A program made the translations under genes and the position numbers. A DNA stretch of 41,111 nt from positions 1 through 41,111 of IMG/VR virus record IMGVR_UViG_2724679059_000002; one strand, given 5' to 3'. Under the pieces are notes generated by a model that had not been told where the DNA came from, made no database searches, and saw only the letters and a list, made by a program, of their open reading frames with translations. This DNA is from a virus. Its lineage: Duplodnaviria > Heunggongvirae > Uroviricota > Caudoviricetes. How positions within the stretch are numbered: position 1 is the first letter of the stretch; the number at the start of each line of letters is the position of its first letter. Shown piece after piece: positions 1-41,111 of the stretch.

Positions 1-516
1 ATGAAATTTAAAAAATGTCTTCTGCCTGTGGCAATGTTAGCGTCATTCACTCTGGCAGGATGCCAGTCAAATGCTGACGATCATGCCGCCGATGTTTATC
101 AAACCGATCAACTGAATACCAAACAAGAAACTAAAACCGTTAATATTATTTCCATTCTTCCCGCAAAAGTTGCCGTAGACAACTCCCAAAATAAACGGAA
201 CGCACAAGCCTTCGGCGCGCTTATTGGCGCAGTCGCTGGCGGTGTTATCGGCCACAACGTCGGTTCTGGCAGCAATTCCGGAACGACGGCAGGGGCAGTT
301 GGCGGCGGAGCTGTAGGCGCGGCAGTGGGTTCTATGGTGAATGATAAAACCTTAGTGGAAGGTGTTTCTTTAACATATAAGGAAGGCACCAAAGTGTATA
401 CCTCTACCCAGGTGGGTAAAGAGTGCCAGTTTACGACAGGTTTAGCCGTTGTTATTACCACAACGTATAACGAAACGCGTATTCAGCCAAATACTAAATG
501 TCCTGAAAAGAGCTAA
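1..516 (+). CDS. Lipoprotein with glycine-zipper domain (YcfJ / Rick_17kDa_Anti-like)
   Basis: Signal peptide with lipobox LAGC; Gly/Ala-rich zipper GALIGAVAGGVIGHNVG resembling YcfJ/SlyB family. Lies outside the phage lysis cassette and is followed by a second signal-peptide gene. Confidence 0.6.
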   Translation: MKFKKCLLPVAMLASFTLAGCQSNADDHAADVYQTDQLNTKQETKTVNIISILPAKVAVDNSQNKRNAQAFGALIGAVAGGVIGHNVGSGSNSGTTAGAVGGGAVGAAVGSMVNDKTLVEGVSLTYKEGTKVYTSTQVGKECQFTTGLAVVITTTYNETRIQPNTKCPEKS

Positions 517-522
517 TAATCA

Positions 523-1070
523 GGAGGAGTCATGAAGAAAGTTTTTCTTTGCGCCATCTTGGCCTCCTTAAGCTATCCGGCTATCGCCTCATCATGCAGG
601 ATCAACTCTCTGCTGTAGCAGAAGCTGAACAGCAAGGTAAAAATGAAGAGCAAAGGCAGCATGACGAATGGGTCGCGGAGCGCAACAGGGAAATCCAGCA
701 AGAGAAGCAACGTCGCGCAAATGCCCAGGCCGCCGCTAACAAAAGAGCGGCAACGGCAGCGGCAAATAAGAAAGCTCGTCAGGATAAACTGGACGCCGAA
801 GCCTCTGCGGACAAAAAACGCGATCAAAGTTATGAAGATGAGCTACGCAGCTTAGAGATTCAGAAACAAAAACTGGCGCTGGCAAAAGAAGAAGCCCGCG
901 TTAAGCGCGAAAACGAATTTATCGATCAGGAACTGAAGCACAAAGCTGCGCAAACCGATGTGGTGCAATCTGAAGCTGACGCCAACAGAAATATGACTGA
1001 AGGCGGTCGCGATCTGATGAAAAGCGTGGGCAAAGCAGAAGAGAACAAATCGGAAAGCTGGTTTAATTAA
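523..1070 (+). pseudogene. Secreted coiled-coil protein, apparent frameshift between signal peptide and body
   Basis: ATG at 523 with strong RBS (aggagg) encodes signal peptide MKKVFLCAILASLSYPAIA, then stops after 28 codons; the long Lys/Glu/Ala/Gln-rich ORF continues in another frame (track ORF 549..1070). Confidence 0.4.
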
Positions 1071-1100
1071 TCGATGTTAGTAACTTCAAGCCCATGATTC

Positions 1101-1135
1101 TTGAAGATAAAAAACCCTCTGTAGTAACAGAGGGT
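1101..1135. terminator. Bidirectional intrinsic terminator
   Basis: aaaaaccctctg-tagtaa-cagagggtttt: 7-bp GC-rich stem flanked by A-tract and T-tract; separates host-like genes from the phage lysis cassette. Confidence 0.6.
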
Positions 1136-1287
1136 TTTGTTCATTCATAGTGCAGGGTCAAATCATTCCCACTCAATTATTTACGGAAACCATAACCAAT
1201 TGAGTGATAACACTTTTCCAAATCTCAATTTTCCTCGTACCGTTTTATATACCGTCACAGGAAATCAGTACCATGAAAAATGCCATA

Positions 1288-1770
1288 CTATCTGGTCAGG
1301 GTGTCGTACTGTTTTTCACAGACTCTTCCGGCTTCGGCTGCCCGGTCAGCATACTCTGCCAGTTGTCTGTTTCTCTCGAGAGATTTGCTGAGCACGTCGG
1401 CAAGCAAAACTCCGGTGTCTGCGGCTGACGTCCCAGCGCCGACAATGGCGTTATACTGCCTGAGCTGCTCACGGATGGCAAAGAGTTGTTGCTGCAACCG
1501 GCCAGCGCGAGCGGCGGCATCAAGAGCATCATTGCGCGCCTGGTCGATCCTCTGCTGAGCTTCACGTTCATTGGTCACTTTCTCCTGTTCGTAGTACTGA
1601 CGAACTTTGTCTTCTTCGTCTTTGCGGTCTTCTTCCGCCTGCGCATACCCGGCATCGTACTGGCGGCTGCCGTGTATATTCCAAGCAACCACTCCGACGA
1701 TGAACAGAGCAGCAAGCATCAACACGATAAGCATCTGTTTCCAGTATGCTTTTACGAATACCCAGATCAT
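1288..1770 (-). CDS. Rz-like i-spanin
   Basis: N-terminal TM segment then charged coiled-coil periplasmic region; last gene of the lysis cassette after the endolysin; contains an embedded lipoprotein ORF. Confidence 0.65.
1296..1532 (-). CDS. Rz1-like o-spanin (lipoprotein) embedded in Rz in the +1 frame
   Basis: Track ORF 1296..1571 contains [13 protein letters not shown] lipobox and a Pro/Ser-rich body; start assigned to internal ATG at 1532. Confidence 0.55.
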   Translation of the reverse strand: MMLLMPPLALAGCSNNSLPSVSSSGSITPLSALGRQPQTPEFCLPTCSANLSRETDNWQSMLTGQPKPEESVKNSTTP

Positions 1771-2396
1771 ACAGCCAGCACCTTACTGGCAGTGACGTAC
1801 CGCGCGCGCCGGTCGTCGATGCCATTCCTGCCACCATTGATAATCAGAGTTACACGTGCAATATCGCCGGTATACTTCATGCAACCTTTGCTGGAGAAGA
1901 ACCACGCCGCGCTACGAGCAGCGTATTCGTCCTGCGCCAACAGTTCAGGATTCTCCAGCAGGTCAACTTTCAGACCGTTTCCACAGTCACGATAGTTATT
2001 CAAACCGGTAATCTGGATAAGCCCGCGCCCACGGTAATTCCAGCCATCACCATGGGCATTGTTCCCCATGCGTTTGCTGTACACCAGATTTGCGATCGCG
2101 CGCTGGCGCTCGAGTGGCAATGGTGGTTCACCAGCACGGCGACCAAGTGCATTAGCCTGCCCCTGAGTGAGACGCCCAGCCCGAACGAAGTTAGCCAATC
2201 CGGTTACGCTGTAGTTGAAATTTTCCTGCAACCGGGTGAAGCCTCCAGACTCATGCCCGACCTGAGCAATAAACATTGCCTGATCTTCTGGTTTGCTGAT
2301 ACCAAACTCTTTCATCGCAGAAGTTATATGCGAGAACCAGCGAGCGGCCAGCGCCTCGCTAATACCAGCAGCTCGCTGGAATTGTTTAATCTCCAT
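1767..2396 (-). CDS. Endolysin, glycoside hydrolase family 19 (chitinase-like lysozyme)
   Basis: Motif [15 protein letters not shown] typical of GH19; sits between holin-like genes and Rz. Confidence 0.8.
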
Positions 2397-2694
2397 ATTT
2401 AGACCTCGTTATTTTGAAAATCTGAACGACGTTACCGCGAGTTTTAAGAACCGCAGCAAGCATGACAGCGTTGATAATGACCTCAGATAAATCCACAGCC
2501 ATTGGCGTGCGTAACCAGATTGCATAAACGACACGAACTGGAATACTCGCAGCAGCAACAATCAGGAAATAAGCAATCCACCCACCCCATCTTCGATGTT
2601 GAGATCCGTTACGCTGGAAAGTGACAACGCGAATTGCTATGCCAGTACAAATAACCGCATTGGTGATAAGTAAAAAAAGCTCATGCGTTACCAT
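2386..2694 (-). CDS. Holin/antiholin-like small membrane protein
   Basis: 102 aa with 2-3 predicted TM helices, immediately upstream of the endolysin with overlapping start/stop. Confidence 0.5.
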
Positions 2695-3097
2695 CGTCTT
2701 TTCTCCCCGGCATTAATTCGCGTGGATTATCGGAACGGTGATAGAGCCAGATACCAATACGCACAGCGACAATTGCTGACACGAATGCGCCAGCAGAGAA
2801 AACAATCCCTTTCTCAAAAGAGTCCTGTGTGATGGTAGGGATCAGGCTGGCTATGCCAATAAGAATTGATGCTGCTGGTTTGTAAAAGAGAAGGCCGCAA
2901 ATAAAGCTGAGCACTGACAGAAGAACACGACGACGGATTGGATACTCGATAGCAGAGGTAACAAAAATCACAGCTCCGGCAAGTGAGCCCAAAGCAACTT
3001 CAGGTGGAGTCCCACCAATAACCGCAGCAAGAGAACCAACAGTAAGATACTGATTTACATGATCATTGGTTATTTGAAATGACATATCAACCACCAT
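2681..3097 (-). CDS. Holin-like multi-TM membrane protein
   Basis: 138 aa, several hydrophobic helices; first gene of the lysis cassette downstream of the tail fibre. Confidence 0.5.
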   Translation of the reverse strand: MVVDMSFQITNDHVNQYLTVGSLAAVIGGTPPEVALGSLAGAVIFVTSAIEYPIRRRVLLSVLSFICGLLFYKPAASILIGIASLIPTITQDSFEKGIVFSAGAFVSAIVAVRIGIWLYHRSDNPRELMPGRKDDGNA

Positions 3098-3236
3098 TTA
3101 ACATTCATCAAATCTCCAGTTTCTGGTAGAACACCATCAAAACCAAACCATATATGAATTATTATGTTATAAGTAAACAACAAAATCATCATTTGTGTTT
3201 TTTAGATTGCGATTTTTAGTCGCAATCTAAAAACAA

Positions 3237-5231
3237 CTAATTAACTAATGAAGGGAATGTCGTATTAATTACAAGAACTGTTCCTGACGGATAGCTCTGA
3301 ATTGTAACTTTACCGTTTGAAAGTATATTAATGAGGGCAACCGATGAATCAGTACCTGATGGAATATAAGAAATATCATTCTTTGGTCTAAACCCTTCTG
3401 GCAATACCATAATAACTGTGCCAACAGATGTATTTCCACCTGTTAAAACAGCAGATAAAGTAACAACGCCCTCGGCTGATTTCTGATATGTTCCACTTCT
3501 TGCCTCACCTACAGACCAACCATTTTGCAATATGCCACTCATATCATACTGATTACCTCGCCATGTACTCCATGTATTCTCACTAATCCTTCCAATCCTC
3601 ATTAAGCAAACGCGAGCATTATCTGAAGAATAACCATAATTTTTTTGTACTACTATTCCGTCAACAAATCTATCAACCTGAATAACACCATCAAGAGGCC
3701 AAGAAGCATCATCAGGGTTTGTTCTCCACCATGAAGTCCCCATGTGAAAAGTATTTGGCGGATATGAGCTATTGATGAATTGTATGGAAGAACCATTGTT
3801 AGAAAAAAGGTTGCTACTCCCATTTATAACAGCACACGGTCCATAAATATATTCAAATAATAATTTATGTATCTGTGCGCTAAATGTTGAGTTTGGGTGT
3901 ATTCCCCTTCCATCGCCATAAGGGTCATCAAGCCAGTTACCAGCAGATCCTCTCGAATCCTGCCACATACCGTAAGTATCAAAAAACATACACTTATATT
4001 GTTTTGCTTTGGCTCTAAGTACGGCTGTCAGCTGCTCATACCATTTTTCATCACGTCCGTTTGGTGTGTCTGATGTTGAATTTGGAGACATGATAATAAT
4101 TGATTGCTGGGCAACTGATTTATTATTTCGTAACTTTGAAAGACCTCTATCTAAAGCATCTTTTACTTGATCCAATGTATAACCATAATATGGATCGTTA
4201 ATTCCCCATCGTAAAACAATCAAATCAGCAGCAGAAAAAACAGACCATTCATGATCAATATACCAATTACCCCATTCGTATAGAGTTTTACCTGAATGGC
4301 CTAATGATGTATTTTTTACATCAATAATTCCATACCTCTTTGCATAAAAATCAGCAATAGTTGCTGGTGGCCATAATTCAGAGTTAACACCAACAATCGT
4401 GGAGTCACCAGACCACAAAATATATGTTTTCTGTGATTTATCCACGCCATCTGCTTTTATCATCTTGCTAATAACATAATTAAGATATTGGTCACCAGTT
4501 ACAAAACGGGAACGAGGGTCAGAATACGTTGTTAGTTGAACACCTTCTGTATTAAATACACGCCCCCTGCGTTGCTCAATTTCAACACCATATTCATTTA
4601 ACAATGAAGATACAATTTCATCATCTTTCATCGTAATTACAGTTTGACCGGCTATAGATAAGTTTATGGCTTGCTGTATATTATTCCCTACAGCTCCAGT
4701 TCTTGTAATATCTGGACGCAAAGTACTATCACCACCTTCTATATACCCTTCAAGATAACTTAAAGTTACTGCATCCTGAGGGCTTTCTGGATCTTTAAGA
4801 TTTCTAATCCTGTTATTTAAAGCGTCGTACCAGTTTGCAATACTTGATGGTTTGCAAAGTGCAAGACGAAACAAGCTACGACATTGTTGAATCAGCATCG
4901 TTAGCTTATCAAACGCATCCTCATGCACCTCTGCAAAGAATTTACCCTGATTACGCAGATCTGTTTCCTGAGTAACCGGGAGCTCTCGTGATATAGAGAT
5001 CTGATAACCGTTGGCCAATGCCTTCGACAGTATTATATTACCGCCTCTATAGCCTCCCGCACCAGTGACTGCGTAATCAGTATCAAGAGCCAGCACAGTG
5101 ATATTCTCGTCAAGGTCAATCACCTGCACCACCAGATCAGATTTCTGGAAAATCCTAAAGGTATAAGGGAACGTAGTTGTAACACCGTTACCTGTATATT
5201 CGTTGTGGTCAACTTCGGTTGAGACCGTCAT
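3237..5231 (-). CDS. Tail fibre/tailspike: T7-like N-terminal adaptor domain fused to SGNH/GDSL esterase-like C-terminal domain
   Basis: N-terminus MTVSTEVDHNEYTGNGVTTTFPYTF...TDYAVT aligns by eye with T7 gp17 N-terminus; C-terminal region has WSGDST (GDS motif) and a distal DxxH-like motif (GRGIHP); C-terminal DNA looks AT-rich. Confidence 0.7.
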   Translation of the reverse strand: MTVSTEVDHNEYTGNGVTTTFPYTFRIFQKSDLVVQVIDLDENITVLALDTDYAVTGAGGYRGGNIILSKALANGYQISISRELPVTQETDLRNQGKFFAEVHEDAFDKLTMLIQQCRSLFRLALCKPSSIANWYDALNNRIRNLKDPESPQDAVTLSYLEGYIEGGDSTLRPDITRTGAVGNNIQQAINLSIAGQTVITMKDDEIVSSLLNEYGVEIEQRRGRVFNTEGVQLTTYSDPRSRFVTGDQYLNYVISKMIKADGVDKSQKTYILWSGDSTIVGVNSELWPPATIADFYAKRYGIIDVKNTSLGHSGKTLYEWGNWYIDHEWSVFSAADLIVLRWGINDPYYGYTLDQVKDALDRGLSKLRNNKSVAQQSIIIMSPNSTSDTPNGRDEKWYEQLTAVLRAKAKQYKCMFFDTYGMWQDSRGSAGNWLDDPYGDGRGIHPNSTFSAQIHKLLFEYIYGPCAVINGSSNLFSNNGSSIQFINSSYPPNTFHMGTSWWRTNPDDASWPLDGVIQVDRFVDGIVVQKNYGYSSDNARVCLMRIGRISENTWSTWRGNQYDMSGILQNGWSVGEARSGTYQKSAEGVVTLSAVLTGGNTSVGTVIMVLPEGFRPKNDISYIPSGTDSSVALINILSNGKVTIQSYPSGTVLVINTTFPSLVN

Positions 5232-5335
5232 GTTAAATCTCCAGATAGTCGCAGCACCCGTTGCGCCGCATATCCGGTTATTCTATTACCTTAAAAACCA
5301 TATATGGATAGATAACCCATAAATACGAACAGATA

Positions 5336-5350
5336 TTACCTTTCAGGTGA
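5336..5350. promoter_or_regulatory. Operator-like palindrome TTACC-N5-GGTGA upstream of antirepressor-like gene
   Basis: Member of the recurrent TTACC-N5-GGTAA family; flanking sequence resembles region 24338-24410. Confidence 0.45.
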
Positions 5351-5387
5351 TTCGCAAAACGTGCTGGATAGCAAACAAATTATTTGC

Positions 5388-5407
5388 TACTGTATATTTA
5401 TACAGTT
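5388..5407. promoter_or_regulatory. LexA (SOS) box
   Basis: TACTGTATATTTATACAGTT is a near-perfect match to the CTGT-N8-ACAG LexA consensus, 20 bp upstream of the ATG at 5427. Confidence 0.7.
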
Positions 5408-5426
5408 ATTGCATGGAGAAGATAAG

Positions 5427-5684
5427 ATGCAGCAGTATCACTATCCACTGGAAGAGGGATTTACCGAAAGGATTCACACGCCGGGAGGCGTCAGGTCACT
5501 GGTGGAGGGATCGCACTTGATGAAATTACTCCGGGATCTCGATAAGGATGGATTTAATGTCGATGGCCCACTTGCCGAACTGACTGCACTGATTAACTAC
5601 GTCACCAGCTCACAGATGTCTATGCAGGATCTGCAAACACATCTCGACTATTGTGCCGAACAATTACGAAAACAAACCAGATAA
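5427..5684 (+). CDS. Small antirepressor-like protein (paralog of the C-terminal domain of the Bro-N protein at 6000..6710)
   Basis: RBS ggagaag 5 nt before ATG; 85 aa; aligns by eye with residues ~170-235 of the downstream Bro-N protein (motifs PxGV, LxxLLxxLxxDG, DxxGxxAELT, DxQTH); preceded by a LexA box. Confidence 0.55.
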   Translation: MQQYHYPLEEGFTERIHTPGGVRSLVEGSHLMKLLRDLDKDGFNVDGPLAELTALINYVTSSQMSMQDLQTHLDYCAEQLRKQTR

Positions 5685-5715
5685 GGTTTGTAATTACCAA
5701 GTAGAGTGCTTATAT

Positions 5716-5730
5716 TTACCTCTGCGGTAA
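5716..5730. promoter_or_regulatory. Operator-like palindrome TTACC-N5-GGTAA
   Basis: TTACCTCTGCGGTAA between the small antirepressor-like gene and the Bro-N gene. Confidence 0.4.
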
Positions 5731-5999
5731 ATTTACATCGCACTCCTCTTGTGCCATAGTAATCGGGCACTGGCAAAATCCAGTGCCGGGATTGGCGTCC
5801 CGATTTACTAAGTGGCGCATACCACGCCAGACGTGGTTTTTTTATGCGTTAAGCACAGCTATATCCGAATTATGGTGGGCTGGGCAGGGGTCCGAAAGGA
5901 CGCCGGTACCACTTAGGCCGGTACGCCAACCTTGTCCAGTTCACCACCAGTAATTGGCGTTGCGGTGGTGATTAAAATCACTAAGTGGAGATAACCACC

Positions 6000-6710
6000 A
6001 TGGCTAATGCTCAAACTGCCATCTTCAAATTTGAATCTGTTAACCCTATCCGTTCCATCATTATCGATGGCCAACCATGGTTTGTAGCCCAAGACGTTTG
6101 TAGTGCGCTGCGTATCCAAAACGTCACCCAAGCACTTGAAAAACTGGATGATGATGAAAGGTCTATGTTCAACATAGGGCATGAACATCGTGCAATTTTT
6201 GACAGCCGAGTAAAAGAGATCAACATCATCTCCGAGTCAGGCCTCTACACACTGATCCTCCGCTGCCGCGACGCAGTGACACCAGGCACTATCCCCTACC
6301 GCTTTCGTAAATGGGTTACAGGTGAGGTTCTTCCTCTGATCCGCCGCACTGGAAGTTACATTAAAAACTCGCTCCCGCAGGAAGAACGCATAAAGATGGT
6401 TGCCGACCAGGTAGCCAACGCCACGGCGTCAGCAGTAATGCAGGCAATGAAGATAGAGAACAAAACCTACAGCGCCCCACTGAAGCCCGGATACCGCAGC
6501 CTGATTCATTCTCCGTCTGGTGTTCTCGGCCTGACGGAGAACTCACTGCTGATGAATCTGCTGAACCAGTTACAGGAAGACGGGCACGACGTATCTGGCG
6601 CGGCGGCGGAGCTGACCACCATGTTCTGCTACATCGTTGGTGTGAGCAAATGCCTGCGTGATATCCAGACTCACGCGGAGTATATCAACGACAAAGCAGG
6701 GTTCTTCTGA
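6000..6710 (+). CDS. Bro-N domain protein (phage antirepressor-like) with C-terminal domain
   Basis: N-terminus FKFESVNPIRSIIIDGQPWFVAQDVCSAL matches the Bro-N pattern; RBS ggag upstream; C-terminal domain paralogous to 5427..5684. Confidence 0.65.
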   Translation: MANAQTAIFKFESVNPIRSIIIDGQPWFVAQDVCSALRIQNVTQALEKLDDDERSMFNIGHEHRAIFDSRVKEINIISESGLYTLILRCRDAVTPGTIPYRFRKWVTGEVLPLIRRTGSYIKNSLPQEERIKMVADQVANATASAVMQAMKIENKTYSAPLKPGYRSLIHSPSGVLGLTENSLLMNLLNQLQEDGHDVSGAAAELTTMFCYIVGVSKCLRDIQTHAEYINDKAGFF

Positions 6711-6775
6711 CGGGCGGCGGCACAGGGATGTGCCTTTAAATAATTCTGTACAGATTGCAGGTGAATAGCGTACTA

Positions 6776-6790
6776 TTACCTCAAGGGTAA
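6776..6790. promoter_or_regulatory. Operator-like palindrome TTACC-N5-GGTAA
   Basis: TTACCTCAAGGGTAA upstream of the small ORF / YafO-like pair. Confidence 0.4.
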
Positions 6791-6850
6791 ACGGATTGGT
6801 TTCATTTTTATTAATCCGTGTAATGAACTTATGAGATATGAGGTAATGTC

Positions 6851-7030
6851 ATGCGAAACGAAAAATTGCAGATGCGTAGAGCGCAAGCTGCCGCAAGACG
6901 TTCTTTCAATGGAAGCGTAGAGTACGTAAAAGTTACTATGACAAAAGATCACGCAAGTCGCGTATCCAGCGCTTTCTTTGATTCTCGTAACAATAAGGAA
7001 AATTATGAGTTTGTCTGCGTCGCAGAATGA
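6851..7030 (+). CDS. Small basic protein, candidate antitoxin-like partner (below the 60-aa track threshold)
   Basis: ATG at 6851 with SD tgagg 7 nt upstream; 59 codons; overlaps the start of the YafO-like gene by 26 nt in a different frame; Arg-rich N-terminus followed by a VKVTMTKDHASRVSSAF segment that could be a ribbon-helix-helix strand-helix. Confidence 0.3.
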   Translation: MRNEKLQMRRAQAAARRSFNGSVEYVKVTMTKDHASRVSSAFFDSRNNKENYEFVCVAE

Positions 7031-7550
7031 TAAAAATCAAATTGTCAGATATAAGGGTCGAGTATTGCATACGCAAAATTTCTCGGCCCTTTGTGCATCT
7101 GATCTTGAGCTGAAGAAAGTATCTGATGCATTTACCCAGTATTGGAAAACGGGATACCATCCATCTCTTGGTAAAGATGCCGCATTTGCTCGTCCGACAG
7201 AAATGCTTAAACTAAATGTCAGGCATACTCATGTCGATAACCAAGACTATATTCCAGAAGATAGTGATAAAAAACACACTGGTAAAAAATCATCCTGGGA
7301 TGCATGGAAAAATATAGCGTCTGTACAAGTAAAATGCATACCAACAAGTGATTGCTTTTTAGTTTATTCGGTAAATCACAATCGTGATGCGCTGGTTATG
7401 TTTTTTGTTGACGCAGATGCTCACAACATAACTGAGCAAGAAGAGTTTAAAGAGGCAGCAATCACTATCAGTTATCAATTCTTTGAGAAAACAAAAACAA
7501 AACCAATGCCTTTAGAAGAAGATCTTTTTTCTGATAAATGGAAGGAATAG
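7005..7550 (+). CDS. YafO-family toxin-like protein (ribosome-dependent mRNA interferase family)
   Basis: Aligns by eye with E. coli YafO: GKDAAFARPTEMLKLNVRHTHV vs GRDALYDDSFTWPLIKFERVAHIHL, and CFLVYSVN...ALVMFFVDADAHN vs AHLVYCQG...AWLLIAILKPEPHK; RBS aagga 5 nt before ATG; AT-rich. Confidence 0.55.
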   Translation: MSLSASQNDKNQIVRYKGRVLHTQNFSALCASDLELKKVSDAFTQYWKTGYHPSLGKDAAFARPTEMLKLNVRHTHVDNQDYIPEDSDKKHTGKKSSWDAWKNIASVQVKCIPTSDCFLVYSVNHNRDALVMFFVDADAHNITEQEEFKEAAITISYQFFEKTKTKPMPLEEDLFSDKWKE

Positions 7551-7570
7551 CCCGCACTGCGGGCTTTTTT
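7550..7570 (+). terminator. Intrinsic terminator after YafO-like gene
   Basis: gcccgc-act-gcgggc hairpin followed by tttttt. Confidence 0.55.
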
Positions 7571-7641
7571 GTGGACGAAACAAAAGTCAGTGCTACACTC
7601 ATTGACGCCACATTGAGGTGGCTTATAGATGGAAATTTCAA

Positions 7642-7803
7642 ATGAAAAAAGCATTTGCTGCACTGTTCGTTTTGTTGTCTCTGGTAGCTTCAACTCAGGC
7701 CTTTGCCGGTCGTTGTCAGCACGACAGCGATACTGCCGCTGACGGCTCCCGCTGCGGTGGGCGTTCTGCGGATTCCCGCCCGGGCGGCGGTGGCATTCGT
7801 TAA
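7642..7803 (+). CDS. Small secreted Cys-containing peptide
   Basis: 53 aa; signal peptide MKKAFAALFVLLSLVASTQAFA; Gly/Arg/Asp-rich mature part with 2 Cys; weak RBS. Confidence 0.35.
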   Translation: MKKAFAALFVLLSLVASTQAFAGRCQHDSDTAADGSRCGGRSADSRPGGGGIR

Positions 7804-7825
7804 AAACAAGGCCGCGAAAGCGGCC
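7801..7825 (-). terminator. Intrinsic terminator of the leftward structural operon
   Basis: ggccgc-gaaa-gcggcc hairpin followed on the - strand by a U-rich tract. Confidence 0.5.
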
Positions 7826-7834
7826 TGTGACATG

Positions 7835-8131
7835 TCACGTCCCTTTTCTGAATGATAGCCATTCGAAAAATGATGACATTCCACCGCAGACAATAACAAA
7901 GATGATCCCACCAAAGAAGAGAAGGCCAGCCTGCCACCACTCCCACCGCCATACATCCACAGCGCCAACCATACCAACAATCGCTCCAACAAATGGAATA
8001 TAGCTCACGATGAAAGCAATGGGGGCTGCAATTATCCAGTGCAATCCCCACCATGATTCAAGCCCAGCCATAATTGCTGCCAACTGAAAAAGACCAACGA
8101 CGATATAAACAATGAATCCTATCGCTTGCAT
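7835..8131 (-). CDS. Small integral membrane protein (Trp-rich, 3 predicted TM)
   Basis: 98 aa, strongly hydrophobic; last gene of the ejection-protein operon before the terminator. Confidence 0.5.
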   Translation of the reverse strand: MQAIGFIVYIVVGLFQLAAIMAGLESWWGLHWIIAAPIAFIVSYIPFVGAIVGMVGAVDVWRWEWWQAGLLFFGGIIFVIVCGGMSSFFEWLSFRKGT

Positions 8132-8326
8132 GTAGTCACCTATTTACCCAGTAAAAATCAGAGGCCTCCCCTCAATAAGGCTTGCAACAAGAACTATTCC
8201 CTGCACAACAAAGATGAACCAGCAAATAGCTTGAGTCTGAGGGTTAAGAAAATATTTGTAGCGGTCAATAAATAACAACCCACCAGAAATTATCACACTC
8301 AAAATAATTAAAAACAAAACACTTCC

Positions 8327-10801
8327 TTATTGCGGAGTGACATCCTGAGGTCGCCACCAGTATGTCTGATTAAACTCTTTCTTCGAACGTTGCTCCATTT
8401 TACGCAAATAGCCTGGTGAAAAATACTCCTGCATCTGGTTAAAGATCATATGATCGAGAGCCGCCTTTAAGTACCAGAGATTCGCACCTGGCATCAAACC
8501 TTTCCCCAGCTTCACCAGATCACCACCAGTCTGCTCATTCTTCCCCTCCACAGCATTTAACGGTATGCCCTGAGCAATCTTCACTACGTCATCAACCAGA
8601 CCAGCTACCGGGCCAAGCATCGACGCCAGCGCGCCGCTTCCGTACCTAGTGTGATCTGACAATAAAAAGTCACCGTAAAGGCCAAGACCACCACCTTTCA
8701 GTAGAGCACCAAGCCAGAATTTTGCGGCATCTTCTCCTGTCATATCTCGAGGATTACGACCAGACGCAAGGTCGTTAAGTTGCTGCGACAAAGCGCCAAG
8801 AATGGTCGTACTGGCAATAAACGTCGCAATATATGCCGCACGCCCACCAGCAGACGGCATCCCCATAGCGCGTGACCAGTGGCGCATAACCACCGAGATA
8901 GGGAACGATTTAAACAGGAAAACACTTCTCGTTAATTCACCTTTCCATGTTCCACGCTGAATACCAGAACCGGTTATCAGTTGCTCACGTGCTCCCGGTG
9001 TAATAACAGCCATATCAACTTCTTCAGTTACGGCACCGAGCAGTTTACGCATTGCCTCAAATTTCACGCGTTCAGGCTCACCAAGATGTTTAACTGCTGA
9101 ATCAGGGATACGCATAATGCTTTCCGGTGTCAGCATCGTATTATTACCGTTCCCCCAGTCCTCCTGTTGCGCCAGCTTCCATACGCTCCAGTCTGTGTCA
9201 GTAATCCCTTTGCTTTTCAGGATACGAAAATCAGAGTCATCGAGGCTACGAAGGTCTGGTGTCCGTGACACTACTTCCCCCATGCTTCCCATCATGGTTA
9301 CGCCATAGGCGCGCTTGTGCGCATCTGACCATGCTGTAAGCCCACTGGCACGCATTACAGCCGTTGCCGCCCAACGAGACACTGACGGCCCCATATTATC
9401 CATCGCCCAGCGGTTAACGCTGCCAAGTAGAGATTCCATCGCCAGACCAGCGCGGCGCGCCCGCGCAAGTTCTGTACGGTTCGTTGGGTCCATAGCTTCA
9501 AGCTGGTTGCGGAATAACTGGTTCATTGGAAGGTTGGTCACCTTCGCAGACAGATACATGGTTCCAAGATCAGAGAACGATGATAGCAACGCGGATCCGA
9601 GTCTGCTGGCAACCAGCCAGTTGCGGATATTGTCAGACCATCGCGCGATGTGCGGATTCGCTACAGGCTGTGTCTTTCCGGAAATAAAGTTGTACAGATT
9701 CTCTGTGTTGTTCGCCAGCCGCTCGACTTTACCGGTTTTACTCGGGTTAGCTGTTGCCGTTTCTGCCTTCACCTGATCAAGAAGAGAGCGGAAAACATGA
9801 TCGGGGTTTGGGCCATATGTTTCCACCAGTGCAATATCTTTACTGATACCTTCCAGGTGACCGACCATGATTTCCCATAGAGAGCGATCGCCATAAAGTT
9901 GCTGATATTGCAGATAGGAATCTGCATCTTTGAAATGTATCTGTCGTGATGCATTACCACGGTTAGCACGTGCGCCGGAAATTCGCATTCCGGTATCAGT
10001 AAGCTTATTCAGCCCACCAGTAGCGATCGTGTTATAAGCCTCTCCAAGAAATGCAGACAACTCGGCATCATTCATCAGTTGTCCATCGGCTCGGATATAA
10101 TATTTGCGATCCAGCTTACCTATAACATCGCTAACCCACTTATCCTTTGATACCGCCCCAACCTTTTCCATAGAATGATGTTGAGGGATCCCCCAGTTTT
10201 CGAGATAGCCAATGTCCCCACCAGCATCATTAAACCGGCGGCGCAGTAGATCTGTCACTTCTCTCCACGCCTTAGCACCTTTTCTTGCTTTAGCATTGCC
10301 AGTATTTTGCCCTCGCATTTCATATACCAGGTCACGTACGCCCGCCTCATCTTCAAACAGACCAAAAAAGCGAGGATCAACTGCTTCGAATGCCTCCTGC
10401 AATTGACTCAATGCATAATCACGAGTGGCTTTTGTTCTGGACTCAACAGAGAGGAAATTCGATTTACCGTCTGCATTAAAAGCAATAGTACGGTTAAGAG
10501 CGCCAAGTTTCCCATCAGCCCCTTGATAGCTATTGATAAATTTATCCAATCTCTGACGTGCGGCTATAGTGAGGGCCACACGACGTTTCTTTAATGCCGC
10601 TTCTCGCTGTAATTCTTCAGATGCCAATTGTGCTGCACGATATAGCCGCTCTGATTCGGAAAGTTGTCTCCACGACATCGGGTCATCACGAGCAATGGAG
10701 CGCATATTTCGATAAATGCGGTCTTCAATGTTCTGTATTTCTCGCGCCGTTAACGTGCGCTGCGCCGCCTGCTGGACCGCTTGTATACATTCCTGTCTCA
10801 T
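8327..10801 (-). CDS. Internal virion / ejection protein (large, gp16-like by position)
   Basis: 824 aa; third of three consecutive large proteins downstream of the nozzle gene, matching T7 internal-core gene order. Confidence 0.5.
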   Translation of the reverse strand: MRQECIQAVQQAAQRTLTAREIQNIEDRIYRNMRSIARDDPMSWRQLSESERLYRAAQLASEELQREAALKKRRVALTIAARQRLDKFINSYQGADGKLGALNRTIAFNADGKSNFLSVESRTKATRDYALSQLQEAFEAVDPRFFGLFEDEAGVRDLVYEMRGQNTGNAKARKGAKAWREVTDLLRRRFNDAGGDIGYLENWGIPQHHSMEKVGAVSKDKWVSDVIGKLDRKYYIRADGQLMNDAELSAFLGEAYNTIATGGLNKLTDTGMRISGARANRGNASRQIHFKDADSYLQYQQLYGDRSLWEIMVGHLEGISKDIALVETYGPNPDHVFRSLLDQVKAETATANPSKTGKVERLANNTENLYNFISGKTQPVANPHIARWSDNIRNWLVASRLGSALLSSFSDLGTMYLSAKVTNLPMNQLFRNQLEAMDPTNRTELARARRAGLAMESLLGSVNRWAMDNMGPSVSRWAATAVMRASGLTAWSDAHKRAYGVTMMGSMGEVVSRTPDLRSLDDSDFRILKSKGITDTDWSVWKLAQQEDWGNGNNTMLTPESIMRIPDSAVKHLGEPERVKFEAMRKLLGAVTEEVDMAVITPGAREQLITGSGIQRGTWKGELTRSVFLFKSFPISVVMRHWSRAMGMPSAGGRAAYIATFIASTTILGALSQQLNDLASGRNPRDMTGEDAAKFWLGALLKGGGLGLYGDFLLSDHTRYGSGALASMLGPVAGLVDDVVKIAQGIPLNAVEGKNEQTGGDLVKLGKGLMPGANLWYLKAALDHMIFNQMQEYFSPGYLRKMEQRSKKEFNQTYWWRPQDVTPQ

Positions 10802-10806
10802 TTAAT

Positions 10807-12609
10807 TTAACCTCTCAAGAAACACGCCACAGCGACATCAAACAGGCTGGAATCCTGTATTGCCTGCTCACTTTCCCTGTTCGCTTCATCCAGTACTTCA
10901 CGCGCACTGCGCGATTGTGGATTACCATCATCATCCAGCACGGTGATTATCATGTCCGGAGATTCAAGCAGCGAGTCTTCAGCTATACGCAGATCAATAT
11001 CTCCTGCCGGATCTGCCATCATTTTTTGTTCTGTCTGTTGCAATATCTTACCGGGCTCAAAAGGAGCTACTTCGTCTGGCGTCCTGACCTCTGCTGTTTT
11101 ATAGAATGAAACAGCCTGAGCATTAAGTTCACTTTCTGCCTGCTGTCGTCGTGCCAGTTCTGCTCGAGCTTCAAAAAACTGACCTCCAGGCTCGTGCGGC
11201 GCCAACGCGTTACGAGAAAATTCCAGGCGTTCTTGTGCCTGCCGGATTCGTTGGTCAATATCGCGAAGTCTGGCCTGTTTATCTGATCGAGCACGAGATA
11301 AAGCCTTACCGCTACCGGTTGGCTCTTCTGCAAGAATTTGTGCGCGCTGTTCAGTGAGATTTTCAATAATTCGTTGGCTATTAGCGATTTCAGACTGGTA
11401 AACCTGTCTATCGCCACGCGACAAAAGCTGCGCGGCCTGTTCTTCAAGCAACCGATTTTCTATAGCGCGCGCCGTTACTCCATCATCTACAGATGACAGA
11501 GCCTCATTAACTGCCTGAGATAGCAGACTCTTGCGCCCAGGAATTTCACTGAAAGATGCAGACTCAACAATGCTGGCAACGTCTACAGGTCTCCCCTGGC
11601 TAACATCAGACATGGCTTTTCGCAGAGCCTGAATGTGCGAATTACGCGAAAGCACGTTGATCGGAACGCCGGGAGCAATATCAATTTCAGCATGATGAGC
11701 GGCATTCGCCGCCAGTGCAGCATCAATATCAACTGGTGAAAAATTTGGTGCGCTTGTAGACTCGCCGCGAGAGTTAATAAATCTGCCGACACCACCAAAC
11801 GCCACCCCAAGAACAGCATCAATAGCAATTGCCTGTCGATCCAACACATCATACTGGTTAGCCATTTCGCTATAGCCACCATCACGAAGCGTTTTTGCAG
11901 TAAGCCCACGCTGTGCCATACCGAACGCAATATTTGTACCTGCGGCATAGGCAATATCTGGCGTTGCACGTACTGCTGTTGCTGCGGCGCGTCGCACTGA
12001 ACTCTCACCCGTCCGCGCAAGCTGAGCCGCCACACCTTCCGCCAGCGCACCACCAGCACGTAACCCGAGGCTCATAGGGATCAGTGTTCCGGCACCAGCA
12101 GTAATACCCTGCACTAATCCCGCTTCCTGCGCCGTCCTGAAATCAACACCCTGTGCTGTCAACCGTTCAAACTCAGAAAAACCCTGTAGCGAAGTTACCG
12201 CCGCTGCACCTCCGACAGGACCACCGAGCGTTGTACCAACAACAGCCTGCCCGCCCATATCGAACAACCCATAAAGAACCTGCCCGGCGGTTCCGGTTGT
12301 CGCGGCATCAGGCGTCAGCCGCTTAACCTGCTGCTCTGCTAGTTTTCTCTGCTCGGCAATGTATGAAACTGAAGTATCATTGAGCGAGGTGTTTTCGTTA
12401 ATAAACTGAGCAATCGGGGATACGATTTTATCCATCCCTGCCCATAGCAACTGATCTGGCTTTGCCACCAGCCCGGAGTACAAACCAGACAATGCCGCTC
12501 CTACAGCATTGTCGAAAAAACCAACATCGCTGTTAAAGCCCGCTGGATTTGATGCTGCTTCGTCAAGTTGCTGATTCTGATTTACTGGATTAAGGCCAAA
12601 GTAACTCAT
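10807..12609 (-). CDS. Internal virion / ejection protein
   Basis: 600 aa, Gly/Ala-rich central region; synteny within the structural operon. Confidence 0.5.
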   Translation of the reverse strand: MSYFGLNPVNQNQQLDEAASNPAGFNSDVGFFDNAVGAALSGLYSGLVAKPDQLLWAGMDKIVSPIAQFINENTSLNDTSVSYIAEQRKLAEQQVKRLTPDAATTGTAGQVLYGLFDMGGQAVVGTTLGGPVGGAAAVTSLQGFSEFERLTAQGVDFRTAQEAGLVQGITAGAGTLIPMSLGLRAGGALAEGVAAQLARTGESSVRRAAATAVRATPDIAYAAGTNIAFGMAQRGLTAKTLRDGGYSEMANQYDVLDRQAIAIDAVLGVAFGGVGRFINSRGESTSAPNFSPVDIDAALAANAAHHAEIDIAPGVPINVLSRNSHIQALRKAMSDVSQGRPVDVASIVESASFSEIPGRKSLLSQAVNEALSSVDDGVTARAIENRLLEEQAAQLLSRGDRQVYQSEIANSQRIIENLTEQRAQILAEEPTGSGKALSRARSDKQARLRDIDQRIRQAQERLEFSRNALAPHEPGGQFFEARAELARRQQAESELNAQAVSFYKTAEVRTPDEVAPFEPGKILQQTEQKMMADPAGDIDLRIAEDSLLESPDMIITVLDDDGNPQSRSAREVLDEANRESEQAIQDSSLFDVAVACFLRG

Positions 12610-15194
12610 TGCGGAATATCTCCGGAGAATCTCTGACGCTTCTGTGTCAGATCAAGAACAACAGGAGAACCATCATCTTTCAGCAGATAACCAGTACCAA
12701 GTTTCACCAGGTACTGACTATCGCCGTAACTTTGCAAACCATACTGACCAGGCGGTGTTTTTATCCCGGTGCCGACCACTTGTTCATTCCAAGCCTGATC
12801 AACCTGCTTATCGAATTGCTCTGCAGACATTCCCCACGGCAAAAGGACATTCCCCATTCCGTTATAGTCATGCACGCCACCTGTAGCTACGTTAACAGCC
12901 TGCTTCCAGATATCAGTGTCAATTTCGCCTGATATCACGCCTTTTTTCGCCATCACACCAGCGTAATAGTCCTTTGCGATCTCGTATGCCATTGATGCCC
13001 CCTGAGCATCACCAGCAAATGCATCCTTCACCATGTCAGAAAACTCAAGGCGAAGATCAGCATCTTTAGGCATCGGAATACCTTTCGCATCATCAGTACC
13101 TTTACGAGCCGCCGCGCCAGTAAGAATTGTCTGCGCAGCGGTTTCAGGAGACACGGAAACATCCGGATTAAACCAGTTTTTTTCTGCCAAAATACCACCT
13201 GGCTTATCCATCAGTATCCCGGCAACGGCAGCAGATGGAGCGTTGGCACTGATCTGCTGTAGTGCTGACATATACACCTGCCCACCACCAGTGCTCTGCC
13301 TGATGGTATCGAGATATGCTGCCTGTTGGGAAACGGGCGCATCACGAAAGAAAACACCGATCTGATTGGCCTCGTCTTTGGAAAAGAACGTCAGTGGAGT
13401 GCCATATGACTTAGCAAGGTCACTGACCTGAGCAGCACGCAAGGCAACGCTCTGTCCAAAGTTATCCTTATTGCTCATGTCGATAGGCTTTGCCTGTCCG
13501 GCGGCAAGAGAGAACTGTACAGGATCAGCCTGTCGCTGCTTTATCACCTGACTTGCAGCCGACACAACGTTGTCATAAAGAGCGGCTCGTGCCGCATAAC
13601 CCTCCCCTGTCTCACCAGTATCCGGGCGTAATTGCTCAACATATGCTGTAATGCTGCTTGTCGGCATGTTGCGGAAAGAGCCTATATACTGTCCGGCGAT
13701 TTGCGTATTTCTGAACTCGGTATATCGCAGGTTTCCTTCTCTGACTCCATAAGCTGCAATAAAATCAGCCTCACCAGGTGGGTTAGGAAATTCAACGCCA
13801 CGCATATACGCAGCTGTCGCATCGCGAACCTGGCTGTCAATCATCGTTTTATATTCAGCCTGCTGCTGCCGACGCAGTTGATCCGCCTGTCGCATAAAAC
13901 TTGCCTGCGCCTCAGGAGATGCCGCATCGAATGCTGCATTACCGGTATAGCGTTTGGTGTTGGTTGGAATTGTTGATAAACCAAGTGCTGCACTGACACC
14001 AGCAGTTAACTGCTGATCACTGTATGGCTGGCTACCGTTCTCATGATGGATAATGGCTGCACAAAGCGCCTTCAGGGTATCAGGATTAGATGCATCGAGA
14101 GGCTCATCAGCAGAAACGCCAAGTTGTTCGCACACTGCTTTGATATACGACATAGTGTCATTTTTATCAGCAGGCGGTGCCCAGCGATTAATTATCTCGC
14201 TGACGGTATCAATACCCTGCCTCTGATACGACATCAGGTTCCGCCCTAATGCACGAATCCCGTGTTCAGGTGTTTCGAATTTAGCAAATCGACCATCATC
14301 ACCGGTCTGGCCTACCCACGGATTAGTTTTGCTGTATTCGAGATTTCCTGGGTTATTGTTGCGTATGCCACGGGCACGCTCGGAAGAGTCACTATCTGCT
14401 ACAGCACGGCGAGCTCCAGCAGCAGTATCACTTAACTCGCCATTACTTTGGATGAATGCGGTCGCATTGTTTGCCGACCACTGGGACAATGCAGCATCAG
14501 CAACCTTCTCTTTAAACTCGATTTTCTTGGCCTGGATTTGCTCGTTGCTCCAGCCATGTGCAACACCGTACTCCTCAATTTGCTGGAAAGTTTGCTTGTT
14601 AGCCAATACGTATGCGGCGTTGTCGCCATACAATGCTGCGGCATTTTTACCATTGTTCAGCAGTGTCGCCTGAAACTGGCCTTCTTCGTAGGCATTAATT
14701 TGCCCTATCTCGTGTCGCCCGGCCTGCGTAGTGAACTGAATGCGCTGCTGCTGCGCCTGCTGCATGAAAGCATTACGAGCCTGTTCATCCGGCAGCGACA
14801 TAGCCAGTTGTTCGACCTGAGCATCAAACTGCTGCGTATACTCATGGCCTTTTCCAATAGCATTTTTCCCTTTCAGGTTAAGCAATCCTGTTTCAGGATT
14901 ATTCAGCAGATCGCTGCTTATCTGACTGAGGTTAAGAGATGCCTCCTGAGCCAGAGCGATATTGGCACGCTGTTTTGCCTGACCAAAAACATCAATTGCC
15001 TCTGTCCCTGCCCGAACAAAAGCATCACCAATACCTGGCTGAGAAAACGTCTGCAAGCCTGCTGACTGAACCCCACGGCTCTGAACCTGACGGCCGGATA
15101 CTGTTGGTACGACTGGCATTATAATCCTCCGGGTAATCTGGTTCCTGCTGCTGCCCCGATTGGCGCAGGAGTGCTTTGAGTAAACGGACTCCAC
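12606..15194 (-). CDS. Internal virion / ejection protein (gp15-like by position)
   Basis: 862 aa; synteny; start overlaps the upstream 181-aa gene. Confidence 0.5.
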   Translation of the reverse strand: MESVYSKHSCANRGSSRNQITRRIIMPVVPTVSGRQVQSRGVQSAGLQTFSQPGIGDAFVRAGTEAIDVFGQAKQRANIALAQEASLNLSQISSDLLNNPETGLLNLKGKNAIGKGHEYTQQFDAQVEQLAMSLPDEQARNAFMQQAQQQRIQFTTQAGRHEIGQINAYEEGQFQATLLNNGKNAAALYGDNAAYVLANKQTFQQIEEYGVAHGWSNEQIQAKKIEFKEKVADAALSQWSANNATAFIQSNGELSDTAAGARRAVADSDSSERARGIRNNNPGNLEYSKTNPWVGQTGDDGRFAKFETPEHGIRALGRNLMSYQRQGIDTVSEIINRWAPPADKNDTMSYIKAVCEQLGVSADEPLDASNPDTLKALCAAIIHHENGSQPYSDQQLTAGVSAALGLSTIPTNTKRYTGNAAFDAASPEAQASFMRQADQLRRQQQAEYKTMIDSQVRDATAAYMRGVEFPNPPGEADFIAAYGVREGNLRYTEFRNTQIAGQYIGSFRNMPTSSITAYVEQLRPDTGETGEGYAARAALYDNVVSAASQVIKQRQADPVQFSLAAGQAKPIDMSNKDNFGQSVALRAAQVSDLAKSYGTPLTFFSKDEANQIGVFFRDAPVSQQAAYLDTIRQSTGGGQVYMSALQQISANAPSAAVAGILMDKPGGILAEKNWFNPDVSVSPETAAQTILTGAAARKGTDDAKGIPMPKDADLRLEFSDMVKDAFAGDAQGASMAYEIAKDYYAGVMAKKGVISGEIDTDIWKQAVNVATGGVHDYNGMGNVLLPWGMSAEQFDKQVDQAWNEQVVGTGIKTPPGQYGLQSYGDSQYLVKLGTGYLLKDDGSPVVLDLTQKRQRFSGDIPQ

Positions 15195-15664
15195 GTCCCA
15201 CCAAACATCTGGTACGCACCGTATGCCTTCAGAGGCGCAGTGAGCAATGTTGTTGCTGCTCCCACATTCCCCTGTTTACGGGCTGAACTGGCTTCTACTT
15301 TATAGTTGGCAGCCTGAACCTGATAACCGTAAGCCTCGCGTTGCGCGTTATTCACCGTCGTCAGCGAATCAAGAGCGCCAAACTGAGCAGTGTCACCAAA
15401 TATATCCAGCGCGTTACCTGTAGATAAATCAGCGCCGGTCGCCCCCATTGTCGCCGCCTGTGTACCAAGCCGCTGTCGGGTCTCTCTGCGCCGTTGCTCA
15501 GCTTCAGCGTTACCCCTGTTTATTGCATCATTTGCCTGAGCTGTGGCTATATCTGCGTTAGCTTCTGCAACCTTCGAGGCATACTTTCCCTGTTGGTACT
15601 GGGTGTATGCCTGAATGCCACTCATGGCGAGCATTGCGCCACCAGCAATAACCGGATCGCACAT
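15119..15664 (-). CDS. Internal virion protein B-like
   Basis: 181 aa, Ala/Gly/Gln-rich; position equivalent to T7 gp14. Confidence 0.45.
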   Translation of the reverse strand: MCDPVIAGGAMLAMSGIQAYTQYQQGKYASKVAEANADIATAQANDAINRGNAEAEQRRRETRQRLGTQAATMGATGADLSTGNALDIFGDTAQFGALDSLTTVNNAQREAYGYQVQAANYKVEASSARKQGNVGAATTLLTAPLKAYGAYQMFGGTWSPFTQSTPAPIGAAAGTRLPGGL

Positions 15665-16128
15665 TATTTTCTCTCCATGTGAAATCTGTGGAAATTAAGA
15701 CCAAGAGCACCATAAGGCGCGGCTTCTTCAAGCCTGAATCCAAGCCAGTGCAGCCATGCTTTGGCAACATGGTTTCGCTCGTCGACGTAGTTTTCCAGGC
15801 GCGGATAAACTGCCAGCATCTGCTGCAATACAGGTCGGCAGTGGCGAAGAAATGTCTTCTGATATTTTTCAATACGGCTGGTCCCGACCAGCCATGGCGT
15901 ACCATTGCCACCGATCATTGACGCCGGAGATACGCCAAACATGGTTACCAGTTCTCCGTTCGCAAATCCTGACCAGGCCATAGTCGCAGTACGCAGACCA
16001 ACACGCAGCGCATCTTCGGTAGTCATCAGTGATACCGCATACAGTTCGTCAATATCAGCCTGACGAACATCCGGCAAAATCATCTGAAGATGCTCTTCGG
16101 TTGCGGGAATAATTTGAACATCGATCAT
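15664..16128 (-). CDS. Internal virion protein A-like
   Basis: 154 aa immediately after the nozzle gene; position equivalent to T7 gp13. Confidence 0.4.
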   Translation of the reverse strand: MIDVQIIPATEEHLQMILPDVRQADIDELYAVSLMTTEDALRVGLRTATMAWSGFANGELVTMFGVSPASMIGGNGTPWLVGTSRIEKYQKTFLRHCRPVLQQMLAVYPRLENYVDERNHVAKAWLHWLGFRLEEAAPYGALGLNFHRFHMERK

Positions 16129-18599
16129 CAGAATCCCCCAACAGTAAGGCGAGGAATAACGGCAAGAACAGACAGCGGCAACGGATCAAGCTGACGGATT
16201 TTTACACGTCCGTTTTTGCCCCAGTTACTGTCCAGTTTCACTTCTACTTTTCCGGTAGCGTCATCAACAGGATCATCGTAGAACTCGAATTCACGCTGTG
16301 GATATTCGTACCATTTACCGCCGTGGGTAGTCGCCCAGATGCCGCGACTGGCATTCACAACCAGAGTAACGGAGGGGATCACCTGTTTTTTGTCCAGCAG
16401 CGTTTCCTGTCCGTTAATGTTGATATCCAGTGTTTCGAATTCAGCAGTTATTGGCAGGCCGATGTGCACAACAGCCCCCGGTGATTCCAGCGTGACGGCA
16501 CCTCCGGAAACCACTTTTTGTGGTTCCACGTTCGCATCAGAGAGGATGTTTACGGTCTGGCCTTCAAGATGAGACAGGCCTCCAAATGTCCGGCGCGCCA
16601 TCTGCCAGTTCGTGGTGGCCACATTCCTGAGGGATGGCGGGACGTTCCTGTTAGCACGAACCACTACAGCGGTATTGCTGGTTACAGAAATAATGTCGCA
16701 ACGTAATTCTTTTGACACTTCATCGCCAGTATCAGGAACAGTTCCGGTATAAGGGAACTGTAGTTGCGCGCCGACATCACTACTGGTGAAGTACGCACCA
16801 CCAGAAACACTGATTGTATATTCCGCACGGTAATCCCATTCACCAGAACCACCACTGATGGTCATCGTTCTGTCAGACGTATTTCTTCCATCATAGCTAA
16901 GGCCAGAATCAACAAAGAAAGCATCTTCATCGCTGGTAAATAAACGGCTGGACAGCCGCTCGATGTATCTCACTGTTTGCCCGTTAACGGTTCGGTTAAC
17001 GACGAAATACACCGCATCTTCATTGCCTTCGCTGATACTGCATGTGCTTTCATATTTTCCGGTACTGGATTGTGGTGCCCATGCAAAAACCTGCTGATCA
17101 CGCAAATAGGTCATCACCAGTAATTTACCGTCATCACGAATGCAGAAGGCGCTGGAGTAAGGGACAATAGAGAAGCACCAGTCAACAATGCTGTGCTTCT
17201 GAAAAAGATGATTGGCAAGGATGGTCAGGTCGTTCCCCTGATAGCCGTCAACATCGAATGAGTAGGCCAGATCACGGACAACACTGCCTTTCTCCTGGAC
17301 GAACAGAGCAATATTCGCCACGGCAATTGGTGGGACATTGCTCGAGCCATTTGATCCCTGAGAGCTGAATGCAAATGATGATGGGGTTAACACTTTGTTC
17401 TGATCGCCGGTGATGACGTACTCACCTCCGGAAGTCAGTGCCACCAGCGAACCGACATCAATCAGGTGGCGGATCTCATTAACCTGACGCCCGGCATAGG
17501 TGTAGATAATTCTGTCGTCATCCTGCGTAGGATTGCTTTTGCCAAAATCCTTATAATCCCCGGTACGGCTGGCCCAGATAGTCTGAGGGAACGCAGTCGA
17601 TGCGGCGAAGTAAAGACGTTGTTTATAATAAACAACAGTGCCAGGATAACCATTAACACTGTTCCAGGCATATTTAGCCCATTTATAGCTGGCATTATCC
17701 TCGCCAACTACCTGCGAAGGGATATAGGAAATCACCTCGGCAGTTGCAGTAGTTCCATTTGCAGCAGTGATACGGGCAATGCCAAAACCACTGTGCAGAT
17801 ATTCCCACTCAATGCCAGTATCATCATCACCGGATCCGCCCCAGCCATCCCATGATGTGCCTTCTGTATGCGAAGGGCGCAAAGTACCTGTTTTGCCTGC
17901 TGTAACGGCGCGATAGTAGTTACTGTCTGCACGGCGAATATCGCCAATCGACGTACTCTTACTGGTTTCCCATACCGGCACTGAATCCACTGCAGGCTGT
18001 TCCAGATAGAACAATTTTCCTACCTGCTCCGCGCCAAAAATAGAGGCGCTTGCCGTTAACGTAATTGTCCCGGTGCTGGCGCTGGCATAAACCGTCACTG
18101 ACTCGTCAATATTGATATCTTCAAATGGCCCGTTCTTCGTTACCACATCAACCAGTTGCCAGTTGTCATGAGCATATCGGCGCAACTCTTTCGGCGGGTA
18201 TGCCGGGTGAACCAGCGTAAGCACGTCGGCGCTTTGCGTGAATTTAATTCGGAACAGATCGGCTTCAGTATATGGCGTGGCAATTTCATAAATAACATTG
18301 CTGCTGTTCAGCACCAACGCACCATCTTTGATAACGCGCATGTACAGGTGTCCGAACTCCAGAGCATAGGTCTGAACCGTCGAGAACTGGAACGGGATCA
18401 GACGGCATTTACGATTTGGGTATTTGGCGGCACCGACAAAACGCGTACCAGGTCGATTCTCAACGCCGCCATACTGCCGCACGATAAAGTTATCGCACTT
18501 GCGCAATGCCACCTGGTACTTCGCCATGTCAATACGCCCGTACAACGACGGTCCAATCTCACCACCGGCAAAGCTGGGCTGGATCCAACTGATAGCCAT
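16128..18599 (-). CDS. Tail tubular protein B / nozzle-like
   Basis: 823 aa directly downstream of the gp11-like adaptor with overlapping stop/start; size and position match podovirus nozzle; no clear sequence similarity to T7 gp12 by eye. Confidence 0.5.
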   Translation of the reverse strand: MAISWIQPSFAGGEIGPSLYGRIDMAKYQVALRKCDNFIVRQYGGVENRPGTRFVGAAKYPNRKCRLIPFQFSTVQTYALEFGHLYMRVIKDGALVLNSSNVIYEIATPYTEADLFRIKFTQSADVLTLVHPAYPPKELRRYAHDNWQLVDVVTKNGPFEDINIDESVTVYASASTGTITLTASASIFGAEQVGKLFYLEQPAVDSVPVWETSKSTSIGDIRRADSNYYRAVTAGKTGTLRPSHTEGTSWDGWGGSGDDDTGIEWEYLHSGFGIARITAANGTTATAEVISYIPSQVVGEDNASYKWAKYAWNSVNGYPGTVVYYKQRLYFAASTAFPQTIWASRTGDYKDFGKSNPTQDDDRIIYTYAGRQVNEIRHLIDVGSLVALTSGGEYVITGDQNKVLTPSSFAFSSQGSNGSSNVPPIAVANIALFVQEKGSVVRDLAYSFDVDGYQGNDLTILANHLFQKHSIVDWCFSIVPYSSAFCIRDDGKLLVMTYLRDQQVFAWAPQSSTGKYESTCSISEGNEDAVYFVVNRTVNGQTVRYIERLSSRLFTSDEDAFFVDSGLSYDGRNTSDRTMTISGGSGEWDYRAEYTISVSGGAYFTSSDVGAQLQFPYTGTVPDTGDEVSKELRCDIISVTSNTAVVVRANRNVPPSLRNVATTNWQMARRTFGGLSHLEGQTVNILSDANVEPQKVVSGGAVTLESPGAVVHIGLPITAEFETLDININGQETLLDKKQVIPSVTLVVNASRGIWATTHGGKWYEYPQREFEFYDDPVDDATGKVEVKLDSNWGKNGRVKIRQLDPLPLSVLAVIPRLTVGGF

Positions 18600-19207
18600 C
18601 AGGACAACCTCGCAATGGTAAACTCATCAACCGGTGGCTGTGGTTCCTGTGATTCATTCTGGCTATGCGAGCCAGCACTAAGAATCACGCGATTGTACAT
18701 ATTGAGGGCAAACGTACCGAGGTCTGCATTCCCAGTCAGCGCCATGTTAATAGCTGCCGCAAGACGCCAGGCCAGCGCCTCCATAAAAATGGCATCAAAC
18801 ATGTTCACATCTGTAACGCGAGAGACATACTTGAGCCATGCCTGCGGCTGGTCTGTGTAGATCAATTTTCCTGTTCCGTTGGTGTCTGCACCAACTTCGT
18901 ACTGAACGCGCATTGCTGCTGTTGGATTACGTACACCAGGAAGCATAATTTCAGTAATGCGCAGACAATCGGACGGGTACTGGTAAGCATATTCCCAGTC
19001 AGGCGGTGGATTGCTCGTATCTGCAAGCGCCACGCGTTTGGTAGCAAAGTTCCAGTCAAAATCAGAAAGCACAGCATCACGACAGGCCTCAAAGTGCAGC
19101 GAACATTCCCCCGCTTCCTTGCTGGCTTCCGTCAGGCTGTTAATGCTGCGGCTGTTGCCAATATTGGACAGCGCACGATTACAGATCTCTACTACAGAGG
19201 CCATCAC
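18599..19207 (-). CDS. Tail tubular protein A / gatekeeper adaptor (T7 gp11-like)
   Basis: 202 aa; N-terminal pattern ICNRALSNIG...SINSL...DWNF resembles T7 gp11 (VNDILASIGEPPVSTL...GWTFN). Confidence 0.5.
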   Translation of the reverse strand: MMASVVEICNRALSNIGNSRSINSLTEASKEAGECSLHFEACRDAVLSDFDWNFATKRVALADTSNPPPDWEYAYQYPSDCLRITEIMLPGVRNPTAAMRVQYEVGADTNGTGKLIYTDQPQAWLKYVSRVTDVNMFDAIFMEALAWRLAAAINMALTGNADLGTFALNMYNRVILSAGSHSQNESQEPQPPVDEFTIARLS

Positions 19208-19533
19208 TCACCTCCGTTACCGTACAGAGTTTCAGCCGCTGATTTTTCTACATCCCCGGAAACAGGAGCGATCGCCATATCAGTGATCTGCAGATCGGCG
19301 CTGCGATTAACGCCATCGTTAGTTTCTCTGGCAGACAGGCCTCGAATAACAGCCTTTGCAGTTATCATCACTTCTGTTCCGACGCCCTGAGGTTGCGCCT
19401 TCAGCTTATTCAATGTGTCGTTATTAAGAGTGATGCACAGCCCCCACGGGTATTCATCGCGAGTTCTGGTTTCTCCGCTCTCATCCTGGTAGCTGTCAGT
19501 GCCGGTTTTGAGGTTTACGAGTTCCATATACAC
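19204..19533 (-). CDS. Hypothetical head/tail joining protein
   Basis: 109-aa ORF in the structural operon, coupled to neighbours. Confidence 0.4.
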   Translation of the reverse strand: MYMELVNLKTGTDSYQDESGETRTRDEYPWGLCITLNNDTLNKLKAQPQGVGTEVMITAKAVIRGLSARETNDGVNRSADLQITDMAIAPVSGDVEKSAAETLYGNGGE

Positions 19534-19577
19534 TCCTGCAATAAAGGGGCCGAAGCCCCTTGTCGGATTCGCGAGGC

Positions 19578-19922
19578 TTACACGCCCAGTTCTTTACGCT
19601 TATCTGCGATCTTCTCGCGGAGCGTTTCGGCTTTAGCGTTATGGTGTGGCTTCTCGTTAAAGAGCAATTCGTACTCTTCACGGAGCTTATCCAGTTCACC
19701 ATCATCTGACACATCGTTGATGATTTTGGTGCTGGTTGCTGCCATAGACACCTTTCCTGCTACCTTTGCTTTTGCCTGTCTGGCTGCATCGTTAACAGGT
19801 TCCAGTGCGCTACCAGGCTCACCTTCGTATTCGATTTCTGCCCCCTCCGGCCACAGTGTGTTATGGATATGAGAGAGGCGCAGAACGCGGTATCTTGGTT
19901 TCTCACCTGACATCGATATCAC
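19578..19922 (-). CDS. Hypothetical structural-module protein
   Basis: 114-aa ORF in operon context. Confidence 0.4.
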   Translation of the reverse strand: MISMSGEKPRYRVLRLSHIHNTLWPEGAEIEYEGEPGSALEPVNDAARQAKAKVAGKVSMAATSTKIINDVSDDGELDKLREEYELLFNEKPHHNAKAETLREKIADKRKELGV

Positions 19923-19923
19923 C

Positions 19924-20361
19924 TTAACCAGTTACTTTTGAGCGGATCGGGTACGGCGTATTGGCATCAACATCCAGACTGATACCCGCAGTGAATTTGC
20001 CGGCCGTTAGTGGGCCAGTTGCGACGGAGTAGTTAACACGCAGATATCGCTGAACACCGGCTGGCACCTTTGCAGAAACAACTCGCTTACCTGCTGTCAG
20101 GGTGGCCTTTGCCAACGCACCACTATCATAAATAGTGGTCCAAGAGCTGTTATTCTCACTCGTCTGCAACTGGATGTTTACAGTTGCCTCACCACTTGCC
20201 GTGGCGGCTTCGTTAACCAGCACCCAAAACTCAAGCGGGTAACCCACACCGATATCGCGACGGTTTCCATCAATTGGACCGAGATCGATTACGTCAGTAG
20301 AAGCCGCGGTATTCGTAACCGCCTGAGCTTCGGAGAACATCAACAGTTTGTCGGTGATCAT
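19924..20361 (-). CDS. Hypothetical protein, possible capsid decoration/minor capsid protein
   Basis: 145 aa directly downstream of the major capsid gene; Thr/Ala/Val-rich, beta-rich-looking. Confidence 0.4.
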   Translation of the reverse strand: MITDKLLMFSEAQAVTNTAASTDVIDLGPIDGNRRDIGVGYPLEFWVLVNEAATASGEATVNIQLQTSENNSSWTTIYDSGALAKATLTAGKRVVSAKVPAGVQRYLRVNYSVATGPLTAGKFTAGISLDVDANTPYPIRSKVTG

Positions 20362-20412
20362 CTTCTTTCTCCATTAGTGGGTCTGTTACGACCCACAGGT
20401 TAATAACAGGCG

Positions 20413-21405
20413 TTACACCACGCGGGCTTCTGTTTCCAGAAGCGCATCAGTTTCACGGATTGGTACACCACGGAATGAAGTCCACCACTCGCCTTCTGTC
20501 TCTTTTACGCTGATCGCCAGAGATGTTTTCTCCAGAGATTGCAGATCAAGAGCCTGGCCTACAGTGCGGTTCATGTAGAACACCGGGCGACCCATGCCAC
20601 GATTTGGAATGCGATGCAGTGCTTTAACCATCAACTTCGCAATATTTGCGGCAGAGGAAGGTTCTGAAAGATTTCTGACATCGATGTTTGCAATGCGAAC
20701 AACATAACGCCAGTCACGCAGAGCAAGTCCGTTGTCCCATTTGTAATGGGTACGGTAGCCTTCGTACTTGCCGCCATTCGCATCTTCCAGTGTCACCTGG
20801 CCTTTATCTTCCATCTGGATGCCAGCCTTCTGCCCTTTCGGGAAGATGCCATGCACGGTGTTTTCGCCCCACACCACTAACCAGATTGAGGTGTTATCTG
20901 TACCCGTGCCACCAGCATCAATGATGTTCTGAGCATTACCCGCAGACAGGCTGGAATAGCGGGAGGACAGTCCCATAAACTGCTGAGGGTTAACGCTGGA
21001 ATCACCATAAAACAGTGTCTGCGCCATCTGCTGATTCATCGCTTCAATAAATGCGCGGTCTTCAGACAGGCGGAATTCGGCGGTATTACCGTTCAGATCA
21101 GCCAGTGACTTATCGACTTCAGCATAGGTTTCCAGCATGCCAACGGAATCGGTGACCTGCACTGTGGTTGATTTGCTTGGCTGTACACCATAGTTCAGCA
21201 AACGCCAGGTAGCTGAAGGTAAACCAGAACGAATGGTGGTTCGGTGTCCGGTAGGAAGGTTCCCTTCGACAAAAGGCATATCCTGAAGGATCGGGTTAGT
21301 TTGACCGAGAAGCTCGATAATCTTATCGACTTTCCCGTTTGGATCGACGCGCTTACCCCAGTCAGCCAGCGTTAGCGCAGTTAAGCCTTTAACAGCCATT
21401 GTCAT
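20413..21405 (-). CDS. Major capsid protein
   Basis: 330 aa directly after the scaffold gene; size and position match the podovirus portal-scaffold-capsid order. Confidence 0.6.
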   Translation of the reverse strand: MTMAVKGLTALTLADWGKRVDPNGKVDKIIELLGQTNPILQDMPFVEGNLPTGHRTTIRSGLPSATWRLLNYGVQPSKSTTVQVTDSVGMLETYAEVDKSLADLNGNTAEFRLSEDRAFIEAMNQQMAQTLFYGDSSVNPQQFMGLSSRYSSLSAGNAQNIIDAGGTGTDNTSIWLVVWGENTVHGIFPKGQKAGIQMEDKGQVTLEDANGGKYEGYRTHYKWDNGLALRDWRYVVRIANIDVRNLSEPSSAANIAKLMVKALHRIPNRGMGRPVFYMNRTVGQALDLQSLEKTSLAISVKETEGEWWTSFRGVPIRETDALLETEARVV

Positions 21406-21413
21406 TTCCTCTC

Positions 21414-22115
21414 TTATTTGCCATAGAGCACTTCGGCCGCACTACGCTGGCCTTCATTACCACCGGTGACCATGCCATCTTCAGACATCGCCTTTCCGAT
21501 TTTCACGAACGTTTTGACCAGATCAGGGTGATTACCCAGCCCGGTGGTGTTCAGATATTCTTTGAGTTCAGGTGTCCCGAACTGGTCAAGCGCACGCTGT
21601 GCGGCGCTAAGGTTAGAAATCAACTTGTCGCCACCGATTTCTTTGTCAGCTTTTACATCAGCAGCCCACTGCTCGGTTGTTTTCTGCCAGGCTTCTGCCT
21701 GGCGCTGCTGCACACCTGCCAGAATCTTCGGATAAGCATCAACCAGCTTTTGCGCTTGCTCGTTGGTCAGGTTAAGTTCTCGCGCCACCGGCTCGAATTC
21801 CTTCAACGCTTCTGTATCCAGCTCTACGCCTTCGGCAGCCTGAAACTCGTACTTCTCAGGCGCACCCTCTGGTTTATCGCCGTCCTTTTTTTCATCCTGC
21901 TTATCGTTTTCAGGCTTTTTGTCATCAGCAGGTTTATCGCCATCAGCAACAGGTTGTGGCTTATCACCTTCCGATTGTGATGGATCACCAACTGGAGCAG
22001 GGTTATCACCTGCAGGCGCTGACGGTTCTGACGCAGCCGGAGCTGCTCCACCATCGACTGGTTGCTCATTGCAAAGACGGCGATACAGCAAACGCTCAAA
22101 TAAATTCATGATCAC
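21414..22115 (-). CDS. Scaffolding protein
   Basis: 233 aa, highly acidic and helical (DKPADDKKPENDKQDEKKDGDKPEG), between portal and capsid genes. Confidence 0.55.
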   Translation of the reverse strand: MIMNLFERLLYRRLCNEQPVDGGAAPAASEPSAPAGDNPAPVGDPSQSEGDKPQPVADGDKPADDKKPENDKQDEKKDGDKPEGAPEKYEFQAAEGVELDTEALKEFEPVARELNLTNEQAQKLVDAYPKILAGVQQRQAEAWQKTTEQWAADVKADKEIGGDKLISNLSAAQRALDQFGTPELKEYLNTTGLGNHPDLVKTFVKIGKAMSEDGMVTGGNEGQRSAAEVLYGK

Positions 22116-22408
22116 TCCTGTTCACTGGCCTCTTTGGCCATCTTCAAATACTGTTCAGGGCAATGCGCCATAACGCGCTGAAACAGTTCCAGCGCCAGAT
22201 TGCGTTGCCCCTCATTAAATGCCATTGCCATAGCGTCCATCGGTGAGATAGCGGAAAACACACGGCCTTTCTCCAGCACCGACCAGACAACGCGACGCCC
22301 CTGTTCACTGCTCATGACAAAGCGAATGTCATCAATTTCACGCTGTGCCATGTCACGTTGCTTACGGGCGTTTTCTTCTTTCAGTTGATCATCTTCGTAA
22401 TCTGTCAT
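22112..22408 (-). CDS. Hypothetical small protein between portal and scaffold
   Basis: 98-aa ORF with coupled stop/start to neighbours. Confidence 0.4.
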   Translation of the reverse strand: MTDYEDDQLKEENARKQRDMAQREIDDIRFVMSSEQGRRVVWSVLEKGRVFSAISPMDAMAMAFNEGQRNLALELFQRVMAHCPEQYLKMAKEASEQE

Positions 22409-23043
22409 TGTGATTGCCCACCCTGACCACTAACTGCATTCGCCATAGCTGACAAAACACTCGGATCCGAAGTTTTAGCTTCGCTTAGCGTCTTGGCGCC
22501 CTGTGCCGCCGCCATTCCCATCGCCATCATTTGTTGCTGCTGTTGCTGCTGTGCCCGTTGCTGGCGAGCCTGCTCAACCTGTTCCTGCGGAACAATGACG
22601 GTTGGAGACACTCCGGACATATCAGCGAATGCATCGATCGCCTGATCAACGTTGAGTTTGTCGAGAGCTTCTGGTTTCGCTTGCGCAAGTTGACCAATGA
22701 AGTTGACCGTAGACGCCAGACTGGACAGGCCGATAGACTTCTGCGCCTGAGCCATGACGGAAATGTATTCGACCTTCAGGGGCATACCTTCCATCGCGTC
22801 AGGCGGTGGCGGCAGCATGTTTTTACGCACCATCATCGAGAAAGCGCGGTCAATGAGAGGATTAAGACATTCGTCGTTCAGACGCTCCAGAACCGGCCCC
22901 AACATCAGAAGTTTTTCTTCTTTCATTTCGATCACCGCTTCAACAGGCATCGAGCGGGTATTGATGTTCTGCAACATCATGAACAGATCGACAAAGTAGG
23001 CGCTGTTAATGATTTGACGAGTGTCCTGAATGTCTGCCACCAA
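22405..23043 (-). CDS. Portal (head-tail connector) protein, C-terminal part after apparent frameshift
   Basis: C-terminus QQRAQQQQQQQMMAMGMAAAQGA resembles the T7 gp8 C-terminus; this frame stays open upstream past 23043, so the gene appears interrupted by a 1-nt frame change near 23070-23110. Confidence 0.55.
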   Translation of the reverse strand: MVADIQDTRQIINSAYFVDLFMMLQNINTRSMPVEAVIEMKEEKLLMLGPVLERLNDECLNPLIDRAFSMMVRKNMLPPPPDAMEGMPLKVEYISVMAQAQKSIGLSSLASTVNFIGQLAQAKPEALDKLNVDQAIDAFADMSGVSPTVIVPQEQVEQARQQRAQQQQQQQMMAMGMAAAQGAKTLSEAKTSDPSVLSAMANAVSGQGGQSQ

Positions 23044-24083
23044 ATCTGCTGTACTGGGGTTAACCAGATAAGCAGGCCTGAAGCCATCCTGACCAGTATC
23101 TGATCGATATACGTGATGTCGCCAGGAAGAAGGGAGGCGCGCTGATTCTTGAGGGAAGTCGGAGCAACCATCGGCGGATTGGTGGCTTTATCAATCAACT
23201 GCGACTTGCGCTTCTGGAGAAGCTGCAATGCCTTAACAGGTCCAAGCGCCAGCATACCAGGGCATGATGATCCATAAACATCTTCGCCGTTAACTTCCCA
23301 GCGCGGAGCCATAATTGGAAACTCATCGAATCCGGACTCACGCAACAACTTGTCGTTATCGCCACCAACCTCGTAATAAACCGATTTGAATGGCTTGTTC
23401 TTGCTATCCAGCTTCGATGTATCGCGGTCAATGTTCGGGTAAACCGAATGCATCACTTCAATCCACTTCTCGTAGGTGCCGCTTTCCCACATGCTTTTTA
23501 CGGATTCGCTGACGTTATTTAGCCCGAACTCCTGAACAAGCTGACGAACAGTCATAGAGAACTTGCGAAAACAGGTGTCCACACTGCCACGAGGTGAGTT
23601 AGCCAGGTAGTAACTGCCTATCGGGAATGGCATTGTGCGAATGATGTCCTCGTCATCCTCCAGCACTGCCATTGCACCAGTGCTGTATGTGCCGAGGCTT
23701 CCGTATAACTGCGGCAGCGACTGGTAGAGATTCGACTTATTGAACATATCGTTCATGCGGTTCTGCACCGCCTCAAGCCACAACTTAACAGGGCCATAAT
23801 CCATCATTTCAGGATCTGGCGTAGCCAGGCGAAACCACGGACGCGCGGGGCTTGTGATGCCTGACATCATGCCGCTGGCGAGAGTGCGCGCCGCCATAGT
23901 CCCGGTCGAATCAATAATGCGTGTATTGCGCCGATCGTTACGGTTGACCTCAGAAGTCAGAAAGCGGGAACCACGCGGGTTGATGTAATCACTCAACTCG
24001 CGCCAGTGCGGCTCGAACGACTGACGCTCGCTTTCAAGTTGTGCGAACTGTTTGTTCAATCGCTCTTTGGTTGTTTCCGCCAT
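22977..24083 (-). CDS. Portal (head-tail connector) protein, N-terminal part
   Basis: 368-aa ORF with RBS ggag; immediately follows terminase (across the tRNA/moron insert); joined with 22405..23043 gives ~560 aa, typical T7-type portal size. Confidence 0.6.
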   Translation of the reverse strand: MAETTKERLNKQFAQLESERQSFEPHWRELSDYINPRGSRFLTSEVNRNDRRNTRIIDSTGTMAARTLASGMMSGITSPARPWFRLATPDPEMMDYGPVKLWLEAVQNRMNDMFNKSNLYQSLPQLYGSLGTYSTGAMAVLEDDEDIIRTMPFPIGSYYLANSPRGSVDTCFRKFSMTVRQLVQEFGLNNVSESVKSMWESGTYEKWIEVMHSVYPNIDRDTSKLDSKNKPFKSVYYEVGGDNDKLLRESGFDEFPIMAPRWEVNGEDVYGSSCPGMLALGPVKALQLLQKRKSQLIDKATNPPMVAPTSLKNQRASLLPGDITYIDQILVRMASGLLIWLTPVQQIWWQTFRTLVKSLTAPTLSICS

Positions 24084-24097
24084 TTCAATGACTCCGG

Positions 24098-24304
24098 TTA
24101 CTGACCAAGTAGCGTTTTACCGCTGGTATTAGCGGTTGATGTGTCGCCCTGAGAACCGGTAAGCAGCGTAGAACTACGACCAGCAGCAGCGCGACGGCGA
24201 CGAGTTTCTTCGTCGCGGGCATCAACAACGGCGGCATCCTGCTCCTGTGGTGCTGCCTGAACTTCTGGTGTTGCAGGCACTGACGGTGAGCTACCCATGC
24301 ACAT
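24098..24304 (-). CDS. Small hypothetical protein upstream of portal
   Basis: 68 aa, RBS ggag, stop overlaps the portal start region. Confidence 0.35.
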   Translation of the reverse strand: MCMGSSPSVPATPEVQAAPQEQDAAVVDARDEETRRRRAAAGRSSTLLTGSQGDTSTANTSGKTLLGQ

Positions 24305-24372
24305 ATCAATGACTCCGTACGCAATTAAATTATTACCAATTTAACCATATATGATTTATTTATCGTAGATAG

Positions 24373-24409
24373 TTGACATTTAACGCACAAATTATTACCT
24401 TTCAGGTAA
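24373..24409 (+). promoter_or_regulatory. Candidate promoter (TTGACA -35) with overlapping operator TTACC-TTTCA-GGTAA, directed toward the tRNA and moron
   Basis: Perfect TTGACA at 24373-24378; operator at 24395-24409; same architecture as the promoter at 36105-36147 and sequence similarity to 5285-5350. Confidence 0.4.
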
Positions 24410-24731
24410 CCAAAGAGTTCATTCCGGTTACTAACCTGACTGGCTTGTCGTTAAATTGAACAGGTGGAGTGAGCTTTTATTTTGAGCAGTACGGCGTATG
24501 GCACATGCTACGATAGCGGTCTGGATACGTTTAAGGGGCACCCTCCCTTGCTCGGGCAAACGAACCAGGTAGCCGGAATGTGCAAGTCGAGCGGTTTTAT
24601 TCCGCGCACGGGGATTCACCATCCCGGCGATTCGGTGTGACGCCTCGGAAGAGACGAGGGTACAACGATGAGAGCATTTATGGAGCCGCGACAAAGTGTG
24701 GCGCCTTAACAGGCTAAGTGCTCTCAGCGTT

Positions 24732-24808
24732 GTGGCATTAGCTCAGTTGGACAGAGCAACCGCCTTCTAAGCGGTTGGTCGCAGGTTCGAATCCTGCATG
24801 CCACGCCA
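24732..24808 (+). tRNA. tRNA-Arg (anticodon UCU), phage-encoded
   Basis: Full cloverleaf: acceptor GUGGCAU/AUGCCAC, D-arm gctc-agttggaca-gagc, anticodon stem accgc/gcggt with loop cuUCUaa, T-arm gcagg-ttcgaat-cctgc, discriminator G and encoded CCA; close to E. coli argU in the arms. Confidence 0.9.
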
Positions 24809-24851
24809 GAATCACGCCTAAGGACCGTGATGCCAGAAGTTCCAGGCGCTT

Positions 24852-24893
24852 GGCGGTGATAGTTTCCCTTGAAGGACTATCACCGCCCTTTTT
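24852..24893 (+). terminator. Intrinsic terminator after the tRNA
   Basis: 12-bp stem ggcggtgatagt / actatcaccgcc followed by cttttt. Confidence 0.7.
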
Positions 24894-24923
24894 ACAGCAG
24901 GACGCCATTGCGATGACTTCATG

Positions 24924-24939
24924 CTGTAAACCCGTACAG
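24924..24939. promoter_or_regulatory. Weak LexA-box-like motif
   Basis: CTGT-aaacccgt-ACAG fits CTGT-N8-ACAG but the spacer is not AT-rich. Confidence 0.25.
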
Positions 24940-24971
24940 CCACGGAAGGCATAACTCATTGCTTCCAGTTC

Positions 24972-24994
24972 GCCCGGTTCGCCGGGCATTTTTT
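24972..24994 (+). terminator. Hairpin plus U-tract 12 nt upstream of the moron start (terminator or attenuator)
   Basis: gcccgg-ttcg-ccgggc followed by attttttaagg, then RBS aggtga and ATG at 25006. Confidence 0.45.
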
Positions 24995-25005
24995 AAGGTG
25001 AGATC

Positions 25006-25425
25006 ATGAAGACAATTGATATGTTGGCTAAGTATCTAAATGAATGGCCATTAAAATATTCTCGTATCGTTCAGGCTGAAGACTGCATTTTTTATGGCGT
25101 TTTTGCTGGTAATGAAATGCATTACGAAGTAATTCAGAGTGAGGGACTGGCCGGGTTAACTCTTAGCGAAGACCATGGTACTAGCGTTACGTTCCATGAC
25201 TGGATAACAGCACAACGTTCTGAAATGGAAAAAGGCGATGTTTTTGATATTTCTCGCGCTGTTTACGCTAAAGCAAAAAGTGATAATGATTACATGAGCG
25301 AACACTTATACAACATGAAGTTACAATGCCTGCATGCGGCGCTTATTCAGAATGGGCACTTCGATAAAACAAGTGCCATCAATATTGCGGAAGCCATCAA
25401 CGCTGGATTTAATGCCATTAAGTAA
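25006..25425 (+). CDS. Moron gene of unknown function (AT-rich, opposite strand to the flanking late genes)
   Basis: 139-aa ORF with RBS aggtga; between terminase and portal on the opposite strand; flanked by terminators on both sides; no recognisable domain by eye. Confidence 0.6.
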   Translation: MKTIDMLAKYLNEWPLKYSRIVQAEDCIFYGVFAGNEMHYEVIQSEGLAGLTLSEDHGTSVTFHDWITAQRSEMEKGDVFDISRAVYAKAKSDNDYMSEHLYNMKLQCLHAALIQNGHFDKTSAINIAEAINAGFNAIK

Positions 25426-25445
25426 CACCGTGACATGTCACAAAC

Positions 25446-25475
25446 AGCCAGCCGATGAGCTGGCTTTGTTTTATC
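25446..25475 (+). terminator. Intrinsic terminator after moron gene
   Basis: cagccagc-cgatga-gctggct hairpin followed by ttgtttta. Confidence 0.45.
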
Positions 25476-25515
25476 CTCATCAGAGGATATCAACGACATT
25501 ATCCCCACCAGCGGA

Positions 25516-26991
25516 TTAAGCATATGGATCGTAATCTGTGATGGCCTTGCCTTGCTGGTTCTGCTGCCCGGGAATTCGCAGACGCTTCGACACAGGGAAC
25601 GCAAACGTCAGCAGTAGCGCATCGCCTTTACCAGGAGAACGCCCAAGCCGCTCCTTGATATCTTCCTTCGGTTCGATAACGATTTTACCGTCCACTCGAA
25701 CTTTGTACTCTGCCGCAGACAGGTCGTCCGCTGTTTCCTGGTCATCCAGCATGCCGCCCAGCCTCAGCCATGTCTTGCATGAGTTGAACATCTCCCCACG
25801 CTTGTTGAGCATCTGCGGGTCAGTAGACGCGCCACCGAACGGAACAAGTTGCCATGTACGACCCCAGCCATCACCGATTGACTTCAGACCAGTTCCGTAA
25901 CCGAAGTCGATGAACACTGCGTCAGCCTGGTACCGGTCTTCAAAGTCAGCGATACGCTTCGCCATAATCAGATCGTCAGTGGTCTTGTTGCCAGTCCACA
26001 GCACCTTACTGTGCAGCCCCTGCCGCAGGTATATCACAGCGTCATCAACGCCGGAGTATGCCGGGTCAACGCCGATTATCACCGGAGCATGTGCAACCTG
26101 CGCAGCGGTTACCACCCGTTTCATTGCCTCGTCAGTAAGGCCGGTAGGGATAAACTGCAATTCAGATGCATCCGGGAATATGCCGCGCACACGGATTTTA
26201 ACGAAGTCGCTGTCTTCCCCGTAGTCATCAACCCATTTCTGCAACTGCTGTTTGTTAGTGCCTTCCACCGTCCGGCTGTCAATCTGCGCAGTTTTCCAGC
26301 GGTGTTTATATTTGCGGAAACATTCGCGAAAACGCCCGGTGTTACGTGTAGGGTTTCCGAACGCCACCCAGATAATCTCAGTGTCTTCGTCCGTAAGCGC
26401 ACCCTCAGCAACTTCCCACACCAGATCCGCAATGTTCGACGCTTCATCGAATACCACGATGATGCGTTTGCGCTCGTTGTGTAGTCCGGCGAATGCCTCA
26501 GTGTTGTGCTCAGACCAGGGTATTGCGTCAGCCCGCCACCGCTTGTCGTGCCCAGGGTCATTGCTGTACATCGCGGTAGCGGTACAGGTAAACCAGTCTT
26601 TCGTGATAGCAAGGTTCGACCACTTGATAATTTCCGGCCAGGTCTTCGTTCGTAGCTGGTTGTCGGTGTTGGCGGTCACCACGACCTTACAATCCTCGCA
26701 AGTGGACATGCCCCAGTTGATCAGCATTGAGATGAATGCGGATTTACCAATACCGTGACCAGAAGCGCGTGCCAACATAAGCGGCTGATAGCGCGTCTCT
26801 GGATTCTGCAGGTGATCACGTATCTCTCGGAACGCATCAGCCTGCCACTGACGTGGGCCGGTAGCATGTGCCAGTTCAGTCCCCTCTTCCCCCCACGGGA
26901 ACGCATAGAGGGCATAGCCAAGCGGATCGTGAGTGAACCCTGCAATATCCTCGATTAACTGCTCTTCAGGAGATAACGCTGTATCTGTCAC
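25516..26991 (-). CDS. Terminase large subunit
   Basis: 491 aa; Walker A-like GHGIGKS; acidic nuclease-type motifs in the C-terminal half; positioned between terS and portal. Confidence 0.8.
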   Translation of the reverse strand: MTDTALSPEEQLIEDIAGFTHDPLGYALYAFPWGEEGTELAHATGPRQWQADAFREIRDHLQNPETRYQPLMLARASGHGIGKSAFISMLINWGMSTCEDCKVVVTANTDNQLRTKTWPEIIKWSNLAITKDWFTCTATAMYSNDPGHDKRWRADAIPWSEHNTEAFAGLHNERKRIIVVFDEASNIADLVWEVAEGALTDEDTEIIWVAFGNPTRNTGRFRECFRKYKHRWKTAQIDSRTVEGTNKQQLQKWVDDYGEDSDFVKIRVRGIFPDASELQFIPTGLTDEAMKRVVTAAQVAHAPVIIGVDPAYSGVDDAVIYLRQGLHSKVLWTGNKTTDDLIMAKRIADFEDRYQADAVFIDFGYGTGLKSIGDGWGRTWQLVPFGGASTDPQMLNKRGEMFNSCKTWLRLGGMLDDQETADDLSAAEYKVRVDGKIVIEPKEDIKERLGRSPGKGDALLLTFAFPVSKRLRIPGQQNQQGKAITDYDPYA

Positions 26992-27584
26992 TGATTACCA
27001 TCCTGACGTTCTTTGAGTCGCTTCCTGGCTGCTGCTATGCGATCAGCAATTGTCACATTCACATTAACATCCAGGCGTTCTTTGAATGCGTTGACGTCGA
27101 CGTGCTTACCAATCAGTTCGAGGTTCTTCACCTTGTCAGGCCATTTAATTTTTTTGAGGATTGTCTCTATCGAATCCTCGTTCATGTTCATGATGGTCGA
27201 TGACAGATCAAAGCCGCTAAGCGTAGTGCGCCAGATTTTCGGCCACTCGCGGATTGGCTTAAGGCTCCCATCGTCGTTGAGGATGTCGATCACGTCCATC
27301 TGGTCGATCTCCACCAGGCGCATGAGAACGTAATCAGCACTGACGCGCATTCGTTTGTTGCGCTCCTCCATCAACTCGGCAATCCGTTTCTGAATGCGTT
27401 CATCGCGCATCATGACACTGGCTTTAACTGCCGCTGTATTTGGGGAGAATCCTGCGTTAATCGCAGCCTGAGTCTGATTTTCAGGCGTTTTGATGTATGA
27501 CTGGCAATAAGCCTCCTGCATTGCTGTTAGTGGCTTAAATTGCGTTGATTTGCGTTTATAGGTTTTAGGTTCAGCAGGCATCAT
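26988..27584 (-). CDS. Terminase small subunit (P27-family-like)
   Basis: Immediately upstream of and overlapping terL; start assigned to internal ATG-ATG at 27584 (track ORF begins at a TTG at 27662). Confidence 0.6.
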   Translation of the reverse strand: MMPAEPKTYKRKSTQFKPLTAMQEAYCQSYIKTPENQTQAAINAGFSPNTAAVKASVMMRDERIQKRIAELMEERNKRMRVSADYVLMRLVEIDQMDVIDILNDDGSLKPIREWPKIWRTTLSGFDLSSTIMNMNEDSIETILKKIKWPDKVKNLELIGKHVDVNAFKERLDVNVNVTIADRIAAARKRLKERQDGNQ

Positions 27585-27658
27585 AACCACCGTGGTAATA
27601 GTTACCGTTGTGGTAATAGTACCATGCAAAATAAAGCCGCCATAGTTGGCGGCAGTAT

Positions 27659-27871
27659 TCAAAGTCCATCAAATTCATCGTAAAAACTCTCGTCAAGATA
27701 CCCTTTCCATTTACCGCGAATGAAAATTACATCCTCGCCGCAAGGGTGCTGACTGTCGATAACTATATCCCTCCTGGCGCAACCATACTTATGCATGAGA
27801 AATTTAACCTCTTTCGGAAAATTAGCTGAGTTATCTCTCATATCTTCAAGGTCGTAGCGTATTTTTGGCAT
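27659..27871 (-). CDS. Hypothetical small protein upstream of terS
   Basis: Start set to ATG at 27871 (MPKIRYD...) with RBS gaaggtg; the palindrome GTGACATGTCAC lies immediately upstream. Confidence 0.4.
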   Translation of the reverse strand: MPKIRYDLEDMRDNSANFPKEVKFLMHKYGCARRDIVIDSQHPCGEDVIFIRGKWKGYLDESFYDEFDGL

Positions 27872-27888
27872 AACACCTTCGTGACATG

Positions 27889-28230
27889 TCACACTATTAA
27901 TTTCGTTTCATGCCAGCCTTTGGTCACCCAGCATTGCGAGTCACCATTACACGGGCATGAATTAACTGGAACTCTCTCGCCGCACTTACCGCAACGTTTT
28001 CTGCTGATCGATTTTATACGCCCGCGCACCCGGGCATCATCCTGGCGGATCAGCAGCGCGATGTACTCGGCCATTTCATAGGGATCTCGACCAGGGCGCC
28101 GGGCGGCGCAGTTACGCTCCAGCATTTCAATTTCCTGAGCATCAAGCACAATCTCCAGCTTACGCACACCAGATGCAGCTTGTCTGGCTCTCTGAGCGGC
28201 TTTGCGCTCTGCTGCTGATTTAGCCATCAA
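27889..28230 (-). CDS. Hypothetical protein with C-terminal Cys cluster (possible zinc-binding regulator)
   Basis: 113 aa; C-terminus CGKCGERVPVNSCPCNGDSQC; basic, helical N-terminus. Confidence 0.4.
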   Translation of the reverse strand: MMAKSAAERKAAQRARQAASGVRKLEIVLDAQEIEMLERNCAARRPGRDPYEMAEYIALLIRQDDARVRGRIKSISRKRCGKCGERVPVNSCPCNGDSQCWVTKGWHETKLIV

Positions 28231-28370
28231 TATTTACCTTTATCGCGTATACCTTTACCGGTTTATCGCCGAAGTGGGGATGTGTGATTGTCTTTGCTTC
28301 GTGCATTTGTCGCACTTTCGGCACCATCCAGATAGGCACATCCGTCCGCAATTAACACATATAGGCCACA

Positions 28371-28652
28371 TCATTTTTCCTCTTTTGGTTTATGAATCTG
28401 AATGGTCATGCCACTTTGAGTGGTGACTACAATGACAGAACCAGGCTGAAGGCTGTTAAGATTGAATGCTTCGTAAAACGAATCCAATGCCAGTGCTTTT
28501 TTATTCTTTCGGTTCCACCAACGCCATCCCTTGCTACAGGCTACACTGACAATCCACTGTCCACTCCTGTAAGCCATATAAAACCAGATGAGCAAAACCT
28601 GAAGGAATGCTATCCAGTCAATAATCGTATATTTCGCGAAGGAGTCCATCAC
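28371..28652 (-). CDS. Small membrane protein
   Basis: 93 aa, N-terminal hydrophobic helix (IIDWIAFLQVLLIWFYMAY). Confidence 0.4.
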   Translation of the reverse strand: MMDSFAKYTIIDWIAFLQVLLIWFYMAYRSGQWIVSVACSKGWRWWNRKNKKALALDSFYEAFNLNSLQPGSVIVVTTQSGMTIQIHKPKEEK

Positions 28653-29863
28653 TTCACCTCCTGCGGCGGTTCTGGTAGTGGCATCCAGTGGGTTACACCG
28701 CCAATTGGTTCATCGTCGTCGTACTCCAATGCGGCTATATAGAACCCGTCACGACGAGAATAAGAAATCCCGGACATTACAATGCCATCCGAAACAACAA
28801 TAATGTCACCCGTTTCTTCCGGCATTCGCTCACTACAGCTTATCCAACCATCCGGAGTTACCGGAGTTGGTCCATCGAATTCGGGCATGTCAGGACCTTT
28901 TCTGATAGCTTTAGCCAGCTCCAGCGGGTCATCGTAAAGCCAGTCGCCAGTTTGTGGGTGATTTGCTTCTGCAAGCTGCGCAGCCCATTCAAGACCATCT
29001 TTTTGACCTTGGAGATAATCAAGCGGCAACTCTTCATGATTACTTACAGGTTGGCTACCCTGAAGCATGGCAGCGTGGCAGGCATACTCAACGCCCTTAA
29101 CTGCATCTGCGCAGTAGTTATAGCGATTGCATTCCACTAATTTCCGTTTGAGTTTTTCAATTGCCTGCGCGACATCAGCCTGTATTACAGGAACTGGCGG
29201 AACGGCTGTTTGCTCTCGAACGTCATTAGTCGCTATCGGTTCTGCTGCCAACTGACTGGCATATTTGTTAATGGTAACGATAAGCTCTTGCTCAGCCTCA
29301 TCCAGACAATCACCGATACCTCGCCTGTCACCGTCAAAATCATCGAAATCGGCACGAATCTTGGCAACCTTCAGGATTGCGGACAACACCTCACTAGGAA
29401 TTACCGGATAGTTGGTTGACGTTTCCGCGATTTCCCGAAAATTATTGGTTGACGAATTCTTATTTTCCCGAAAGTTTCCGGACTGAAGCATGGCGGCGCG
29501 GCAGGCGTTCCAGCCTCTTACCTCTGCAATAGCGGCAACCGCATCAACCGCGTACATGCTAAGAGGATTAGGCATTGGTTTTTCTTCCGGTACTACTTGC
29601 GCTGGAGGGGCGGCGTAAATACCCTCTATCACTAAATGTTTGCGCTCAAAATCATCTGGCTCTCGATGATATACGTAACTCCAGTCACCAAGGTTATCAT
29701 TGCGCCTGCAACGGAAACCTATCGGCTCGACTTCCAGCGCTGCCAGAGCAATTCGTGCCAGTTCTTCCGCTTCTTCTGCTGGCAGTACAACGTTGCTACC
29801 AGGTCCGTATGTTTCGCGCCACTGCTTGATTGTCAGCAGTCGCTCTTTGGTTATAGTGGTCAT
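28649..29863 (-). CDS. DUF551-domain phage protein with internally repeated N-terminal region
   Basis: C-terminus DGWISCSERMPEE...THWMPLPEPP fits the DUF551 pattern; internal repeat NACRAAMLQSG / YACHAAMLQGS also visible at DNA level (~410 bp apart). Confidence 0.55.
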   Translation of the reverse strand: MTTITKERLLTIKQWRETYGPGSNVVLPAEEAEELARIALAALEVEPIGFRCRRNDNLGDWSYVYHREPDDFERKHLVIEGIYAAPPAQVVPEEKPMPNPLSMYAVDAVAAIAEVRGWNACRAAMLQSGNFRENKNSSTNNFREIAETSTNYPVIPSEVLSAILKVAKIRADFDDFDGDRRGIGDCLDEAEQELIVTINKYASQLAAEPIATNDVREQTAVPPVPVIQADVAQAIEKLKRKLVECNRYNYCADAVKGVEYACHAAMLQGSQPVSNHEELPLDYLQGQKDGLEWAAQLAEANHPQTGDWLYDDPLELAKAIRKGPDMPEFDGPTPVTPDGWISCSERMPEETGDIIVVSDGIVMSGISYSRRDGFYIAALEYDDDEPIGGVTHWMPLPEPPQEVK

Positions 29864-30069
29864 TTGTTAATCCTCAAAACTTTATGCCCGGGCGCAAAAG
29901 CACGCGTTTTGTCTTTGCTTATTCGCCAGCCATCCTTGCGCGCCTCTTTTGCACAGCCAGCCCATGACGTACCTATATACTCACCGAAGTCTGGCGACTT
30001 ATATTTGCCATCTGTACACTGGAGGCAATCACAATAGAGATGCATGGTGTAACTTGCAGCGATAGCCAT
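29860..30069 (-). CDS. Small Cys-rich protein
   Basis: Start set to ATG at 30069 with RBS aaggagag; contains CDCLQC...C motif. Confidence 0.4.
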   Translation of the reverse strand: MAIAASYTMHLYCDCLQCTDGKYKSPDFGEYIGTSWAGCAKEARKDGWRISKDKTRAFAPGHKVLRINK

Positions 30070-30429
30070 ATCACTCTCCTTTAGTGCGCAAGTGGTTTTT
30101 CCAGCGGTTTTGCGCCGCGCTGGGCTTTTGCAAAACCACAATCCATCATCCCGTAATATTTCATCAACCCCATCCGTCGGTTGCTGAGTCTCACCCACTG
30201 CCAGACGCCAGGAGCGTTTCTACGAACTAACAGAATCTTTGCTTTACGGTTTTTCATCGCTTTGCTCTCCTGCGTCTCTTTGCTGCTCGTCGTGCCGCTG
30301 CAATACCGGTATGGCGGCGCTTTGGTGCCGGGATGATGTTGTCAGCCATCAGGACATGTGGCTTTGCAATTAGCGCAGAAGCCCAAAAACGAGTCGGGTA
30401 CGGTAACAAGCCGATACATGCCACACGCA

Positions 30430-31101
30430 TTACTCACCTCCTTTGATGCGAATGCCAGGGGCGCGTGGCACATTAACTTCCACGATGCGCACAGTTGGTT
30501 TGTACATCTCAATCGCAGTCAGCCAGTCAGCGCCAGTCATGCGCTTTTCTGCATCGCCATTAGTCCACTTAACCGGTACACCAATAGCCTTCATCGCGAT
30601 TTCTATTTCCCCGGCAATGGCGCTTTTTCCGCAACCAGTAAAACCAGATACAACGACCAGAACTTCACCTTTGGCTGGTTTTATTTCCCGCGCTTCCAGT
30701 TCTGCTATGCGCTTACTTCCATCCGAGATAACACCTTCGTAATACTCACGCTGCTCGTTGAGTTTTGATTTTGCTTCCTCAAGCTCAACTCTCAGCTTCC
30801 CTACCGTTAGCGCAATATCCTCGTTCTCCTGGTCACGGCGTTTGATGTATTGCTGGTTTCTTTCCCGTTCATCCAGCAACGCCTGCACTACTTCAGGGTT
30901 GAAAGCTGCGATATAACGCGCGTTATTCTCTGCGTTTTCCTGTCCATCAAAGCCGGTCCATTTGATAACGTCTTCACATCGTTTATCACCGGGTGTATGC
31001 ACCGCATATGTACCAGTACCCGACGAAATAAATGCGACCCATTCGCCTTGTGTTGCCTGTTTTGCTATCTCACGCAGTGCCTGATAGTTAAATTCACTCA
31101 C
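30430..31101 (-). CDS. Ead/Ea22-like protein with C-terminal P-loop-like motif
   Basis: N-terminus ALREIAKQATQGEWVA...ENNARYIAAFNPEVVQALLDE resembles the Ead/Ea22 family; C-terminus has VVVSGFTGCGKSAIA (GxxGxGKS). Confidence 0.5.
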   Translation of the reverse strand: MSEFNYQALREIAKQATQGEWVAFISSGTGTYAVHTPGDKRCEDVIKWTGFDGQENAENNARYIAAFNPEVVQALLDERERNQQYIKRRDQENEDIALTVGKLRVELEEAKSKLNEQREYYEGVISDGSKRIAELEAREIKPAKGEVLVVVSGFTGCGKSAIAGEIEIAMKAIGVPVKWTNGDAEKRMTGADWLTAIEMYKPTVRIVEVNVPRAPGIRIKGGE

Positions 31102-31147
31102 TGGTTGCCTCCTGTTAAATTTTCTGTGATATCAGCGTTTACGACGA

Positions 31148-32155
31148 TCATTCACATACACCGGCATAAACACTGCTGCACACCGTCTTATCGTTCGTGC
31201 TCGCCAGTAGGTCAAATTGAGCGCCACCTCGGGTTGTCATTGCCCAGTCGCGATAGGTTTCGATTCCGTAGCTGTCTACGGTAACTACATCTATGCGACG
31301 TTCTGCCCGGCGTGGGTCATGAGTTGACGGGAAAAACGTTGAGTTGCCGCGGCGAGAGCAGGCTGCAACTAATCGTTCCCACTCTGCCACTCTGGCGATT
31401 TCCTCTGGCCAGCGCTGAAAAATTTCCGCCAGTTCAGATTTTCTGGCATGAATGCATGGCATACACCCAACGCGTCTGCATCCTTGTTGGTAGAGTGGGT
31501 TTGGTTTAATCCCGTGACGCCTGGCAATAGCGAAAACATCCTCATGTAGCCAGTTGAGAATCGGACGATAGACATGCAATCCTGGGGTATTGTCCGCATC
31601 CTCCTCCCACACTTGCAGGCGTGCCCTCGATGGCGATTCCTGAGCACGCACACCCTGCCAGGAGATAACTTCGTCATATTCATCAAGCGCAGGTTGCACC
31701 ACCTGAGTGCGCACTGGTTCGTGTTTCAGTTCGAATGTACAGAACCGCGCTTTAGTGCTCGGGAAACGACCTTTCCACATGCACAGGTCAAGAAATGGAT
31801 TTCCGGTTGGGTGGAGGATTTCCAGCGCACGAGCAACACGTTCCGCTGCTTCATCAGGAGTCATTCCGCACTCTGCAACAAGAGATACTGGCCATTTTTC
31901 AGCAATGAATTTGCGCTTACCTTCTATCTGGCGAGTGAAGTCGGCTTTTACGCGGCGAATTGGTCCCAGCTTTTGTTCCAGATAGTCAAGGTACTCCATC
32001 GTTTGTGGGTGTTCGTGCCCCGTGTCAGCAAACACGCGCTCATGCTGTATATCGTTTTCTATGGCATACAAACATTGCGCCAGTGAGTCTTTCCCGCCAG
32101 ACATGGAAACCAAATTAAAAGTGTTTTCTGCTCGGCAGCGCTGAACGATGCTCAC
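31148..32155 (-). CDS. PAPS-reductase-like PP-loop ATP pyrophosphatase family protein
   Basis: PP-loop SGGKDS near the N-terminus; C-terminal Cys cluster GCRRVGCMPC. Confidence 0.6.
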   Translation of the reverse strand: MSIVQRCRAENTFNLVSMSGGKDSLAQCLYAIENDIQHERVFADTGHEHPQTMEYLDYLEQKLGPIRRVKADFTRQIEGKRKFIAEKWPVSLVAECGMTPDEAAERVARALEILHPTGNPFLDLCMWKGRFPSTKARFCTFELKHEPVRTQVVQPALDEYDEVISWQGVRAQESPSRARLQVWEEDADNTPGLHVYRPILNWLHEDVFAIARRHGIKPNPLYQQGCRRVGCMPCIHARKSELAEIFQRWPEEIARVAEWERLVAACSRRGNSTFFPSTHDPRRAERRIDVVTVDSYGIETYRDWAMTTRGGAQFDLLASTNDKTVCSSVYAGVCE

Positions 32156-32607
32156 TGGTTGCCTCCTTTGCGAAGCTGGGCGGCTAACTCATCACATATG
32201 TGCGTCAAAGAGCAAAGTTTGATTGATGGATGTTCGCGCATCATCTCAACCCCCTGCGCCCGTACTTCATCCAGGAAAGCATCGGTGGCTGGGGTGTCTG
32301 ATTGCAGAGACTTTGCTCGATAGTCATTCCACCATCTTGCATACATGGGATTAACTTGCACTCCATCTTTTACGCAATATGCCTGCCCTCCACGGTTGAT
32401 AACCTTGATTTCGTCCATATCGCCAGACTTCAGCCCCGCATTCTCCGCTGCCAGCGCATTAGCACGCACCAGTTGCACTTCCAGTTGCGTTGCCAAATCG
32501 CTGATCAGCTTTGCCACACTGCGCATATCAACGGCACCACATTCTGCTTTCAGTTCCGAAGCCATCTCATGCCCGGCGGCAACTAACCCTTTGATATTAC
32601 TTTCCAT
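32152..32607 (-). CDS. Hypothetical protein
   Basis: 151-aa ORF translationally coupled to the PAPS-reductase-like gene. Confidence 0.4.
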   Translation of the reverse strand: MESNIKGLVAAGHEMASELKAECGAVDMRSVAKLISDLATQLEVQLVRANALAAENAGLKSGDMDEIKVINRGGQAYCVKDGVQVNPMYARWWNDYRAKSLQSDTPATDAFLDEVRAQGVEMMREHPSIKLCSLTHICDELAAQLRKGGNQ

Positions 32608-32668
32608 CTTTACCCTCGCTTATCCACATAACTTATTGATTACATTGATAACTAAAAAGATCGTCGAT

Positions 32669-33013
32669 TCAGAACTCTTCGATGTTCCAGCCACCACCTG
32701 CTTTCTTTGGCTTAACCGTTACCCCGATGATTCGGAACGGATACTGATCTGCGGCGACTTTGGTTTTCACCCTAGCGTCATCGGTCCAGAAACCTTTCAC
32801 TTCGTGCAGTTCCATCTCGCCGGTGGCGAGCATCACAGCAAAATCGGGCGTATAGAACGTGTTGTCAGCTAACCGCAGCTTGAGACCCTCGAATCGATAC
32901 CAGGCGATTTCCCCTGCACGTTTACGCTGCTCAAGGTGCTGGCAATACGCAGATTCTGTTTTGTTCATCTGACCTGTTTTGAGTCGACCAAGAGCCTGTA
33001 TCTGTTTTCTCAT
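32669..33013 (-). CDS. DUF1064-family phage protein
   Basis: 114 aa with FYTPDF and HEVKG motifs characteristic of DUF1064; nin-like position after replication gene P. Confidence 0.5.
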   Translation of the reverse strand: MRKQIQALGRLKTGQMNKTESAYCQHLEQRKRAGEIAWYRFEGLKLRLADNTFYTPDFAVMLATGEMELHEVKGFWTDDARVKTKVAADQYPFRIIGVTVKPKKAGGGWNIEEF

Positions 33014-33016
33014 GAT

Positions 33017-33093
33017 TTACCCCTGAGGTAATTAAAAACCACATAAGACACGAAATCAATAGATTTTAGTATATTTTATTACCCGACAGGTAA
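33017..33093 (-). promoter_or_regulatory. Candidate internal promoter flanked by two operator-like palindromes
   Basis: On the - strand TTGATT-17 bp-TTTAAT, with TTACC-CCTGA-GGTAA (33017-33031) overlapping the RBS of the DUF1064 gene and TTACC-CGACA-GGTAA (33079-33093) upstream. Confidence 0.35.
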
Positions 33094-33130
33094 TCATTTA
33101 GGAGTAAAAAAATGCGCTATCGCGCTGGTA

Positions 33131-33907
33131 TTACTTGATAAATCCTGCCGCCTTTCCCCGCCTGTATTCCTCCATCAGCCACTGTGCCGGTGTTATTCCA
33201 CCCAGGGTGGCGGCGTTAGGCATGCACCCGAAACTTCGCCCTGGTGGATGGTAAACGTCTCTCCCTGTGTCCGGAGGTGTACTCATGGGTTCTGGCTTTG
33301 CCTGTATGCTGATCACCGGATCGGGTATCTGCTGTCCGGAAGCCACCTTTTTCGCCCAATCATCGAGCAACCTGCGCGCGTGTTTCTCAACCTCAATCTC
33401 GCTAAGCTGGCGCTGATACATTGCACGGCGGGTATCACATACTACCCAGTACATAACCGGATGTCGCCACGGGAATCTTTCGGGACCACCAGGATATAAA
33501 CTTTTTTCCTTGCTGTACCGGTGAAACTCCGCCATCACATCGTCAATGGTGACGCCAAGAACCATCTTGCTGTCTTTACACCACTTGATGAATTGCCCTG
33601 GCGACGGCCAGAACGGAGACTCACTGGCGCGGGCGTGGCGCATACCAGCGTTAACCTGTTCCATTGTAGTGATCCCATTCTCCAGAAACGCAAGCATCCA
33701 TTGCTTACGGAATTCATTAAGTTTGTTCTGCTCCCTTATGGTCGAAACGCTTGCAGGAAATGCAGCCTGTAACTGGACAAATAGTTCATTGAAAATTCTA
33801 GCGACCTGCTCCTTTTTGCCATTGCTGTCACGCCGCTCTTCATGCACAGCAACACCATGCTCACGTAAGCGATCGTACTCATTGAGAAGTTCTGGAGTTG
33901 ATTTCAT
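33131..33907 (-). CDS. P: Replication protein P-like (DnaB helicase loader)
   Basis: FPASVSTIREQNKLNEFRKQWMLAFLENGITTMEQVNAGMRHAR aligns closely with lambda P (FPASLANRDQNEVNEIRRQWVLAFRENGITTMEQVNAGMRVAR). Confidence 0.85.
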   Translation of the reverse strand: MKSTPELLNEYDRLREHGVAVHEERRDSNGKKEQVARIFNELFVQLQAAFPASVSTIREQNKLNEFRKQWMLAFLENGITTMEQVNAGMRHARASESPFWPSPGQFIKWCKDSKMVLGVTIDDVMAEFHRYSKEKSLYPGGPERFPWRHPVMYWVVCDTRRAMYQRQLSEIEVEKHARRLLDDWAKKVASGQQIPDPVISIQAKPEPMSTPPDTGRDVYHPPGRSFGCMPNAATLGGITPAQWLMEEYRRGKAAGFIK

Positions 33908-34721
33908 CCCACACCCCTTCTATCCAGTCAGTGTTATTCCAGTCAAGCTCATCGCTTTTCCCGACGTTTTTTGATTTTCCCCTGATATGATTTACGTGCC
34001 TGGCGAATTTTTGTTCCCACTGAACCTGCGTGAACACTTTGCCCTCAGCCATCCAGTAATCCCGGAATGCAGCAAGTTCAGCAGGTGTAAATTCCGGTTC
34101 CGGCAGGGCCGTTCCCCACAGCGCAGCACGCCGTCGAAAATCCGGCGACGGATGCCAGCCATCGGTCATCGGAAATTTCCCAATAGGTTCACTCAGGCCA
34201 TCCAGAAATGCAGGTTCTGCCACCTGCAACGGCGTACCGTTCGCTTCACTGGTCGGATCACTCTCGCGCGCGTGTGCTATGTGTGGGGTTTTATATATAT
34301 CTTCCTCTTCCTCTGGTAACTCCTTTTGTAACGCTGTTGGCGTTACTTTTTGCGTTACTCGTTTTCGATGCTCTGCCACTCTTCTATTCGTAAGTGCACG
34401 TTTTTTCGATGATTCTCCATTGTGTCGCTCAAAGTTTGGAAGAATTAGTTTGCCGTCATGATAAGCAAGCCATCCGACGCTAATGAGGGCGTCAGCAAAT
34501 CCTGTAATAAAAGCGAGTCTATCAAGTACTCCTTTTGTAACGCTGCCAGCGTTACCGTCTATTGTTTGCTGGTCAGCCCATGCCCATATACGAACCAGCT
34601 TTCCAAGAACAGCATCTGGATCAATACCCAGAATTTCTGCTATCTGAAAAATTTCAGGTTTATCAGGAGTGATAACTTCAACCTTAATCCAGCTGCTTGC
34701 CATAGGTTTCCCCTCTTGCAC
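33879..34721 (-). CDS. Replication initiator, lambda O-like by position
   Basis: Immediately upstream of and overlapping P; acidic linker EEEEDIY; contains iteron-like repeats. Confidence 0.55.
   Translation of the reverse strand: MQEGKPMASSWIKVEVITPDKPEIFQIAEILGIDPDAVLGKLVRIWAWADQQTIDGNAGSVTKGVLDRLAFITGFADALISVGWLAYHDGKLILPNFERHNGESSKKRALTNRRVAEHRKRVTQKVTPTALQKELPEEEEDIYKTPHIAHARESDPTSEANGTPLQVAEPAFLDGLSEPIGKFPMTDGWHPSPDFRRRAALWGTALPEPEFTPAELAAFRDYWMAEGKVFTQVQWEQKFARHVNHIRGKSKNVGKSDELDWNNTDWIEGVWDEINSRTSQ
34320..34555. repeat. Candidate replication-origin iterons inside the O-like gene
   Basis: Two 27-bp copies ctccttttgtaacgctgNNNgcgttac at 34320-34346 and 34529-34555, each with internal dyad GTAACGCTG/CAGCGTTAC, plus an extra GCGTTAC at ~34351. 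Confidence 0.45.
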
Positions 34722-34896
34722 TCTTTAGTGCACAAGCAAATTCATTACGATGGCGGTTGGCGCTATTCATTGCACATTCAACACATGTTCCGTTCAGAAC
34801 ATACCTTTCAGAGAGATGGCCGTGACGGCACCGCTTTCCTGTGAAATAGCGATTTAACCCGGCTTTTGCGGCCTCCATTCTGGTTACTATCTTCAA
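34684..34896 (-). CDS. Small Cys-rich (zinc-ribbon-like) protein between cro-like and O-like genes
   Basis: 70 aa, CRHGH...CVEC; occupies the position of cII in the lambda gene order but has no obvious similarity to it. Confidence 0.4.
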   Translation of the reverse strand: MKIVTRMEAAKAGLNRYFTGKRCRHGHLSERYVLNGTCVECAMNSANRHRNEFACALKSARGETYGKQLD

Positions 34897-34974
34897 TTTT
34901 TCCGCCTCTTTTTGTTATTGATATTGGATATTTTGCACAATTGGAAAATTTGATCAACCAGATTTGGTTTTTTA

Positions 34975-34989
34975 TTACCTTTGAGGTAC
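34975..34989. promoter_or_regulatory. Operator-like palindrome TTACC-TTTGA-GGTAC
   Basis: Member of the repeat family, just downstream (in transcription direction) of the hairpin at 35004-35023. Confidence 0.35.
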
Positions 34990-34995
34990 GAATAG

Positions 34996-35023
34996 ATATG
35001 AAAAGACCGCCGGGTGGCGGTCT
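34996..35023 (-). terminator. tR1-like terminator downstream of cro-like gene
   Basis: Perfect 8-bp stem agaccgcc-gggt-ggcggtct followed on the - strand by a U-rich tract (uuuucauaucuauu). Confidence 0.45.
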
Positions 35024-35044
35024 ACAGAGGGTTGTAGCTGGATA

Positions 35045-35275
35045 TCATGAGTAGAAGAAGTATGCCAGTTCTGCTTTTGAGCGCAGCCATTGTCTTGTTT
35101 TACAGGCTTTAAAAAGCCCATTCATCAATACTTTACCTGGCATTTTGCGCTTACCTGTTAAGTGAGTCTGGATATAGTGACTCGTCGTTCCGGCTTCCTG
35201 TGCGAAGGCTTCACGCTCATCCGGAGTAAGTGCAAGCCAGTGCTTTTTGAAATCGAAATGTCCGTTATCGCTCAT
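35045..35275 (-). CDS. Cro/CII-like HTH regulator (first gene of the operon divergent from the repressor)
   Basis: 76 aa; HTH-like segment AFAQEAGTTSHYIQTHLTGKR; divergent from the CI-like gene across an operator-containing region. Confidence 0.5.
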   Translation of the reverse strand: MSDNGHFDFKKHWLALTPDEREAFAQEAGTTSHYIQTHLTGKRKMPGKVLMNGLFKACKTRQWLRSKAELAYFFYS

Positions 35276-35311
35276 AGCTATTGCCTGATATTTATTTCAG
35301 ATAATAAATAT

Positions 35312-35374
35312 TCACCCATAAGGTAACAAAAATCAAGGATAGTTACCTATGAGGTGCATTTACCTGTTGGGTAA
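35312..35374. promoter_or_regulatory. Immunity-region operators: three TTACC-N5-GGTAA-type sites between cro-like and repressor genes
   Basis: Sites at 35312-35326 (TCACC-CATAA-GGTAA), 35343-35357 (TTACC-TATGA-GGTGC) and 35360-35374 (TTACC-TGTTG-GGTAA), centre spacing 31 and 17 bp; half-sites resemble lambda operator half-sites (TCACC / GGTA). Confidence 0.6.
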
Positions 35375-35429
35375 TATTGCTTTAAATTGAATCATCTACT
35401 GATTCATATATGAGGCGATTTTCCAGAAA

Positions 35430-36014
35430 ATGAAAAGTATCCAGGACGTCCGCAGGCAAAATCTCAACGACTTGATCGACCGTGAATTCAATGGTGTTCA
35501 GACGCGGATGGCAGAAAAACTTGGAACTCAGGCAAATCTGGTAAACCGCTGGGCTCTTGGCAAGAAGGTTATCGGCGACCAGGTTGCGCGAAAAATTGAA
35601 GCTGCCGCCAATAAACCCCGTAACTGGCTTGATATCGATCGCTCGCTTTCTCAGGAGGGGTTTCAGCCTGTCGGCCCAAGCGACATTGGTCAGCTGGCGG
35701 CTCACAACCTGGAACGCTGGATGAGCGAAAGCCGCGACCTTTCAACGCAGGGAAAACTACACCGCGCATCCGGCGTCGCCCAGGTGACAATCAGCCGCCT
35801 GTTAAACAATGAAGTCAGCGTTTCCATTTCCACCCTGGAGAATGTTGCATCCGCATTCGGGCGTCACGGCTATGAATTACTGATTCACCCGCACGACCCT
35901 GCGACTATCAACTATGACCGCTCGCGCTACGCATTGTTACCCGAAACAGAGAAGGCAAAGATCGAAAGTTACATTGAATTTGTCATCAGCCAGAACGAAA
36001 GAAGCAAACAATAA
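35430..36014 (+). CDS. CI-like prophage repressor with two HTH regions and no S24 peptidase domain
   Basis: HTH at QTRMAEKLGTQANLVNRWALGK and a second HTH-like segment ASGVAQVTISRLLNNE; no Ser-Lys autocleavage motifs; divergent from the cro-like gene. Confidence 0.6.
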   Translation: MKSIQDVRRQNLNDLIDREFNGVQTRMAEKLGTQANLVNRWALGKKVIGDQVARKIEAAANKPRNWLDIDRSLSQEGFQPVGPSDIGQLAAHNLERWMSESRDLSTQGKLHRASGVAQVTISRLLNNEVSVSISTLENVASAFGRHGYELLIHPHDPATINYDRSRYALLPETEKAKIESYIEFVISQNERSKQ

Positions 36015-36070
36015 AACTATAGTTTTCAGTAAGTAAGCCGCCTCATGGCGCTTTTTTATTGCCAACAAGA

Positions 36071-36147
36071 TTACCTTATGGGTAATTTTTTTAACTCATA
36101 TCTATTGACATCAAACCAAATACGCATAATTATTACCTCAACGGTAA
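36071..36147 (+). promoter_or_regulatory. PL-like early promoter with flanking operators
   Basis: Operator TTACC-TTATG-GGTAA (36071-36085), TTGACA (36105-36110), 17-bp spacer, AATTAT (36128-36133), operator TTACC-TCAAC-GGTAA (36133-36147). Confidence 0.5.
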
Positions 36148-36166
36148 CAGACCGAGGTAACAAGTT

Positions 36167-36319
36167 ATGCAGTGGAAAATCATCAACGGTTGGTACTGCG
36201 TTACTGCATGCGGATTCATGAGCTGGAAATTCCGCACCTTACAGGAAGGCATTAAGTGGGCTTTCGTCAGCAAAGAAGCTCGCGATGTGGCCAACGATAA
36301 CGAGATATGGGAGGGCTGA
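36167..36319 (+). CDS. Small ORF, first gene of the early-left operon (below track threshold)
   Basis: ATG at 36167 preceded by gagg; 50 codons (MQWKIINGWYCVTACGF...). Confidence 0.3.
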   Translation: MQWKIINGWYCVTACGFMSWKFRTLQEGIKWAFVSKEARDVANDNEIWEG

Positions 36320-36321
36320 TA

Positions 36322-36621
36322 ATGAACGTTAATCAGCAGAAAAATCTTCAAAAAATCATGCTGGCATTCGACAAGGACTACCGCCTGTCAGAACAGCTAT
36401 ATGACCGACAAGTTGAACTGATTGAGAGCATCCGACTTCATCAACTGTCCTCAACTTTCGACGTTGTAACAGGCAAAGGCGTTCGTCAGGAAGTACTGGA
36501 GGCTGCTAAAGACAGCCCTGAGTTCGAAGAACTGATGGATGCCTATCGGCGAGAGGCAATGGCAATTATCGCCCGCTGGGATCTGGCAGATCAGCTTGAT
36601 GGACAGAGGGACGCGGCATGA
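36322..36621 (+). CDS. Hypothetical early protein upstream of exonuclease
   Basis: Start at ATG 36322 with strong SD ggaggg; 99 aa, acidic and helical; stop overlaps the exonuclease start. Confidence 0.45.
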   Translation: MNVNQQKNLQKIMLAFDKDYRLSEQLYDRQVELIESIRLHQLSSTFDVVTGKGVRQEVLEAAKDSPEFEELMDAYRREAMAIIARWDLADQLDGQRDAA

Positions 36622-37439
36622 AACCGGGAATTTATTTCGACATCAGCAACGAAGACTACCACGCCGGTGACGGCGTGAGTAAGTCGCAACTGGACATGGT
36701 TGCCAAGAATCCGGCGCTTCTCAAATGGGTTCAGGCAGCACCAGAAGACGAAGAGAAAAAGTCTGCACTAGATATGGGAACTGCATTGCACTGTCTGCTT
36801 CTGGAACCTGGAGAATTCGACAAACGCTTCATTGTTTCACCAAAGTTCGATCGTCGGACGAAACAAGGTAAAGCTGACGAAGAAGCATTTCTTCGTGATG
36901 TAGCGGATATGGGGATTTCGGTACTTGATGCAGAGCAGTGGCGAAAACTGGAGCTGATGCGTGATAGCGCAATGGCTCACCCAGCGGCACGCTGGATGTT
37001 GGAAGCACCTGGTTACTGCGAAGCATCAATGTACTGGAACGATGAAGATACGGGTGAGTTGTGCCGAATTCGTCCAGACAAATGGCTGAACGAGCACAAC
37101 GTGATCGTCGACGTGAAAAAGGTTGCAGATATGGACCGTTTTGCACGCCACATCGAGGAATTCCGCTACCACGTGCAGGACGCAATGTACCGCGAAGGCG
37201 CAACGAGGGTTACTGGTCAACCGCATGGTTTTTTCTTTCTTGCCGTGAGCGAAAGCATTGATTGTGGTCGGTATCCGGTACGCGTGTTCGAGTTGGATGC
37301 GCCGGATGTCGATGCCGGGCACGCTCTGTTCCGCCGGGATCTGAATACCTATCACGAATGCCGCATAAATGATGAATGGGGCGGCGTGGAAATTATTAAA
37401 CGCCCTGACTGGGCACGTAAACAGGATATGTATGTATGA
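36618..37439 (+). CDS. Phage recombination exonuclease, PD-(D/E)XK superfamily
   Basis: 273 aa with IRPDKW...VIVDVKK pattern; translationally coupled to the downstream RecT-like gene. Confidence 0.55.
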   Translation: MKPGIYFDISNEDYHAGDGVSKSQLDMVAKNPALLKWVQAAPEDEEKKSALDMGTALHCLLLEPGEFDKRFIVSPKFDRRTKQGKADEEAFLRDVADMGISVLDAEQWRKLELMRDSAMAHPAARWMLEAPGYCEASMYWNDEDTGELCRIRPDKWLNEHNVIVDVKKVADMDRFARHIEEFRYHVQDAMYREGATRVTGQPHGFFFLAVSESIDCGRYPVRVFELDAPDVDAGHALFRRDLNTYHECRINDEWGGVEIIKRPDWARKQDMYV

Positions 37440-38317
37440 GCAATGATATCGCAATCACATCACAACCAGGCGCAACTGTAGGCACTGCTGCGGCAATCTT
37501 CAGCCCCGAGGGCATGAATCAACTGGTGCGTTTCGCGGAGTTGATGTCACAAAGCAAAGCGACTGTACCGAAACATCTTGAAGGCAAACCTGCCGATTGC
37601 CTGGCGGTGACTATGCAGGCGGCACAGTGGGGAATGAACCCTTTCGCCGTGGCGCAGAAAACGCATGTGGTAAACGGAACGTTAGGCTACGAAGCACAGT
37701 TGGTAAACGCGGTCGTATCCTCTTCCAGCCTGCTGGCGACACGCCTGAATTATCGCTGGAGCGGTGACTGGTCGAATGTTAATGGCAAAACAGATAAATC
37801 ACCGAATCTGACGGTAACTGTGTCAGCAGTTCTTAAAGGTGAAACAGAACCCCGTGAGCTTACCATCAGTATGGCGCAAGCCGGAGTGCGTAACTCTCCA
37901 TTGTGGGAACAGGATCCGCGCCAGCAGCTTGCCTATCTTTGCACGAAACGATGGGCTCGCCTGCACGCTCCTGATGTGCTTCTCGGTGTTTACACCCCTG
38001 ACGAATTACAGGAAACGGCACCGCGCGTTGAGCGAGACATTACTCCGCAAACAACTACTGCTGCGGGAATGAACAGTCTGATCAACGCTAAACCAGTGAA
38101 AAAGCCTGATGAGCAAACTCGTAAAGCGGATAGCCGTGATCCAGAAGAAATGCTGATGGCCTTTACCAGCGCAGCGATGAATTACAGCACTGTCTCCGAA
38201 CTGGATAAGGCTTACAAATACATTGCACAAAAACTTTCAGATGATGACGAACTGCTGGCAAAAGCCACCGACGTTTACAGCGTTCGTCGGGAAGAATTAA
38301 ACGAAACATCTATGTAA
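37436..38317 (+). CDS. recT: RecT-family single-strand annealing protein
   Basis: Central region ADCLAVTMQAAQWGMNPFA...GYEAQL resembles RecT; paired with the upstream exonuclease. Confidence 0.6.
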   Translation: MSNDIAITSQPGATVGTAAAIFSPEGMNQLVRFAELMSQSKATVPKHLEGKPADCLAVTMQAAQWGMNPFAVAQKTHVVNGTLGYEAQLVNAVVSSSSLLATRLNYRWSGDWSNVNGKTDKSPNLTVTVSAVLKGETEPRELTISMAQAGVRNSPLWEQDPRQQLAYLCTKRWARLHAPDVLLGVYTPDELQETAPRVERDITPQTTTAAGMNSLINAKPVKKPDEQTRKADSRDPEEMLMAFTSAAMNYSTVSELDKAYKYIAQKLSDDDELLAKATDVYSVRREELNETSM

Positions 38318-38366
38318 CCACCACCGCGGCGCCACACGCGCCGCACTGCAACCAAGAGAGGTATTT

Positions 38367-38615
38367 ATGAAAGGTGCATTAGGTAAGAAGGAACTCCTGG
38401 CGGTGGTGCCACTGTCATGGAGCACTATCGACCGTATGGAGCGCGCAGGGGAATTTCCTAAACGCTGGTATATCACTGACAAACGCTGCGCATGGAACCG
38501 TGATGAAGTTGAGCGTTGGCTTGATGAACGTCAGGCAGCAAGCCCGGCAGAGTTCCAGGGTAAAAAACCTCCTGTTCAGCAACGTGTATATCGTCCTGTG
38601 AGCAACGCTGCATGA
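38367..38615 (+). CDS. AlpA-family DNA-binding protein / excisionase
   Basis: LSWSTIDRMERAGEFPKRWYITDKRCAWNRDEVERWL matches the AlpA/Xis HTH pattern; near the integrase. Confidence 0.75.
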   Translation: MKGALGKKELLAVVPLSWSTIDRMERAGEFPKRWYITDKRCAWNRDEVERWLDERQAASPAEFQGKKPPVQQRVYRPVSNAA

Positions 38616-38757
38616 GTGCGCTGCTAAGGCACTGGAGCAAATGGTCAGGATGGTACTTATTCCTGGCCTCTGTTTCAGCATGGCTTTATCTGCTGGCATT
38701 AATTTTCAGAGAGGGTTGGATTAAGTGAGAAAGTTAAGCCGACTTGAAAAATATCAC

Positions 38758-39024
38758 ATGAACAAGGTTTCAATGCGCAGCCCTTCAAAGGTTGTTGCCG
38801 TTAATCCTGCGGCGATAGAGATCGAAAAACGCGCGATTGAAAGAGAGAAAAAAGGGCAGTTCCGCATTGCCGCCCACCTTTGGCTTCAGTGTATGGATGT
38901 TGCTTCTGGTGATGTTGAGCGTGCAAGGATCGCGGTTCGCAGGGACCAATGTATCACAAAAGGTAACGGCCTTCGCCGTGGCGACTATAGCGGCATAGGA
39001 TGTTGTGGGGTGGTTTATGACTAA
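38758..39024 (+). CDS. Small hypothetical protein (possibly ANR-family-like regulator)
   Basis: Start set to ATG 38758 (MNKVSMRSPSKV...); small, conserved Trp/Cys/Arg spacing; frequently seen next to AlpA and int in P4-like modules. Confidence 0.35.
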   Translation: MNKVSMRSPSKVVAVNPAAIEIEKRAIEREKKGQFRIAAHLWLQCMDVASGDVERARIAVRRDQCITKGNGLRRGDYSGIGCCGVVYD

Positions 39025-39667
39025 GAAATACACACTAATCTATGCAGATCCACCCTGGGTATACCGGGACAAAGCCGCAGATGGTAATCGCGGTGCCGGT
39101 TTTAAATATCCGGTTATGAGTGTGCTGGATATCTGCCGCCTTCCTGTGTGGGATTTGGCCGATGAAAACTGTCTGTTGGCCATGTGGTGGGTGCCTACAC
39201 AACCACTCGAAGCACTAAAAGTTGTTGAAGCCTGGGGATTCCGTCTGATGACCATGAAGGGCTTCACGTGGATAAAATGTGGTAGTCGACAACCAGATAA
39301 ACTGGTTATGGGTATGGGACACATGACTCGCGCCAATAGTGAAGATTGCCTGTTTGCAGTAAAGGGAAAATTACCTACGCGCATTAATGCAGGGATCGTT
39401 CAGTCATTTACCGCACCGCGGCTTGAGCATTCAAGAAAACCAGATGTCGTTCGTGAAAAACTTGTGCAATTGTTAGGCGATGTTTCTCGCATTGAACTGT
39501 TCGCCCGCCAGACGTCTCATGGCTTCGATGTTTGGGGTAATCAGTGCGAAGACCCGGCAGTGCAACTACACCCTGGATACGCGTTGGATATTGCCGGATT
39601 AACAAATGCATTCAGCAATGCTCCGCTGTCACCAACAGACAACCAGGGGCGGGAGCGTGCAGCATGA
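39017..39667 (+). CDS. MT-A70 family N6-adenine DNA methyltransferase
   Basis: Catalytic motif DPPW (YADPPWVYRD); ~216 aa. Confidence 0.8.
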   Translation: MTKKYTLIYADPPWVYRDKAADGNRGAGFKYPVMSVLDICRLPVWDLADENCLLAMWWVPTQPLEALKVVEAWGFRLMTMKGFTWIKCGSRQPDKLVMGMGHMTRANSEDCLFAVKGKLPTRINAGIVQSFTAPRLEHSRKPDVVREKLVQLLGDVSRIELFARQTSHGFDVWGNQCEDPAVQLHPGYALDIAGLTNAFSNAPLSPTDNQGRERAA

Positions 39668-39858
39668 ACAGGGCATCACCAGCAGATTTAAGGAAATGCC
39701 TTGAAACTGCAAACATGCTTGCACACAGCGGGATCAGGTTTGTTCCAATTCCCGCTGTCACTGATGCTGAATTTGCAACACTGTCAGCAATATTCGAAAA
39801 CAAAATTGAATCACTGGCAGCAGAAGCAGAGATGGAAGAAAATCAGCAGAACTATTAA
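39664..39858 (+). CDS. Small hypothetical protein
   Basis: ATG overlaps the methyltransferase stop (ATGA); 64 aa, acidic C-terminus. Confidence 0.4.
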   Translation: MNRASPADLRKCLETANMLAHSGIRFVPIPAVTDAEFATLSAIFENKIESLAAEAEMEENQQNY

Positions 39859-39861
39859 ACG

Positions 39862-40104
39862 TTATTCCCCCGCCATCCACTTCTCAAACTTCGACGGGGA
39901 GAACGGAATCAGATCCGTATGCTCCCCGTTAATCCAGGAATCAATCATATCGGCCCACTGCTGCAACATGTAGGCGCGCTGTCTGGCGTATTCCGCTTTG
40001 TTATATACGGCGCGCACACCTTTCTGCTCATGTGCCAGAGCCTTTTCAATCCAGTCTGAAGGATAACCAGCCTCATGCAACAACGTACTGGCTGTACGGC
40101 GCAT
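39862..40104 (-). CDS. Integrase C-terminal catalytic fragment (separated from the main ORF by a frameshift)
   Basis: Contains HDMRRTASTLLHEAGY and ...RAVYNKAEY, i.e. the His-x-x-Arg and catalytic Tyr region; in-frame stop immediately upstream. Confidence 0.6.
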   Translation of the reverse strand: MRRTASTLLHEAGYPSDWIEKALAHEQKGVRAVYNKAEYARQRAYMLQQWADMIDSWINGEHTDLIPFSPSKFEKWMAGE

Positions 40105-41111
40105 ATCGTGTACGGTGAAGCCTCAATATGCTCACCATCTTCATTTATTATTTTCACCGTTCTGTCGATCAGAGAGTTCAGCGCGGCATTAGATAATGGC
40201 TTCCGGAAATTGTAACGACCAGGAACCAGATATTCACTTCCACCAGCGCACATCTGCAACCCAACCAATATATCCTGTGCCTGTTTAGGCAGGTAAATAA
40301 CGTGCGCCCGGCTTCCCTTCATGCGGTCTGAAGGAATTGTCCATGTCCATTTTTTAAAATCTATTTCATCCCACGTTGCATTGGTGAATTCGCCTTTACG
40401 AACCATAGTGATAAGCACCAGCTTTAAAGCCATTTTCATAGTGCCCATAGCACCAATGGCATCCAGCGTGCGGAAGAACAGGCCAATTTCTTCTGGTGTC
40501 AGTGTTCGCTCTCGTGGTTTAAATATGGCGATAGACGAAGGTTTAATGTCAGCCGCAGGATTAAACAAACCATGACCACGGTCATTGGCGTGACGGTATA
40601 CGCTGCTGATGATCTCCCTGGCCTGTACTGCTGTTGCCCGACCACCGCGTTCGACAATCCGGTCACACAAATCACGAACCATCGATGTGGTAATTTCAGC
40701 CATCATTTTGTTGCCAAGAACCGGAAGTATGTCACGGTCGATCACCGCCTGCTTCATTGCGCGGGTACTGTCAGCCAGGATAACGTGTTTCATATAACTG
40801 TCGGTATGTACCGCAAACGTCTCGGCACCACGAATCTTTTTGATACCGTCACGTTTAGCCGCAGCCGGTGACTGGCCTGCTTTAAGCAGCTTCTTTGCAG
40901 CAATCAGTTCTTCCCGCGCTTCTGCCAGGCTGATACCGTCACGCCCATACTGCCCGATTACCAGTGTTTCGCGGCGACCGTTGATACGGTAGTCATAGCG
41001 AAACGAGACCGTGCCTGACGTAAGCACAGCTACATACAGCCCGTCACGATCGGAGACCTTGTACAGTTTGTCCTGCGGCTTGAGGTTTTTTAATTTTGTA
41101 TCGGTAAGCAC
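39945..41111 (-). CDS. P4-type tyrosine integrase, main ORF; N-terminus at or just beyond the window edge, C-terminus out of frame
   Basis: N-terminal arm-binding domain LTDTKLKNLKPQDKLYKVSDRDGLYV; ORF reaches the right window edge; the frame changes near 40100-40130 before the catalytic motifs. Confidence 0.8.
   Translation of the reverse strand: MLTDTKLKNLKPQDKLYKVSDRDGLYVAVLTSGTVSFRYDYRINGRRETLVIGQYGRDGISLAEAREELIAAKKLLKAGQSPAAAKRDGIKKIRGAETFAVHTDSYMKHVILADSTRAMKQAVIDRDILPVLGNKMMAEITTSMVRDLCDRIVERGGRATAVQAREIISSVYRHANDRGHGLFNPAADIKPSSIAIFKPRERTLTPEEIGLFFRTLDAIGAMGTMKMALKLVLITMVRKGEFTNATWDEIDFKKWTWTIPSDRMKGSRAHVIYLPKQAQDILVGLQMCAGGSEYLVPGRYNFRKPLSNAALNSLIDRTVKIINEDGEHIEASPYTICAVQPVRCCMRLVILQTGLKRLWHMSRKVCAPYITKRNTPDSAPTCCSSGPI

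Follow-up and report, generated by a model that had tools for sequence, protein, structure and literature searches.

The window analysed here, a stretch of 41,111 nucleotides, begins at its left end in E. coli chromosomal sequence carrying yfgH and yfgI and continues as an epsilon15-like prophage up to the integrase on the guaA side, with the insertion site of the prophage lying between yfgI and guaA of the E. coli chromosome. Its portal, capsid, tail and injection genes are followed by a small moron island, the tailspike ORF and then the lysis genes (two holins, a GH19 endolysin and a DUF2514 protein). The tailspike ORF thus lies where the tailspike gene of epsilon15 lies, between the tail and injection genes and the lysis cassette, and it is the sole receptor-binding-protein candidate of the prophage. 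It is a single intact reading frame of 664 codons on the minus strand (3237..5231), with an ATG start and a UAG stop at 3237-3239, and the ORF list shows nothing else of 60 aa or longer that overlaps it on the plus or the minus strand.

PHROG 1640 ("tail protein") matches aa 1-162 of the product (E 1.6e-111), while a search of the protein against NCBIfam returned no family match. The prophage region is 99.6% identical to a region of E. coli OkiPb01711, in which the corresponding gene, likewise 99.6% identical, is annotated in RefSeq as "SGNH/GDSL hydrolase family protein". The exact allele is rare, being present in two of 5,426 complete E. coli genomes, both of bovine origin; a serotype, O84:H2, is known for one host only. 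The features of the locus are as follows.

3237..5231, minus strand: whole tailspike gene (ORF list; PHROG 1640; annotated near-identical E. coli gene).
4713..5231, minus strand: virion-docking adaptor of the Uetakevirus tailspike type, aa 1-173 (identity to epsilon15, phiV10 and TL-2011b; PDB 8ck1; hhalign against T7 gp17-N).
4446..4712, minus strand: conserved neck, aa 174-262, which starts the cassette at the junction ...STLRP-DITRTGAVG..., cut between P and D (BLASTP and blastn boundaries).
3822..4445, minus strand: SGNH/GDSL hydrolase domain, aa 263-470 (PF13472 above cut-off; invariant residues; AF2; Foldseek; PDB profile match).
3240..3821, minus strand: C-terminal beta-sandwich "head", aa 471-664, a putative distal saccharide- or receptor-binding knob (predicted structure; knob-like neighbours).
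3098..3236, no strand assigned: spacer of 139 bp, 27-29% GC, part of the imported segment (fine GC profile; blastn).

Because the protein consists of an adaptor, a neck, an SGNH domain and a head, it is more than the simple fusion of an adaptor to an esterase as which it had been described in the first-pass annotation.

The adaptor is made up of a beta domain (aa 9-82) followed by helices and a kink. Its N-terminal 160-178 residues or so are most closely related to the tailspikes of epsilon15, phiV10, TL-2011b and SPN1S (74-85% identity): aa 1-178 of epsilon15 gp20 are 74% identical to it, and the phiV10 and TL-2011b tailspikes are 78-85% identical. The tail-fibre N-domain in PDB 8ck1, a solved podovirus tail, also matches (phmmer E 4e-27, Foldseek E 1e-9). 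The proposal that the first 150 or so residues resemble T7 gp17 was borne out as remote homology, but not as the closest affinity. Pfam Phage_T7_tail (PF03906) aligns collinearly with aa 11-161 (model positions 10-149 of 157, E 4.6e-4), although its 20.3 bits fall below the gathering score of 25.2, and BLASTP of the adaptor against T7 gp17 gave no significant match. A profile of 11 N-terminal sequences, by contrast, aligned with residues 1-170 of T7 gp17 in hhalign at a probability of 94.6% (11-162 against 10-156, 139 collinear columns) and in hmmsearch at E 5e-9. From these sequence comparisons, the adaptor is assigned specifically to the epsilon15/Uetakevirus type, with T7 gp17-N as a remote collinear homologue that is visible by profile methods only.

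Exchangeable AT-rich cassette

Beyond the adaptor, the gene changes in both composition and affiliation. Codons 174-664 have a GC content of 37.1% and a GC3 of 24.6%, against 43.2% GC in the adaptor part and about 50% across the remaining prophage, and the GC profile therefore confirms the AT-richness that had been noted for the C-terminal coding region. BLASTP similarity to homologues with other adaptors starts at aa 174-177, whatever lies upstream, and in a blastn comparison with a P22-type allele similarity begins exactly at nucleotide 519 of the gene, that is, at codon 174. The neck that opens the cassette contains several nearly invariant residues (N212, G215, G223, G230, G246 and Y249) and is modelled with a pLDDT of 64-87.

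The cassette is portable. It was found on at least five other adaptor types with a fixed junction: on the P22 head-binding adaptor in a classic P22-like prophage (P0002, 79% identical), on TSP1/gp66 N-domain adaptors in lambda-like siphoviral prophages, on a tail-collar fibre domain in Vibrio and on bona fide T7-tail domains. These placements, together with the nucleotide homology to the P22-type allele from codon 174 onward, substantiate the earlier suggestion of a swapped module. An exhaustive search among 50%-identity cluster representatives recovered 838 relatives of the cassette, 248 of them at E <1e-30; most of the 838 span both the SGNH and head domains, with N-termini of varying length. 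The nearest relative in an isolated phage is 33% identical.

Downstream of the gene, blastn homology to an epsilon15-like locus (L008) resumes only at the holin start, position 3097. Because the cassette starts at codon 174 and homology resumes at the holin start codon, the imported segment is placed at 3098-4712 and includes the spacer. A perfect 14-bp inverted repeat lies within the spacer right after the stop codon (3200-3232) and folds as RNA at -18.6 kcal/mol (z -3.35). As a terminator for the tailspike gene it was set aside: the hairpin is without a U-run, and a scan of the region after the gene found no canonical terminator.

Among the nine homologous loci whose downstream genes were compared, a sample taken without a control set, five carry a gene of O-acetyltransferase type (AT3 and/or periplasmic SGNH) immediately downstream of the spike.

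L006 and L013: AT3 acyltransferase and a small SGNH protein.
L010: AT3-SGNH fusion of the OafA/OafB type.
L009 and L011: small SGNH protein alone.

Identity among the four small SGNH proteins is 56-75%, each of them starts with a signal-peptide-like sequence, and the backbones that combine a spike with such a neighbour are lambda-like, T7-like and epsilon15-like. Searches of the window with tblastn and blastn found no AT3 or small-SGNH gene or remnant.

SGNH and head domains

The assignment of aa 263-470 to the SGNH superfamily is supported by profiles and by predicted structure. Pfam Lipase_GDSL_2 (PF13472) matches aa 275-448 over model positions 3-173 of 178 (E 8e-15, 56.2 bits against a cut-off of 32.9), and a profile search of the PDB matched SGNH esterases at E 3e-8. 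The AF2 model, which like all structure models here is of a monomer, shows an alpha/beta/alpha fold with pLDDT >90 over aa 269-470, and Foldseek matches the domain to TesA, Axe2, EstL5 and other GDSL esterases (E 4e-8 to 1e-6, target TM 0.6-0.77). The top fold matches in the PDB also include Moo19 gp82 and B2 gp48/49, solved spikes of Shigella phages. The SGNH fold that the first-pass annotation had proposed from motifs is thus predicted with high confidence. A beta-helix depolymerase body is absent from the model of the tailspike.

The roughly 190 residues that follow (aa 471-664) are predicted with confidence (pLDDT 91.8) as a beta-sandwich of their own, a domain that the first-pass annotation had overlooked. 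In structure it comes closest to distal receptor-binding domains, listed here with their structural-match values.

Knob of the Pseudomonas phage Pa223 tail needle (9nxp): 14.9.
Receptor-binding protein gp15 of Listeria phage PSA (6r5w): 13.5.
Receptor-binding protein heads of lactococcal phages (p2/TP901-1/bIL170): 8.5-9.8.
Reovirus sigma1 and adenovirus fibre knobs: 5-7.

Like the head and knob domains of phage receptor-binding proteins, the domain has a beta-sandwich head fold and lies distally on the fibre, although its sequence identity to the Pa223, PSA gp15 and lactococcal heads is 11-23%. The known heads follow a simple shoulder or neck, whereas this one follows an enzyme domain.

The SGNH motifs are GDST at 275-278, GHSG at 311-314, GIND at 343-346 and a block V that reads D440-G-R-G-I-H445-P; GDST also occurs, by chance, at 167 in the linker. 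The blocks were aligned with those of TesA, whose residues we take to be S10, G44, N73 and H157, and the same block assignments follow from the Pfam and PDB alignments. The codons of the four block residues, each an invariant column in an alignment of 60 homologues reaching down to about 25% identity, are located as follows.

4401-4403, minus strand: Ser277.
4299-4301, minus strand: Gly311.
4197-4199, minus strand: Asn345.
3897-3899, minus strand: His445.

Ser277, Gly311, Asn345 and His445 are present in 60 of the 60 homologues, and D276, T278, G281, G343, I344, D346 and P446 are invariant in the same alignment. Of the GDSx and DxxH-like motifs that had been noted, the former is thus confirmed at 275-278, but a literal DxxH is absent from the whole protein: the position three residues before the histidine, occupied by the catalytic Asp in canonical SGNH enzymes, is Arg442 here and Arg in 59 of the 60 sequences. 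Conservation of a Ser/His/Asp triad accordingly holds for Ser277 and His445 and fails for the canonical Asp, and the triad acid is left without its canonical residue. The outcome named as refuting in the first-pass annotation, no predicted SGNH fold and no conserved catalytic residues, did not arise, and all three elements of its interpretation stand with refinements. D435 (conserved in 60/60) and D440 (59/60) both lie near His445 and are, by sequence, candidates for the triad acid.

The substitution at this position might be taken to mean that the SGNH domain has little or no catalytic activity and only binds carbohydrate, with recognition through the SGNH cleft, the head or both. The prevalence of the Arg among the homologues and the presence of a dedicated head that might serve for binding are compatible with such a role. 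This alternative is nevertheless judged quite improbable, because selection for catalysis would be expected to leave just such an invariant Ser, Gly, Asn and His in homologues as distant as about 25% identity. Furthermore, active SGNH enzymes that work with a Ser-His dyad or a water-mediated triad are known, according to titles of published studies and a cited reference to Wei et al. (1995).

Proposed function

Family membership and context suggest that the SGNH domain acts as a deacetylase. The ORF probably encodes a trimeric virion spike of an epsilon15-like temperate podovirus that binds and de-O-acetylates O-antigen or capsule, a reading adopted because of the domain architecture, the conservation of the catalytic residues and the analogy with characterised spikes. 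In this prophage, the usual sugar-cutting part of an epsilon15-like tailspike is replaced by an AT-rich cassette of a predicted sugar-deacetylating esterase and a putative receptor-binding knob. Counted against a deacetylating spike are the Arg at the position three residues before the histidine, the lack of profile kinship to G7C gp63.1 and the distance (33% identity) to the nearest cassette in an isolated phage.

In the proposed mechanism, the adaptor (aa 1-173) would attach the spike, presumably a trimer, to the tail hub in the manner of epsilon15 gp20, and the neck (aa 174-262) would open the horizontally exchanged cassette that runs to aa 664, in which aa 263-470 would serve as the SGNH esterase domain and aa 471-664 as the terminal receptor-binding domain. 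The head, the esterase cleft or both may first bind O-acetylated surface polysaccharide, either O-antigen or capsule. Ser277 and His445, with an oxyanion hole formed by Gly311 and Asn345, would then hydrolyse the O-acetyl ester and leave the glycan backbone uncut. Cycles of binding and deacetylation may finally bring the virion to the outer membrane, as has been shown for G7C gp63.1 and PP99 gp55.

An active virion esterase might instead act on another substrate, such as O-acetylated peptidoglycan (as Ape-like enzymes do), an LPS or phospholipid acyl chain, or another ester, for example a substituent of the O84 antigen with its unusual phosphate. The best fold matches in the PDB include TesA, a thioesterase and lysophospholipase, and the only serotyped host is O84, the O-antigen of which contains a sugar-phosphate (phosphodiester) linkage. 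Against this, the SGNH domain lies in the distal part of the tailspike beside a receptor-binding knob, acetyl groups of surface polysaccharides are the target of every phage SGNH spike characterised so far, and relatives of the spike are genetically linked to AT3-type O-acetyltransferases. Such a substrate is considered about as improbable as the loss of catalysis discussed above.

The same fold and the same neighbours could also be read as pointing to an acetyltransferase rather than a hydrolase, since the SGNH fold is common to transferases such as the SGNH domains of OafA/OafB, PatB and AlgX, and AT3 and SGNH genes adjoin the homologues; alternatively, the protein might be a moron product that is not part of the virion. 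Both versions are extremely unlikely, as an acetyl donor is unavailable outside the cell, the protein carries a bona fide tailspike adaptor and is encoded by the only receptor-binding-protein candidate gene of the prophage, and the signal peptide and AT3 partner are absent in the window.

A wider role for a deacetylating spike can be imagined, although it is rather unlikely: in an arms race in which O-acetyl groups on O-antigen are written and erased, the cassette family might supply the "eraser". The idea starts from the seroconversion-type module, with a membrane AT3 acyltransferase, a small SGNH protein or a fusion of both, that accompanies the spike in five of the nine relatives. The spike would then strip acetyl marks that were installed by a prophage or by the host and that block other phages or, alternatively, would recognise the mark that its own lineage writes. 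Block V with its Arg would define a mechanistically distinct SGNH subfamily, and the prophage in the window would be a variant from which the writer has been lost. The adjacency of acetyltransferase-type genes in relatives is the sole element of the analysis that could lead to something new.

Comparison with known spikes

Spikes that combine a T7-like N-domain with an SGNH region (PPWS4, PP47, Q19 and PP99) and SGNH receptor-binding proteins of prophages have already been published, and the tailspike is therefore an ordinary addition to a known class. Its exact junction, its non-canonical block V and its joining of adaptor, cassette and head in a Uetakevirus setting add detail in small increments. 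In practice, its usefulness is modest. An entry that stands in databases as "SGNH/GDSL hydrolase family protein" or "hypothetical" becomes the predicted host-range determinant of an epsilon15-like prophage of bovine STEC-type E. coli, and the cassette bounds (from aa 174 through the stop codon, spacer included) may be usable for swaps of receptor-binding modules among P22-, epsilon15-, lambda- and T7-type phages. The spike also offers an E. coli example for the emerging view that temperate phages often deacetylate surface polysaccharide rather than depolymerise it.

The tailspikes of epsilon15 (gp20) and phiV10 share with this protein the adaptor (74-79% over aa 1-165/178), the gene position and the prophage type. 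epsilon15 gp20, however, is a beta-helix protein of 1070 aa (Pfam Beta_helix) with no similarity to the tailspike beyond aa 178. A 2026 preprint refers in its title to a protruding esterase domain in epsilon15 gp20; this reported "petal" was considered as a counterpart of the SGNH domain and rejected, as the two have no sequence similarity.

Among SGNH enzymes of virions, G7C gp63.1 is described as an esterase that removes O-acetyl groups from O-antigen and is needed for infection (Prokhorov et al., 2017, as cited in PMC13123978). The GDS, G, GxND and H blocks are common to G7C gp63.1 and the tailspike, whereas block V is the canonical D-T-T-H in the former and D-G-R-G-I-H in the latter, and gp63.1 attaches via gp66 on an N4-like virion whereas the tailspike attaches via a T7/epsilon15-type adaptor. 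Membership of a gp63.1-type family was examined and rejected: BLASTP and tblastn gave no match, hhalign gave a probability of 0.5% (E 0.11), and only the superfamily is held in common. Because BLASTP and hhalign show superfamily blocks only, the label "G7C-type" was dropped.

Viral structural relatives include PPWS4, Q19, PP99 gp55, Possum, Vi06 and the K30 SGNH protein. Of these, gp55 of Pectobacterium phage PP99 is a podoviral trimeric spike for which NMR showed deacetylation of the host O-polysaccharide with no depolymerisation (PMC6989608). It is related to the tailspike in structure (BFVD E 7e-10) but has no sequence similarity to it in tblastn, and it belongs to the G7C-like SGNH lineage. 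In receptor-binding proteins of Klebsiella prophages, an SGNH esterase takes the place of the depolymerase, and two of these proteins are active on pNP-acetate (PMC13123978); gp82 of Shigella phage Moo19 and gp48/49 of B2 are likewise active esterases (PMC11654681). The hosts and adaptors of the Klebsiella proteins and the Moo19 and B2 spikes differ from those of the tailspike.

The Pektosvirus and Q19 tail spikes of Pectobacterium Autographiviridae (PPWS4, PP47, PP81 and Q19) join a T7-like N-domain to an SGNH region, and horizontal transfer has been proposed for them (PMC7693777). PPWS4, one of the top viral matches by structure (BFVD E 4e-42), is 29-30% identical over aa 136-548 of the tailspike; the match ends at 548, and the head may differ. 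PPWS4-type spikes are carried by lytic T7-like phages of plant pathogens, whereas the tailspike stands on the backbone of a temperate epsilon15-like E. coli prophage, yet both follow the two-part plan that the first-pass annotation had described, with the SGNH hydrolase region placed after a T7-like N-domain.

O-acetylation-type genes beside homologous tailspikes

Comparison of the homologous loci revealed that one or more O-acetylation-type genes lie directly 3' of the SGNH tailspike gene in five of nine cases, on lambda-like, T7-like and epsilon15-like backbones. Three downstream arrangements were found: an AT3 acyltransferase together with a small SGNH protein, an OafA-like AT3-SGNH fusion, and a small SGNH protein by itself. 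Each small SGNH protein has a signal-peptide-like N-terminus, and pairwise identity among them is 56-75%.

Genes directly downstream of the tailspike in homologous loci
L006 10055-11876, AT3 acyltransferase and small SGNH protein
L013 7008-8673, AT3 acyltransferase and small SGNH protein
L010 8373-10325, AT3-SGNH fusion
L009 8019-8753, small SGNH protein
L011 6891-7532, small SGNH protein

The recurrence of this adjacency suggests that an O-acetylation "writer" co-travels with the putative deacetylase spike; no such writer gene is present in the window.

Sequence features of the tailspike gene and its 3' flank

A further GDST motif occurs at aa 167-170 of the tailspike (window 4731-4742), in a low-confidence linker just ahead of the junction with the cassette. 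This copy does not show the conservation of an SGNH block and probably arose by chance, though it could misdirect a motif-based reading of the protein.

Directly after the tailspike stop codon, within the spacer of 27-29% GC, lies a perfect 14-bp inverted repeat (window 3200-3232), the RNA form of which folds at -18.6 kcal/mol (z -3.35). Because it lacks a U-run, a canonical intrinsic terminator was ruled out here in either direction.

Accessory genes and the moron island

Several further features were located in the prophage, the two RNAs by gathering-score matches to Rfam and the toxin gene by a Pfam match just above the cut-off.

Accessory features in the window
5767-5843, + strand, isrK Hfq-binding sRNA (68.3 bits)
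5868-5951, + strand, C4 antisense RNA (66 bits)
5985-6710, BRO-N/antirepressor-like gene, in the moron island adjoining the tailspike
6978-7550, + strand, YafO-family type II toxin gene (25.7 bits)
24732-24808, + strand, prophage-borne tRNA-Arg (anticodon TCT)

The toxin gene occupies a low-GC patch (37%) with tail genes on one side and the tailspike on the other, and the tRNA gene is flanked by portal-side genes and the terminase region. In E. coli OkiPb01711 (O84:H2, stx1a, eae+), the tailspike and BRO-N genes of the prophage are separated by an additional hypothetical gene of 729 nt (L001 22707-23435). Judged by coordinate offset, this gene appears to be missing from the window at ~5700-5985; the two prophages are otherwise 99.6% identical. 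The BRO-N/antirepressor-like gene has both RNA matches directly upstream, and together the three elements look like a c4/isrK-ant immunity module of the P1/P7 or Gifsy type.

Follow-up and report, generated by a model that had tools for sequence, protein, structure and literature searches.

A probable toxin-antitoxin-type cassette with a long-form YafO-branch protein in an accessory-gene slot of a phiV10/epsilon15-like prophage

A short run of plus-strand genes interrupts the minus-strand genes of a phiV10/epsilon15-like (Uetakevirus) E. coli prophage, and two of its last genes overlap. Is this pair a toxin-antitoxin module, and what might it do for the phage that carries it? We addressed these questions in a window of 41,111 nucleotides, the whole stretch of DNA analysed. 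The explanation that we favor, and consider probable rather than secure, is that positions 6741-7570 are a mobile two-gene toxin-antitoxin-type cassette lying in an accessory-gene slot, which encodes a YafO-branch RNase and a dedicated inhibitor of 59 aa.

A first-pass annotation had treated the entire plus-strand block between minus-strand genes as a moron. Both flanks are indeed on the minus strand, and every ORF and site that it named was recovered in its place. The block, however, consists of two parts, a core antirepressor region (5285-6740) and variable cargo (6741-7570), and comparison with phiV10-type phages indicates that only the cargo varies while the remainder is conserved. The moron interpretation of the whole block was therefore rejected, since the LexA-box gene, the IsrK and C4 RNAs and Ant belong to the conserved antirepressor region of the phage. 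The cargo and the boundaries of the block are as follows.

3237-5231, minus strand: tail fibre with a GDSL esterase domain, left flank of the block
6851-7030, plus strand: 59-aa basic protein, candidate antitoxin (phrog_6685, E 1e-44)
7005-7550, plus strand: 181-aa long-form YafO-family, RelE/HigB-fold toxin candidate (profile, alignment and model)
7549-7565, plus strand: intrinsic terminator overlapping the toxin stop codon (7-bp stem with 6 G-C pairs, T run)
7642-7803, plus strand: 53-aa signal-peptide protein (phrog_14503, E 2e-40)
7809-7826: G+C-rich hairpin at the end of the plus-strand block, called as a minus-strand terminator and an annotated terminator in phiV10
8327-10801, minus strand: 824-aa virion protein, right flank of the block

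The 181-aa product had been described as YafO-like, and a profile match was obtained: it scores 25.9 bits against Pfam YafO_toxin (PF13957; cut-off 25, E 1.1e-5), which is marginal for a single sequence. All of its close homologues match this family at E <= 0.01 (22/22), as do 44 of 70 wider relatives at E <= 0.001 (best E 1.4e-26), and hhalign aligned it with a 131-aa YafO-type protein over residues 19-159 with 94.5% probability (E 8e-8). G56, H76 and H140 are invariant among 70 sequences, including YafO-type proteins of 131-138 aa, and in the same set conservation reaches 90% or more at F43, W47, G50, P64, S115 and Y121. Moreover, the AlphaFold model (pLDDT 91.3) adopts the compact alpha/beta RelE/HigB fold; a Foldseek search of this model against the PDB retrieved HigB2 and YoeB chains below significance (best E 0.29). 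Judged by these profiles, alignments and the model, the protein belongs to the YafO branch of the RelE/ParE superfamily and is a long form, in which extensions at both termini and an insertion within the chain take it beyond the canonical size of about 130 aa. This long-form subfamily comprises only 61 representative clusters among 1.84 billion. The toxin name already appears in the NCBI annotation, and the novelty is therefore modest. Experiments have established that E. coli YafO is a translation-dependent mRNA interferase neutralised by YafN (PMC2814082). By homology, the 181-aa protein would arrest translation through cleavage of ribosome-bound mRNA, with His76 and His140 as candidate catalytic residues.

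Conservation marks the 59-aa ORF as a real, co-inherited gene. It is preceded by the Shine-Dalgarno sequence GAGG (6840-6843), and its dN/dS is 0.16-0.35 in frame versus at least 0.93 in the other frames. It lies intact directly 5' of the toxin gene in 49/49 loci, down to 37% toxin identity, in the one-operon, overlapping-frame layout of type II systems, and it is also found upstream of the toxin in two further loci (L058 and L059). The two ORFs overlap by 26 nt here, with the toxin-gene Shine-Dalgarno sequence AAGGA (6995-6999) inside the small ORF, and the stop/start overlap is retained in relatives. In E. coli chromosomes the NCBI pipeline frequently leaves the small gene unannotated.

The 59-aa protein has a pI of 9.7, with a very basic N-terminal half (pI 11.5). 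It matched nothing in Pfam, NCBIfam, PADLOC or PDB sequences and falls in none of the known antitoxin families (Phd/YefM, RHH, HTH, AbrB and others), and its family is labelled "hypothetical" in 38/38 clusters. This bears out the first-pass annotation, which had found the small ORF unlike YafN/Phd antitoxins; the profile search of 6851..7030 against RHH and other antitoxin families that it had proposed returned no match. Because databases offer no match, it is position and linkage that suggest an antitoxin role.

The pair has moved and been inherited as a unit, being present in at least four phage backbones and at different insertion sites. In epsilon15-like phages it lies between ant and virion genes, in a siphovirus between tail chaperone and tape measure, and in a lambdoid/HK97-like prophage between lysis and terminase genes; at one locus the toxin is frameshifted and the small gene intact. 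Small Rep3 plasmids carry distant YafO-family members that neighbour RelE and BrnT modules, and upstream of each such member lies a small gene with no Pfam match. The AT-richness noted earlier for the YafO-like gene was confirmed, as the G+C content of the cassette (6741-7570) is 38.3% versus 48.9% for the window. The slot itself, from ant to the 53-aa ORF, is variable: in other E. coli prophages it holds a DUF4760 protein, a 210-aa unknown or a second YafO-family pair (32% identical), and in phiV10 it carries no cargo. The 53-aa protein (WP_000708858.1) is identical in the loci with alternative cargos (L053-L056), and its gene is therefore placed outside the toxin pair. Seven window proteins and six alternative cargo proteins gave no match to the defence models of PADLOC-DB 2.0.

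The core antirepressor region and the slot promoter contain the following features.

5336-5350, plus strand: palindrome copy TTACCTTTCAGGTGA with 1 mismatch, upstream of the LexA-box gene and conserved in related loci
5390-5405, plus strand: near-consensus LexA (SOS) box CTGTATATTTATACAG
5427-5684, plus strand: 85-aa gene, free-standing homologue of the Ant C-terminal domain (phrog_450, E 1e-47)
5688-5730, plus strand: promoter-like TTGTAA-17-TATATT with palindrome TTACCTCTGCGGTAA (5716-5730) immediately after it, preceding the IsrK/C4-ant unit
5754-5806, plus strand: c4-a1b1 target-like element overlapping IsrK (44.3 bits, just below the gathering score of 46.7)
5767-5843, plus strand: IsrK-type Hfq-binding sRNA (Rfam isrK, 68.3 bits, gathering score 50, E 9e-14)
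5821-5837, plus strand: IsrK terminator (hairpin call)
5868-5951, plus strand: C4 antisense RNA of the P1/P7 immI type (Rfam RF01695, 66 bits, gathering score 45, E 7e-12)
6000-6710, plus strand: antirepressor Ant, with a Bro-N N-terminal domain (Pfam, E 1e-19) and a C-terminal domain (phrog_130 "anti-repressor Ant", E 6e-56)
6719-6734, plus strand: hairpin GGCACAGGGATGTGCC 3' of ant, kept in relatives with compensatory changes
6747-6790, plus strand: cargo-slot promoter region, with TTGCAG (6755-6760), TACTAT (6771-6776) and then palindrome TTACCTCAAGGGTAA (6776-6790)

The pattern CTGT-N8-ACAG occurs 3 times in the window versus 0.72 expected, and only the copy at 5390-5405 is near-consensus. 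The 85-aa gene behind it is the equivalent of phiV10p24/epsilon15p19, and its product is 42% identical to Ant residues 155-228 (E 8e-16), making it a candidate SOS-induced small antirepressor. The phage repressor candidate (35430-36014) contains an HTH_3 domain, and a profile search for an S24 peptidase domain found no match in it; induction via an antirepressor is therefore plausible, and the LexA box at the small gene together with a repressor candidate devoid of an autocleavage domain is the combination seen with LexA-controlled small antirepressors. The IsrK and C4 RNAs lie between the 85-aa gene and the Bro-N ant gene. For ant, the mechanical ORF begins at GTG 5985, and ATG 6000 is preceded by the Shine-Dalgarno sequence GGAGA. 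The hairpin after ant, which varies between GGCGCA..CGCGCC and GGCGCA..TGCGCC, is probably a weak terminator. Terminator-like hairpins number 12 in the window versus 3.3 expected from shuffles, and those of the block lie at 5821-5837, 7549-7565 and 7809-7826. The first-pass annotation had passed over IsrK, C4 and the 53-aa signal-peptide ORF (7642-7803).

The palindrome TTACC-N5-GGTAA is phage-wide, with 13 copies in the window versus 0.73 expected. The slot promoter, the early promoters on either side of the repressor gene (36133) and the ant promoter (5716) share one design, in which the palindrome directly follows the -10 hexamer. The palindrome probably serves the immunity repressor as its operator. 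The regulatory site ascribed to the cassette turned out to be a promoter and palindrome common to the alternative cargos, and the palindrome recurs across the phage; the window yielded no operator specific to the cassette. A different palindrome, TGACG-N4-CGTCA, stands at the cassette promoter in seven other lineages and is absent here. In this window the slot promoter has suffered a 7-bp deletion that leaves 10 nt between the hexamers and spoils their spacing; an alternative -35, TGTACA (6747-6752), would have an 18-nt spacer.

We therefore envisage the toxin-antitoxin-type cassette as follows. The pair would be transcribed from the slot promoter in this phage, and the 59-aa protein would be made from the same mRNA as the toxin, whose ribosome-binding site and start codon lie within the 3' end of the small gene. 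The 59-aa protein is a candidate dedicated inhibitor, the conserved C-terminal half of which probably binds the toxin, while contacts to nucleic acid may come from the basic helix at its N terminus. Since the slot promoter bears what is probably a repressor operator, expression is likely tied to the state of the repressor; if so, there may be little expression of the pair in the lysogen, a poor fit with classic addiction or constitutive defence. Weak points of the toxin-antitoxin reading include a Pfam score 0.9 bit over the cut-off and a slot promoter damaged by deletion.

What such a pair would bring to the phage can be read in several ways. It may tentatively be regarded as a prophage anti-phage module (abortive infection or superinfection), in which host shut-off would lead to the loss of an unstable 59-aa protein and the RNase would stop translation before progeny are formed. 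A slot that has alternative cargos and is empty in phiV10 is a pattern typical of accessory or defence hot spots, and the pair also occupies classic moron sites of other phages; the missing PADLOC matches for the pair and for the alternative cargos, and the apparent operator, which argues against steady expression in the lysogen, count against this possibility. A role in addiction, in which cells would be penalised for losing the prophage or, with plasmid-borne relatives, the plasmid, seems unlikely. Two genes with overlapping frames are the classic type II layout, and the distant members on Rep3 plasmids adjoin toxin-antitoxin modules, but just 61 of the 5426 complete E. coli genomes have the cassette, it is missing from related phages, integrated prophages are seldom lost, and likely repressor control combined with damaged promoter spacing opposes the steady expression that addiction needs.

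More doubtful still is a lytic-cycle RNase, switched on when the repressor is inactivated, that would degrade host or early mRNA with the 59-aa protein as timer or limiter. A phage RNase with the RelE fold, T4 RegB, offers an analogy, and the early-promoter design of the slot promoter, shared with that of ant, predicts derepression on induction. On the other hand, close relatives have the cassette only patchily and can do without it, other phages carry the pair at late or moron positions under its own promoter with the different palindrome, and the alternative cargos of the slot are unrelated proteins. We give equally low credence to a bolder extension, in which the slot would be a repressor-gated cargo bay that releases its contents only when immunity collapses, the RNase would serve as an induction-coupled host shut-off or a "dead-man switch" against prophage hijacking, and the fold of the 59-aa protein would be new among antitoxins. 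The triggers of collapse would be SOS, the phage's own Ant or a foreign antirepressor, and the interchangeable contents would be this YafO-type pair, the second YafO-type pair, DUF4760 and unknowns. Least probable is that the small ORF is no inhibitor but a transcription factor or nucleic-acid-binding accessory, as its very basic N-terminal half and lack of a recognisable antitoxin domain might suggest, or that the 181-aa protein, with segments absent from canonical YafO, has lost its toxicity and has another role: linkage and overlap of the two genes persist strictly over the range of 37-100% toxin identity and in four phage backbones, neither putative catalytic histidine varies, and a natural toxin-only frameshift exists.

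Should the prediction for the pair hold, the type II repertoire would gain a YafO subfamily of long form and, in phrog_6685, a new family of very small antitoxins. The analysis also shows that E. coli prophages of the phiV10/epsilon15 type, those of pathogenic lineages included, have an exchangeable cargo slot, which could be searched for more accessory or defence genes. In addition, as the slot promoter carries the putative phage-wide operator, gating of prophage cargo by the immunity repressor becomes testable.

Among known systems, the antirepressor region resembles P1/P7 immI (c4-icd-ant) and Gifsy-1 isrK-orf45-anrP (PMC4825925), in that IsrK and C4, both above Rfam gathering scores, lie directly 5' of a Bro-N antirepressor gene and, as in P1/P7-type immI, C4 RNA and target elements precede ant. 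Unlike in these systems, the interval from the RNAs to ant yielded no ORF resembling icd or orf45, a separate LexA-box gene precedes, and the promoter carries an epsilon15-type palindrome. As in 186 Tum and Gifsy GfoA/GfhA (PMC3121763), a near-consensus LexA box lies 5' of a small gene outside the immunity region; the 85-aa protein is a homologue of the Ant C-terminal domain, and its likeness to 186 Tum/GfoA is one of arrangement.

The cassette itself is closest to E. coli YafN-YafO. The toxins belong to the same Pfam family and have in common the motifs G(K/R)D...RP, RHxH, PTSD..L(V/I)Y and AH, and in both systems the partner gene lies 5' of the toxin in one operon. However, YafO has about 132 aa, whereas the 181-aa protein is longer by ~15 residues at the N terminus, by an internal insertion of ~18 residues and by a C-terminal tail that is conserved as PMPLxEDLFSDKW. 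Unlike YafN, the 59-aa partner lacks Phd/YefM (YafN-type) similarity; the cassette is phage-borne, whereas YafN-YafO sits in the dinB operon, and the LexA box near the cassette belongs to another gene, 1.4 kb upstream. HigB2 of Vibrio cholerae and HigB1 of M. tuberculosis, ribosome-dependent RNases of the RelE superfamily, are 8-9% identical to the 181-aa protein; the higBA operon opens with the toxin gene and encodes an HTH antitoxin, whereas the gene order is reversed here and the small protein contains no domain that could be recognised. PaaA2-ParE2 of E. coli O157:H7 joins an antitoxin of about 60 aa, without a recognisable DNA-binding domain, to a RelE/ParE-fold toxin in a prophage-related region, where another protein controls transcription. 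ParE2 differs from the YafO-type toxin here in belonging to the ParE branch, with gyrase as its target, and the likeness drawn here is one of architecture: a tiny partner, a RelE-fold toxin candidate and a prophage setting. Nothing is overturned by the present locus, as partner-swapped toxin-antitoxin pairs are common in prophages, and we regard the cassette as a modest variant of the pairs already known.

Apart from roughly its first 1160 positions, the window is an E. coli prophage of the phiV10/epsilon15 type (Uetakevirus), and HEMP4, phiv142-3 and phiV10 are 96-97% identical to it across most of its length. Similarity to phiV10-type genomes sets in at about 1161, so the 1.1 kb before that point (1-1160) may be host sequence or belong to another phage module. 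The ORFs, LexA box and hairpins that the first-pass annotation had described in a plus-strand block at 5285-7838 were all located where it had placed them.

Features of the plus-strand block and its flanks (window coordinates)
3237-5231 (-): tail fibre with GDSL esterase domain, flanking the block
5390-5405 (+): near-consensus LexA box, CTGTATATTTATACAG
5427-5684 (+): 85-aa ORF downstream of the LexA box
5985/6000-6710 (+): Bro-N protein (antirepressor Ant, gene ant), Pfam E 1e-19
6851-7030 (+): 59-aa basic ORF, 26-nt overlap with the 181-aa ORF
7005-7550 (+): 181-aa ORF, toxin candidate
7642-7803 (+): 53-aa protein (phrog_14503) with signal peptide, two cysteines and a Gly/Arg-rich tail
7835-8131 (-): 98-aa predicted membrane protein, phrog_3075 match
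8144-8317 (-): 57-aa predicted membrane protein, no match
8327-10801 (-): 824-aa ORF, counterpart of phiV10p20 (annotated as virion structural protein)
5821-5837, 7549-7565, 7809-7826: terminator-like hairpins

The two small predicted membrane proteins separate the plus-strand block from the 824-aa virion gene. On the other side, the tail fibre joins a T7-tail-fibre-like N-terminus to a GDSL/SGNH esterase domain and probably serves as a receptor-binding protein that deacetylates O-antigen. The cassette formed by the 59-aa and 181-aa ORFs (6741-7570) is AT-rich, as had been proposed for the YafO-like gene (38.3% G+C vs 48.9% for the window); the tail-fibre region is AT-rich too (38.7% G+C).

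The best-supported reading of the cassette, which we regard as reasonably probable, is that of a type II toxin-antitoxin-type module. The 181-aa protein would be a RelE-fold, YafO-family ribosome-dependent RNase, and the 59-aa protein a dedicated small inhibitor translated from the toxin's own message. E. coli YafO has been established by experiment as a translation-dependent mRNA interferase neutralised by YafN (PMC2814082). The proposed likeness to YafO was borne out by the Pfam YafO_toxin profile, barely above its cut-off (25.9 vs 25 bits, E 1e-5); this model also matched 22 of 22 close homologues and 44 of 70 aligned family members, with a best E-value of 1.4e-26. In hhalign, residues 19-159 aligned to positions 4-127 of a YafO-type protein of 131 aa at 94.5% probability (E 8e-8); compared with that protein, the 181-aa one carries extensions at both termini and about 18 inserted internal residues. 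When 1.84 billion representatives were searched exhaustively with a profile, only 61 clusters of relatives came back, grading from long forms of 165-200 aa to proteins of 131-150 aa. G56, H76 and H140 are unchanged in all 70 aligned sequences. The AlphaFold model built from the 70-sequence alignment reached a pLDDT of 91.3 and replaced a first model from the 22 close homologues, which was dropped at a pLDDT of 57. Searches of PDB sequences with the toxin and its profile gave nothing meaningful, and Foldseek found no significant match in the PDB or a viral structure library. The family assignment is not new: NCBI annotation of phage TL-2011b and of E. coli chromosomes already names the protein "type II toxin-antitoxin system YafO family toxin". 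A candidate AgvB sRNA at the 3' end of the gene (7492-7571; 22.6 bits vs a gathering score of 56, E 0.35) was rejected as the terminator hairpin only.

In 49 of the 49 loci first examined, a set reaching down to 37% toxin identity, an undamaged copy of the small ORF overlaps the toxin gene from its 5' side in the same way; later loci also have it. Its 51 non-overlapping codons give dN/dS values of 0.16-0.35 in frame, against at least 0.93 in the other two frames, so the ORF is protein-coding and under purifying selection. The protein matches phrog_6685 over its full length (E 1e-44), and its family comprises 38 database clusters, all unnamed and all from Enterobacterales. The N-terminal half is very basic (pI 11.5), and the conserved, mildly acidic C-terminal half ends in EF..(A)E. 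The initial claim that it does not resemble YafN/Phd antitoxins held: no relative was detected in Pfam, NCBIfam, PADLOC or PDB sequences, profile searches included. In E. coli UTME-9, whose cassette is 100% identical, RefSeq/NCBI annotates the YafO-family toxin and omits the 59-aa ORF (L056 2640-2820); in the TL-2011b record it appears as hypothetical gp45.

The two genes move as a unit. They occupy the same position in epsilon15-like phages of E. coli, Serratia, Cedecea and a relative of the Klebsiella aerogenes type; they lie between the tail chaperone and tape measure genes of a siphovirus and between lysis genes and terminase in a lambdoid/HK97-like Kosakonia prophage; and two additional viral contig types carry them (L049-L051). 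A frameshift in one natural allele cuts the toxin to 112 aa and leaves the small gene intact (L047 4001-4535). Distant YafO-family proteins are found on small Rep3 plasmids, adjoining RelE and BrnT modules, each with an unannotated 73-98-aa gene upstream. Common ancestry of the 59-aa family with these plasmid partners (L060, L062, L064), or with the 108-aa partner of another YafO-family branch (L055), was considered and rejected: hhalign gave a probability of 0.3%, and the partners' HMM scores were equalled in 47 to 500 of 500 shuffles, leaving the strand-helix-acidic-tail pattern unsupported.

The cassette fills an accessory-gene slot between ant and the 53-aa gene. It is present in 61 of 5426 complete E. 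coli genomes, and hundreds more match the flanks alone. Other prophages carry different cargo in this slot.

Alternative cargo (comparison loci L053-L055)
L053 2710-3249: DUF4760 protein, other E. coli prophage
L054 2647-3279: 210-aa unknown protein, other E. coli prophage
L055 2630-3455: another YafO-family toxin of 170 aa (32% identical), preceded by an unrelated 108-aa gene, other E. coli prophage

The 53-aa gene is kept next to every cargo variant. A short direct repeat, GGGCGGCGG, at 6712-6720 and 7782-7790 (also at L052 3970-3990) brackets the cargo and the 53-aa gene. The phiV10 slot is empty, and there the ant stop codon is joined to the 3' end of the 53-aa gene at this repeat; phiV10 therefore looks like a deletion between repeat copies.

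The cassette's promoter-like sequence, TTGCAG...TACTAT, runs directly into the palindrome TTACCTCAAGGGTAA (6776-6790), a motif unchanged among relatives. The block had been credited with regulatory sites of its own, a view that does not hold for the cassette: the same promoter and palindrome also precede the unrelated alternative cargos. With up to one mismatch, TTACC-N5-GGTAA occurs 13 times in the window vs 0.73 expected, a count reached in 0 of 100 shuffles (5336, 5716, 6776, 24395, 27584, 27602, 33017, 33079, 34975, 35312, 35360, 36071 and 36133). The copy at 5336 precedes the LexA-box gene and the one at 5716 the IsrK/C4-ant unit; four flank the immunity-repressor candidate gene (35312, 35360, 36071 and 36133), and others fall at further early-region sites. 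Given these 13 copies, some flanking the repressor gene, we rejected the 6776-6790 site as an autoregulatory operator of the pair. TTACC usually abuts a -10-like hexamer directly, and this recurrent arrangement suggests that the palindrome is the operator of the immunity repressor, in which case the slot promoter would be repressor-controlled. Reportedly, epsilon15 has a similar motif. In the window, L007, L008, L053 and L056, a 7-bp deletion between the cargo-promoter hexamers (window 6755-6776) leaves a spacer of 10 nt, vs 17 nt in most other loci, including TL-2011b; with the shortened spacer, cassette transcription may be weak or rely on read-through from ant.

TGACG-N4-CGTCA, a different palindrome, is found once per locus, always at the small-ORF promoter, in seven other lineages with several backbones (L004 5779, L005 5714, L040 3759, L046 3735, L050 3764, L057 4763 and L059 4746), and is absent from the window's cassette promoter. 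This distribution makes it a better candidate for a pair-specific operator than TTACC-N5-GGTAA. Its presence loosely tracks a Gln-for-Arg replacement in the small protein's basic N-terminal helix (6 of 6 vs 1 of 7, uncorrected for the relatedness of the loci).

What the module would serve can be argued in several ways. The operator design supports a lytic function coupled to induction, and the plasmid-borne relatives support prophage or plasmid addiction; both are candidates. Defence or abortive infection is a further candidate, favoured by the hot-spot behaviour of the slot, although no PADLOC defence model matched the window pair or the alternative cargos and such a role fits awkwardly with repressor control. 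Least likely, the small protein has no inhibitory role. New, but incremental, are the long-form subfamily, the 59-aa partner family private to it and the idea of a gated slot. Our literature search found no study of the long-form subfamily or of the small protein.

The left half of the block is a different matter. The whole block had been described as a moron; the left half is also present in phiV10 and TL-2011b and is not one. Its genes and sites had been listed correctly, and two RNAs immediately 5' of ant had been overlooked: an IsrK-type sRNA (5767-5843; 68.3 bits, Rfam gathering score 50) and a C4 antisense RNA (5868-5951; 66 bits, gathering score 45), which together with an a1b1 target element narrowly below the Rfam threshold span 5754-5951. 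The 85-aa LexA-box protein is 42% identical to the C-terminal domain of Ant over 74 residues (E 8e-16) and both match phrog_450; its gene is a stand-alone homologue of that domain. In the domain search, the repressor candidate (35430-36014) matched HTH_3 and no peptidase domain. Together, the two RNAs next to ant, the Ant-like 85-aa gene and this repressor candidate make the left half look like a conserved antirepressor region of the phage, comprising a putative SOS-triggered small antirepressor and an RNA-controlled full-length Ant. These elements suggest two routes to repressor inactivation, one through the SOS-induced small protein and the other through RNA-gated Ant. In a related Uetakevirus, overexpression of the Bro-N Ant favours lytic growth (PMC9782041). 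The first route would resemble that of 186 and Gifsy phages, in which SOS-triggered small antirepressors occur (PMC3121763). The second has the same RNA-then-antirepressor arrangement as P1/P7 immI and Gifsy-1 isrK-anrP (PMC4825925), here with immI-like RNA control of an antirepressor in a podovirus prophage.

What the first reader, a model, noticed from the sequence alone, without database searches (positions are those of the whole stretch)
5336..36147. A 15-bp palindrome TTACC-N5-GGTAA occurs at least 13 times, in the immunity region and upstream of morons, the tRNA and an internal early promoter
Copies seen by eye: 5336, 5716, 6776, 24395, 33017, 33079, 34975, 35312, 35343, 35360, 36071, 36133 (start coordinates), plus a degenerate copy near 36148-36160. 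The three in the cI/cro intergenic region and two flanking the PL-like promoter look like classical operators, but lambda-type repressors normally bind only at OL/OR. The extra sites imply the same regulator also controls the antirepressor/Bro-N/toxin genes, the tRNA-moron unit and a promoter inside the early operon. Regions 5285-5350 and 24338-24410 also share extended similarity (attacc ... aaccatatatg ... attacctttcaggt), suggesting a duplicated promoter-operator cassette.
Basis: seen in the sequence. Interest (0 to 1): 0.62.

Follow-up and report, generated by a model that had tools for sequence, protein, structure and literature searches.

The report
Known repressor operators of an ε15-like prophage
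The repeated palindrome is real. It is almost certainly the binding site of this ε15/phiV10-type phage's own repressor, placed at nearly every phage promoter, and the same sites are already annotated in the phage ε15 reference genome, so the finding is sound but not new.

Summary
TTACC-N5-GGTAA occurs 9 times exactly (0.01 expected) and 13 times with at most 1 mismatch (0.73 expected). The "copy" at 36148 is only a half-site.

The window is an ε15/phiV10-like podophage (Uetakevirus). Its repressor (35430-36014) is a homologue of SPC32H Rep (PDB 5D50_A). The small gene 5427-5684 is a homologue of SPC32H Ant (5D50_E), and a perfect LexA box sits in front of it.

The ε15 RefSeq record already marks seven such palindromes as repressor-binding sites. 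They lie upstream of terminase, of gp3 and of the tail fibre gene, left of the repressor gene, and inside the early operon. These positions are syntenic with the window's sites.

Six sequenced relatives and six enterobacterial prophages carry the motif at the same places with the same spacings (62, 17-18 and 30-31 bp). A Pseudomonas phage with the same structural genes but a lambdoid switch has none.

The best reading is a single tetrameric repressor that gates nearly every transcription unit. It is relieved by a LexA-controlled antirepressor.

This is a known kind of system. Interest is low, about 0.2. Side observations include a second conserved motif at the three late promoters and an isrK-C4-Bro-N module under an operator.

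The parts
35430..36014 (+). Rep, the prophage repressor (194 aa; N-terminal HTH, middle HTH_3 region, C-terminal part)
   Evidence: phmmer match to SPC32H Repressor 5D50_A, E=4.5e-42 over residues 1-190. Pfam HTH_3 at 106-147, no peptidase domain. NLVNRW (residues 36-41) is invariant in 7 phages.
35045..35275 (-). Cro-like small regulator (ε15 gp39 / phiV10p41 homologue), divergent from rep
   Evidence: phrog_35 'transcriptional repressor', E=5.6e-13. Synteny with phiV10p41.
35312..35326 (.). Operator in the rep/cro intergenic region (TCACCCATAAGGTAA, 1 mismatch), inside the core of the cro-ward promoter
   Evidence: Promoter-like TTGTTA-17-TATTAT at 35329..35301 on the minus strand.
35343..35357 (.). 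Middle operator (TTACCTATGAGGTGC, 2 mismatches)
   Evidence: Aligns with the perfect operators of ε15, SPC32H, PAT1 and BUCT711.
35360..35374 (.). Operator nearest rep (exact), 17 bp from the middle one
   Evidence: the 17-bp spacing recurs in relatives.
36071..36085 (.). Distal operator of the early-left (PL-like) promoter, just after the rep stop codon (36014)
   Evidence: 62 bp from 36133.
36105..36133 (+). PL-like sigma-70 promoter TTGACA-17-AATTAT
   Evidence: 10 of 12 matches. TATTGAC is invariant in 7 phages.
36133..36147 (.). Proximal operator of the PL-like promoter; its first T is the last base of the -10
36148..36162 (.). Right half-site only (CAGACCGAGGTAACA); doubles as the Shine-Dalgarno region of the first early-left gene
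   Evidence: ε15-type phages instead have a full third operator 76 bp away.
33017..33031 (.). Proximal operator of the internal early-right promoter, 4 nt before the ATG of the DUF1064 gene (33013)
   Evidence: Arms invariant in 7 phages.
33031..33059 (-). Internal early promoter TTGATT-17-TTTAAT (read by eye from the alignment)
   Evidence: TATTGA is invariant and the -10 ends on the first T of the operator. The strict scan did not flag it.
33079..33093 (.). Distal operator, 62 bp from 33017, just after the T-run that ends the replication-gene unit
34975..34989 (.). Single operator (1 mismatch) 15 nt after the terminator of the cro-like gene, upstream of the gp40-like gene
   Evidence: Terminator at 35023..35004. 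Syntenic site in phiV10 at 33112.
27584..27598 (.). Operator (1 mismatch) abutting the small terminase ATG (27584..27582)
   Evidence: Syntenic pairs in ε15 (12, 30) and phiV10 (87, 105). TerS read from 27584 gives 198 aa with a Terminase_2 match.
27602..27616 (.). Operator (exact), 18 bp from 27584. An extended -10-like TGGTACTAT (27624..27616, minus strand, by eye) ends on its first T.
   Evidence: Terminator at 27653..27636 directly upstream. ε15 site 12-27 is annotated as repressor-binding.
24395..24409 (.). Operator between the head operon (gp3, 24324, leftward) and the tRNA unit. It overlaps the -10 (TACCTT) of a rightward TTGACA-17 promoter (24373-24401, by eye). It lies 62 bp from the late-promoter 17-mer.
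   Evidence: TTGAC and the arms are invariant in 7 phages. The ε15 equivalent 2931-2947 is annotated as repressor-binding.
24732..24808 (+). tRNA-Arg(UCU), downstream of the operator-overlapped promoter
5336..5350 (.). Operator (1 mismatch) in the divergent ant/tailspike region
   Evidence: The ε15 equivalent 19895-19911 is annotated as repressor-binding.
5390..5405 (.). LexA (SOS) box CTGTATATTTATACAG in the spacer of the ant promoter (TTGCTA 5384-5389, TATTGC 5407-5412, by eye)
   Evidence: Conserved in all 7 phages.
5427..5684 (+). Ant, the small antirepressor (85 aa)
   Evidence: phmmer match to SPC32H anti-repressor 5D50_E, E=1.6e-47. 85-88% identical to ε15 and SPC32H Ant.
5688..5716 (+). 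Promoter TTGTAA-17-TATATT; its last T is the first T of the 5716 operator
   Evidence: The register is conserved in phiV10, Tyrion and BUCT711.
5716..5730 (.). Operator (exact) gating the isrK-C4-Bro-N unit
5767..5951 (+). isrK-like sRNA (5767-5843) and C4 antisense RNA (5868-5951)
   Evidence: Rfam RF01394, 68.3 bits, and RF01695, 66 bits, both above gathering score.
5985..6710 (+). Bro-N domain protein (candidate second antirepressor)
   Evidence: Pfam Bro-N, E=1e-19. Overexpression of the ZX5 Bro-N 'ORF4', assumed here to be its orthologue, lowered lysogeny (PMC9782041).
6776..6790 (.). Operator (exact) overlapping a TTGCAG-16-TACCTC promoter-like site (6755-6782, by eye), upstream of a small ORF (6851-7030) and a YafO-like toxin gene (6978-7550)
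   Evidence: Among listed phages this unit is shared in full only with TL-2011b.
5285..5306 (-). Late-promoter-like element CATATATGGTT-N5-GGTAAT upstream of the tailspike gene
24332..24353 (-). The same element upstream of gp3 and the head operon
3146..3156 (-). CATATATGGTT upstream of the lysis cassette. This window has no operator here, unlike ε15 and phiV10.

Best explanation
The palindrome (extended form A-TTACC-WWWWW-GGTAA-T, 17 bp) is the operator of the phage's own repressor, Rep (35430-36014). Rep is a homologue of the tetrameric Rep of Salmonella phage SPC32H.

The genome is cut into short transcription units, each ended by a terminator, and most units restart from their own promoter carrying one or two operators. 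There is no recognisable lambda-style antitermination cascade.

At four promoters the operator starts on the last base of the -10 hexamer, so bound Rep would cover roughly -7 to +8 and block RNA polymerase. These are the PL-like promoter, the internal early promoter, the isrK-C4-Bro-N promoter and the terminase promoter. At two others (the tRNA unit and the toxin unit) the -10 lies inside the left arm. At the cro-ward promoter the operator sits in the spacer.

Two promoters also carry a second operator exactly 62 bp upstream, about six helical turns and therefore on the same face of the DNA. A Rep tetramer, which has two DNA-binding units, could hold both and clamp the promoter.

In the lysogen, Rep silences early, replication, packaging, head and tailspike units, the tRNA and two accessory units. 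The lysis unit carries no operator in this window, though it does in ε15 and phiV10. On DNA damage LexA leaves the SOS box at 5390-5405 and the small antirepressor Ant (5427-5684) is made. Ant disassembles Rep tetramers and all operators are freed together.

Shown here: the sites, their enrichment, conservation and geometry, and the homology of Rep and Ant. Taken from others: the ε15 annotation of these sites as repressor sites, and SPC32H Rep and Ant biochemistry as summarised in secondary sources. Inferred: Rep binding at each site of this phage, promoter occlusion, and bridging of the 62-bp pairs.
For: - Enrichment: 9 exact matches against 0.01 expected; 13 against 0.73 with one mismatch.
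- All 14 sites are intergenic and adjoin promoter-like or terminator features.
- The ε15 RefSeq record marks 7 such palindromes as 'protein_bind: repressor, lysogeny', at positions syntenic with window sites 27602, 24395, 5336, 36071/36133 and 33079.
- Each of six Uetakevirus genomes from four host genera has 8-11 exact copies, and six prophages from other enterobacteria have 4-7 near rep.
- Pseudomonas phage Ab31 shares the structural module (TerL 53% identical) but has lambdoid CI, Cro and Q. It has no exact copy.
- In alignments of syntenic regions the arms are invariant, while the central 5 bp and the flanks vary.
- Spacings of 62, 17-18 and 30-31 bp recur in nearly every genome.
- Rep matches 5D50_A at E=4.5e-42 and Ant matches 5D50_E at E=1.6e-47. 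A perfect LexA box is conserved in all 7 phages.
- Rep is only 42-45% identical between the window and ε15-type phages, yet NLVNRW in the N-terminal HTH is invariant, matching the invariant half-site.
- Five distant relatives with a different helix carry no exact copy of the motif.
- Rep of SPC32H binds palindromic DNA as a tetramer, and Ant breaks the tetramer (PMC9638917). Its two pairs of middle dimerization domains (MDDs) point in opposite directions, about 100 Å apart (PMC9986798).
- In phage ZX5, whose immunity region is about 98% identical, repressor overexpression cut holin and endolysin mRNA by 99.97-99.99% (PMC9782041).
Against: - No binding experiment exists for this phage. I could not read the primary ε15 and SPC32H papers, so which sites were shown to bind Rep is unknown to me.
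- The ε15 annotation is probably a prediction.
- The strict promoter scan flagged only three of the proposed promoters. The others were read by eye, and some have weak -10 or -35 elements.
- The 5336 and 34975 operators do not overlap an obvious promoter core, so how they act is unclear.
- A 62-bp loop is tight, and bridging by one tetramer is inferred.
- The window has no operator at the lysis cassette, where ε15 and phiV10 have one, so coverage is not complete.
- The Cro-like protein may share some or all of the sites.
Confidence: 0.85

Rival explanations
1. The Cro-like protein (35045-35275) is the main binder of the motif, or binds it alongside Rep, as lambda Cro and CI share operators.
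For: The gene is divergent from rep and three operators lie between the two genes. It matches phrog_35 'transcriptional repressor' at E=5.6e-13. Shared operators are the rule in CI/Cro switches (established knowledge).
Against: The ε15 record assigns the sites to the repressor of lysogeny. Silencing of late and accessory promoters makes sense for the maintenance repressor. A palindrome bound by a tetramer with two DNA-binding units fits the paired sites. No Pfam HTH was found in the Cro-like protein. As a co-binder in the rep/cro region this is plausible. As the sole binder it is unlikely.
Confidence: 0.25
2. The motif is the site of a host factor or of another phage protein, such as the PerC-like, AlpA-like or gp49-like regulators, rather than of Rep.
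For: The phage encodes several other predicted regulators. ε15 annotates IHF sites next to some operators.
Against: The motif occurs in phages of Escherichia, Salmonella, Klebsiella and Enterobacter and in prophages of five further enterobacterial genera (Superficieibacter, Erwinia, Citrobacter, Scandinavium, Klebsiella), always together with a Rep homologue. It clusters most densely on both sides of rep. It is absent where the structural module is paired with a different switch (Ab31). I know of no E. coli regulator with this consensus (own knowledge).
Confidence: 0.04
3. The palindromes act as RNA or DNA hairpins (terminators, processing or pause sites), not as protein-binding sites.
For: Each 17-mer can fold into a 5-7 bp hairpin. 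Several lie next to terminators.
Against: The hairpins are weak (-3.5 to -4.5 kcal/mol) and have no T-run. Across 7 phages the arms are invariant in sequence and show no compensatory change, whereas a pure structure could covary. The sites sit in a fixed register with -10 hexamers.
Confidence: 0.02
4. It is a chance or compositional artefact.
For: There are more two-mismatch matches than shuffles predict: 30 beyond the 13 better ones, against about 10 expected. Composition therefore inflates weak matches somewhat.
Against: 0 of 100 shuffles reach the observed exact or one-mismatch counts. All strong sites are intergenic and conserved by synteny.
Confidence: 0.005

Closest known systems
Repressor-binding sites annotated in Salmonella phage ε15 (RefSeq NC_004775.2; genome paper Kropinski et al. 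2007, Virology 369:234, which I could not read)
   Same: The arms are the same (TTACC-N5-GGTAA), the repressor family is the same, and the dispersed positions are the same: upstream of terminase, of gp3 and of the tail fibre/gp19 region, left of rep, and inside the early-right operon.
   Different: The window's Rep is only 42% identical. The window has extra sites at the isrK-C4-Bro-N promoter, at the YafO-like unit and after the cro-like terminator. It lacks the lysis-cassette site and the third full operator left of rep. The ε15 record does not annotate the three sites between rep and gp39, nor the second site of the internal pair.
SPC32H Rep / Ant / LexA lysis-lysogeny switch (Kim & Ryu 2013, J Virol 87:11775; Kim et al. 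2016, PNAS 113:E2480; PDB 5D50, 5D4Z)
   Same: Rep and Ant are homologues. ant is divergent from the tailspike gene. The LexA box is conserved. SPC32H carries 10 exact copies of the motif at the same places.
   Different: SPC32H has no Bro-N, isrK or C4 module and no YafO-like unit. I could not read which operators were tested experimentally.
Phage P1 C1 repressor with many operators dispersed over the genome, including Op51 in front of the c4-icd-ant (immI) operon (own knowledge)
   Same: One maintenance repressor gates many separate operons. One of these is an operon that begins with a C4 antisense RNA and ends in an antirepressor.
   Different: The P1 operator is an asymmetric 17-mer and C1 is a different protein family. 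Here the site is a palindrome for an HTH protein.
Mycobacteriophage L5 gp71 'stoperators' (own knowledge)
   Same: Many repressor sites lie outside the immunity region, in short intergenic gaps.
   Different: L5 sites are asymmetric 13-mers, orientation-biased, about 30 per genome, and act on elongation. Here most sites overlap promoter cores.
Lambda CI at OL/OR, with cooperative binding to sites 5-6 helical turns apart (own knowledge)
   Same: There are three operators between divergent repressor and cro-like genes, and paired sites about 6 turns apart.
   Different: There is no S24 autocleavage domain. Induction is by an antirepressor. Operators lie far outside the immunity region.

Membership tests
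ε15/SPC32H-type Rep operator regulon (Uetakevirus immunity system) | Full-length Rep homologue (N-terminal DNA-binding HTH, middle dimerisation domain, C-terminal tetramerisation and Ant-binding part) | tested here: met
   5D50_A at E=4.5e-42 over residues 1-190 of 194. Aligns end to end with ε15, SPC32H, Tyrion, BUCT711 and PAT1 Rep.
ε15/SPC32H-type Rep operator regulon (Uetakevirus immunity system) | Small Ant antirepressor divergent from the tailspike gene | tested here: met
   5D50_E at E=1.6e-47. Same gene order as SPC32H ant/tsp.
ε15/SPC32H-type Rep operator regulon (Uetakevirus immunity system) | LexA box at the ant promoter | tested here: met
   CTGTATATTTATACAG at 5390-5405, conserved in 7 phages.
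ε15/SPC32H-type Rep operator regulon (Uetakevirus immunity system) | TTACC-N5-GGTAA palindromes at the positions annotated as repressor sites in ε15 | tested here: met
ε15/SPC32H-type Rep operator regulon (Uetakevirus immunity system) | Rep physically binds these sites and represses the adjacent promoters | not testable with these tools
   The only evidence is indirect. ZX5 repressor overexpression abolishes holin and endolysin mRNA, and a secondary account states that SPC32H Rep binds palindromic DNA as a tetramer.
Lambda CI-type switch (S24 autocleaving repressor, operators only at OL/OR) | C-terminal S24 (LexA-like) peptidase domain | tested here: not met
   Pfam finds only HTH families. 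The best solved relative is SPC32H Rep.
Lambda CI-type switch (S24 autocleaving repressor, operators only at OL/OR) | Three operators between divergent repressor and cro genes | tested here: met
   35312, 35343 and 35360.
Lambda CI-type switch (S24 autocleaving repressor, operators only at OL/OR) | Operators confined to the immunity region | tested here: not met
   Nine of the 14 sites lie outside it.
P1 C1-type dispersed operator regulon | Many operators at separate operons across the genome | tested here: met
   At least 9 separate loci.
P1 C1-type dispersed operator regulon | Asymmetric 17-bp operator and a C1-family repressor | tested here: not met
   The site is a perfect palindrome. Rep belongs to the HTH_3/XRE type.
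P1 immI-like antirepressor module | C4 antisense RNA upstream of an antirepressor gene, behind a repressor-controlled promoter | tested here: met
   Rfam C4 at 66 bits and isrK at 68.3 bits. Bro-N gene downstream. Promoter 5688-5716 abuts operator 5716. The function of the Bro-N protein as an antirepressor of Rep was not tested.
L5 gp71 stoperators | Asymmetric, orientation-dependent sites inside transcription units that act on elongation | tested here: not met
   The sites are symmetric and mostly overlap promoter cores. Only 34975 and the terminase pair could act as roadblocks.

The most novel reading that the evidence does not exclude
Three linked readings remain open.

1. The invariant 62-bp operator pairs let one Rep tetramer hold both sides of a promoter, forming a promoter clamp or micro-loop of six helical turns. 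The single operators 50-62 bp upstream of the late-promoter element CATATRTGGTT-N5-GGTAAT would work the same way, using a half-site.

2. The operator arms and the NLVNRW helix are invariant across phages of at least eight enterobacterial genera, although Rep is only about 43% identical. The whole genus may therefore be one immunity group, with divergence confined to the rest of Rep.

3. Ant stays 85-88% identical.

As far as I could check, none of this has been described.
Probability: 0.3. Interest if true: 0.45.

Novelty: already known. Interest (0 to 1): 0.2.

Why it matters
The finding gives a complete map of where the prophage repressor should act in a phiV10/TL-2011b-type phage of E. coli, whose own database records carry no operator annotation.

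It shows that this phage family controls nearly every transcription unit directly with one repressor rather than through an antitermination cascade. This includes packaging, head and tailspike genes, a tRNA and accessory genes.

That is useful for anyone engineering these phages, which are used as O157 and Salmonella reporter phages, and for interpreting prophage gene expression. It does not change what is known about the family.

Tried and rejected
- **Primary papers not available.** I tried to read Kropinski 2007 (DOI and PMC2698709), Kim & Ryu 2013 (PMC3807360) and Kim 2016 (PMC4983836). None is held. My recollection that the ε15 paper gives the consensus ATTACCWDWWNGGTAAT is therefore unverified. 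Full-text searches for the motif and for 'repressor binding' together with epsilon15 found nothing relevant.
- **No natural specificity variant found.** I looked for a Rep with a changed recognition helix and a changed palindrome at the same positions. All full-length Rep homologues in the phage collection and in genomes keep NLVNRW and the same motif. Five distant relatives (Paraburkholderia, Hydrogenovibrio, Thiomicrospira) match only the N-terminal domain. They have a different helix and no exact copy of the motif, but no clear palindrome of their own could be identified. This is only weak support for covariation.
- **RNA hairpin reading rejected**.
- **Lysis-cassette operator not found.** A degenerate operator upstream of the window's lysis cassette was sought and none had 2 mismatches or fewer.
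- **Strict promoter scans found nothing** at 24250-25050 or 27480-27760. The promoters proposed there rest on reading by eye and on conservation.
- **Technical failures.** Some fetched loci were not visible to Python at first. An Rfam scan of five genomes exceeded the size limit.

Full report
**Observation.** An exact scan for TTACCNNNNNGGTAA finds 9 copies where dinucleotide-preserving shuffles give 0.01. Allowing one mismatch gives 13 copies against 0.73 expected, and no shuffle exceeds 4.
- Eight are exact.
- 5336, 34975 and 35312 have one mismatch.
- 35343 has two.

The "degenerate copy" at 36148 keeps only the right arm. With two mismatches allowed there are 43 hits against 11 expected. 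The 29 weak hits other than 35343 are nearly all inside genes, and I treat them as compositional. All 14 credible sites lie between genes.

**What the window is.** The immunity region is 97-98% identical to Escherichia phages HEMP4, ZX5, TL-2011b and phiV10, which are Uetakevirus (ε15-like) podophages. Gene order matches phiV10 and ε15 in reverse orientation.

The product of 35430-36014 matches the repressor of Salmonella phage SPC32H (PDB 5D50 chain A) at E=4.5e-42 over its whole length. Pfam finds only helix-turn-helix families in it and no LexA-like peptidase domain.

The 85-residue product of 5427-5684 matches the SPC32H anti-repressor (5D50 chain E) at E=1.6e-47, about 90% identical. A perfect SOS box, CTGTATATTTATACAG, lies at 5390-5405 just upstream.

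Secondary accounts state that SPC32H Rep binds palindromic DNA as a tetramer. They also state that tetrameric Ant splits it into dimers (PMC9638917). Rep has an N-terminal DNA-binding domain, a middle dimerisation domain and a C-terminal tetramerisation domain, with the two pairs of middle dimerisation domains pointing in opposite directions about 100 Å apart (PMC9986798).

**Already annotated in the family.** The RefSeq record of ε15 carries seven features labelled "protein_bind, repressor, lysogeny":
- 12-27, upstream of the small terminase gene.
- 2931-2947, upstream of gp3.
- 19895-19911, between gp19 and the tail fibre gene.
- 32479, 32554 and 32616, left of the repressor gene.
- 35906-35922, inside the early-right operon.

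All seven are TTACC-N5-GGTAA. ε15 has 15 copies with one mismatch or fewer (0.61 expected) and phiV10 has 14 (0.65 expected), at positions syntenic with the window's. The dispersed operators are therefore a recorded feature of this phage family. From memory, the ε15 genome paper gives a 17-bp consensus of this form, but I could not read it.

**Comparative evidence gathered here.** Six complete relatives each carry 8-11 exact copies: phiV10, ε15, SPC32H, Enterobacter phage Tyrion, Klebsiella phage BUCT711 and Salmonella phage PAT1. Six prophages in Superficieibacter, Erwinia, Klebsiella, Citrobacter and Scandinavium carry 4-7 copies within 3 kb of their rep gene.

Pseudomonas phage Ab31 shares the structural module (large terminase 53% identical) but has lambdoid CI, Cro and Q genes. 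It has no exact copy. The motif therefore travels with the Rep-type switch, not with the virion genes.

In alignments of five syntenic intergenic regions, both arms are invariant in all seven phages while the central five bases and much of the flank vary. Pooling 151 sites gives A at the position before TTACC (61%) and an A/T-rich centre.

Rep itself is only 42-45% identical between the window and the ε15-type or Klebsiella phages. By region this is 54% for the N-terminal domain, 33-35% for the middle and 45% for the C-terminus. Yet the stretch NLVNRW (residues 36-41) is invariant. Five distant relatives that match only the N-terminal domain have a different sequence there and carry no exact copy of the motif.

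**Anatomy.** Spacings recur across genomes: two pairs 62 bp apart (61-63 in a few genomes) in nearly every genome, adjacent pairs 17-18 bp apart, and 30-31 bp between the second and third sites next to rep.

In the window:
- **PL-like promoter.** 36071 and 36133 bracket the promoter TTGACA-17-AATTAT (36105-36133). Its last base is the first T of the proximal operator.
- **Internal early promoter.** 33079 and 33017 bracket TTGATT-17-TTTAAT (33059-33031, minus strand) in the same register, four bases before the ATG of the DUF1064 gene. The distal site follows the T-run that ends the replication-gene unit.
- **isrK-C4-Bro-N promoter.** The same register holds at 5688-5716 (TTGTAA-17-TATATT) in front of operator 5716. 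It is kept even in BUCT711, where the flanks are unrelated.
- **Terminase promoter.** By eye, the same register holds for an extended -10-like TGGTACTAT in front of 27602. It lies between a terminator (27653-27636) and the terminase ATG at 27584, which gives a 198-aa TerS as in ε15.
- **tRNA unit and toxin unit.** At 24395 and 6776 a TTGACA or TTGCAG -35 lies 16-17 bases before TACCTT or TACCTC, that is, inside the left arm.
- **Between rep and the cro-like gene.** Three operators are conserved. One lies inside the cro-ward promoter core.
- **After the cro-like terminator.** 34975 lies 15 bases after that terminator. How it acts is unclear.

**What the distal sites control.**
- Downstream of 5716 lie an isrK-like sRNA, a C4 antisense RNA (Rfam, both above gathering score) and a Bro-N gene. 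This is a P1 immI-like second antirepressor module.
- Downstream of 6776 lie a small ORF and a YafO-like toxin gene. Among listed phages the unit is shared in full only with TL-2011b.
- The promoter at 24373-24401 faces the tRNA-Arg(UCU) gene.
- The 5336 site lies between ant and the tailspike gene. It is about 77 bp upstream of the likely ant transcription start, so it is probably not the main control of ant, which carries the LexA box. It lies 50 bp (centre to centre) upstream of a conserved element preceding the tailspike gene.

**The "duplicated cassette".** The similarity between 5285-5350 and 24338-24410 is real. CATATATGGTT-N5-GGTAATA occurs twice (0.09 expected). The core CATATRTGGTT occurs exactly three times in the window (0.04 expected), each upstream of and pointing toward a late unit: the lysis cassette, the tailspike gene and the head operon. 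It is conserved at the same three places in the relatives. I read it as a late-promoter or late-activator element shared across the family, not as a recent duplication. Its GGTAAT is one operator half-site.

**Mechanism proposed.** Rep is the maintenance repressor and binds a 17-bp palindrome at most of the phage's promoters. Binding on or next to the -10 blocks RNA polymerase. A tetramer with two DNA-binding units can also hold a second operator six helical turns upstream, or an adjacent one.

The genome is divided by terminators into units that each restart from a Rep-gated promoter, so no antiterminator is needed. DNA damage removes LexA from the ant promoter. Ant then dismantles Rep tetramers and all units are released.

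In the closely related phage ZX5, repressor overexpression abolished free phage and cut holin and endolysin mRNA by 99.97-99.99% (PMC9782041). That fits global silencing but does not map operators.

The homologies, sites and geometry are shown here. Binding, occlusion and bridging are inferred.

**Rivals.**
- The Cro-like protein (phrog_35) may share the sites between rep and cro. It is unlikely to be the sole binder.
- A host factor is unlikely, given the host range of the motif and its absence from Ab31.
- An RNA hairpin role is rejected. The hairpins are weak (-3.5 to -4.5 kcal/mol) and the arms are invariant in sequence rather than covarying.
- Chance is excluded.

**Novelty and score.** The kind of system is known: ε15 repressor sites, the SPC32H Rep/Ant/LexA switch, and by analogy P1 C1 with its many operators, including one before c4-ant. 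In this window the sites at the Bro-N module, at the YafO-like unit and after the cro-like terminator add instances beyond the ε15 annotation.

As far as I could check, three points are undescribed: the fixed 62-bp bracket, the fixed -10/operator register, and the family-wide invariance of operator and recognition helix. They are modest extensions. Interest is 0.2.

Noticed in passing
window 3146-3156, 5296-5306, 24343-24353 (all minus strand): A second conserved motif, CATATRTGGTT, occurs exactly three times (0.04 expected). Each copy is upstream of and oriented toward a late unit: the lysis cassette, the tailspike gene and the head operon. Two copies extend to CATATATGGTT-N5-GGTAATA. The motif is conserved at the same places in phiV10, ε15, SPC32H, Tyrion, BUCT711 and PAT1, and is a candidate late-promoter or late-activator site.
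   Followed up: partly
window 5390-5405 and 5427-5684: A perfect LexA box lies in front of an 85-aa gene about 90% identical to the SPC32H antirepressor Ant (PDB 5D50_E). This gene, not the Bro-N gene, is the homologue of the proven antirepressor.
   Followed up: yes
window 5767-5843 and 5868-5951: An isrK-like sRNA and a C4 antisense RNA (both above the Rfam gathering score) lie between an operator-gated promoter and the Bro-N gene. The layout resembles P1 immI and the Gifsy isrK module.
   Followed up: partly
window 35430-36014 versus 5427-5684: Rep is only 42-45% identical between phiV10-type and ε15-type or Klebsiella phages. Its partner Ant is 85-88% identical in phiV10, ε15 and SPC32H (65% in BUCT711), and the operator arms are invariant. 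This is an unusual pattern of divergence for an immunity system.
   Followed up: partly
window 6851-7030 and 6978-7550: A small ORF plus a YafO-like toxin gene (Pfam YafO_toxin, E=1.2e-05) lie behind an exact operator. If Rep represses this unit, it would be silent in the lysogen, unlike typical accessory genes (morons). Among listed phages it is shared in full only with TL-2011b.
   Followed up: partly
window 26988-27662; phiV10 (L001) 41-715: The longest small-terminase ORF (TTG at 27662), and the phiV10 CDS as deposited, run through the two operators. The likely start is the ATG at 27584, which gives 198 aa as in ε15.
   Followed up: partly
window 3157-3236: ε15 (24704) and phiV10 (24692) have an operator about 47 bp upstream of the lysis-cassette CATATRTGGTT. 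In this window the tailspike gene directly precedes the lysis cassette, and there is no operator with 2 mismatches or fewer.
   Followed up: yes
window, coding regions throughout: There are about 30 matches with exactly two mismatches, against about 10 expected from shuffles. Nearly all are inside genes. This is probably a codon-composition effect that dinucleotide shuffles do not capture, but it is unexplained.
   Followed up: no
window 1-1070 and 39945-41111: The left end encodes a glycine-zipper/TraT-like protein and a DUF5384 protein. The right end cuts off the start of a P4-type integrase. The window therefore looks like a prophage or a permuted genome that opens between the integrase gene and the lysis genes.
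   Followed up: no
window 27889-28230 (minus strand) and 38725-39024 (plus strand): Two further predicted regulators are candidate readers of the late-promoter motif. One is the gp49-like gene, three genes upstream of terminase near the end of the early-right operon (phrog_536 'transcriptional regulator'). The other is a PerC-like activator in the early-left operon.
   Followed up: no

Follow-up and report, generated by a model that had tools for sequence, protein, structure and literature searches.

The locus at 5388-5684 raises the question of how the prophage that carries it leaves lysogeny after DNA damage. The preliminary description of this DNA had predicted that induction runs through a LexA-controlled antirepressor, on the model of Tum of coliphage 186 and of the Gifsy prophages, rather than through RecA-mediated cleavage of the repressor. 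To answer the question we consider in turn the small gene of this locus, the cassette that follows it, the LexA box in front of it, and the repressor on which its product is expected to act.

The window, meaning the whole stretch of 41,111 nucleotides that was analysed, opens with a TraT-like gene, continues with genes for tailspike, virion, terminase, replication, immunity and recombination functions, and closes with an integrase at its right end; it therefore holds essentially a whole prophage. Its sequence is that of an E. coli prophage of the epsilon15/phiV10-like kind (Uetakevirus), the region around the small gene being 92-98% identical to Escherichia phages HEMP4, TL-2011b, vB_EcoP_ZX5 and phiV10, all of them Uetakevirus, epsilon15-like podoviruses. 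The small gene, called ant below, is divergent from the tailspike gene (3237-5231), and the intergenic region between the two spans 5232-5426. A gene order with ant beside a divergent tailspike or tail fibre gene, ahead of leftward virion genes, is found in SPC32H, SPC32N, epsilon15, phiV10, Tyrion, BUCT554 and BUCT711; ant of the window has the same neighbours, the divergent tailspike gene on one side and the virion structural genes on the other, in a genome of the epsilon15-like type. The features discussed below are collected in Table 1.

Table 1. Features of the antirepressor and immunity regions, in order along the window.
Feature	Position	Strand	Basis or remarks
Rep-operator-like inverted repeat TTACCTTTCAGGTGA, 1 mismatch	5336..5350		About 15 bp 5' of the putative ant -35
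Putative ant promoter: -35 TGGATA 5365-5370, 17-bp spacer, -10 TACTGT 5388-5393	5365..5393	+	Inferred from sequence and conservation
LexA (SOS) box TACTGTATATTTATACAGTT	5388..5407		Consensus match and conservation in 8 phages
ant: 85-aa predicted antirepressor, ortholog of SPC32H Ant (epsilon15 gp19, phiV10 p24)	5427..5684	+	PDB, tblastn, PHROGs
Second Rep-operator-like site TTACCTCTGCGGTAA, perfect half-sites	5716..5730		Between ant and the isrK promoter
Sigma-70-like promoter TTTACA-17-CATAGT, TG-extended	5732..5760	+	Promoter scan; ends 7 nt before the IsrK 5' end; conserved in 4 phages
IsrK-family sRNA with intrinsic terminator (stem 5821-5837 and T run)	5767..5843	+	Rfam RF01394, full length
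C4-family antisense RNA	5868..5951	+	Rfam RF01695, full length
Predicted C4 target region in the Bro-N leader: TTGGCGT 5954-5960, ACTAAGTGG 5980-5988	5954..5990	+	Motif positions
Bro-N/Ant-domain fusion protein, 236 aa: Bro-N residues 17-112, Ant-like domain 153-234	6000..6710	+	Pfam, PHROGs, PDB
Divergent cro-like gene, 76-aa ORF	35045..35275	-	phrog_35 ('transcriptional repressor'), E 4.9e-12; position matches SPC32H_042 and epsilon15 gp39
Operator-like cluster: 35312-35326, 35360-35374 and a weaker site near 35344	35312..35374		Between the cro-like gene and rep
rep: 194-aa repressor, homolog of SPC32H Rep, two HTH-type regions, no S24 domain	35430..36014	+	PDB, Pfam, tblastn
Two perfect operator-like sites, 36071-36085 and 36133-36147	36071..36147		3' of rep, ahead of early recombination genes

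The product of the small gene has a close relative of solved structure. In a sequence search of solved structures its residues 2-84 matched chain E of PDB 5D50, described as 'Anti-repressor protein' (E 1.6e-47), and by tblastn it is 89% identical to the ant gene product of phage SPC32H. In GenBank, SPC32H and SPC32N both have genes called ant and rep at the corresponding genomic positions (SPC32H_020 is ant and SPC32H_041 is rep). Among the PHROGs, Ant matches phrog_450 (E 1e-47), which is listed as 'unknown function', and otherwise only phrog_15539 and the C-terminus of phrog_1760. Scans of Pfam and NCBIfam did not place this protein in any family, and a match to DUF724, which scored 17.6 bits where the cut-off is 38.4, was discarded as sub-threshold noise. 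The gene starts at an ATG at 5427 with a GGAG at 5415-5418, 8 nt 5' of the ATG, and its stop codon ends at 5684. A longer reading frame of 107 aa, started by a GTG at 5361, was rejected: it begins 5' of the LexA box, and the homologs start at the ATG.

The preliminary description had also noticed that this product resembles the C-terminal domain of the adjacent Bro-N antirepressor-like protein. This resemblance is borne out by an alignment of Ant to residues 155-228 of the Bro-N protein (42% identity over 74 aa, E 8e-16), and it extends to both reference collections: residues 153-234 match the Ant family phrog_450 (E 4.4e-36), and residues 155-231 match residues 3-79 of the 86 residues of 5D50 chain E (E 1.2e-13). 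The N-terminal part is a Bro-N domain by Pfam (E 9.6e-20). When nine free-standing Ants were aligned with three fused domains, 15 positions were invariant, and the motif DGHDVSGAAAE(L) recurs in the fused domains as well as in free Ants of the Klebsiella type. No third Ant-like domain was found in the window. Searching 50,697 phage records by tblastn, we found the fused Ant-like domain in 34, and every one of them also carries Rep and the small Ant. This confinement of the fused domain to Rep-bearing phages suggests that it also targets Rep, so that the Bro-N protein may be a second, RNA-gated antirepressor.

The gating by RNA is indicated by two Rfam-supported RNA genes that lie between ant and the Bro-N gene and were absent from the preliminary description. 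The first, isrK, scores 68.3 bits against RF01394 (gathering score 50), and the second, C4, scores 66 bits against RF01695 (gathering score 45). The terminator of IsrK is the only intrinsic terminator on the plus strand of this stretch according to a terminator scan; between ant and isrK the scan reported none, a hairpin at about 5704-5745 being without a U-run. Two short, unsupported open reading frames overlap C4 (5783..5953 and 5812..5916), and a 37-aa 'ash family protein' is annotated at this place in one related record.

How these RNAs might interact can be seen from where their complementary motifs lie. The hairpin loop of C4, CCACTTAG (5909), occurs once in the window, and its complement ACTAAGTGG is present in exactly two copies, one at 5807 in the single-stranded part of IsrK and one at 5980-5988, where it overlaps the Shine-Dalgarno sequence GGAG of the Bro-N gene (5987-5990). 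A single-stranded segment of C4, ACGCCAA (5923), is likewise complementary to TTGGCGT both in IsrK (5792) and 3' of C4 (5954); these two heptamers also have a few chance copies elsewhere in the window. In phiV10 and ZX5 the first of the pairing sites is altered jointly in all three of its copies (CCTTTTAG with CTAAAAGG), and in Tyrion both C4 pairing sites are altered jointly at all three places. Such compensatory covariation across phiV10, ZX5 and Tyrion is strong evidence for the predicted C4 pairings. When C4 was compared with its targets as whole molecules by RNAduplex, the result was marginal, 12 of 500 and 37 of 500 shuffles being equally good; because this test forces C4 to unfold, it carries no information, and we judged the pairing by the motif positions and by the three-way covariation. 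C4 is accordingly best described by its motifs as an RNA predicted to pair with the Bro-N ribosome-binding site and to block translation, with IsrK holding decoy copies of the C4 targets.

Since the Ant fold is present in full in the Bro-N protein and Bro-N proteins are usually annotated as antirepressors, it could be argued that this protein is the main antirepressor of the prophage, and that the small ant is an accessory or a decaying duplicate, the LexA box acting mainly via read-through into the cassette, from which ant is separated by no intrinsic terminator. However, the complete IsrK-C4-Bro-N cassette, present in the window, phiV10, ZX5 and Tyrion, is absent from SPC32H, epsilon15, BUCT554 and BUCT711, and the first, second and third of these four phages retain ant together with its LexA box. 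The crystal of SPC32H contains Ant alone bound to Rep. The small Ant also keeps 59-99% identity across four genera (tblastn), which is unlike decay, and in phiV10 it is the Bro-N reading frame that is broken into two pieces, with ant intact. We therefore consider it improbable that the Bro-N protein takes the leading part, and return to the small Ant as the likely effector of the switch.

The control of ant can be read from the region in front of it. The near-consensus LexA box that had been described directly upstream of the gene withstood each of the comparisons that we made. It agrees with the 20-mer LexA consensus TACTGTATATATATACAGTA at 18 of 20 positions (2 mismatches), and matches of this kind, with up to 3 mismatches, were found in none of 100 dinucleotide-preserving shuffles. 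A consensus search of the window allowing up to 3 mismatches found no second LexA box, and the window holds three CTGT-N8-ACAG sites, of which only that at 5388-5407 has an all-A/T spacer. We aligned the intergenic regions between the tailspike gene and ant of the window, phiV10, SPC32H, SPC32N, epsilon15, Tyrion, BUCT711 and BUCT554, and found that the box is kept in register in all eight. The sole difference between SPC32N and SPC32H in the aligned region is a C to A change in the ACAG arm (TATACAG to TATAAAG); this natural variant marks a critical base of the LexA box, and the box of the window has the wild-type C at this position. SPC32N is reportedly lytic, a single base change in its LexA box making the expression of Ant constitutive.

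The same alignment points to a promoter. The elements CTGGA.A and TA.TGT, 17 bp apart, are invariant in the eight homologous upstream regions, and this conserved spacing suggests the -35 and -10 hexamers given for ant in Table 1. Both proposed hexamers are weak, and a consensus promoter scan did not pick them up. The putative -10 overlaps the left arm of the LexA box, and we infer from this arrangement that the box overlaps the ant promoter. By homology, LexA would bind at 5388-5407 and ant would be SOS-inducible. In one published study, a microcin belonging to its set of DNA-damaging bacteriocins induced phiV10-species prophages in E. coli 21- to 47-fold, and this induction fits SOS control.

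The box lies within the divergent intergenic region that ant shares with the tailspike gene, and one could imagine that it serves the divergent tailspike/lysis operon instead, or that it is a chance palindrome, the small gene standing outside SOS control. We regard this as very unlikely: the box is 20 bp from the ATG of ant versus 157 bp from that of the tailspike gene, the shuffled sequences contained no such match, and its position is conserved in eight phages, one of which, SPC32N, has its natural variant within the box. The reading in which LexA controls ant is retained below.

The presumed target of Ant is the product of rep. This protein had been described as a CI-like repressor with HTH regions and without an S24 peptidase domain, and it was to be checked for a functional autocleavage domain. 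In Pfam, its only accepted match is HTH_3 (residues 106-147); residues 21-61 gave another HTH-like match, which is below the threshold, and Peptidase_S24 gave no match even at E 0.1. Matches to YdaS_toxin, LacI and HigA fell below the cut-offs and reflect only the HTH fold. Residues 1-190 match chain A of PDB 5D50 ('Repressor', E 4.5e-42) in an end-to-end alignment with the solved Rep of SPC32H, and the protein also matches PDB 5D4Z, a C-terminal fragment of the SPC32H repressor; the identity to the SPC32H rep gene product is 41.8% by tblastn. With residues 1-190 filled by homology to Rep, there is therefore no sequence left for a cleavage domain, and both earlier statements on the repressor hold. 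A homolog of Rep is also present in all 35 phage records of the phage collection that bear Ant (tblastn). That Rep cleaves itself under RecA stimulation, as lambda CI does, and that Ant is dispensable, is the least probable of the alternatives, a textbook default for which we found no supporting point, and against which stand the missing S24 match, the alignment of the whole 194-aa chain to SPC32H Rep, a structure of HTH-type domains, and the mere 45 or so residues that follow the second HTH region.

Candidate operators for Rep were also sought. A motif search for TTACC-N5-GGTAA found 13 operator-like sites with at most 1 mismatch in the window, where 0.73 were expected. Several lie around rep itself. 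In epsilon15 and SPC32H the motif occurs three times at the position equivalent to the interval between the cro-like gene and rep, and the epsilon15 counterparts of the two sites 3' of rep are annotated as 'repressor' binding sites. Other copies lie in the antirepressor region. The half-sites of the repeat at 5336-5350 are invariant in the eight homologous upstream regions, and the epsilon15 record annotates the homologous site as a 'repressor' binding site. At 5716-5730 the half-sites are likewise invariant in a comparison with phiV10, ZX5 and Tyrion, and the 5-bp spacer varies; a further copy follows 3' of the Bro-N gene (6776). With operator-like sites at both antirepressor promoters, that of ant and that of the isrK cassette, Rep probably touches both as well, either as a repressor or as an activator. 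Given the site just upstream of its promoter, the control of ant may be not purely by LexA.

These comparisons place the locus in a known family. In SPC32H, Rep is reportedly left uncleaved during the SOS response and is inactivated by the small Ant, which is made from a LexA-repressed promoter. All four of the defining features of the SPC32H Ant/Rep family that can be examined in sequence are found in the window, and by these features the locus is a member of that family (PDB 5D4Z, 5D50): Ant is an ortholog at 89% identity, Rep is a full-length homolog with HTH domains and no S24 domain, the LexA box has the same placement relative to ant, and ant has the same position divergent from the tailspike gene. 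The TTACC-N5-GGTAA motif, too, has the same arrangement around rep. The window differs from SPC32H in its Rep, which is only 42% identical, in its host, which is E. coli, and in the IsrK-C4-Bro-N/Ant cassette and a YafO-like gene that are inserted 3' of ant. In epsilon15 a terminator follows ant, and in the window it is replaced by the cassette; SPC32H is equally compact, with no terminator annotated in its record. A review places Kim and Ryu 2013 among the SOS/LexA-controlled antirepressor systems. According to a later paper, SPC32H Rep is a DNA-binding tetramer, and a tetramer of Ant binds two Rep dimers, thereby breaking the Rep tetramer.

The analogy to 186 Tum and Gifsy concerns the mechanism and not the family, the true family being that of SPC32H Ant and Rep. 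Tum of coliphage 186, GfoA and GfhA of Gifsy-1/3, and AntC of N15 are LexA-controlled antirepressors. As is predicted for Ant, each is a LexA-repressed small protein that binds and inactivates a non-cleavable repressor; unlike the SPC32H proteins, they have no sequence relationship to Ant that we could detect, and scans of Pfam, NCBIfam and PHROGs linked Ant to no other named antirepressor family apart from the C-terminus of phrog_1760. The Ant of the window is predicted to work like Tum, GfoA/GfhA and AntC while apparently standing outside their families. Nor is this a system of the lambda CI or LexA type with a self-cleaving repressor, Rep being without the C-terminal S24 peptidase domain and its Ser-Lys dyad.

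The cassette has relatives of its own, and by its organization it is an antirepressor cassette of the P1-immI / Gifsy-1-isrK type. The immI operon of P1 and P7 consists of the C4 antisense RNA, icd and ant, and the specificity sites of C4 co-vary between P1 and P7. The window shares with it a C4-family RNA having two single-stranded segments complementary to upstream and downstream sites, a downstream site that covers the ribosome-binding site ahead of the antirepressor gene, specificity sites that co-vary between phages, and a repressor operator at the promoter. It differs in that C4 would pair at the Shine-Dalgarno sequence itself of the antirepressor gene, no clear icd-like coupling reading frame having been identified, in that the antirepressor is a Bro-N/Ant fusion, and in that the upstream targets lie in a separately terminated IsrK sRNA. 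This last arrangement is that of the isrK-orf45-anrP-isrJ locus of Gifsy-1, in which the translation of AnrP requires IsrK acting in trans, and in which the C4 position yields a processed RNA, STnc1160 (Hershko-Shalev et al. 2016, PMC4825925). Both loci have a self-terminated sRNA of the same IsrK Rfam family, followed by an RNA at the C4 position and then by an antirepressor gene. Unlike Gifsy-1, the window has its cassette directly 3' of a LexA-controlled ant, in a podovirus, and has no adjacent antQ; among the tblastn matches of the Ant-like C-terminal domain in the phage collection, none were Gifsy-type records.

Taken together, the orthology to SPC32H Ant and Rep and the conserved box support the prediction of an antirepressor under LexA control, and we regard it as very probable that the locus is a lytic switch of the SPC32H type, in which a LexA-controlled Ant inactivates a Rep that does not cleave itself. 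In the lysogen, LexA of the host would sit on 5388-5407, covering the -10 of the ant promoter and its start region, and keep Ant off, and Rep would shut the early promoters through the TTACC-N5-GGTAA operators. DNA damage would activate RecA, the self-cleavage of LexA would follow, and ant would be transcribed. Ant would then bind Rep and strip it from its operators without proteolysis, and the early genes would be expressed. The contact between Ant and Rep in this phage is predicted by homology, and is an extrapolation because Rep is 41.8% identical to its SPC32H counterpart, as against 89% for Ant.

For the downstream cassette of IsrK, C4 and the Bro-N/Ant protein, the simplest view is that of a second antirepressor under the control of C4 and IsrK. 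A fuller version would be a circuit of two tiers acting on one repressor, with an SOS-driven Ant, a C4-gated and IsrK-decoyed Bro-N/Ant protein, and a Rep operator at the promoter of the cassette; we put this forward tentatively, as a possible arrangement that is rather less probable than its opposite. Transcripts started at the ant promoter during the SOS response would carry the IsrK decoy, as there is no terminator between ant and isrK. If such a circuit exists, the inactivation of Rep would derepress the cassette, and this would yield either a positive-feedback latch or a second route of induction that is independent of SOS.

The switch has already been described and crystallised for SPC32H (Kim and Ryu 2013, J Virol 87:11775; Kim et al. 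2016, PNAS 113:E2480), and the locus of the window is its E. coli counterpart, common in this species. Of 5426 complete genomes of E. coli, 529 contain the segment comprising the LexA box and ant, and 537 contain rep, meaning that about 10% carry the Ant/Rep locus. Homologs of Ant are found in Escherichia, Salmonella, Citrobacter, Klebsiella, Enterobacter, Yersinia and other genera, mostly under the label 'hypothetical protein'. As the ortholog of a solved switch, the finding is of small scientific weight in itself. It has a value for annotation, Ant being a 'hypothetical protein' in the E. coli records of this stretch and in most phage records. Beyond this, an SOS-controlled Ant that stands beside an RNA-gated Bro-N protein with the same domain could show how DNA damage and a second signal are integrated on one repressor.

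The inverted repeat TTACC-N5-GGTAA occurs 13 times in the window, against an expected 0.73, and its copies are dispersed throughout the genome (see table). This repeat is probably the operator of the repressor Rep (35430-36014). Outside the immunity region, it is found upstream of the antirepressor gene ant (5427-5684), of the promoter of the IsrK small RNA, of the small terminase gene and of the replication genes. This layout resembles that of phage P1, with its scattered C1 operators.

Operator-like repeats, portal reading frames and tRNA gene in the window
Feature	Position	Strand	Description
TTACC-N5-GGTAA sites	5336-5350		inverted repeat
	5716-5730		inverted repeat
	6776-6790		inverted repeat
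	24395-24409		inverted repeat
	27584-27616		inverted repeat
	33017-33093		inverted repeat
	34975-34989		inverted repeat
	35312-35374		inverted repeat
	36071-36147		inverted repeat
Portal ORF	22977..24083	-	Pfam Head-tail_con positions 2-321 of 489
Portal ORF, overlapping the other	22405..23043	-	Pfam Head-tail_con positions 342-488
tRNA-Arg	24732-24808		anticodon TCT, phage-borne

The genes for IsrK and the C4 antisense RNA (5767-5951) lie between ant and the gene for the Bro-N/Ant-domain fusion protein. Two sets of three-way complementary sites, 5792/5923/5954 and 5807/5909/5980, show covariation across related phages. In phiV10 (3766-4445) the annotation divides the fusion gene between two ORFs, p23 (194 aa) and p22 (29 aa), and a tblastn search finds the Ant-like domain as two separate segments. 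The fusion is thus apparently broken in this phage; phiV10 ant is intact.

Downstream of the Bro-N gene, and in the same orientation, is an ORF resembling YafO-family toxins (6978-7550; Pfam YafO_toxin, 25.7 bits with a cut-off of 25; phrog_1651). RefSeq assigns this ORF to the YafO family of toxins from type II toxin-antitoxin systems. No partner recognisable as an antitoxin was found for it. In E. coli K-12, yafO belongs to the LexA-regulated dinB operon.

The portal gene (22405-24083) is in two reading frames, and the division of its Head-tail_con match between two overlapping ORFs indicates a frameshift near 23000; this is a sequencing error, or else the prophage is defective. The tRNA-Arg gene, with an operator-like site close by, is flanked by the portal gene and by ORF 25516..26991, which adjoins the small-terminase gene and has no Pfam match. 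In the tailspike (3237-5231, - strand) the N-terminus resembles that of T7 tail fibres, and the centre of the protein is a GDSL/SGNH esterase domain; the tailspike may deacetylate O-antigen or capsule and not act as a glycosidase.

Ant and Rep differ in their identity to their counterparts in the Salmonella phage SPC32H (89% for Ant but only 42% for Rep), with no change in the operator motif. Such asymmetry suggests either that an Ant-binding surface is conserved on divergent Reps, or that the immunity region has undergone mosaic exchange.

Follow-up and report, generated by a model that had tools for sequence, protein, structure and literature searches.

Three small accessory genes for predicted envelope proteins at the end of the ejection operon of an epsilon15-like Escherichia coli prophage: a tentative case for superinfection exclusion

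Among the precedents for superinfection exclusion, SieA of phage P22 is a small integral inner-membrane protein with three predicted transmembrane (TM) segments, occurs as several barely related sequence types, and is escaped by mutations that map to the ejection proteins gp16 and gp20 (PMC10883804). Its gene is present in 22 of 66 P22-like phages (PMC10883804). The P22 gene order is 16, sieA, mnt/arc/ant and 9; gene 16 is the last of the ejection genes, and the tailspike gene is on the other side of sieA. In T4, the 83-aa membrane protein Imm causes the DNA of superinfecting phage to remain in the periplasm. The T4 protein Sp (spackle) is small and periplasmic. In epsilon15, the 66-aa two-TM protein gp22 is annotated as an inhibitor of the host alpha O-antigen polymerase in serotype conversion, an inner-membrane process that alters phage susceptibility. 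Temperate phages also carry morons, which in the sense of Hendrix and Juhala are units of promoter, gene and terminator. In the literature, we found no functional studies of epsilon15 gp18, of the phiV10 membrane proteins or of superinfection in Uetakevirus.

Here we describe three small genes, ORF1 to ORF3, in a Uetakevirus (epsilon15/phiV10-like) phage genome of 41,111 nucleotides, the whole of which is referred to as the window. The element hosting the trio is an epsilon15-like E. coli prophage, a temperate podophage. Its gp15–17 homologues match phrog_992 (with a transglycosylase match), phrog_1145 and phrog_684. The gp17 homologue is the last large gene in the ejection operon, as annotated from phiV10, epsilon15 and Piluca. 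On the minus strand gp17 is followed by ORF3 and ORF2, then by the convergent ORF1, YafO-like and Bro-N genes, and then by the tailspike gene (Table 1).

A preliminary description had noted several small membrane and secreted proteins, clustered between the ejection-protein genes and a moron cassette. This position was borne out, the genes beyond the cluster being Bro-N/YafO-like accessory genes. All three ORFs lie where it had put them, but they form two independently varying units rather than the one cluster it assumed. The first unit, ORF3 and ORF2, is the end of the late/ejection operon, just 5′ of a conserved palindrome and terminator. The second unit is ORF1, convergent, located between two terminators with a conserved promoter-like sequence upstream. 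Such an arrangement is ordinary for temperate phages. The trio is complete in 146 of 5426 complete E. coli genomes. Incidentally, some of its carriers are APEC or ExPEC strains, and there are relatives in both Klebsiella and Salmonella.

Table 1 Features of the locus and related features in the window.
Feature	Position	Strand	Details
Lysis cassette: Phage_holin_8, Phage_holin_3_7, Glyco_hydro_19 endolysin, DUF2514 spanin	1288-3097		separated from ORF1 to ORF3 by the tailspike gene
Tailspike gene	3237-5231		
Rho-independent terminator closing the YafO-like gene unit and insulating ORF1	7549..7565	+	scan match AGCCCGCACTGCGGGCT then TTTTTTG
Candidate sigma-70-like promoter for ORF1	7572..7599	+	TGGACG 7572-7577, 16-nt spacer, TACACT 7594-7599
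Inverted repeat GCCAC-N6-GTGGC in the ORF1 leader	7607..7622	+	sole copy in the window vs 0.08 expected
ORF1, 53-aa pre-peptide	7642..7803	+	open reading frame, hydropathy, phrog_14503 match
ORF1 signal peptide, residues 1-22	7642-7707	+	hydropathy
GC-rich hairpin terminator, late-operon end, shared with convergent ORF1	7809..7826		minus-strand scan match AGGCCGCTTTCGCGGCCT then TTGTTTTT
Perfect 12-bp palindrome GTGACATGTCAC, overlapping the ORF2 stop codon	7827..7838		three exact copies in the window vs 0.08 expected
ORF2, 98-aa Trp-rich integral membrane protein	7835..8131	-	hydropathy, phrog_3075; Shine-Dalgarno AGGTGA 8141-8136
ORF3, 57-aa two-TM hairpin protein, conserved DRYKYF loop	8144..8317	-	TTG start; Shine-Dalgarno AAGGAAG 8328-8322
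gp17 homologue (epsilon15 gp17 / phiV10 p20), 824-aa internal virion (pilot/ejection) protein	8327..10801	-	full-length phrog_684 match

ORF3 had been noticed as a possible hydrophobic ORF of ~50 aa with a GTG start. It is a real gene, but its start lies elsewhere: the first codon is the TTG at 8317-8315, preceded by a strong ribosome-binding site and seven codons upstream of that GTG, which is codon 8. If translation started at the GTG, the first TM segment would be left with ~9 residues. A Shine-Dalgarno sequence (AAGGAAG, AAGGGGG or AAGGAGG) is found 3–5 nt 5′ of ORF3 in every allele listed, and that of the window overlaps the gp17 stop codon. Most E. coli alleles begin with GTG; the window and Klebsiella have TTG. 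The product has 57–60 aa in 72 of the 73 related loci that could be delimited, and exactly 57 aa in 68. ORF3 is unannotated, as had been stated, in the records of phiv142-3, ExPEC XM and BUCT711, but other NCBI genomes do annotate it, as a hypothetical protein of 57 aa. Its relatives form 13 clusters, and it directly follows the 824-aa gp17 in all five loci whose layout was read (L004, L013–L015 and the window). When ORF3 was compared with PHROG, nothing was significant (best E = 0.064).

ORF2 agrees with its first description as a Trp-rich three-TM protein, having 8 Trp (8%), three hydrophobic spans and a GxxxGxxGA motif. Its AlphaFold2 model (pLDDT 90) consists of four helices, with the middle span kinked or broken at Y44-I45-P46. 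It matches phrog_3075 over the full length (residues 1–98 of 98, E = 3.8e-54), and has relatives in 52 close clusters and, by profile search, in 748 representative clusters (clustered at 50% identity). The family is a large one of membrane proteins that no curated library describes. It has no Pfam model and no fold match; the Foldseek matches of the confident model in PDB and BFVD all had E-values of 1.7 or more, and a sequence search of solved structures gave no match. K+-channel pore domains, the top Foldseek matches, were at chance level and were discarded. Pfam and NCBIfam scans of all three ORFs likewise returned no significant family.

In all 80 ORF2-anchored viral loci, ORF2 follows gp17, and the Cronobacter homologue starts 1 nt past the gp17 stop codon. 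A profile search of genome contigs with closer alignment gave six loci only. Remote relatives outside phages include one that neighbors umuDC in Buttiauxella and one carried by a small plasmid-like contig; remote homologues also lie next to integrases. When 32 long proteins containing the ORF2 domain were scanned with Pfam, the only fusion partners were DUF805 (3), RDD (1) and MORN (1), which say little about function. ORF2 and ORF3 are both predicted integral membrane proteins, closely spaced after gp17 and each with its own ribosome-binding site, and their membrane is presumably the inner membrane.

Across 63 loci, ORF2 at 78% identity or more is combined with 48 different tailspike receptor-domain clusters; ORF2 identity is at least 88% in all but one of these loci, and at least one ‘tailspike’ is a mis-called gp17. 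The target of ORF2 would therefore not be serotype-specific, suggesting a conserved partner, for instance the machinery of ejection or a core component of the inner membrane. Serotype-conversion inhibition by ORF2 or ORF3 was rejected, as the same 48 clusters in 63 loci reveal no link to the tailspike or O-antigen, whereas an inhibitor specific for one polymerase should show such a link.

ORF1 was correctly described as a Cys-containing peptide of 53 aa with a signal peptide. Hydropathy supports a signal peptide in ORF1 and hydrophobic spans in ORF2 and ORF3, the helices of ORF2 also being predicted by AlphaFold2. The predicted Sec-type signal peptide contains an MKK n-region, a 13-residue hydrophobic core and an AFA/G cleavage motif. 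Cleavage would leave a 31-aa predicted periplasmic peptide, GRCQHDSDTAADGSRCGGRSADSRPGGGGIR, with a Cys25–Cys38 loop. AlphaFold2 is confident for the signal helix only. In the family alignment, the mature part is near-invariant and the signal peptide is variable. ORF1 matches phrog_14503 over the full length (residues 1–53 of 53, E = 2.3e-40), which PHROGs files under ‘moron, auxiliary metabolic gene and host takeover’. That ORF1 is a lipoprotein was ruled out, because an extra residue between the AxA/G site and Cys leaves most alleles without a lipobox. ORF1 as an arbitrium-like signaling peptide would be a remote possibility, with no receptor gene present.

The hairpin upstream of ORF1 (7549..7565) precedes it in most related loci, behind differing upstream genes. 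The candidate promoter was read from the sequence; its score is below the threshold of a consensus scanner. In nine diverged ORF1 contexts, the −10 hexamer TA...T is invariant and the −35 hexamer is retained as TGGAyG or ATGACG. The stem arms of the leader repeat are also kept across contexts while its loop varies. The repeat could act as either an RNA hairpin or an operator. With two flanking terminators, the opposite strand and the conserved sigma-70-like promoter sequence, the ORF1 unit carries what reads as the signature of a moron. Its presence is patchy too, as ORF1 is found in roughly half of the 80 ORF2-anchored loci.

Copies of ORF1 that are 100% identical at the protein level were found in a second phage lineage. 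ORF1 faces the last internal-virion-protein gene in two unrelated families of ejection proteins. One is phrog_684, including that of the distant Alcaligenes phage Piluca, and the other is phrog_342 of EC.W1-9-type and TL-2011b-type phages.

Selection was estimated by the Nei-Gojobori method against diverged relatives, including a pair with Klebsiella phage BUCT711. The dN/dS ratio was 0.17–0.25 for ORF3, 0.02–0.05 for ORF2 and ~0.08 for ORF1. These ratios, together with the start codon and Shine-Dalgarno sequence of ORF3 being kept across alleles, indicate that all three are genuine genes under purifying selection and not chance ORFs.

The late operon ends with the palindrome and a terminator, which is potentially bidirectional judging from the A-tract on its other side. 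The palindrome is present once in 88 of 108 related loci and has no match in the other 20. In all loci with checked layout, it is directly 3′ of the last small gene after gp17, whichever gene that is. It is the fixed 3′ boundary of a variable slot. For ORF2 and ORF3, the promoter scan found no recognizable promoter, the upstream region giving only weak 8-of-12 matches. They would run with the late operon, and possibly are not made in lysogens.

More than 150 related loci show the slot behind the last ejection-protein gene to be occupied by envelope proteins that are interchangeable, among them two-TM, three-TM and signal-peptide proteins and lipoproteins. Its inventory comprises at least a dozen unrelated small envelope proteins. 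Alternative occupants include two-TM proteins (L014, L081 and L094), signal-peptide proteins (L051, L087, L096, L104 and L110) and lipoproteins (L013, and L112 in 23 loci). Of the 80 ORF2-anchored loci, about 14 lack ORF3 or have another gene in its place, and among the 80 IMG/VR loci the presence or absence of ORF3 is independent of that of ORF1. The slot is an accessory, recombination-prone hot spot with almost exclusively envelope-targeted proteins.

The phage phiV10 is ~97% identical in DNA over the 3′ end of gp17 (the query included no more of that gene), yet lacks ORF1 to ORF3 and has an unrelated 46-aa two-TM protein, p21, in the slot. In epsilon15, where ORF2 and ORF3 are absent, the same place is taken by the 64-aa two-TM gp18. 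The three genes are therefore accessory rather than structural, and none is needed to build or fire the virion. Both p21 and gp18 resemble ORF3 in lying right behind gp17 and before the same palindrome and terminator, and in being two-TM hairpins of the 46–64 aa size class, but they have no detectable homology to it. ORF3 was thus rejected as an allele of either protein; a locus carrying both ORF3 and a gp18 homologue (L015) indicates separate modules.

We considered whether ORF2 and ORF3 could be parts of the virion or ejection machinery or assembly chaperones, for example membrane partners of gp17. The tight placement of both genes behind gp17, extreme in the Cronobacter homologue, and the constancy of ORF2 there in 80 of 80 loci would fit such a role. 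On the other hand, phiV10 and epsilon15 do without both genes, phiV10 with a nearly identical gp17 3′ end, and ORF3 is dispensed with or replaced as noted above. Remote ORF2 homologues reside beside integrases and on plasmid-like contigs. Moreover, mostly membrane-spanning proteins would be inserted during synthesis and so are unlikely to be packaged. A virion role is thus very improbable.

The preliminary description had also suggested lysis-timing factors. Small multi-TM proteins that are apparently transcribed with late genes could be late-made holins, antiholins or pinholin-like proteins tuning membrane permeabilization. Sub-threshold Pfam matches of ORF2 relatives to LrgA (E = 0.09, 1 of 28) and Phage_holin_5_2 (E = 0.08, 3 of 28), and some holins among the insignificant fold-search matches, point the same way. 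However, all holin-type matches are below significance and no one family recurs consistently. ORF2 does not reach the holin or LrgA gathering score, its best LrgA match scoring 13 bits against a cutoff of 28, and it has no charged C-terminal tail typical of holins. The window has a complete holin-holin-endolysin-spanin cassette elsewhere, and lysis by phiV10 and epsilon15 requires neither ORF2 nor ORF3, which these phages lack. This role would also leave unexplained ORF1 and the secreted proteins and lipoproteins found instead of ORF3 in other phages. With no holin family matched and lysis fully provided for, the suggestion is unsupported and we regard it as improbable.

Superinfection exclusion is the best-supported guess for the trio, with a probability of about 0.35. 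By their position, ORF1 to ORF3 may prevent related podophages from delivering DNA, their site of action being the envelope of a lysogen or an infected cell. For ORF2 and ORF3 this would be the inner membrane, into which the incoming gp15–17 conduit must insert, and for ORF1 the periplasm, which the conduit crosses. The case is circumstantial, resting on the envelope bias of the accessory slot and on the match to the place of sieA in P22. Several observations count against it. First, neither ORF2 nor ORF3 has its own promoter, and exclusion matters in lysogens. Second, a dN/dS of 0.02 makes ORF2 unlike an arms-race protein. Third, remote relatives of ORF2 occur in non-phage settings. PADLOC-DB contains no defense profile matching ORF1, ORF2 or ORF3 at E ≤ 1.

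In a more specific version, the 31-aa ORF1 peptide with its Cys–Cys loop would bind and disable the trans-periplasmic conduit of an incoming podophage, with ORF2 and ORF3 as a second, inner-membrane layer. ORF1 facing the last internal-virion-protein gene from Alcaligenes to E. coli phages and in two unrelated families, and its mature sequence being almost invariant while the signal peptide drifts, would fit this version, which is nevertheless improbable.

Alternatively, the trio could be host-directed factors of lysogenic conversion that change the envelope physiology of the lysogen, raising fitness for example through stress, serum or antimicrobial tolerance or through transport or channel activity, and be unrelated to other phages. 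The moron-like layout of ORF1 and the functional class of phrog_14503 would fit, as would the very strong purifying selection on ORF2. The ORF2 domain is widespread in bacteria, also outside phages, and fused to other membrane domains, suggesting a generic membrane function. In the near-identical prophage phiv142-3, the neighboring small gene orf10 is reported to raise serum resistance (PMC7724020).

That paper deals with orf6 and orf10 only (PMC7724020). In its qRT-PCR serum screen, orf11 (ORF1) and orf12 (ORF2) are not listed as significantly up-regulated, the supplementary table covering up-regulated genes only (PMC7724020). This result counts against both the fitness and the exclusion readings. 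Moreover, a function unrelated to phages would not predict that ORF1 faces the ejection operons of two unrelated families, or that, in the enterobacterial phage loci examined, ORF2 and ORF3 have a constant place right behind the ejection genes. Both also have no promoter for expression in a lysogen. We consider host-directed fitness factors somewhat unlikely.

If the trio excludes phages, the slot behind epsilon15-like ejection genes would be a ready catalogue of exclusion candidates, and its proteins would be tools for dissecting how the gp15–17 conduit passes through the periplasm and inner membrane. A trio complete in 146 of 5426 E. coli genomes, with its Klebsiella and Salmonella relatives, could then help explain strain-level resistance to podophages, with a practical angle in phage therapy and typing. 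Little changes if the genes are ordinary fitness morons. In either case, ORF2 points to a large uncharted family of membrane proteins (748 clusters at 50% identity).

Superinfection exclusion by the trio would make it a functional analogue of P22 SieA and T4 Imm/Sp, with ORF2 and ORF3 showing no homology to SieA or Imm. The alignment by hhalign of the ORF2 family profile to SieA had a probability of 0.3% (E = 0.23), and those of the ORF2 and ORF3 families to Imm had 0.3% and 1.6%. By inspection, the SieA motif FxRYPxEAxxFNK is absent from all three ORFs. Neither ORF2 nor ORF3 is homologous to epsilon15 gp22, whose locus is different, although ORF3 shares its small size, two TM segments and phage genus. 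SieA, with 162–164 aa, is much longer than ORF2 (98 aa) and ORF3 (57 aa), and it is a TM protein whereas ORF1 is a secreted peptide. ORF2 and ORF3 are co-directional with the ejection operon and lack individual promoters, whereas sieA is convergent to gene 16 and has its own promoter. T4 differs in phage type, in gene position and in having these genes early.

On the other hand, Imm would parallel ORF2 and ORF3, and Sp would parallel ORF1, in a pairing of small membrane and periplasmic proteins. ORF1 is like morons in its upstream terminator, promoter-like sequence, downstream terminator and patchiness among close relatives, but is more position-constrained than a typical moron, always facing the ejection operon. 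It is like sieA in being convergent, with a promoter-like sequence where sieA has its promoter. ORF2 is like SieA in being a small integral membrane protein with three predicted TM segments. Finally, the trio as a whole is accessory like sieA, and its location in the window is that of sieA in P22, with the last ejection-protein gene on one side and the antirepressor/tailspike region on the other.

The small secreted and membrane protein genes of the preliminary description exist as observed, with the start of ORF3 as the sole correction to them. They do not form the single cluster suggested there. ORF3 (57 aa, two TM segments) and ORF2 (98 aa) make up one unit after gp17, to which three large - strand ejection genes lead down, and ORF1 (a 53-aa pre-peptide) is a separate unit with terminators, convergent on the first. 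The gp17-ORF3 and ORF3-ORF2 spacings are 9 and 12 nt, ORF3 and ORF2 each have their own SD, and a strong terminator closes their unit. A promoter scan of the sequence found no convincing sigma-70 promoter upstream of ORF3/ORF2. Klebsiella phage BUCT711 has all three genes in an identical layout.

ORF3 had been proposed as a possible, unannotated frame with a GTG start. It is a genuine gene, longer than that version and starting from TTG at 8317; it was missed in some NCBI genomes and is annotated in others. The SD of ORF3 is AAGGAAG and shares bases with the stop codon of gp17. Of 73 related loci in which its limits could be set, 72 have an ORF of 57-60 aa; every listed allele keeps the SD, and all but one divergent match begin with GTG or TTG. 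Against diverged relatives, dN/dS is 0.17-0.25.

By DNA similarity and annotation, the region belongs to a Uetakevirus (epsilon15/phiV10-like), a temperate podophage of E. coli, with phages HEMP4, phiv142-3 and Phi05_2388 as the nearest records by DNA similarity. The maps of phiv142-3, phiV10 and epsilon15 are syntenic and mutually consistent. Between gp17 and the tailspike lie + strand genes for gp19-like, Bro-N antirepressor-type and YafO-like proteins and ORF1. The gp19-like protein shares homology with the C-terminal domain of its Bro-N neighbor, each matching phrog_450 and phrog_15539, and from this similarity resembles that domain copied into a gene of its own. A phrog_6685 ORF overlaps the start of the YafO-like gene, whose Pfam YafO_toxin match (E=1e-5) is just above the cutoff. 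The pair, also present in the TL-2011b annotation, may be a toxin-antitoxin module in the accessory region adjoining ORF1.

Features of the window
Feature	Position	Strand	Remark
Lysis cassette	1288-3097		complete
Tailspike	3237-5231		GDSL-esterase; beyond accessory genes, far side from gp17
gp19-like gene	5430-5684	+	84 aa; phrog_450
Bro-N antirepressor-type gene	5985-6710	+	
phrog_6685 ORF	6851-7030	+	59 aa
YafO-toxin-like gene	6978-7550	+	
Terminator	7549-7565		divides ORF1 from YafO-like gene
Inverted repeat GCCAC-N6-GTGGC	7607-7622		ORF1 leader, between -10-like hexamer and start codon
ORF1	7642-7803	+	
Strong terminator	7826-7809	-	closes ORF3/ORF2
Palindrome GTGACATGTCAC, perfect	7827-7838, 25430-25441, 27881-27892		
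Palindrome variant	22345-22356		one mismatch
ORF2	7835-8131	-	
ORF3	8144-8317	-	
gp17 (internal-virion/ejection)	8327-10801	-	phrog_684; homologue of epsilon15 gp17 and Piluca 'pilot protein'
Internal-virion/ejection gene	10807-12609	-	phrog_1145
Internal-virion/ejection gene	12606-15194	-	phrog_992 with transglycosylase match
tRNA-Arg(TCT)	24732-24808	+	beside terminase region
Inserted 139-aa ORF	25006-25425	+	adjoins tRNA-Arg(TCT); convergent with large terminase gene

Judged from the predicted proteins, the slot directly after gp17 is an envelope-protein hot spot. Of the 80 IMG/VR loci with ORF2 as anchor, all have ORF2 after gp17, and about 65 have ORF3 in the space between them; the ORF3-less spaces hold unrelated signal-peptide proteins (L051, L087, L096) or 2-TM proteins (L081, L094). 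With ORF3 as anchor instead, the next gene encodes a lipoprotein (L013), a 93-aa 2-TM protein with ORF2 after it (L014), or a homologue of epsilon15 gp18 (L015). A 137-aa lipoprotein stands behind gp17 in 23 of 80 ORF1-anchored loci, and in a Yersinia prophage the ejection gene and the ORF2 homologue are separated by an opposite-strand signal-peptide protein. In this slot phiV10 and epsilon15 carry their own 2-TM proteins, non-homologous to ORF3. Nearly every occupant is marked by TM segments, by a signal peptide or by a lipobox; the exceptions observed were a 204-aa protein (Klebsiella phage) and Ant (TL-2011b-type phages).

Whatever its content, the slot is closed by the 12-bp palindrome GTGACATGTCAC and a terminator. 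Of the 108 loci fetched to that point, 88 carry the palindrome once, behind the gp17-distal small gene, and these include phiV10, epsilon15 and TL-2011b. The window holds three perfect copies against 0.08 expected. Two stand right before a terminator made of a GC hairpin and a T-run: one follows ORF2, the other the inserted 139-aa ORF; the third is just upstream of a terminase-small-like gene at the late operon start. The palindrome may serve as an operator, act at the RNA level or mark a recombination boundary.

By hydropathy ORF2 has three hydrophobic spans, and eight of its 98 residues are Trp, as described. Its AlphaFold2 model (pLDDT 90) places helices at 2-28, 32-42, 46-59 and 65-97, and dN/dS against diverged relatives is 0.02-0.05. 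Close relatives form 52 clusters, all annotated hypothetical, and all organism-named ones are Enterobacterales. Among 1.8 billion representative proteins, the profile matches 748 clusters at E<=0.001 and 324 at E<=1e-10, with a common motif including Q16, A19, P46, GxxxGxxGA and WxW..QA..LFF. Fusion to further membrane regions is seen in some members (DUF805, three; RDD, one; MORN, one), and one protein is matched in four stretches. Remote relatives adjoin an integrase at the edge of a prophage, sit on a contig that resembles a plasmid or are found in surroundings that look chromosomal. Profile, sequence and fold searches found no relatives in Pfam, NCBIfam, PDB or BFVD. ORF2 is thus a phage-carried copy of a widespread membrane domain not yet described. 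In three Microvirga and alphaproteobacterial genomes (L098, L099, L101), a second conserved small membrane protein with the motif LAKxPYGYYxxLRIV directly follows the ORF2 homologue, which suggests a two-gene membrane module outside phages.

ORF1 likewise agrees with its description, with a signal peptide and two Cys. The predicted Sec signal (MKK, hydrophobic core, AFA|G site) leaves a mature part of 31 aa, rich in Gly/Ser/Asp/Arg and containing both Cys. Among 25 relatives the signal peptide is variable but C25, D30, G35-S36-R37-C38, G40-R41-S42 and S45-R46-P47-G48-G49 are invariant, the pattern expected of a processed secreted peptide. AlphaFold2 confidence is limited to the signal helix, and dN/dS against diverged relatives is ~0.08. 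Upstream, a promoter-like TGGACG-16 nt-TACACT keeps its key positions in nine diverged contexts. The leader inverted repeat, conserved in its stem arms and variable in its loop across such contexts, may form a hairpin in the 5' UTR or serve as an operator for a repressor.

ORF1 is also found in a second lineage, with protein copies 100% identical to those of Uetakeviruses. The last internal virion protein there is T7 gp16-like (phrog_342), and in both lineages ORF1 is convergent on the end of the ejection operon. Alcaligenes phage Piluca and one record named as an Acinetobacter phage have homologues of 56% identity, placed in the same way opposite gp17-like pilot genes. Homology to TL-2011b spans the YafO-like gene end, ORF1 and the terminator and ends at about 7840, so that the mosaic joint coincides with the palindrome. 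Incidentally, gp17 residues 703-783, in its C-terminal part, weakly match (E=0.001) phrog_16310, the family of the T7 gp16-like protein that ORF1 faces in the other lineage; from this match, the two unrelated ejection proteins may have a C-terminal module in common.

As accessory regions of temperate phages go, the ORF1-ORF3 region is an ordinary one. Its genes are uncharacterised and already have entries, either as hypothetical proteins (phrog_14503, phrog_3075) or as PGAP 'transmembrane anchored protein'. Since phiV10, with ~97% DNA identity at the gp17 3' end, lacks all three, the virion does not require them, and a structural role is very improbable. In 63 loci, ORF2 co-occurs with tailspike receptor domains that fall into 48 distinct clusters (at least one being a mis-called gp17), and the three genes are not serotype-specific. 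Lysis timing, raised in the preliminary description, is unlikely: ORF1-3 match no holin family, and a complete lysis cassette lies elsewhere. These points, together with the P22 analogy, favor a plausible reading, at a probability of roughly one in three, in which the proteins would act at the envelope to exclude delivery of incoming podophage DNA. Profile comparison found no homology of ORF2 to P22 SieA or T4 Imm, or of ORF3 to T4 Imm; this, the missing ORF2/ORF3 promoter, the unusual conservation of ORF2 and its relatives outside phages are caveats on exclusion. A generic host-fitness role is the main rival, though itself doubtful.

For envelope-level exclusion, P22 would be the best analogy. 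Its superinfection exclusion gene, sieA, lies after the last ejection gene, and escape mutations in that system are located in ejection proteins (PMC10883804). The orientation of sieA is matched by ORF1, unlike ORF2 and ORF3, and among the three genes it is ORF1 that has a promoter-like sequence of its own.

What the first reader, a model, noticed from the sequence alone, without database searches (positions are those of the whole stretch)
7827..27892. Perfect 12-bp palindrome GTGACATGTCAC present three times at module junctions
Copies at 7827-7838 (right edge of the moron cassette, overlapping the stop of the 98-aa membrane-protein gene), 25430-25441 (just after the tRNA-associated moron) and 27881-27892 (immediately upstream of the RBS of the 77-aa gene before terS). 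Three exact copies of a 12-mer in 41 kb is far beyond chance. Their placement at boundaries of inserted modules suggests a regulator binding site or a recombination/insertion hotspot.
Basis: seen in the sequence. Interest (0 to 1): 0.5.

Follow-up and report, generated by a model that had tools for sequence, protein, structure and literature searches.

The report
Conserved operator of a phage RHH protein
The thrice-repeated 12-bp palindrome is a real, strongly conserved DNA signal of epsilon15-like prophages. It is most likely the binding site of a small uncharacterised ribbon-helix-helix protein whose own stop codon lies inside one copy, and the same gene-plus-site pair recurs in unrelated phages such as N15.

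Summary
In detail: GTGACATGTCAC occurs exactly three times (7827, 25430, 27881), against 0.01 expected.

The window is an epsilon15-like (Uetakevirus) prophage with its late genes on the minus strand. The same 12-mer sits at the same three places in epsilon15, SPN1S and Tyrion; phiV10, 65FD and BUCT711 keep two of the three exact. Flanks are only 75-82% identical or unrelated.
- Site A overlaps the stop codon of a 113-aa gene just upstream of terS.
- Site B lies next to the terminator after terL.
- Site C abuts the terminator that ends the structural operon.

Each site borders a variable gene slot.

The 113-aa protein has no Pfam family. Its AlphaFold model (pLDDT 90) has a ribbon-helix-helix DNA-binding core, followed by a Cys-rich tail.

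Homologues in N15-like telomere phages and other prophages also have GTGAC-NN-GTCAC at or beside their stop codon. All copies within one genome share a central dinucleotide that changes between lineages (AT, TG, CT, CG, GC, GT).

The palindrome is therefore most likely this protein's operator. What it does (transcription gate or roadblock at operon ends, antitermination, or DNA bridging) is inferred, not shown. It is not the CI-type repressor operator and not a 13-bp matS site. The recombination-hotspot idea is not supported.

The parts
27881..27892 (.). PAL-A: palindrome GTGACATGTCAC. On the late (minus) strand, its bases 2-4 are the TGA stop of the 113-aa RHH gene, and it ends 9 nt before the ATG of the next small gene.
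   Evidence: Exact in 78 of 80 IMG/VR relatives. Exact in eps15, SPN1S, Tyrion, 65FD, BUCT711 and L084; phiV10 has a 1-mismatch copy here.
27889..28230 (-). Gene for the 113-aa protein 'p55' (the phiV10p55 / epsilon15 gp49 / N15 gp46 family, PHROG 536). It has a ribbon-helix-helix core and a C-terminal CxxC...C...C module, and is the proposed binder of the palindrome.
27659..27871 (-). Small gene (70 aa from the ATG; listed as a 77-aa ORF from a GTG inside PAL-A) that fills the variable slot after PAL-A. Many relatives carry only an 8-codon in-frame remnant here.
   Evidence: PHROG 1541.
27636..27653 (-). Terminator-like hairpin GCCGCCAACTATGGCGGC followed by TTTATTTTG, downstream of PAL-A and upstream of the terS coding region proper.
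   Evidence: The homologous stem-loop is annotated as a rho-independent terminator in epsilon15.
27602..27616 (.). CI-type (Rep) operator TTACCGTTGTGGTAA just upstream of terS. It is a different motif from the palindrome.
   Evidence: Epsilon15 annotates ATTACC-N5-GGTAAT repressor sites at the homologous places.
25516..26991 (-). Large terminase gene. Its unit ends at the hairpin plus PAL-B.
25446..25475 (+). Intrinsic terminator (hairpin 25446-25465 followed by TTGTTTTATC), oriented to stop the + strand cargo transcript. No canonical terminator was scored here in the late direction.
   Evidence: fold.
25430..25441 (.). PAL-B: the palindrome between the stop of the cargo gene (TAA-CACC-PAL) and the terminator hairpin.
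   Evidence: At least 8 unrelated cargo genes end 4 nt from it. It is degenerate or lost in about a quarter of relatives.
24732..25425 (+). Variable cargo slot after PAL-B: tRNA-Arg(TCT) at 24732-24808 and a 139-aa gene of unknown function at 25006-25425, both transcribed towards PAL-B.
   Evidence: (PHROG 4846).
22345..22356 (.). One-mismatch copy (GTGACATGGCAC on the late strand) inside the Bbp19-like gene. It may be a weak site or a coincidence.
   Evidence: Conserved in E. coli relatives but absent from Tyrion and SPN1S.
7835..8131 (-). Last gene of the structural operon (98-aa membrane protein). Its TGA lies inside PAL-C.
   Evidence: PHROG 3075.
7827..7838 (.). PAL-C: the palindrome directly abutting the terminator that ends the structural operon.
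   Evidence: In a 7-genome alignment, only PAL and the terminator stem are invariant, between mosaic flanks.
7799..7826 (-). Intrinsic terminator AGGCCGCTTTCGCGGCCT followed by TGTTTTTAAC, for the late (minus-strand) transcript.
   Evidence: fold. Annotated as a terminator in phiV10 and epsilon15.

Best explanation
GTGACATGTCAC is the cognate DNA site (operator) of the small phage protein encoded at 27889..28230(-). This protein has a ribbon-helix-helix core and a Cys-rich C-terminal module, and I call it p55 (the epsilon15 gp49 / N15 gp46 family).

A p55 dimer would place its two-stranded beta-sheet in the major groove over the dyad. The GTGAC half-sites are family-wide. The central dinucleotide sets lineage specificity.

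In epsilon15-like phages the three sites sit at the 3' ends of three consecutive rightward transcription units:
- the early-right operon, which ends with p55 itself;
- the terS-terL unit;
- the portal-to-last-structural-gene unit.

Each site lies next to an intrinsic terminator and in front of a variable gene slot.

My proposed mechanism is that p55 accumulates during lytic growth, occupies these sites, and acts on RNA polymerase there as a gate or roadblock. At site A it would limit its own synthesis and read-through into the next unit, because its stop codon lies inside the site. At B and C it would reinforce the boundary between the late units and the oppositely oriented cargo genes.

What is shown:
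- the motif, its conservation and its positions;
- the RHH fold of the model;
- the gene-site linkage and the co-variation.

What is inferred:
- that p55 binds the site (my estimate ~0.7);
- that the effect is a transcriptional gate or roadblock rather than something else (my estimate ~0.3).
For: 1. Non-chance. Three exact copies against 0.01 expected.

2. Selection.
- Exact at all three homologous places in epsilon15, SPN1S and Tyrion.
- Exact at A and C in 65FD and BUCT711; exact at B and C in phiV10, whose A copy has one mismatch.
- Flanks diverge immediately.
- At C, only PAL and the terminator stem are invariant among 7 genomes, between unrelated flanking genes.
- The last codon of p55 varies (V/L/M/A). 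Where the DNA was read (GTG, TTG, CTG) it ends in G, which preserves base 1 of the motif.
- In a Klebsiella prophage the site is kept even though 190 nt have been inserted between it and the stop codon.

3. The protein is a DNA binder by fold.
- AF2 pLDDT 89.7.

4. The gene-site module recurs in other phage types.
- N15 and 49 N15-like loci have GTGACTGGTCAC on the gp46 stop codon in the same register, plus copies in repA and upstream of the ant operon.
- L144 has GTGACCTGTCAC and L145 has GTGACCGGTCAC on the stop.
- L150 has the exact palindrome 1 nt after a TAG stop.
- L278 has GTAACGCGTCAC 2 nt after the stop and GGGACGCGTCAC 318 nt further on.

5. Co-variation.
- Telomere phage L272 has a homologue that is 54% identical to p55. 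It carries three exact GTGACATGTCAC copies, including one at the repA position where N15 has GTGACTGGTCAC.
- 1.41 Mb of Uetakevirus loci hold 133 AT-type and 0 TG-type sites. 0.88 Mb of N15-like loci hold 101 TG/CA-type and 0 AT-type.

6. It is not the CI/Rep operator. Those read TTACC-N5-GGTAA.

7. Position next to terminators. PAL lies 0-10 nt before the terminator at C, 4 nt from the hairpin at B, and upstream of a terminator at A.
Against: - No binding experiment or protein-DNA model exists. The link between p55 and the site is genetic and comparative only.
- Some homologues have no detectable site within 10 kb: L143 (P2-like), L146, and L274 (a short contig).
- Two homologues lack a site at the stop codon and have one only in repA: L148 and L276.
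- Site B is lost or mutated in about a quarter of relatives, so it is dispensable.
- Site positions are heterogeneous: operon 3' ends, inside repA, inside a mazE-like gene, about -66 of a predicted promoter in N15, and inside a virion gene in BUCT711. This fits a simple gate model less well than a position-independent (architectural) role.
- p55 lies at the distal end of an operon that is presumably repressed in lysogens, so it could not insulate cargo transcription during lysogeny.
- A 12-bp site is somewhat long for a single RHH beta-sheet. The contribution of the N-terminal basic helix is conjecture.
Confidence: 0.45

Rival explanations
1. Antitermination loading site. p55 binds the palindrome and modifies RNA polymerase as it passes, in the manner of Q or RfaH. 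Polymerase from the early-right promoter then reads through the terminators after A and C, and across the cargo slots, into terS-terL, the structural genes and the tailspike.
For: - The p55 gene sits immediately upstream of its first site and of the late genes, as the lambda Q gene does relative to qut (own knowledge).
- In the late direction the palindrome always precedes the nearest canonical terminator at A and C. At B no late-direction terminator was scored.
- The family profile has a weak match (E 0.08) to TraR and YbiI, which are DksA-type Zn-finger proteins that bind RNA polymerase.
Against: - No promoter or pause element accompanies the palindrome.
- Rep operators lie just upstream of terS, the portal unit and the tailspike unit. 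This suggests these units have their own promoters.
- N15-like phages already encode a Q protein for late genes, yet keep the p55 homologue and its sites, one of them inside repA.
- The TraR match is below significance, and Pfam's zf-dskA_traR family was not hit.
Confidence: 0.15
2. Architectural or bridging sites. p55 bound at a few dispersed sites pairs or clusters them, in the manner of MatP/matS or of RHH centromere-binding proteins such as ParG or omega. This would organise the phage DNA for replication, packaging or segregation rather than regulate particular genes.
For: - The copy number is about three in Uetakeviruses and in two telomere-phage lineages, although the positions differ.
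- BUCT711 lost site B but has a new exact copy inside a virion gene.
- Sites occur inside coding sequences, where gene regulation is less obvious.
Against: - No partner ATPase or other partition-like gene is linked to p55.
- Uetakeviruses integrate and do not need partition.
- Telomere phages already have Sop/Par systems with their own GGACCANGGTCC sites.
- L144 and L145 show a single site within 20 kb.
- About 12 of 80 relatives lack B, with no replacement seen within 10 kb.
- No oligomerisation evidence exists.
Confidence: 0.1
3. Host-factor site. The palindrome is recognised by a conserved enterobacterial protein, for example MatP binding a matS-like site one base pair short, and the link to p55 is only common descent.
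For: - The half-sites GTGAC/GTCAC are those of matS, GTGAC[AG]N[TC]GTCAC.
- All named hosts and sources seen (where the record names an organism) are Enterobacteriaceae.
- The half-sites stay constant while the centre varies, as in matS.
Against: - The spacing is 2 nt, not 3, and no 13-bp matS occurs in the window or in 4.0 Mb of related loci.
- All copies within one genome share the central dinucleotide, and it switches with the p55 lineage, even at the homologous repA position. A common host factor that ignores the centre would not require this.
- The site follows the p55 gene into at least six lineages.
Confidence: 0.07
4. Recombination or mosaic-joint sequence. The palindrome is a hotspot or short linker at which cargo modules are exchanged or inserted.
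For: - All three copies border variable slots.
- At least 8 unrelated cargo genes abut PAL-B within 4-7 nt.
- Both flanks of the PAL-C-plus-terminator island are mosaic.
Against: - The joints at B fall at the cargo stop codons, not inside the palindrome.
- The other end of each slot has no palindrome.
- The polymorphism at A is an internal in-frame deletion.
- About 12 relatives replaced the whole spacer, terminator and PAL-B, starting directly at the terL stop.
- The homologous sites in telomere phages lie inside a conserved gene with no joint.
- No dedicated recombinase is linked.
- Conservation of a functional island between freely exchangeable flanks explains the same pattern.
Confidence: 0.07
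5. RNA-level element. The transcribed palindrome forms a small hairpin that affects mRNA processing or stability, or translation of the next gene.
For: - All copies are transcribed.
- At A (and in N15 and L272) the site lies directly before a ribosome-binding site.
- At B and C it stacks next to a terminator hairpin.
Against: - Only a 4-5 bp stem with a 3-4 nt loop can form. Folding energies of the regions are unremarkable (z -1.2 to -2.6), and the palindrome pairs differently in each context.
- Strict conservation of all 12 bases with no compensatory changes, and copies inside coding sequences on either strand, fit a DNA site better.
Confidence: 0.04

Closest known systems
Phage ribbon-helix-helix repressors and their operators (P22 Arc and Mnt; CopG/MetJ superfamily)
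   Same: - A short dyad-symmetric DNA site present in a few copies.
- Expected binding as a dimer through a beta-sheet in the major groove (family knowledge).
   Different: - No sequence family match in Pfam or NCBIfam.
- It carries an extra N-terminal basic helix and a C-terminal CxxC...C...C module.
- The sites do not overlap promoters. They lie at gene or operon 3' ends, on the regulator's own stop codon, or inside coding sequences.
- One 12-bp site would take a single dimer, rather than the two dimers on a 21-bp Arc operator (own knowledge).
MatP / matS of E. coli (Ter macrodomain organiser)
   Same: - Identical GTGAC/GTCAC half-sites in inverted orientation.
- Few, dispersed sites, with positions that are not tied to promoters.
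   Different: - matS is 13 bp (GTGAC-RNY-GTCAC) and the phage site is 12 bp. No 13-mer is present.
- There is no detectable sequence homology between p55 and MatP (hhalign probability below 1%).
- p55 lacks MatP's four-helix bundle.
- matS is reported absent from prophages.
Stoperators of cluster A mycobacteriophages (L5, Bxb1)
   Same: Short repressor-binding sites dispersed through a temperate phage genome, in short intergenic gaps at gene or operon borders, thought to stop elongating polymerase (own knowledge).
   Different: - Stoperators are asymmetric, orientation-dependent, number about 20-30 per genome, and are bound by the immunity repressor (own knowledge).
- Here the site is a perfect palindrome with 3 copies. 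It differs from the Rep/CI operators of the same phage, and the proposed binder is a lytic-cycle protein.
Lambda Q / qut and other DNA-loaded antiterminators
   Same: The regulator gene lies immediately upstream of its DNA site, which is followed by a terminator and the late genes.
   Different: - No promoter or sigma-dependent pause is embedded with the site.
- p55 is unrelated to the Q families, and N15-like phages have both Q and the p55 homologue.
- The other copies lie at operon ends and inside genes.
DksA/TraR-type zinc-finger proteins (F TraR, E. coli YbiI)
   Same: A long helix followed by a CxxCG..(I/L)P....C zinc-binding motif. This is the best, though weak, sequence match in the PDB (E 0.08).
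   Different: - The match is below significance.
- The second CxxC pair of the family is not conserved.
- TraR and DksA do not bind DNA and have no RHH domain (own knowledge).

Membership tests
Ribbon-helix-helix (CopG/Arc/MetJ) DNA-binding proteins with dyad operators | Beta-strand / helix / helix core fold | tested here: met
   [not shown]
Ribbon-helix-helix (CopG/Arc/MetJ) DNA-binding proteins with dyad operators | Sequence membership in a curated RHH family | tested here: not met
   No Pfam family at E<=0.01. Only scattered sub-threshold RHH_1, RHH_5 and RepB-RCR_reg hits, each in 1-2 of 36 members. NCBIfam PRK11675 scores E 0.055, below its cut-off.
Ribbon-helix-helix (CopG/Arc/MetJ) DNA-binding proteins with dyad operators | Specific binding of a dimer to the dyad-symmetric site | not testable with these tools
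   Supported only indirectly, by gene-site linkage and co-variation.
matS sites bound by MatP | 13-bp motif GTGAC[AG]N[TC]GTCAC | tested here: not met
   The site is 12 bp with a 2-nt spacer. There are no 13-bp matches in the window or in 4.0 Mb of loci. The motif definition comes from PMC3603311.
matS sites bound by MatP | Binder homologous to MatP | tested here: not met
   hhalign of the p55 family against E. coli MatP gives probability 0.2-0.5%. The only shared feature is the RHH fold.
CI/Rep operators of epsilon15-like phages | Motif ATTACC-N5-GGTAAT, as annotated in epsilon15 | tested here: not met
   The window has nine TTACC-N5-GGTAA sites, at other positions. The epsilon15 annotation does not mark the palindrome.
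Mycobacteriophage-type stoperators | Asymmetric, orientation-dependent sites of the immunity repressor, tens of copies per genome | tested here: not met
   The site is a perfect palindrome with three copies, and its motif differs from the immunity operators.
Q-type antitermination sites (qut/QBE) | The site is embedded in a late promoter with a promoter-proximal pause | tested here: not met
   No sigma-70-like promoter was scored around PAL-A or PAL-B in the late direction. At PAL-C, and in the epsilon15-type sequence at A, the GTGACA half can be read as a weak -35, but this is not conserved in the E. coli phages.
Intrinsic terminators | G+C-rich hairpin followed by a U-tract | tested here: not met
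   The palindrome itself forms only a 4-5 bp stem and has no U-tract. It lies next to true terminator-like hairpins at 7809-7826(-), 25446-25465(+) and 27636-27653(-).
DksA/TraR C4 zinc-finger proteins | Significant match to the family, and two CxxC pairs | tested here: inconclusive
   The best PDB sequence hits are TraR and YbiI at E 0.08-0.16. Only C80, C83 and C100 are invariant in the family. There is no Pfam PF01258 hit.
Sop/Par centromere repeats of telomere phages | GGACCA[CT]GGTCC inverted repeats | tested here: not met
   Those repeats occur separately, in 3-7 copies, in L148 and L272, and differ from the GTGAC-NN-GTCAC sites.

The most novel reading that the evidence does not exclude
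The p55 family and its GTGAC-NN-GTCAC sites form a previously unrecognised portable 'gene plus 3'-embedded operator' system, shared by unrelated temperate phages (epsilon15-like podoviruses, N15-like telomere phages, lambdoid prophages).

In this reading, an RHH protein fused to an RNA-polymerase-contacting zinc module acts on elongating polymerase at a handful of defined DNA positions: its own stop codon, operon ends, and inside repA. That would make it a DNA-site-specific elongation or termination switch, as opposed to a promoter-bound repressor. The matS-like half-sites set one base pair closer would keep it orthogonal to host MatP.
Probability: 0.15. Interest if true: 0.8.

Novelty: new variant of a known kind. 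Interest (0 to 1): 0.55.

Why it matters
If the assignment is right, it names the function of a widespread protein family that has no Pfam family and, as far as I could find, no experimental study. The family has 181 clusters at 50% identity and occurs in hundreds of Enterobacteriaceae prophages.

It also identifies a cis-element that marks the borders of the late transcription units and the cargo ('moron') slots in epsilon15-like phages. These phages include O-antigen-converting phages of Salmonella and E. coli O157 phages used for typing and detection.

An operator that overlaps its regulator's stop codon, with further copies at operon 3' ends and inside a replication gene, is an unusual layout. 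It may point to regulation of elongating polymerase as opposed to initiation.

Practically, the palindrome plus terminator gives defined, conserved landmarks for inserting payloads into these phages. The central dinucleotide suggests a simple specificity code that could be tested and re-engineered.

Tried and rejected
1. Chance or simple shared descent. Rejected by shuffles, by invariance amid diverged or unrelated flanks, and by recurrence in unrelated phages.

2. CI/Rep operator. Rejected: the immunity-region repeats and the epsilon15 annotation give TTACC-N5-GGTAA instead.

3. Packaging (pac/cos) site.
- This was prompted by the phiV10 and Tyrion records being opened inside PAL-A.
- It was judged an annotation convention, since the records start after the gp49 stop.
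- N15, whose cos site is known, has its homologous sites elsewhere.

4. Promoter. The GTGACA half resembles a -35, but no conserved -10 follows in the E. coli phages.

5. A fourth site at the end of the lysis operon. SPN1S has a 1-mismatch copy and epsilon15 a 2-mismatch copy on the Rz stop, but the window's homologous sequence is diverged.

6. Homology of p55 to MatP. None was found.

7. First AF2 model from close homologues only. Confidence was low (pLDDT 65) and the Foldseek result was meaningless. Using the diverse alignment A4 solved this.

8. Literature.
- The 12-mer string gives no hit in 8 million papers.
- The epsilon15 genome paper could not be retrieved by three identifiers, so I cannot exclude that it mentions the repeat.
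- The ZX5 paper does not discuss terminators or late genes.

9. Collection scan with the degenerate 14-mer. Host-genome background frequency was therefore not measured.

10. SlmA-binding site GTGAGTACTCAC (from memory). It shares only the outer GTGA/TCAC and was not pursued.

11. GTGACCCGTCAC copies in some Uetakevirus tail-fibre genes. These are coding coincidences of an RDPS motif.

Full report
**Observation**

An exact search finds GTGACATGTCAC at 7827-7838, 25430-25441 and 27881-27892 and nowhere else. Dinucleotide-preserving shuffles expect 0.01 copies. Allowing mismatches adds only GTGCCATGTCAC at 22345, inside a gene. The looser pattern GTGAC-N0-6-GTCAC returns the same three sites.

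**What the window is**

BLAST against phage genomes shows an epsilon15-like (Uetakevirus) prophage close to phiV10.

- Integrase lies at the right end, and the lysis genes with a GDSL tailspike lie at the left.
- The late genes run on the minus strand from about 27.9 kb down to 7.8 kb.

Read in that direction, the three sites sit as follows.

- **Site A** overlaps the TGA of a 113-aa gene (27889..28230). This gene is the homologue of phiV10p55 and epsilon15 gp49, and I call its product p55. The site ends 9 nt before the ATG of a small gene. A terminator-like hairpin (27653-27636), a Rep-type operator (27602-27616), terS and terL follow.
- **Site B** lies just beyond the hairpin after terL. It is 4 nt from the stop codon of an oppositely oriented 139-aa cargo gene that sits next to tRNA-Arg. 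The hairpin scores as a terminator only for the cargo direction.
- **Site C** overlaps the TGA of the last structural-operon gene (a 98-aa membrane protein). It directly abuts the terminator AGGCCGCTTTCGCGGCCT-TGTTTTT.

**Conservation**

Exact copies at the three homologous places in complete genomes:

| Genome | Site A | Site B | Site C |
|---|---|---|---|
| epsilon15 | exact | exact | exact |
| SPN1S | exact | exact | exact |
| Tyrion | exact | exact | exact |
| phiV10 | one mismatch, split by the record ends | exact | exact |
| 65FD | exact | one mismatch | exact |
| BUCT711 | exact | lost | exact, plus a new exact copy inside a virion gene |

These genomes are only 75-82% identical to the window in coding DNA, and the bases next to the 12-mer differ.

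In a 7-genome alignment of site C, the only invariant columns in the region are the 12-mer and the terminator stem. They lie between at least three unrelated upstream genes and at least three kinds of downstream sequence.

In 80 IMG/VR relatives:

- Site A is exact in 78.
- Site B is exact in about 58, carries a single mismatch in about 10, and is absent in about 12. In those 12, AT-rich cargo starts right at the terL stop.

The last residue of p55 varies (V, L, M, A). Where I read the DNA (GTG, TTG, CTG), its codon ends in G, which is base 1 of the motif. In a Klebsiella prophage, 190 nt separate the stop codon from the palindrome, yet the palindrome is retained.

The DNA motif itself is therefore under selection. 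Sites A and C are the core copies, and B is dispensable.

**Module junctions**

- **Site B.** At least eight unrelated cargo genes, all on the opposite strand, end with their stop codon 4 nt from the palindrome, in the order TAA-CACC-PAL-AAACA-hairpin-TTTGTTTTAT.
- **Site A.** The slot holds the small gene, an 8-codon in-frame remnant of it, a different 109-aa gene (Klebsiella), or nothing (epsilon15).
- **Site C.** The slot holds Bro-N antirepressor-like and YafO-like genes in the window.

In epsilon15 and in the window, a Rep operator lies downstream of each slot. The layout is therefore: unit end, palindrome, variable slot, Rep operator, next unit.

The joints do not fall inside the palindrome, the slots have no second copy at their far end, and the polymorphism at A is an internal deletion. 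The pattern is what a functionally constrained island between exchangeable flanks would give. It does not call for a recombination site.

**What it is not**

- **The CI/Rep operator.** That motif is TTACC-N5-GGTAA.
- **A promoter.** No conserved -10 follows.
- **A terminator or a convincing RNA structure.** Only a 4-5 bp stem forms, and folding energies are unremarkable.
- **matS.** matS is a 13-bp motif, GTGAC[AG]N[TC]GTCAC. No 13-mer occurs in the window or in 4.0 Mb of related loci.

The epsilon15 GenBank annotation lists repressor, IHF, RNase III and terminator features but not this repeat. The 12-mer string appears in none of the searchable papers.

**The linked protein**

- p55 has no Pfam or NCBIfam family. 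It belongs to PHROG 536, named 'transcriptional regulator'.
- A sensitive search finds 181 clusters at 50% identity.
- The family alignment shows, in order: an N-terminal basic helix (ERKxAQRxR), a short strand, a helix, RRPGxxPY, a long helix (EYIxLLIRxD), and a CxxCG..LP..C..G...CW module.
- With this diverse alignment, AlphaFold gives a confident model (pLDDT 89.7).
- By sequence, p55 is not related to MatP.
- The C-terminal half gives only a weak match to the RNA-polymerase-binding zinc-finger proteins TraR and YbiI (E 0.08). I treat that as a lead only.

**Gene-site linkage beyond this genus**

The epsilon15 annotation notes similarity of gp49 to N15 gp46. Findings in the other lineages:

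| Lineage (locus, homologue) | Site at or beside the stop codon | Other sites in the genome |
|---|---|---|
| N15 | GTGACTGGTCAC on the gp46 TGA, same register | same 12-mer inside repA; its reverse complement about 33 bp upstream of the -35 of the predicted ant-operon promoter |
| 49 N15-like IMG/VR loci | stop-codon copy in all 49 | repA copy in 44 of 49 loci; the 5 without it have too little upstream sequence. It stays invariant amid synonymous variation |
| L144 (lambdoid prophage) | GTGACCTGTCAC on the stop | none found within 10 kb |
| L145 (beside a resolvase) | GTGACCGGTCAC on the stop, followed by a terminator-like hairpin | none found within 10 kb |
| L150 | exact GTGACATGTCAC 1 nt after a TAG stop | contig ends |
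| L278 | GTAACGCGTCAC 2 nt after the stop | GGGACGCGTCAC 318 nt further on |
| L148 and L276 (telomere phages) | none | site only in repA |
| L143 (P2-like), L146, L274 (short contig) | none | none detected |

**Co-variation**

Telomere phage L272 has the N15 gene order: protelomerase, a 1338-aa RepA, CB, Cro and Q. Its p55 homologue is 54% identical to the window's. It carries three exact GTGACATGTCAC copies:

- one on its own stop codon;
- one inside a mazE-like gene;
- one at the very repA position where N15 has GTGACTGGTCAC.

The RepA residue encoded at that position changes (S, C or R) to fit the motif.

L276 has GTGACGTGTCAC and its reverse complement at that repA position.

Reciprocal counts:

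| Set of loci | Size | AT-type sites | TG/CA-type sites |
|---|---|---|---|
| Uetakevirus | 1.41 Mb | 133 | 0 |
| N15-like | 0.88 Mb | 0 | 101 |

All copies in one genome thus share a central dinucleotide that switches with the protein lineage, while the GTGAC half-sites stay constant. The predicted beta-strand also differs between the groups: K-x-E-x in the AT-type proteins and R-R-D in the TG-type proteins. This difference is suggestive only.

This is the main argument that the p55 family, and not a common host factor, reads the site.

**Mechanism**

The p55-site pairing is well supported but indirect (my estimate is 0.7). What binding achieves is inferred.

I favour a transcriptional gate or roadblock at unit ends:

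- At A, a site that covers the regulator's own stop codon would let accumulating p55 curb both its own mRNA and read-through into the next unit.
- At B and C, the site lies against terminator hairpins at convergent junctions with cargo genes. At both, it lies on the side of the hairpin that lacks the U-tract.
- Intragenic repA and mazE-like sites in telomere phages are easier to understand as roadblocks than as activator sites.

The alternatives are:

- a Q-like or RfaH-like loading site for antitermination (the gene lies just upstream of its site, a terminator and the late genes; weak TraR-like tail);
- an architectural, MatP- or ParG-like role (about three dispersed copies at changing positions);
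- a host-factor site;
- a recombination linker;
- an RNA element.

Each is weighed in the rival-explanations section. None can be excluded without experiments.

**Novelty and verdict**

An RHH regulator with a dyad operator is a known kind of system. Three things are new here:

- the protein family, which has no Pfam family and no study I could find;
- the operator embedded in or beside the regulator's stop codon;
- further copies at operon 3' ends and inside a replication gene, conserved across unrelated temperate phages, with a lineage-specific central dinucleotide.

I rate it a new variant of a known kind, of moderate interest (0.55).

Its 'regulator binding site' reading is supported, and its 'recombination hotspot' reading is not.

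Noticed in passing
window 5716, 6776, 24395, 27602, 33017, 33079, 35360, 36071, 36133: Nine TTACC-N5-GGTAA sites against 0.07 expected. They match the CI/Rep operators annotated in epsilon15. Besides the immunity region, they lie upstream of terS, of the portal unit, and in the antirepressor/tailspike region. The immunity repressor may therefore control or block the late units directly.
   Followed up: partly
window 26988-27662 (-): The longest terS ORF (TTG start at 27662) contains a terminator-like hairpin (27653-27636) and a Rep operator (27602-27616). The true terS start is probably downstream of them, as in epsilon15.
   Followed up: no
window 24732-24808 (+) and 24738-24989 (-): tRNA-Arg(TCT) lies on the strand opposite to the late genes. 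It overlaps an 83-aa ORF (the homologue of phiV10 p04) that is therefore probably not a real gene.
   Followed up: no
window 5985-6710 (+), 6978-7550 (+): The variable slot next to site C carries a Bro-N antirepressor-like gene and a gene with a YafO-toxin domain. Both are transcribed towards the end of the structural operon.
   Followed up: no
window 22345-22356: A one-mismatch copy of the palindrome lies inside the Bbp19-like gene. It is conserved in most E. coli relatives but absent from Tyrion and SPN1S, so it could be a weak extra site or a coincidence.
   Followed up: partly
window 27659-27871 (-); loci L004-L083: The small gene after site A is present in about 30 of 80 relatives. In the rest it is replaced by an 8-codon in-frame remnant (MHDEFDGF*) that keeps the same start codon and the same C-terminal codons.
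   Followed up: yes
L001 (phiV10) record ends; L002 (Tyrion) record ends: Both GenBank records are opened inside site A: phiV10 at GTGA|CATGTTAC, and Tyrion exactly at the dyad, GTGACA|TGTCAC. This looks like the convention of starting after the gp49 stop codon. It means the site is split and invisible in linear searches of these records.
   Followed up: partly
L092 (N15) 33237 and 28550; L272 at 6647 and 2073; L276 at 1272 and 1304: Telomere phages keep a p55-type site inside the repA coding sequence, with the encoded residue changing (S/C/R) to fit the lineage's central dinucleotide. Further copies lie upstream of the N15 antirepressor-operon promoter and inside a mazE-like gene.
   Followed up: partly
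L148 and L272/L273: GGACCA[CT]GGTCC inverted repeats occur 3-7 times per locus in telomere phages. From my own knowledge these are presumably the SopB-type centromere sites known from N15. They are distinct from the GTGAC-NN-GTCAC sites.
   Followed up: no
L003 (SPN1S) 26722; L091 (epsilon15) 26618; window ~1285: Salmonella relatives have a degenerate copy (1-2 mismatches) overlapping the stop codon of the Rz spanin gene at the end of the lysis operon. The window's homologous sequence has diverged.
   Followed up: yes
loci L019, L034, L038, L044, L045, L054, L056, L066, L067, L080 (just after terL): In about 12 relatives, AT-rich foreign DNA begins directly at the terL stop codon and replaces the spacer, terminator and site B. 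These may be larger accessory or defence cargo; the content was not examined.
   Followed up: no
window 1-1070: The left flank encodes a glycine-zipper/TraT-like lipoprotein and a DUF5384 protein. I did not establish whether these are host genes or prophage-end morons.
   Followed up: no
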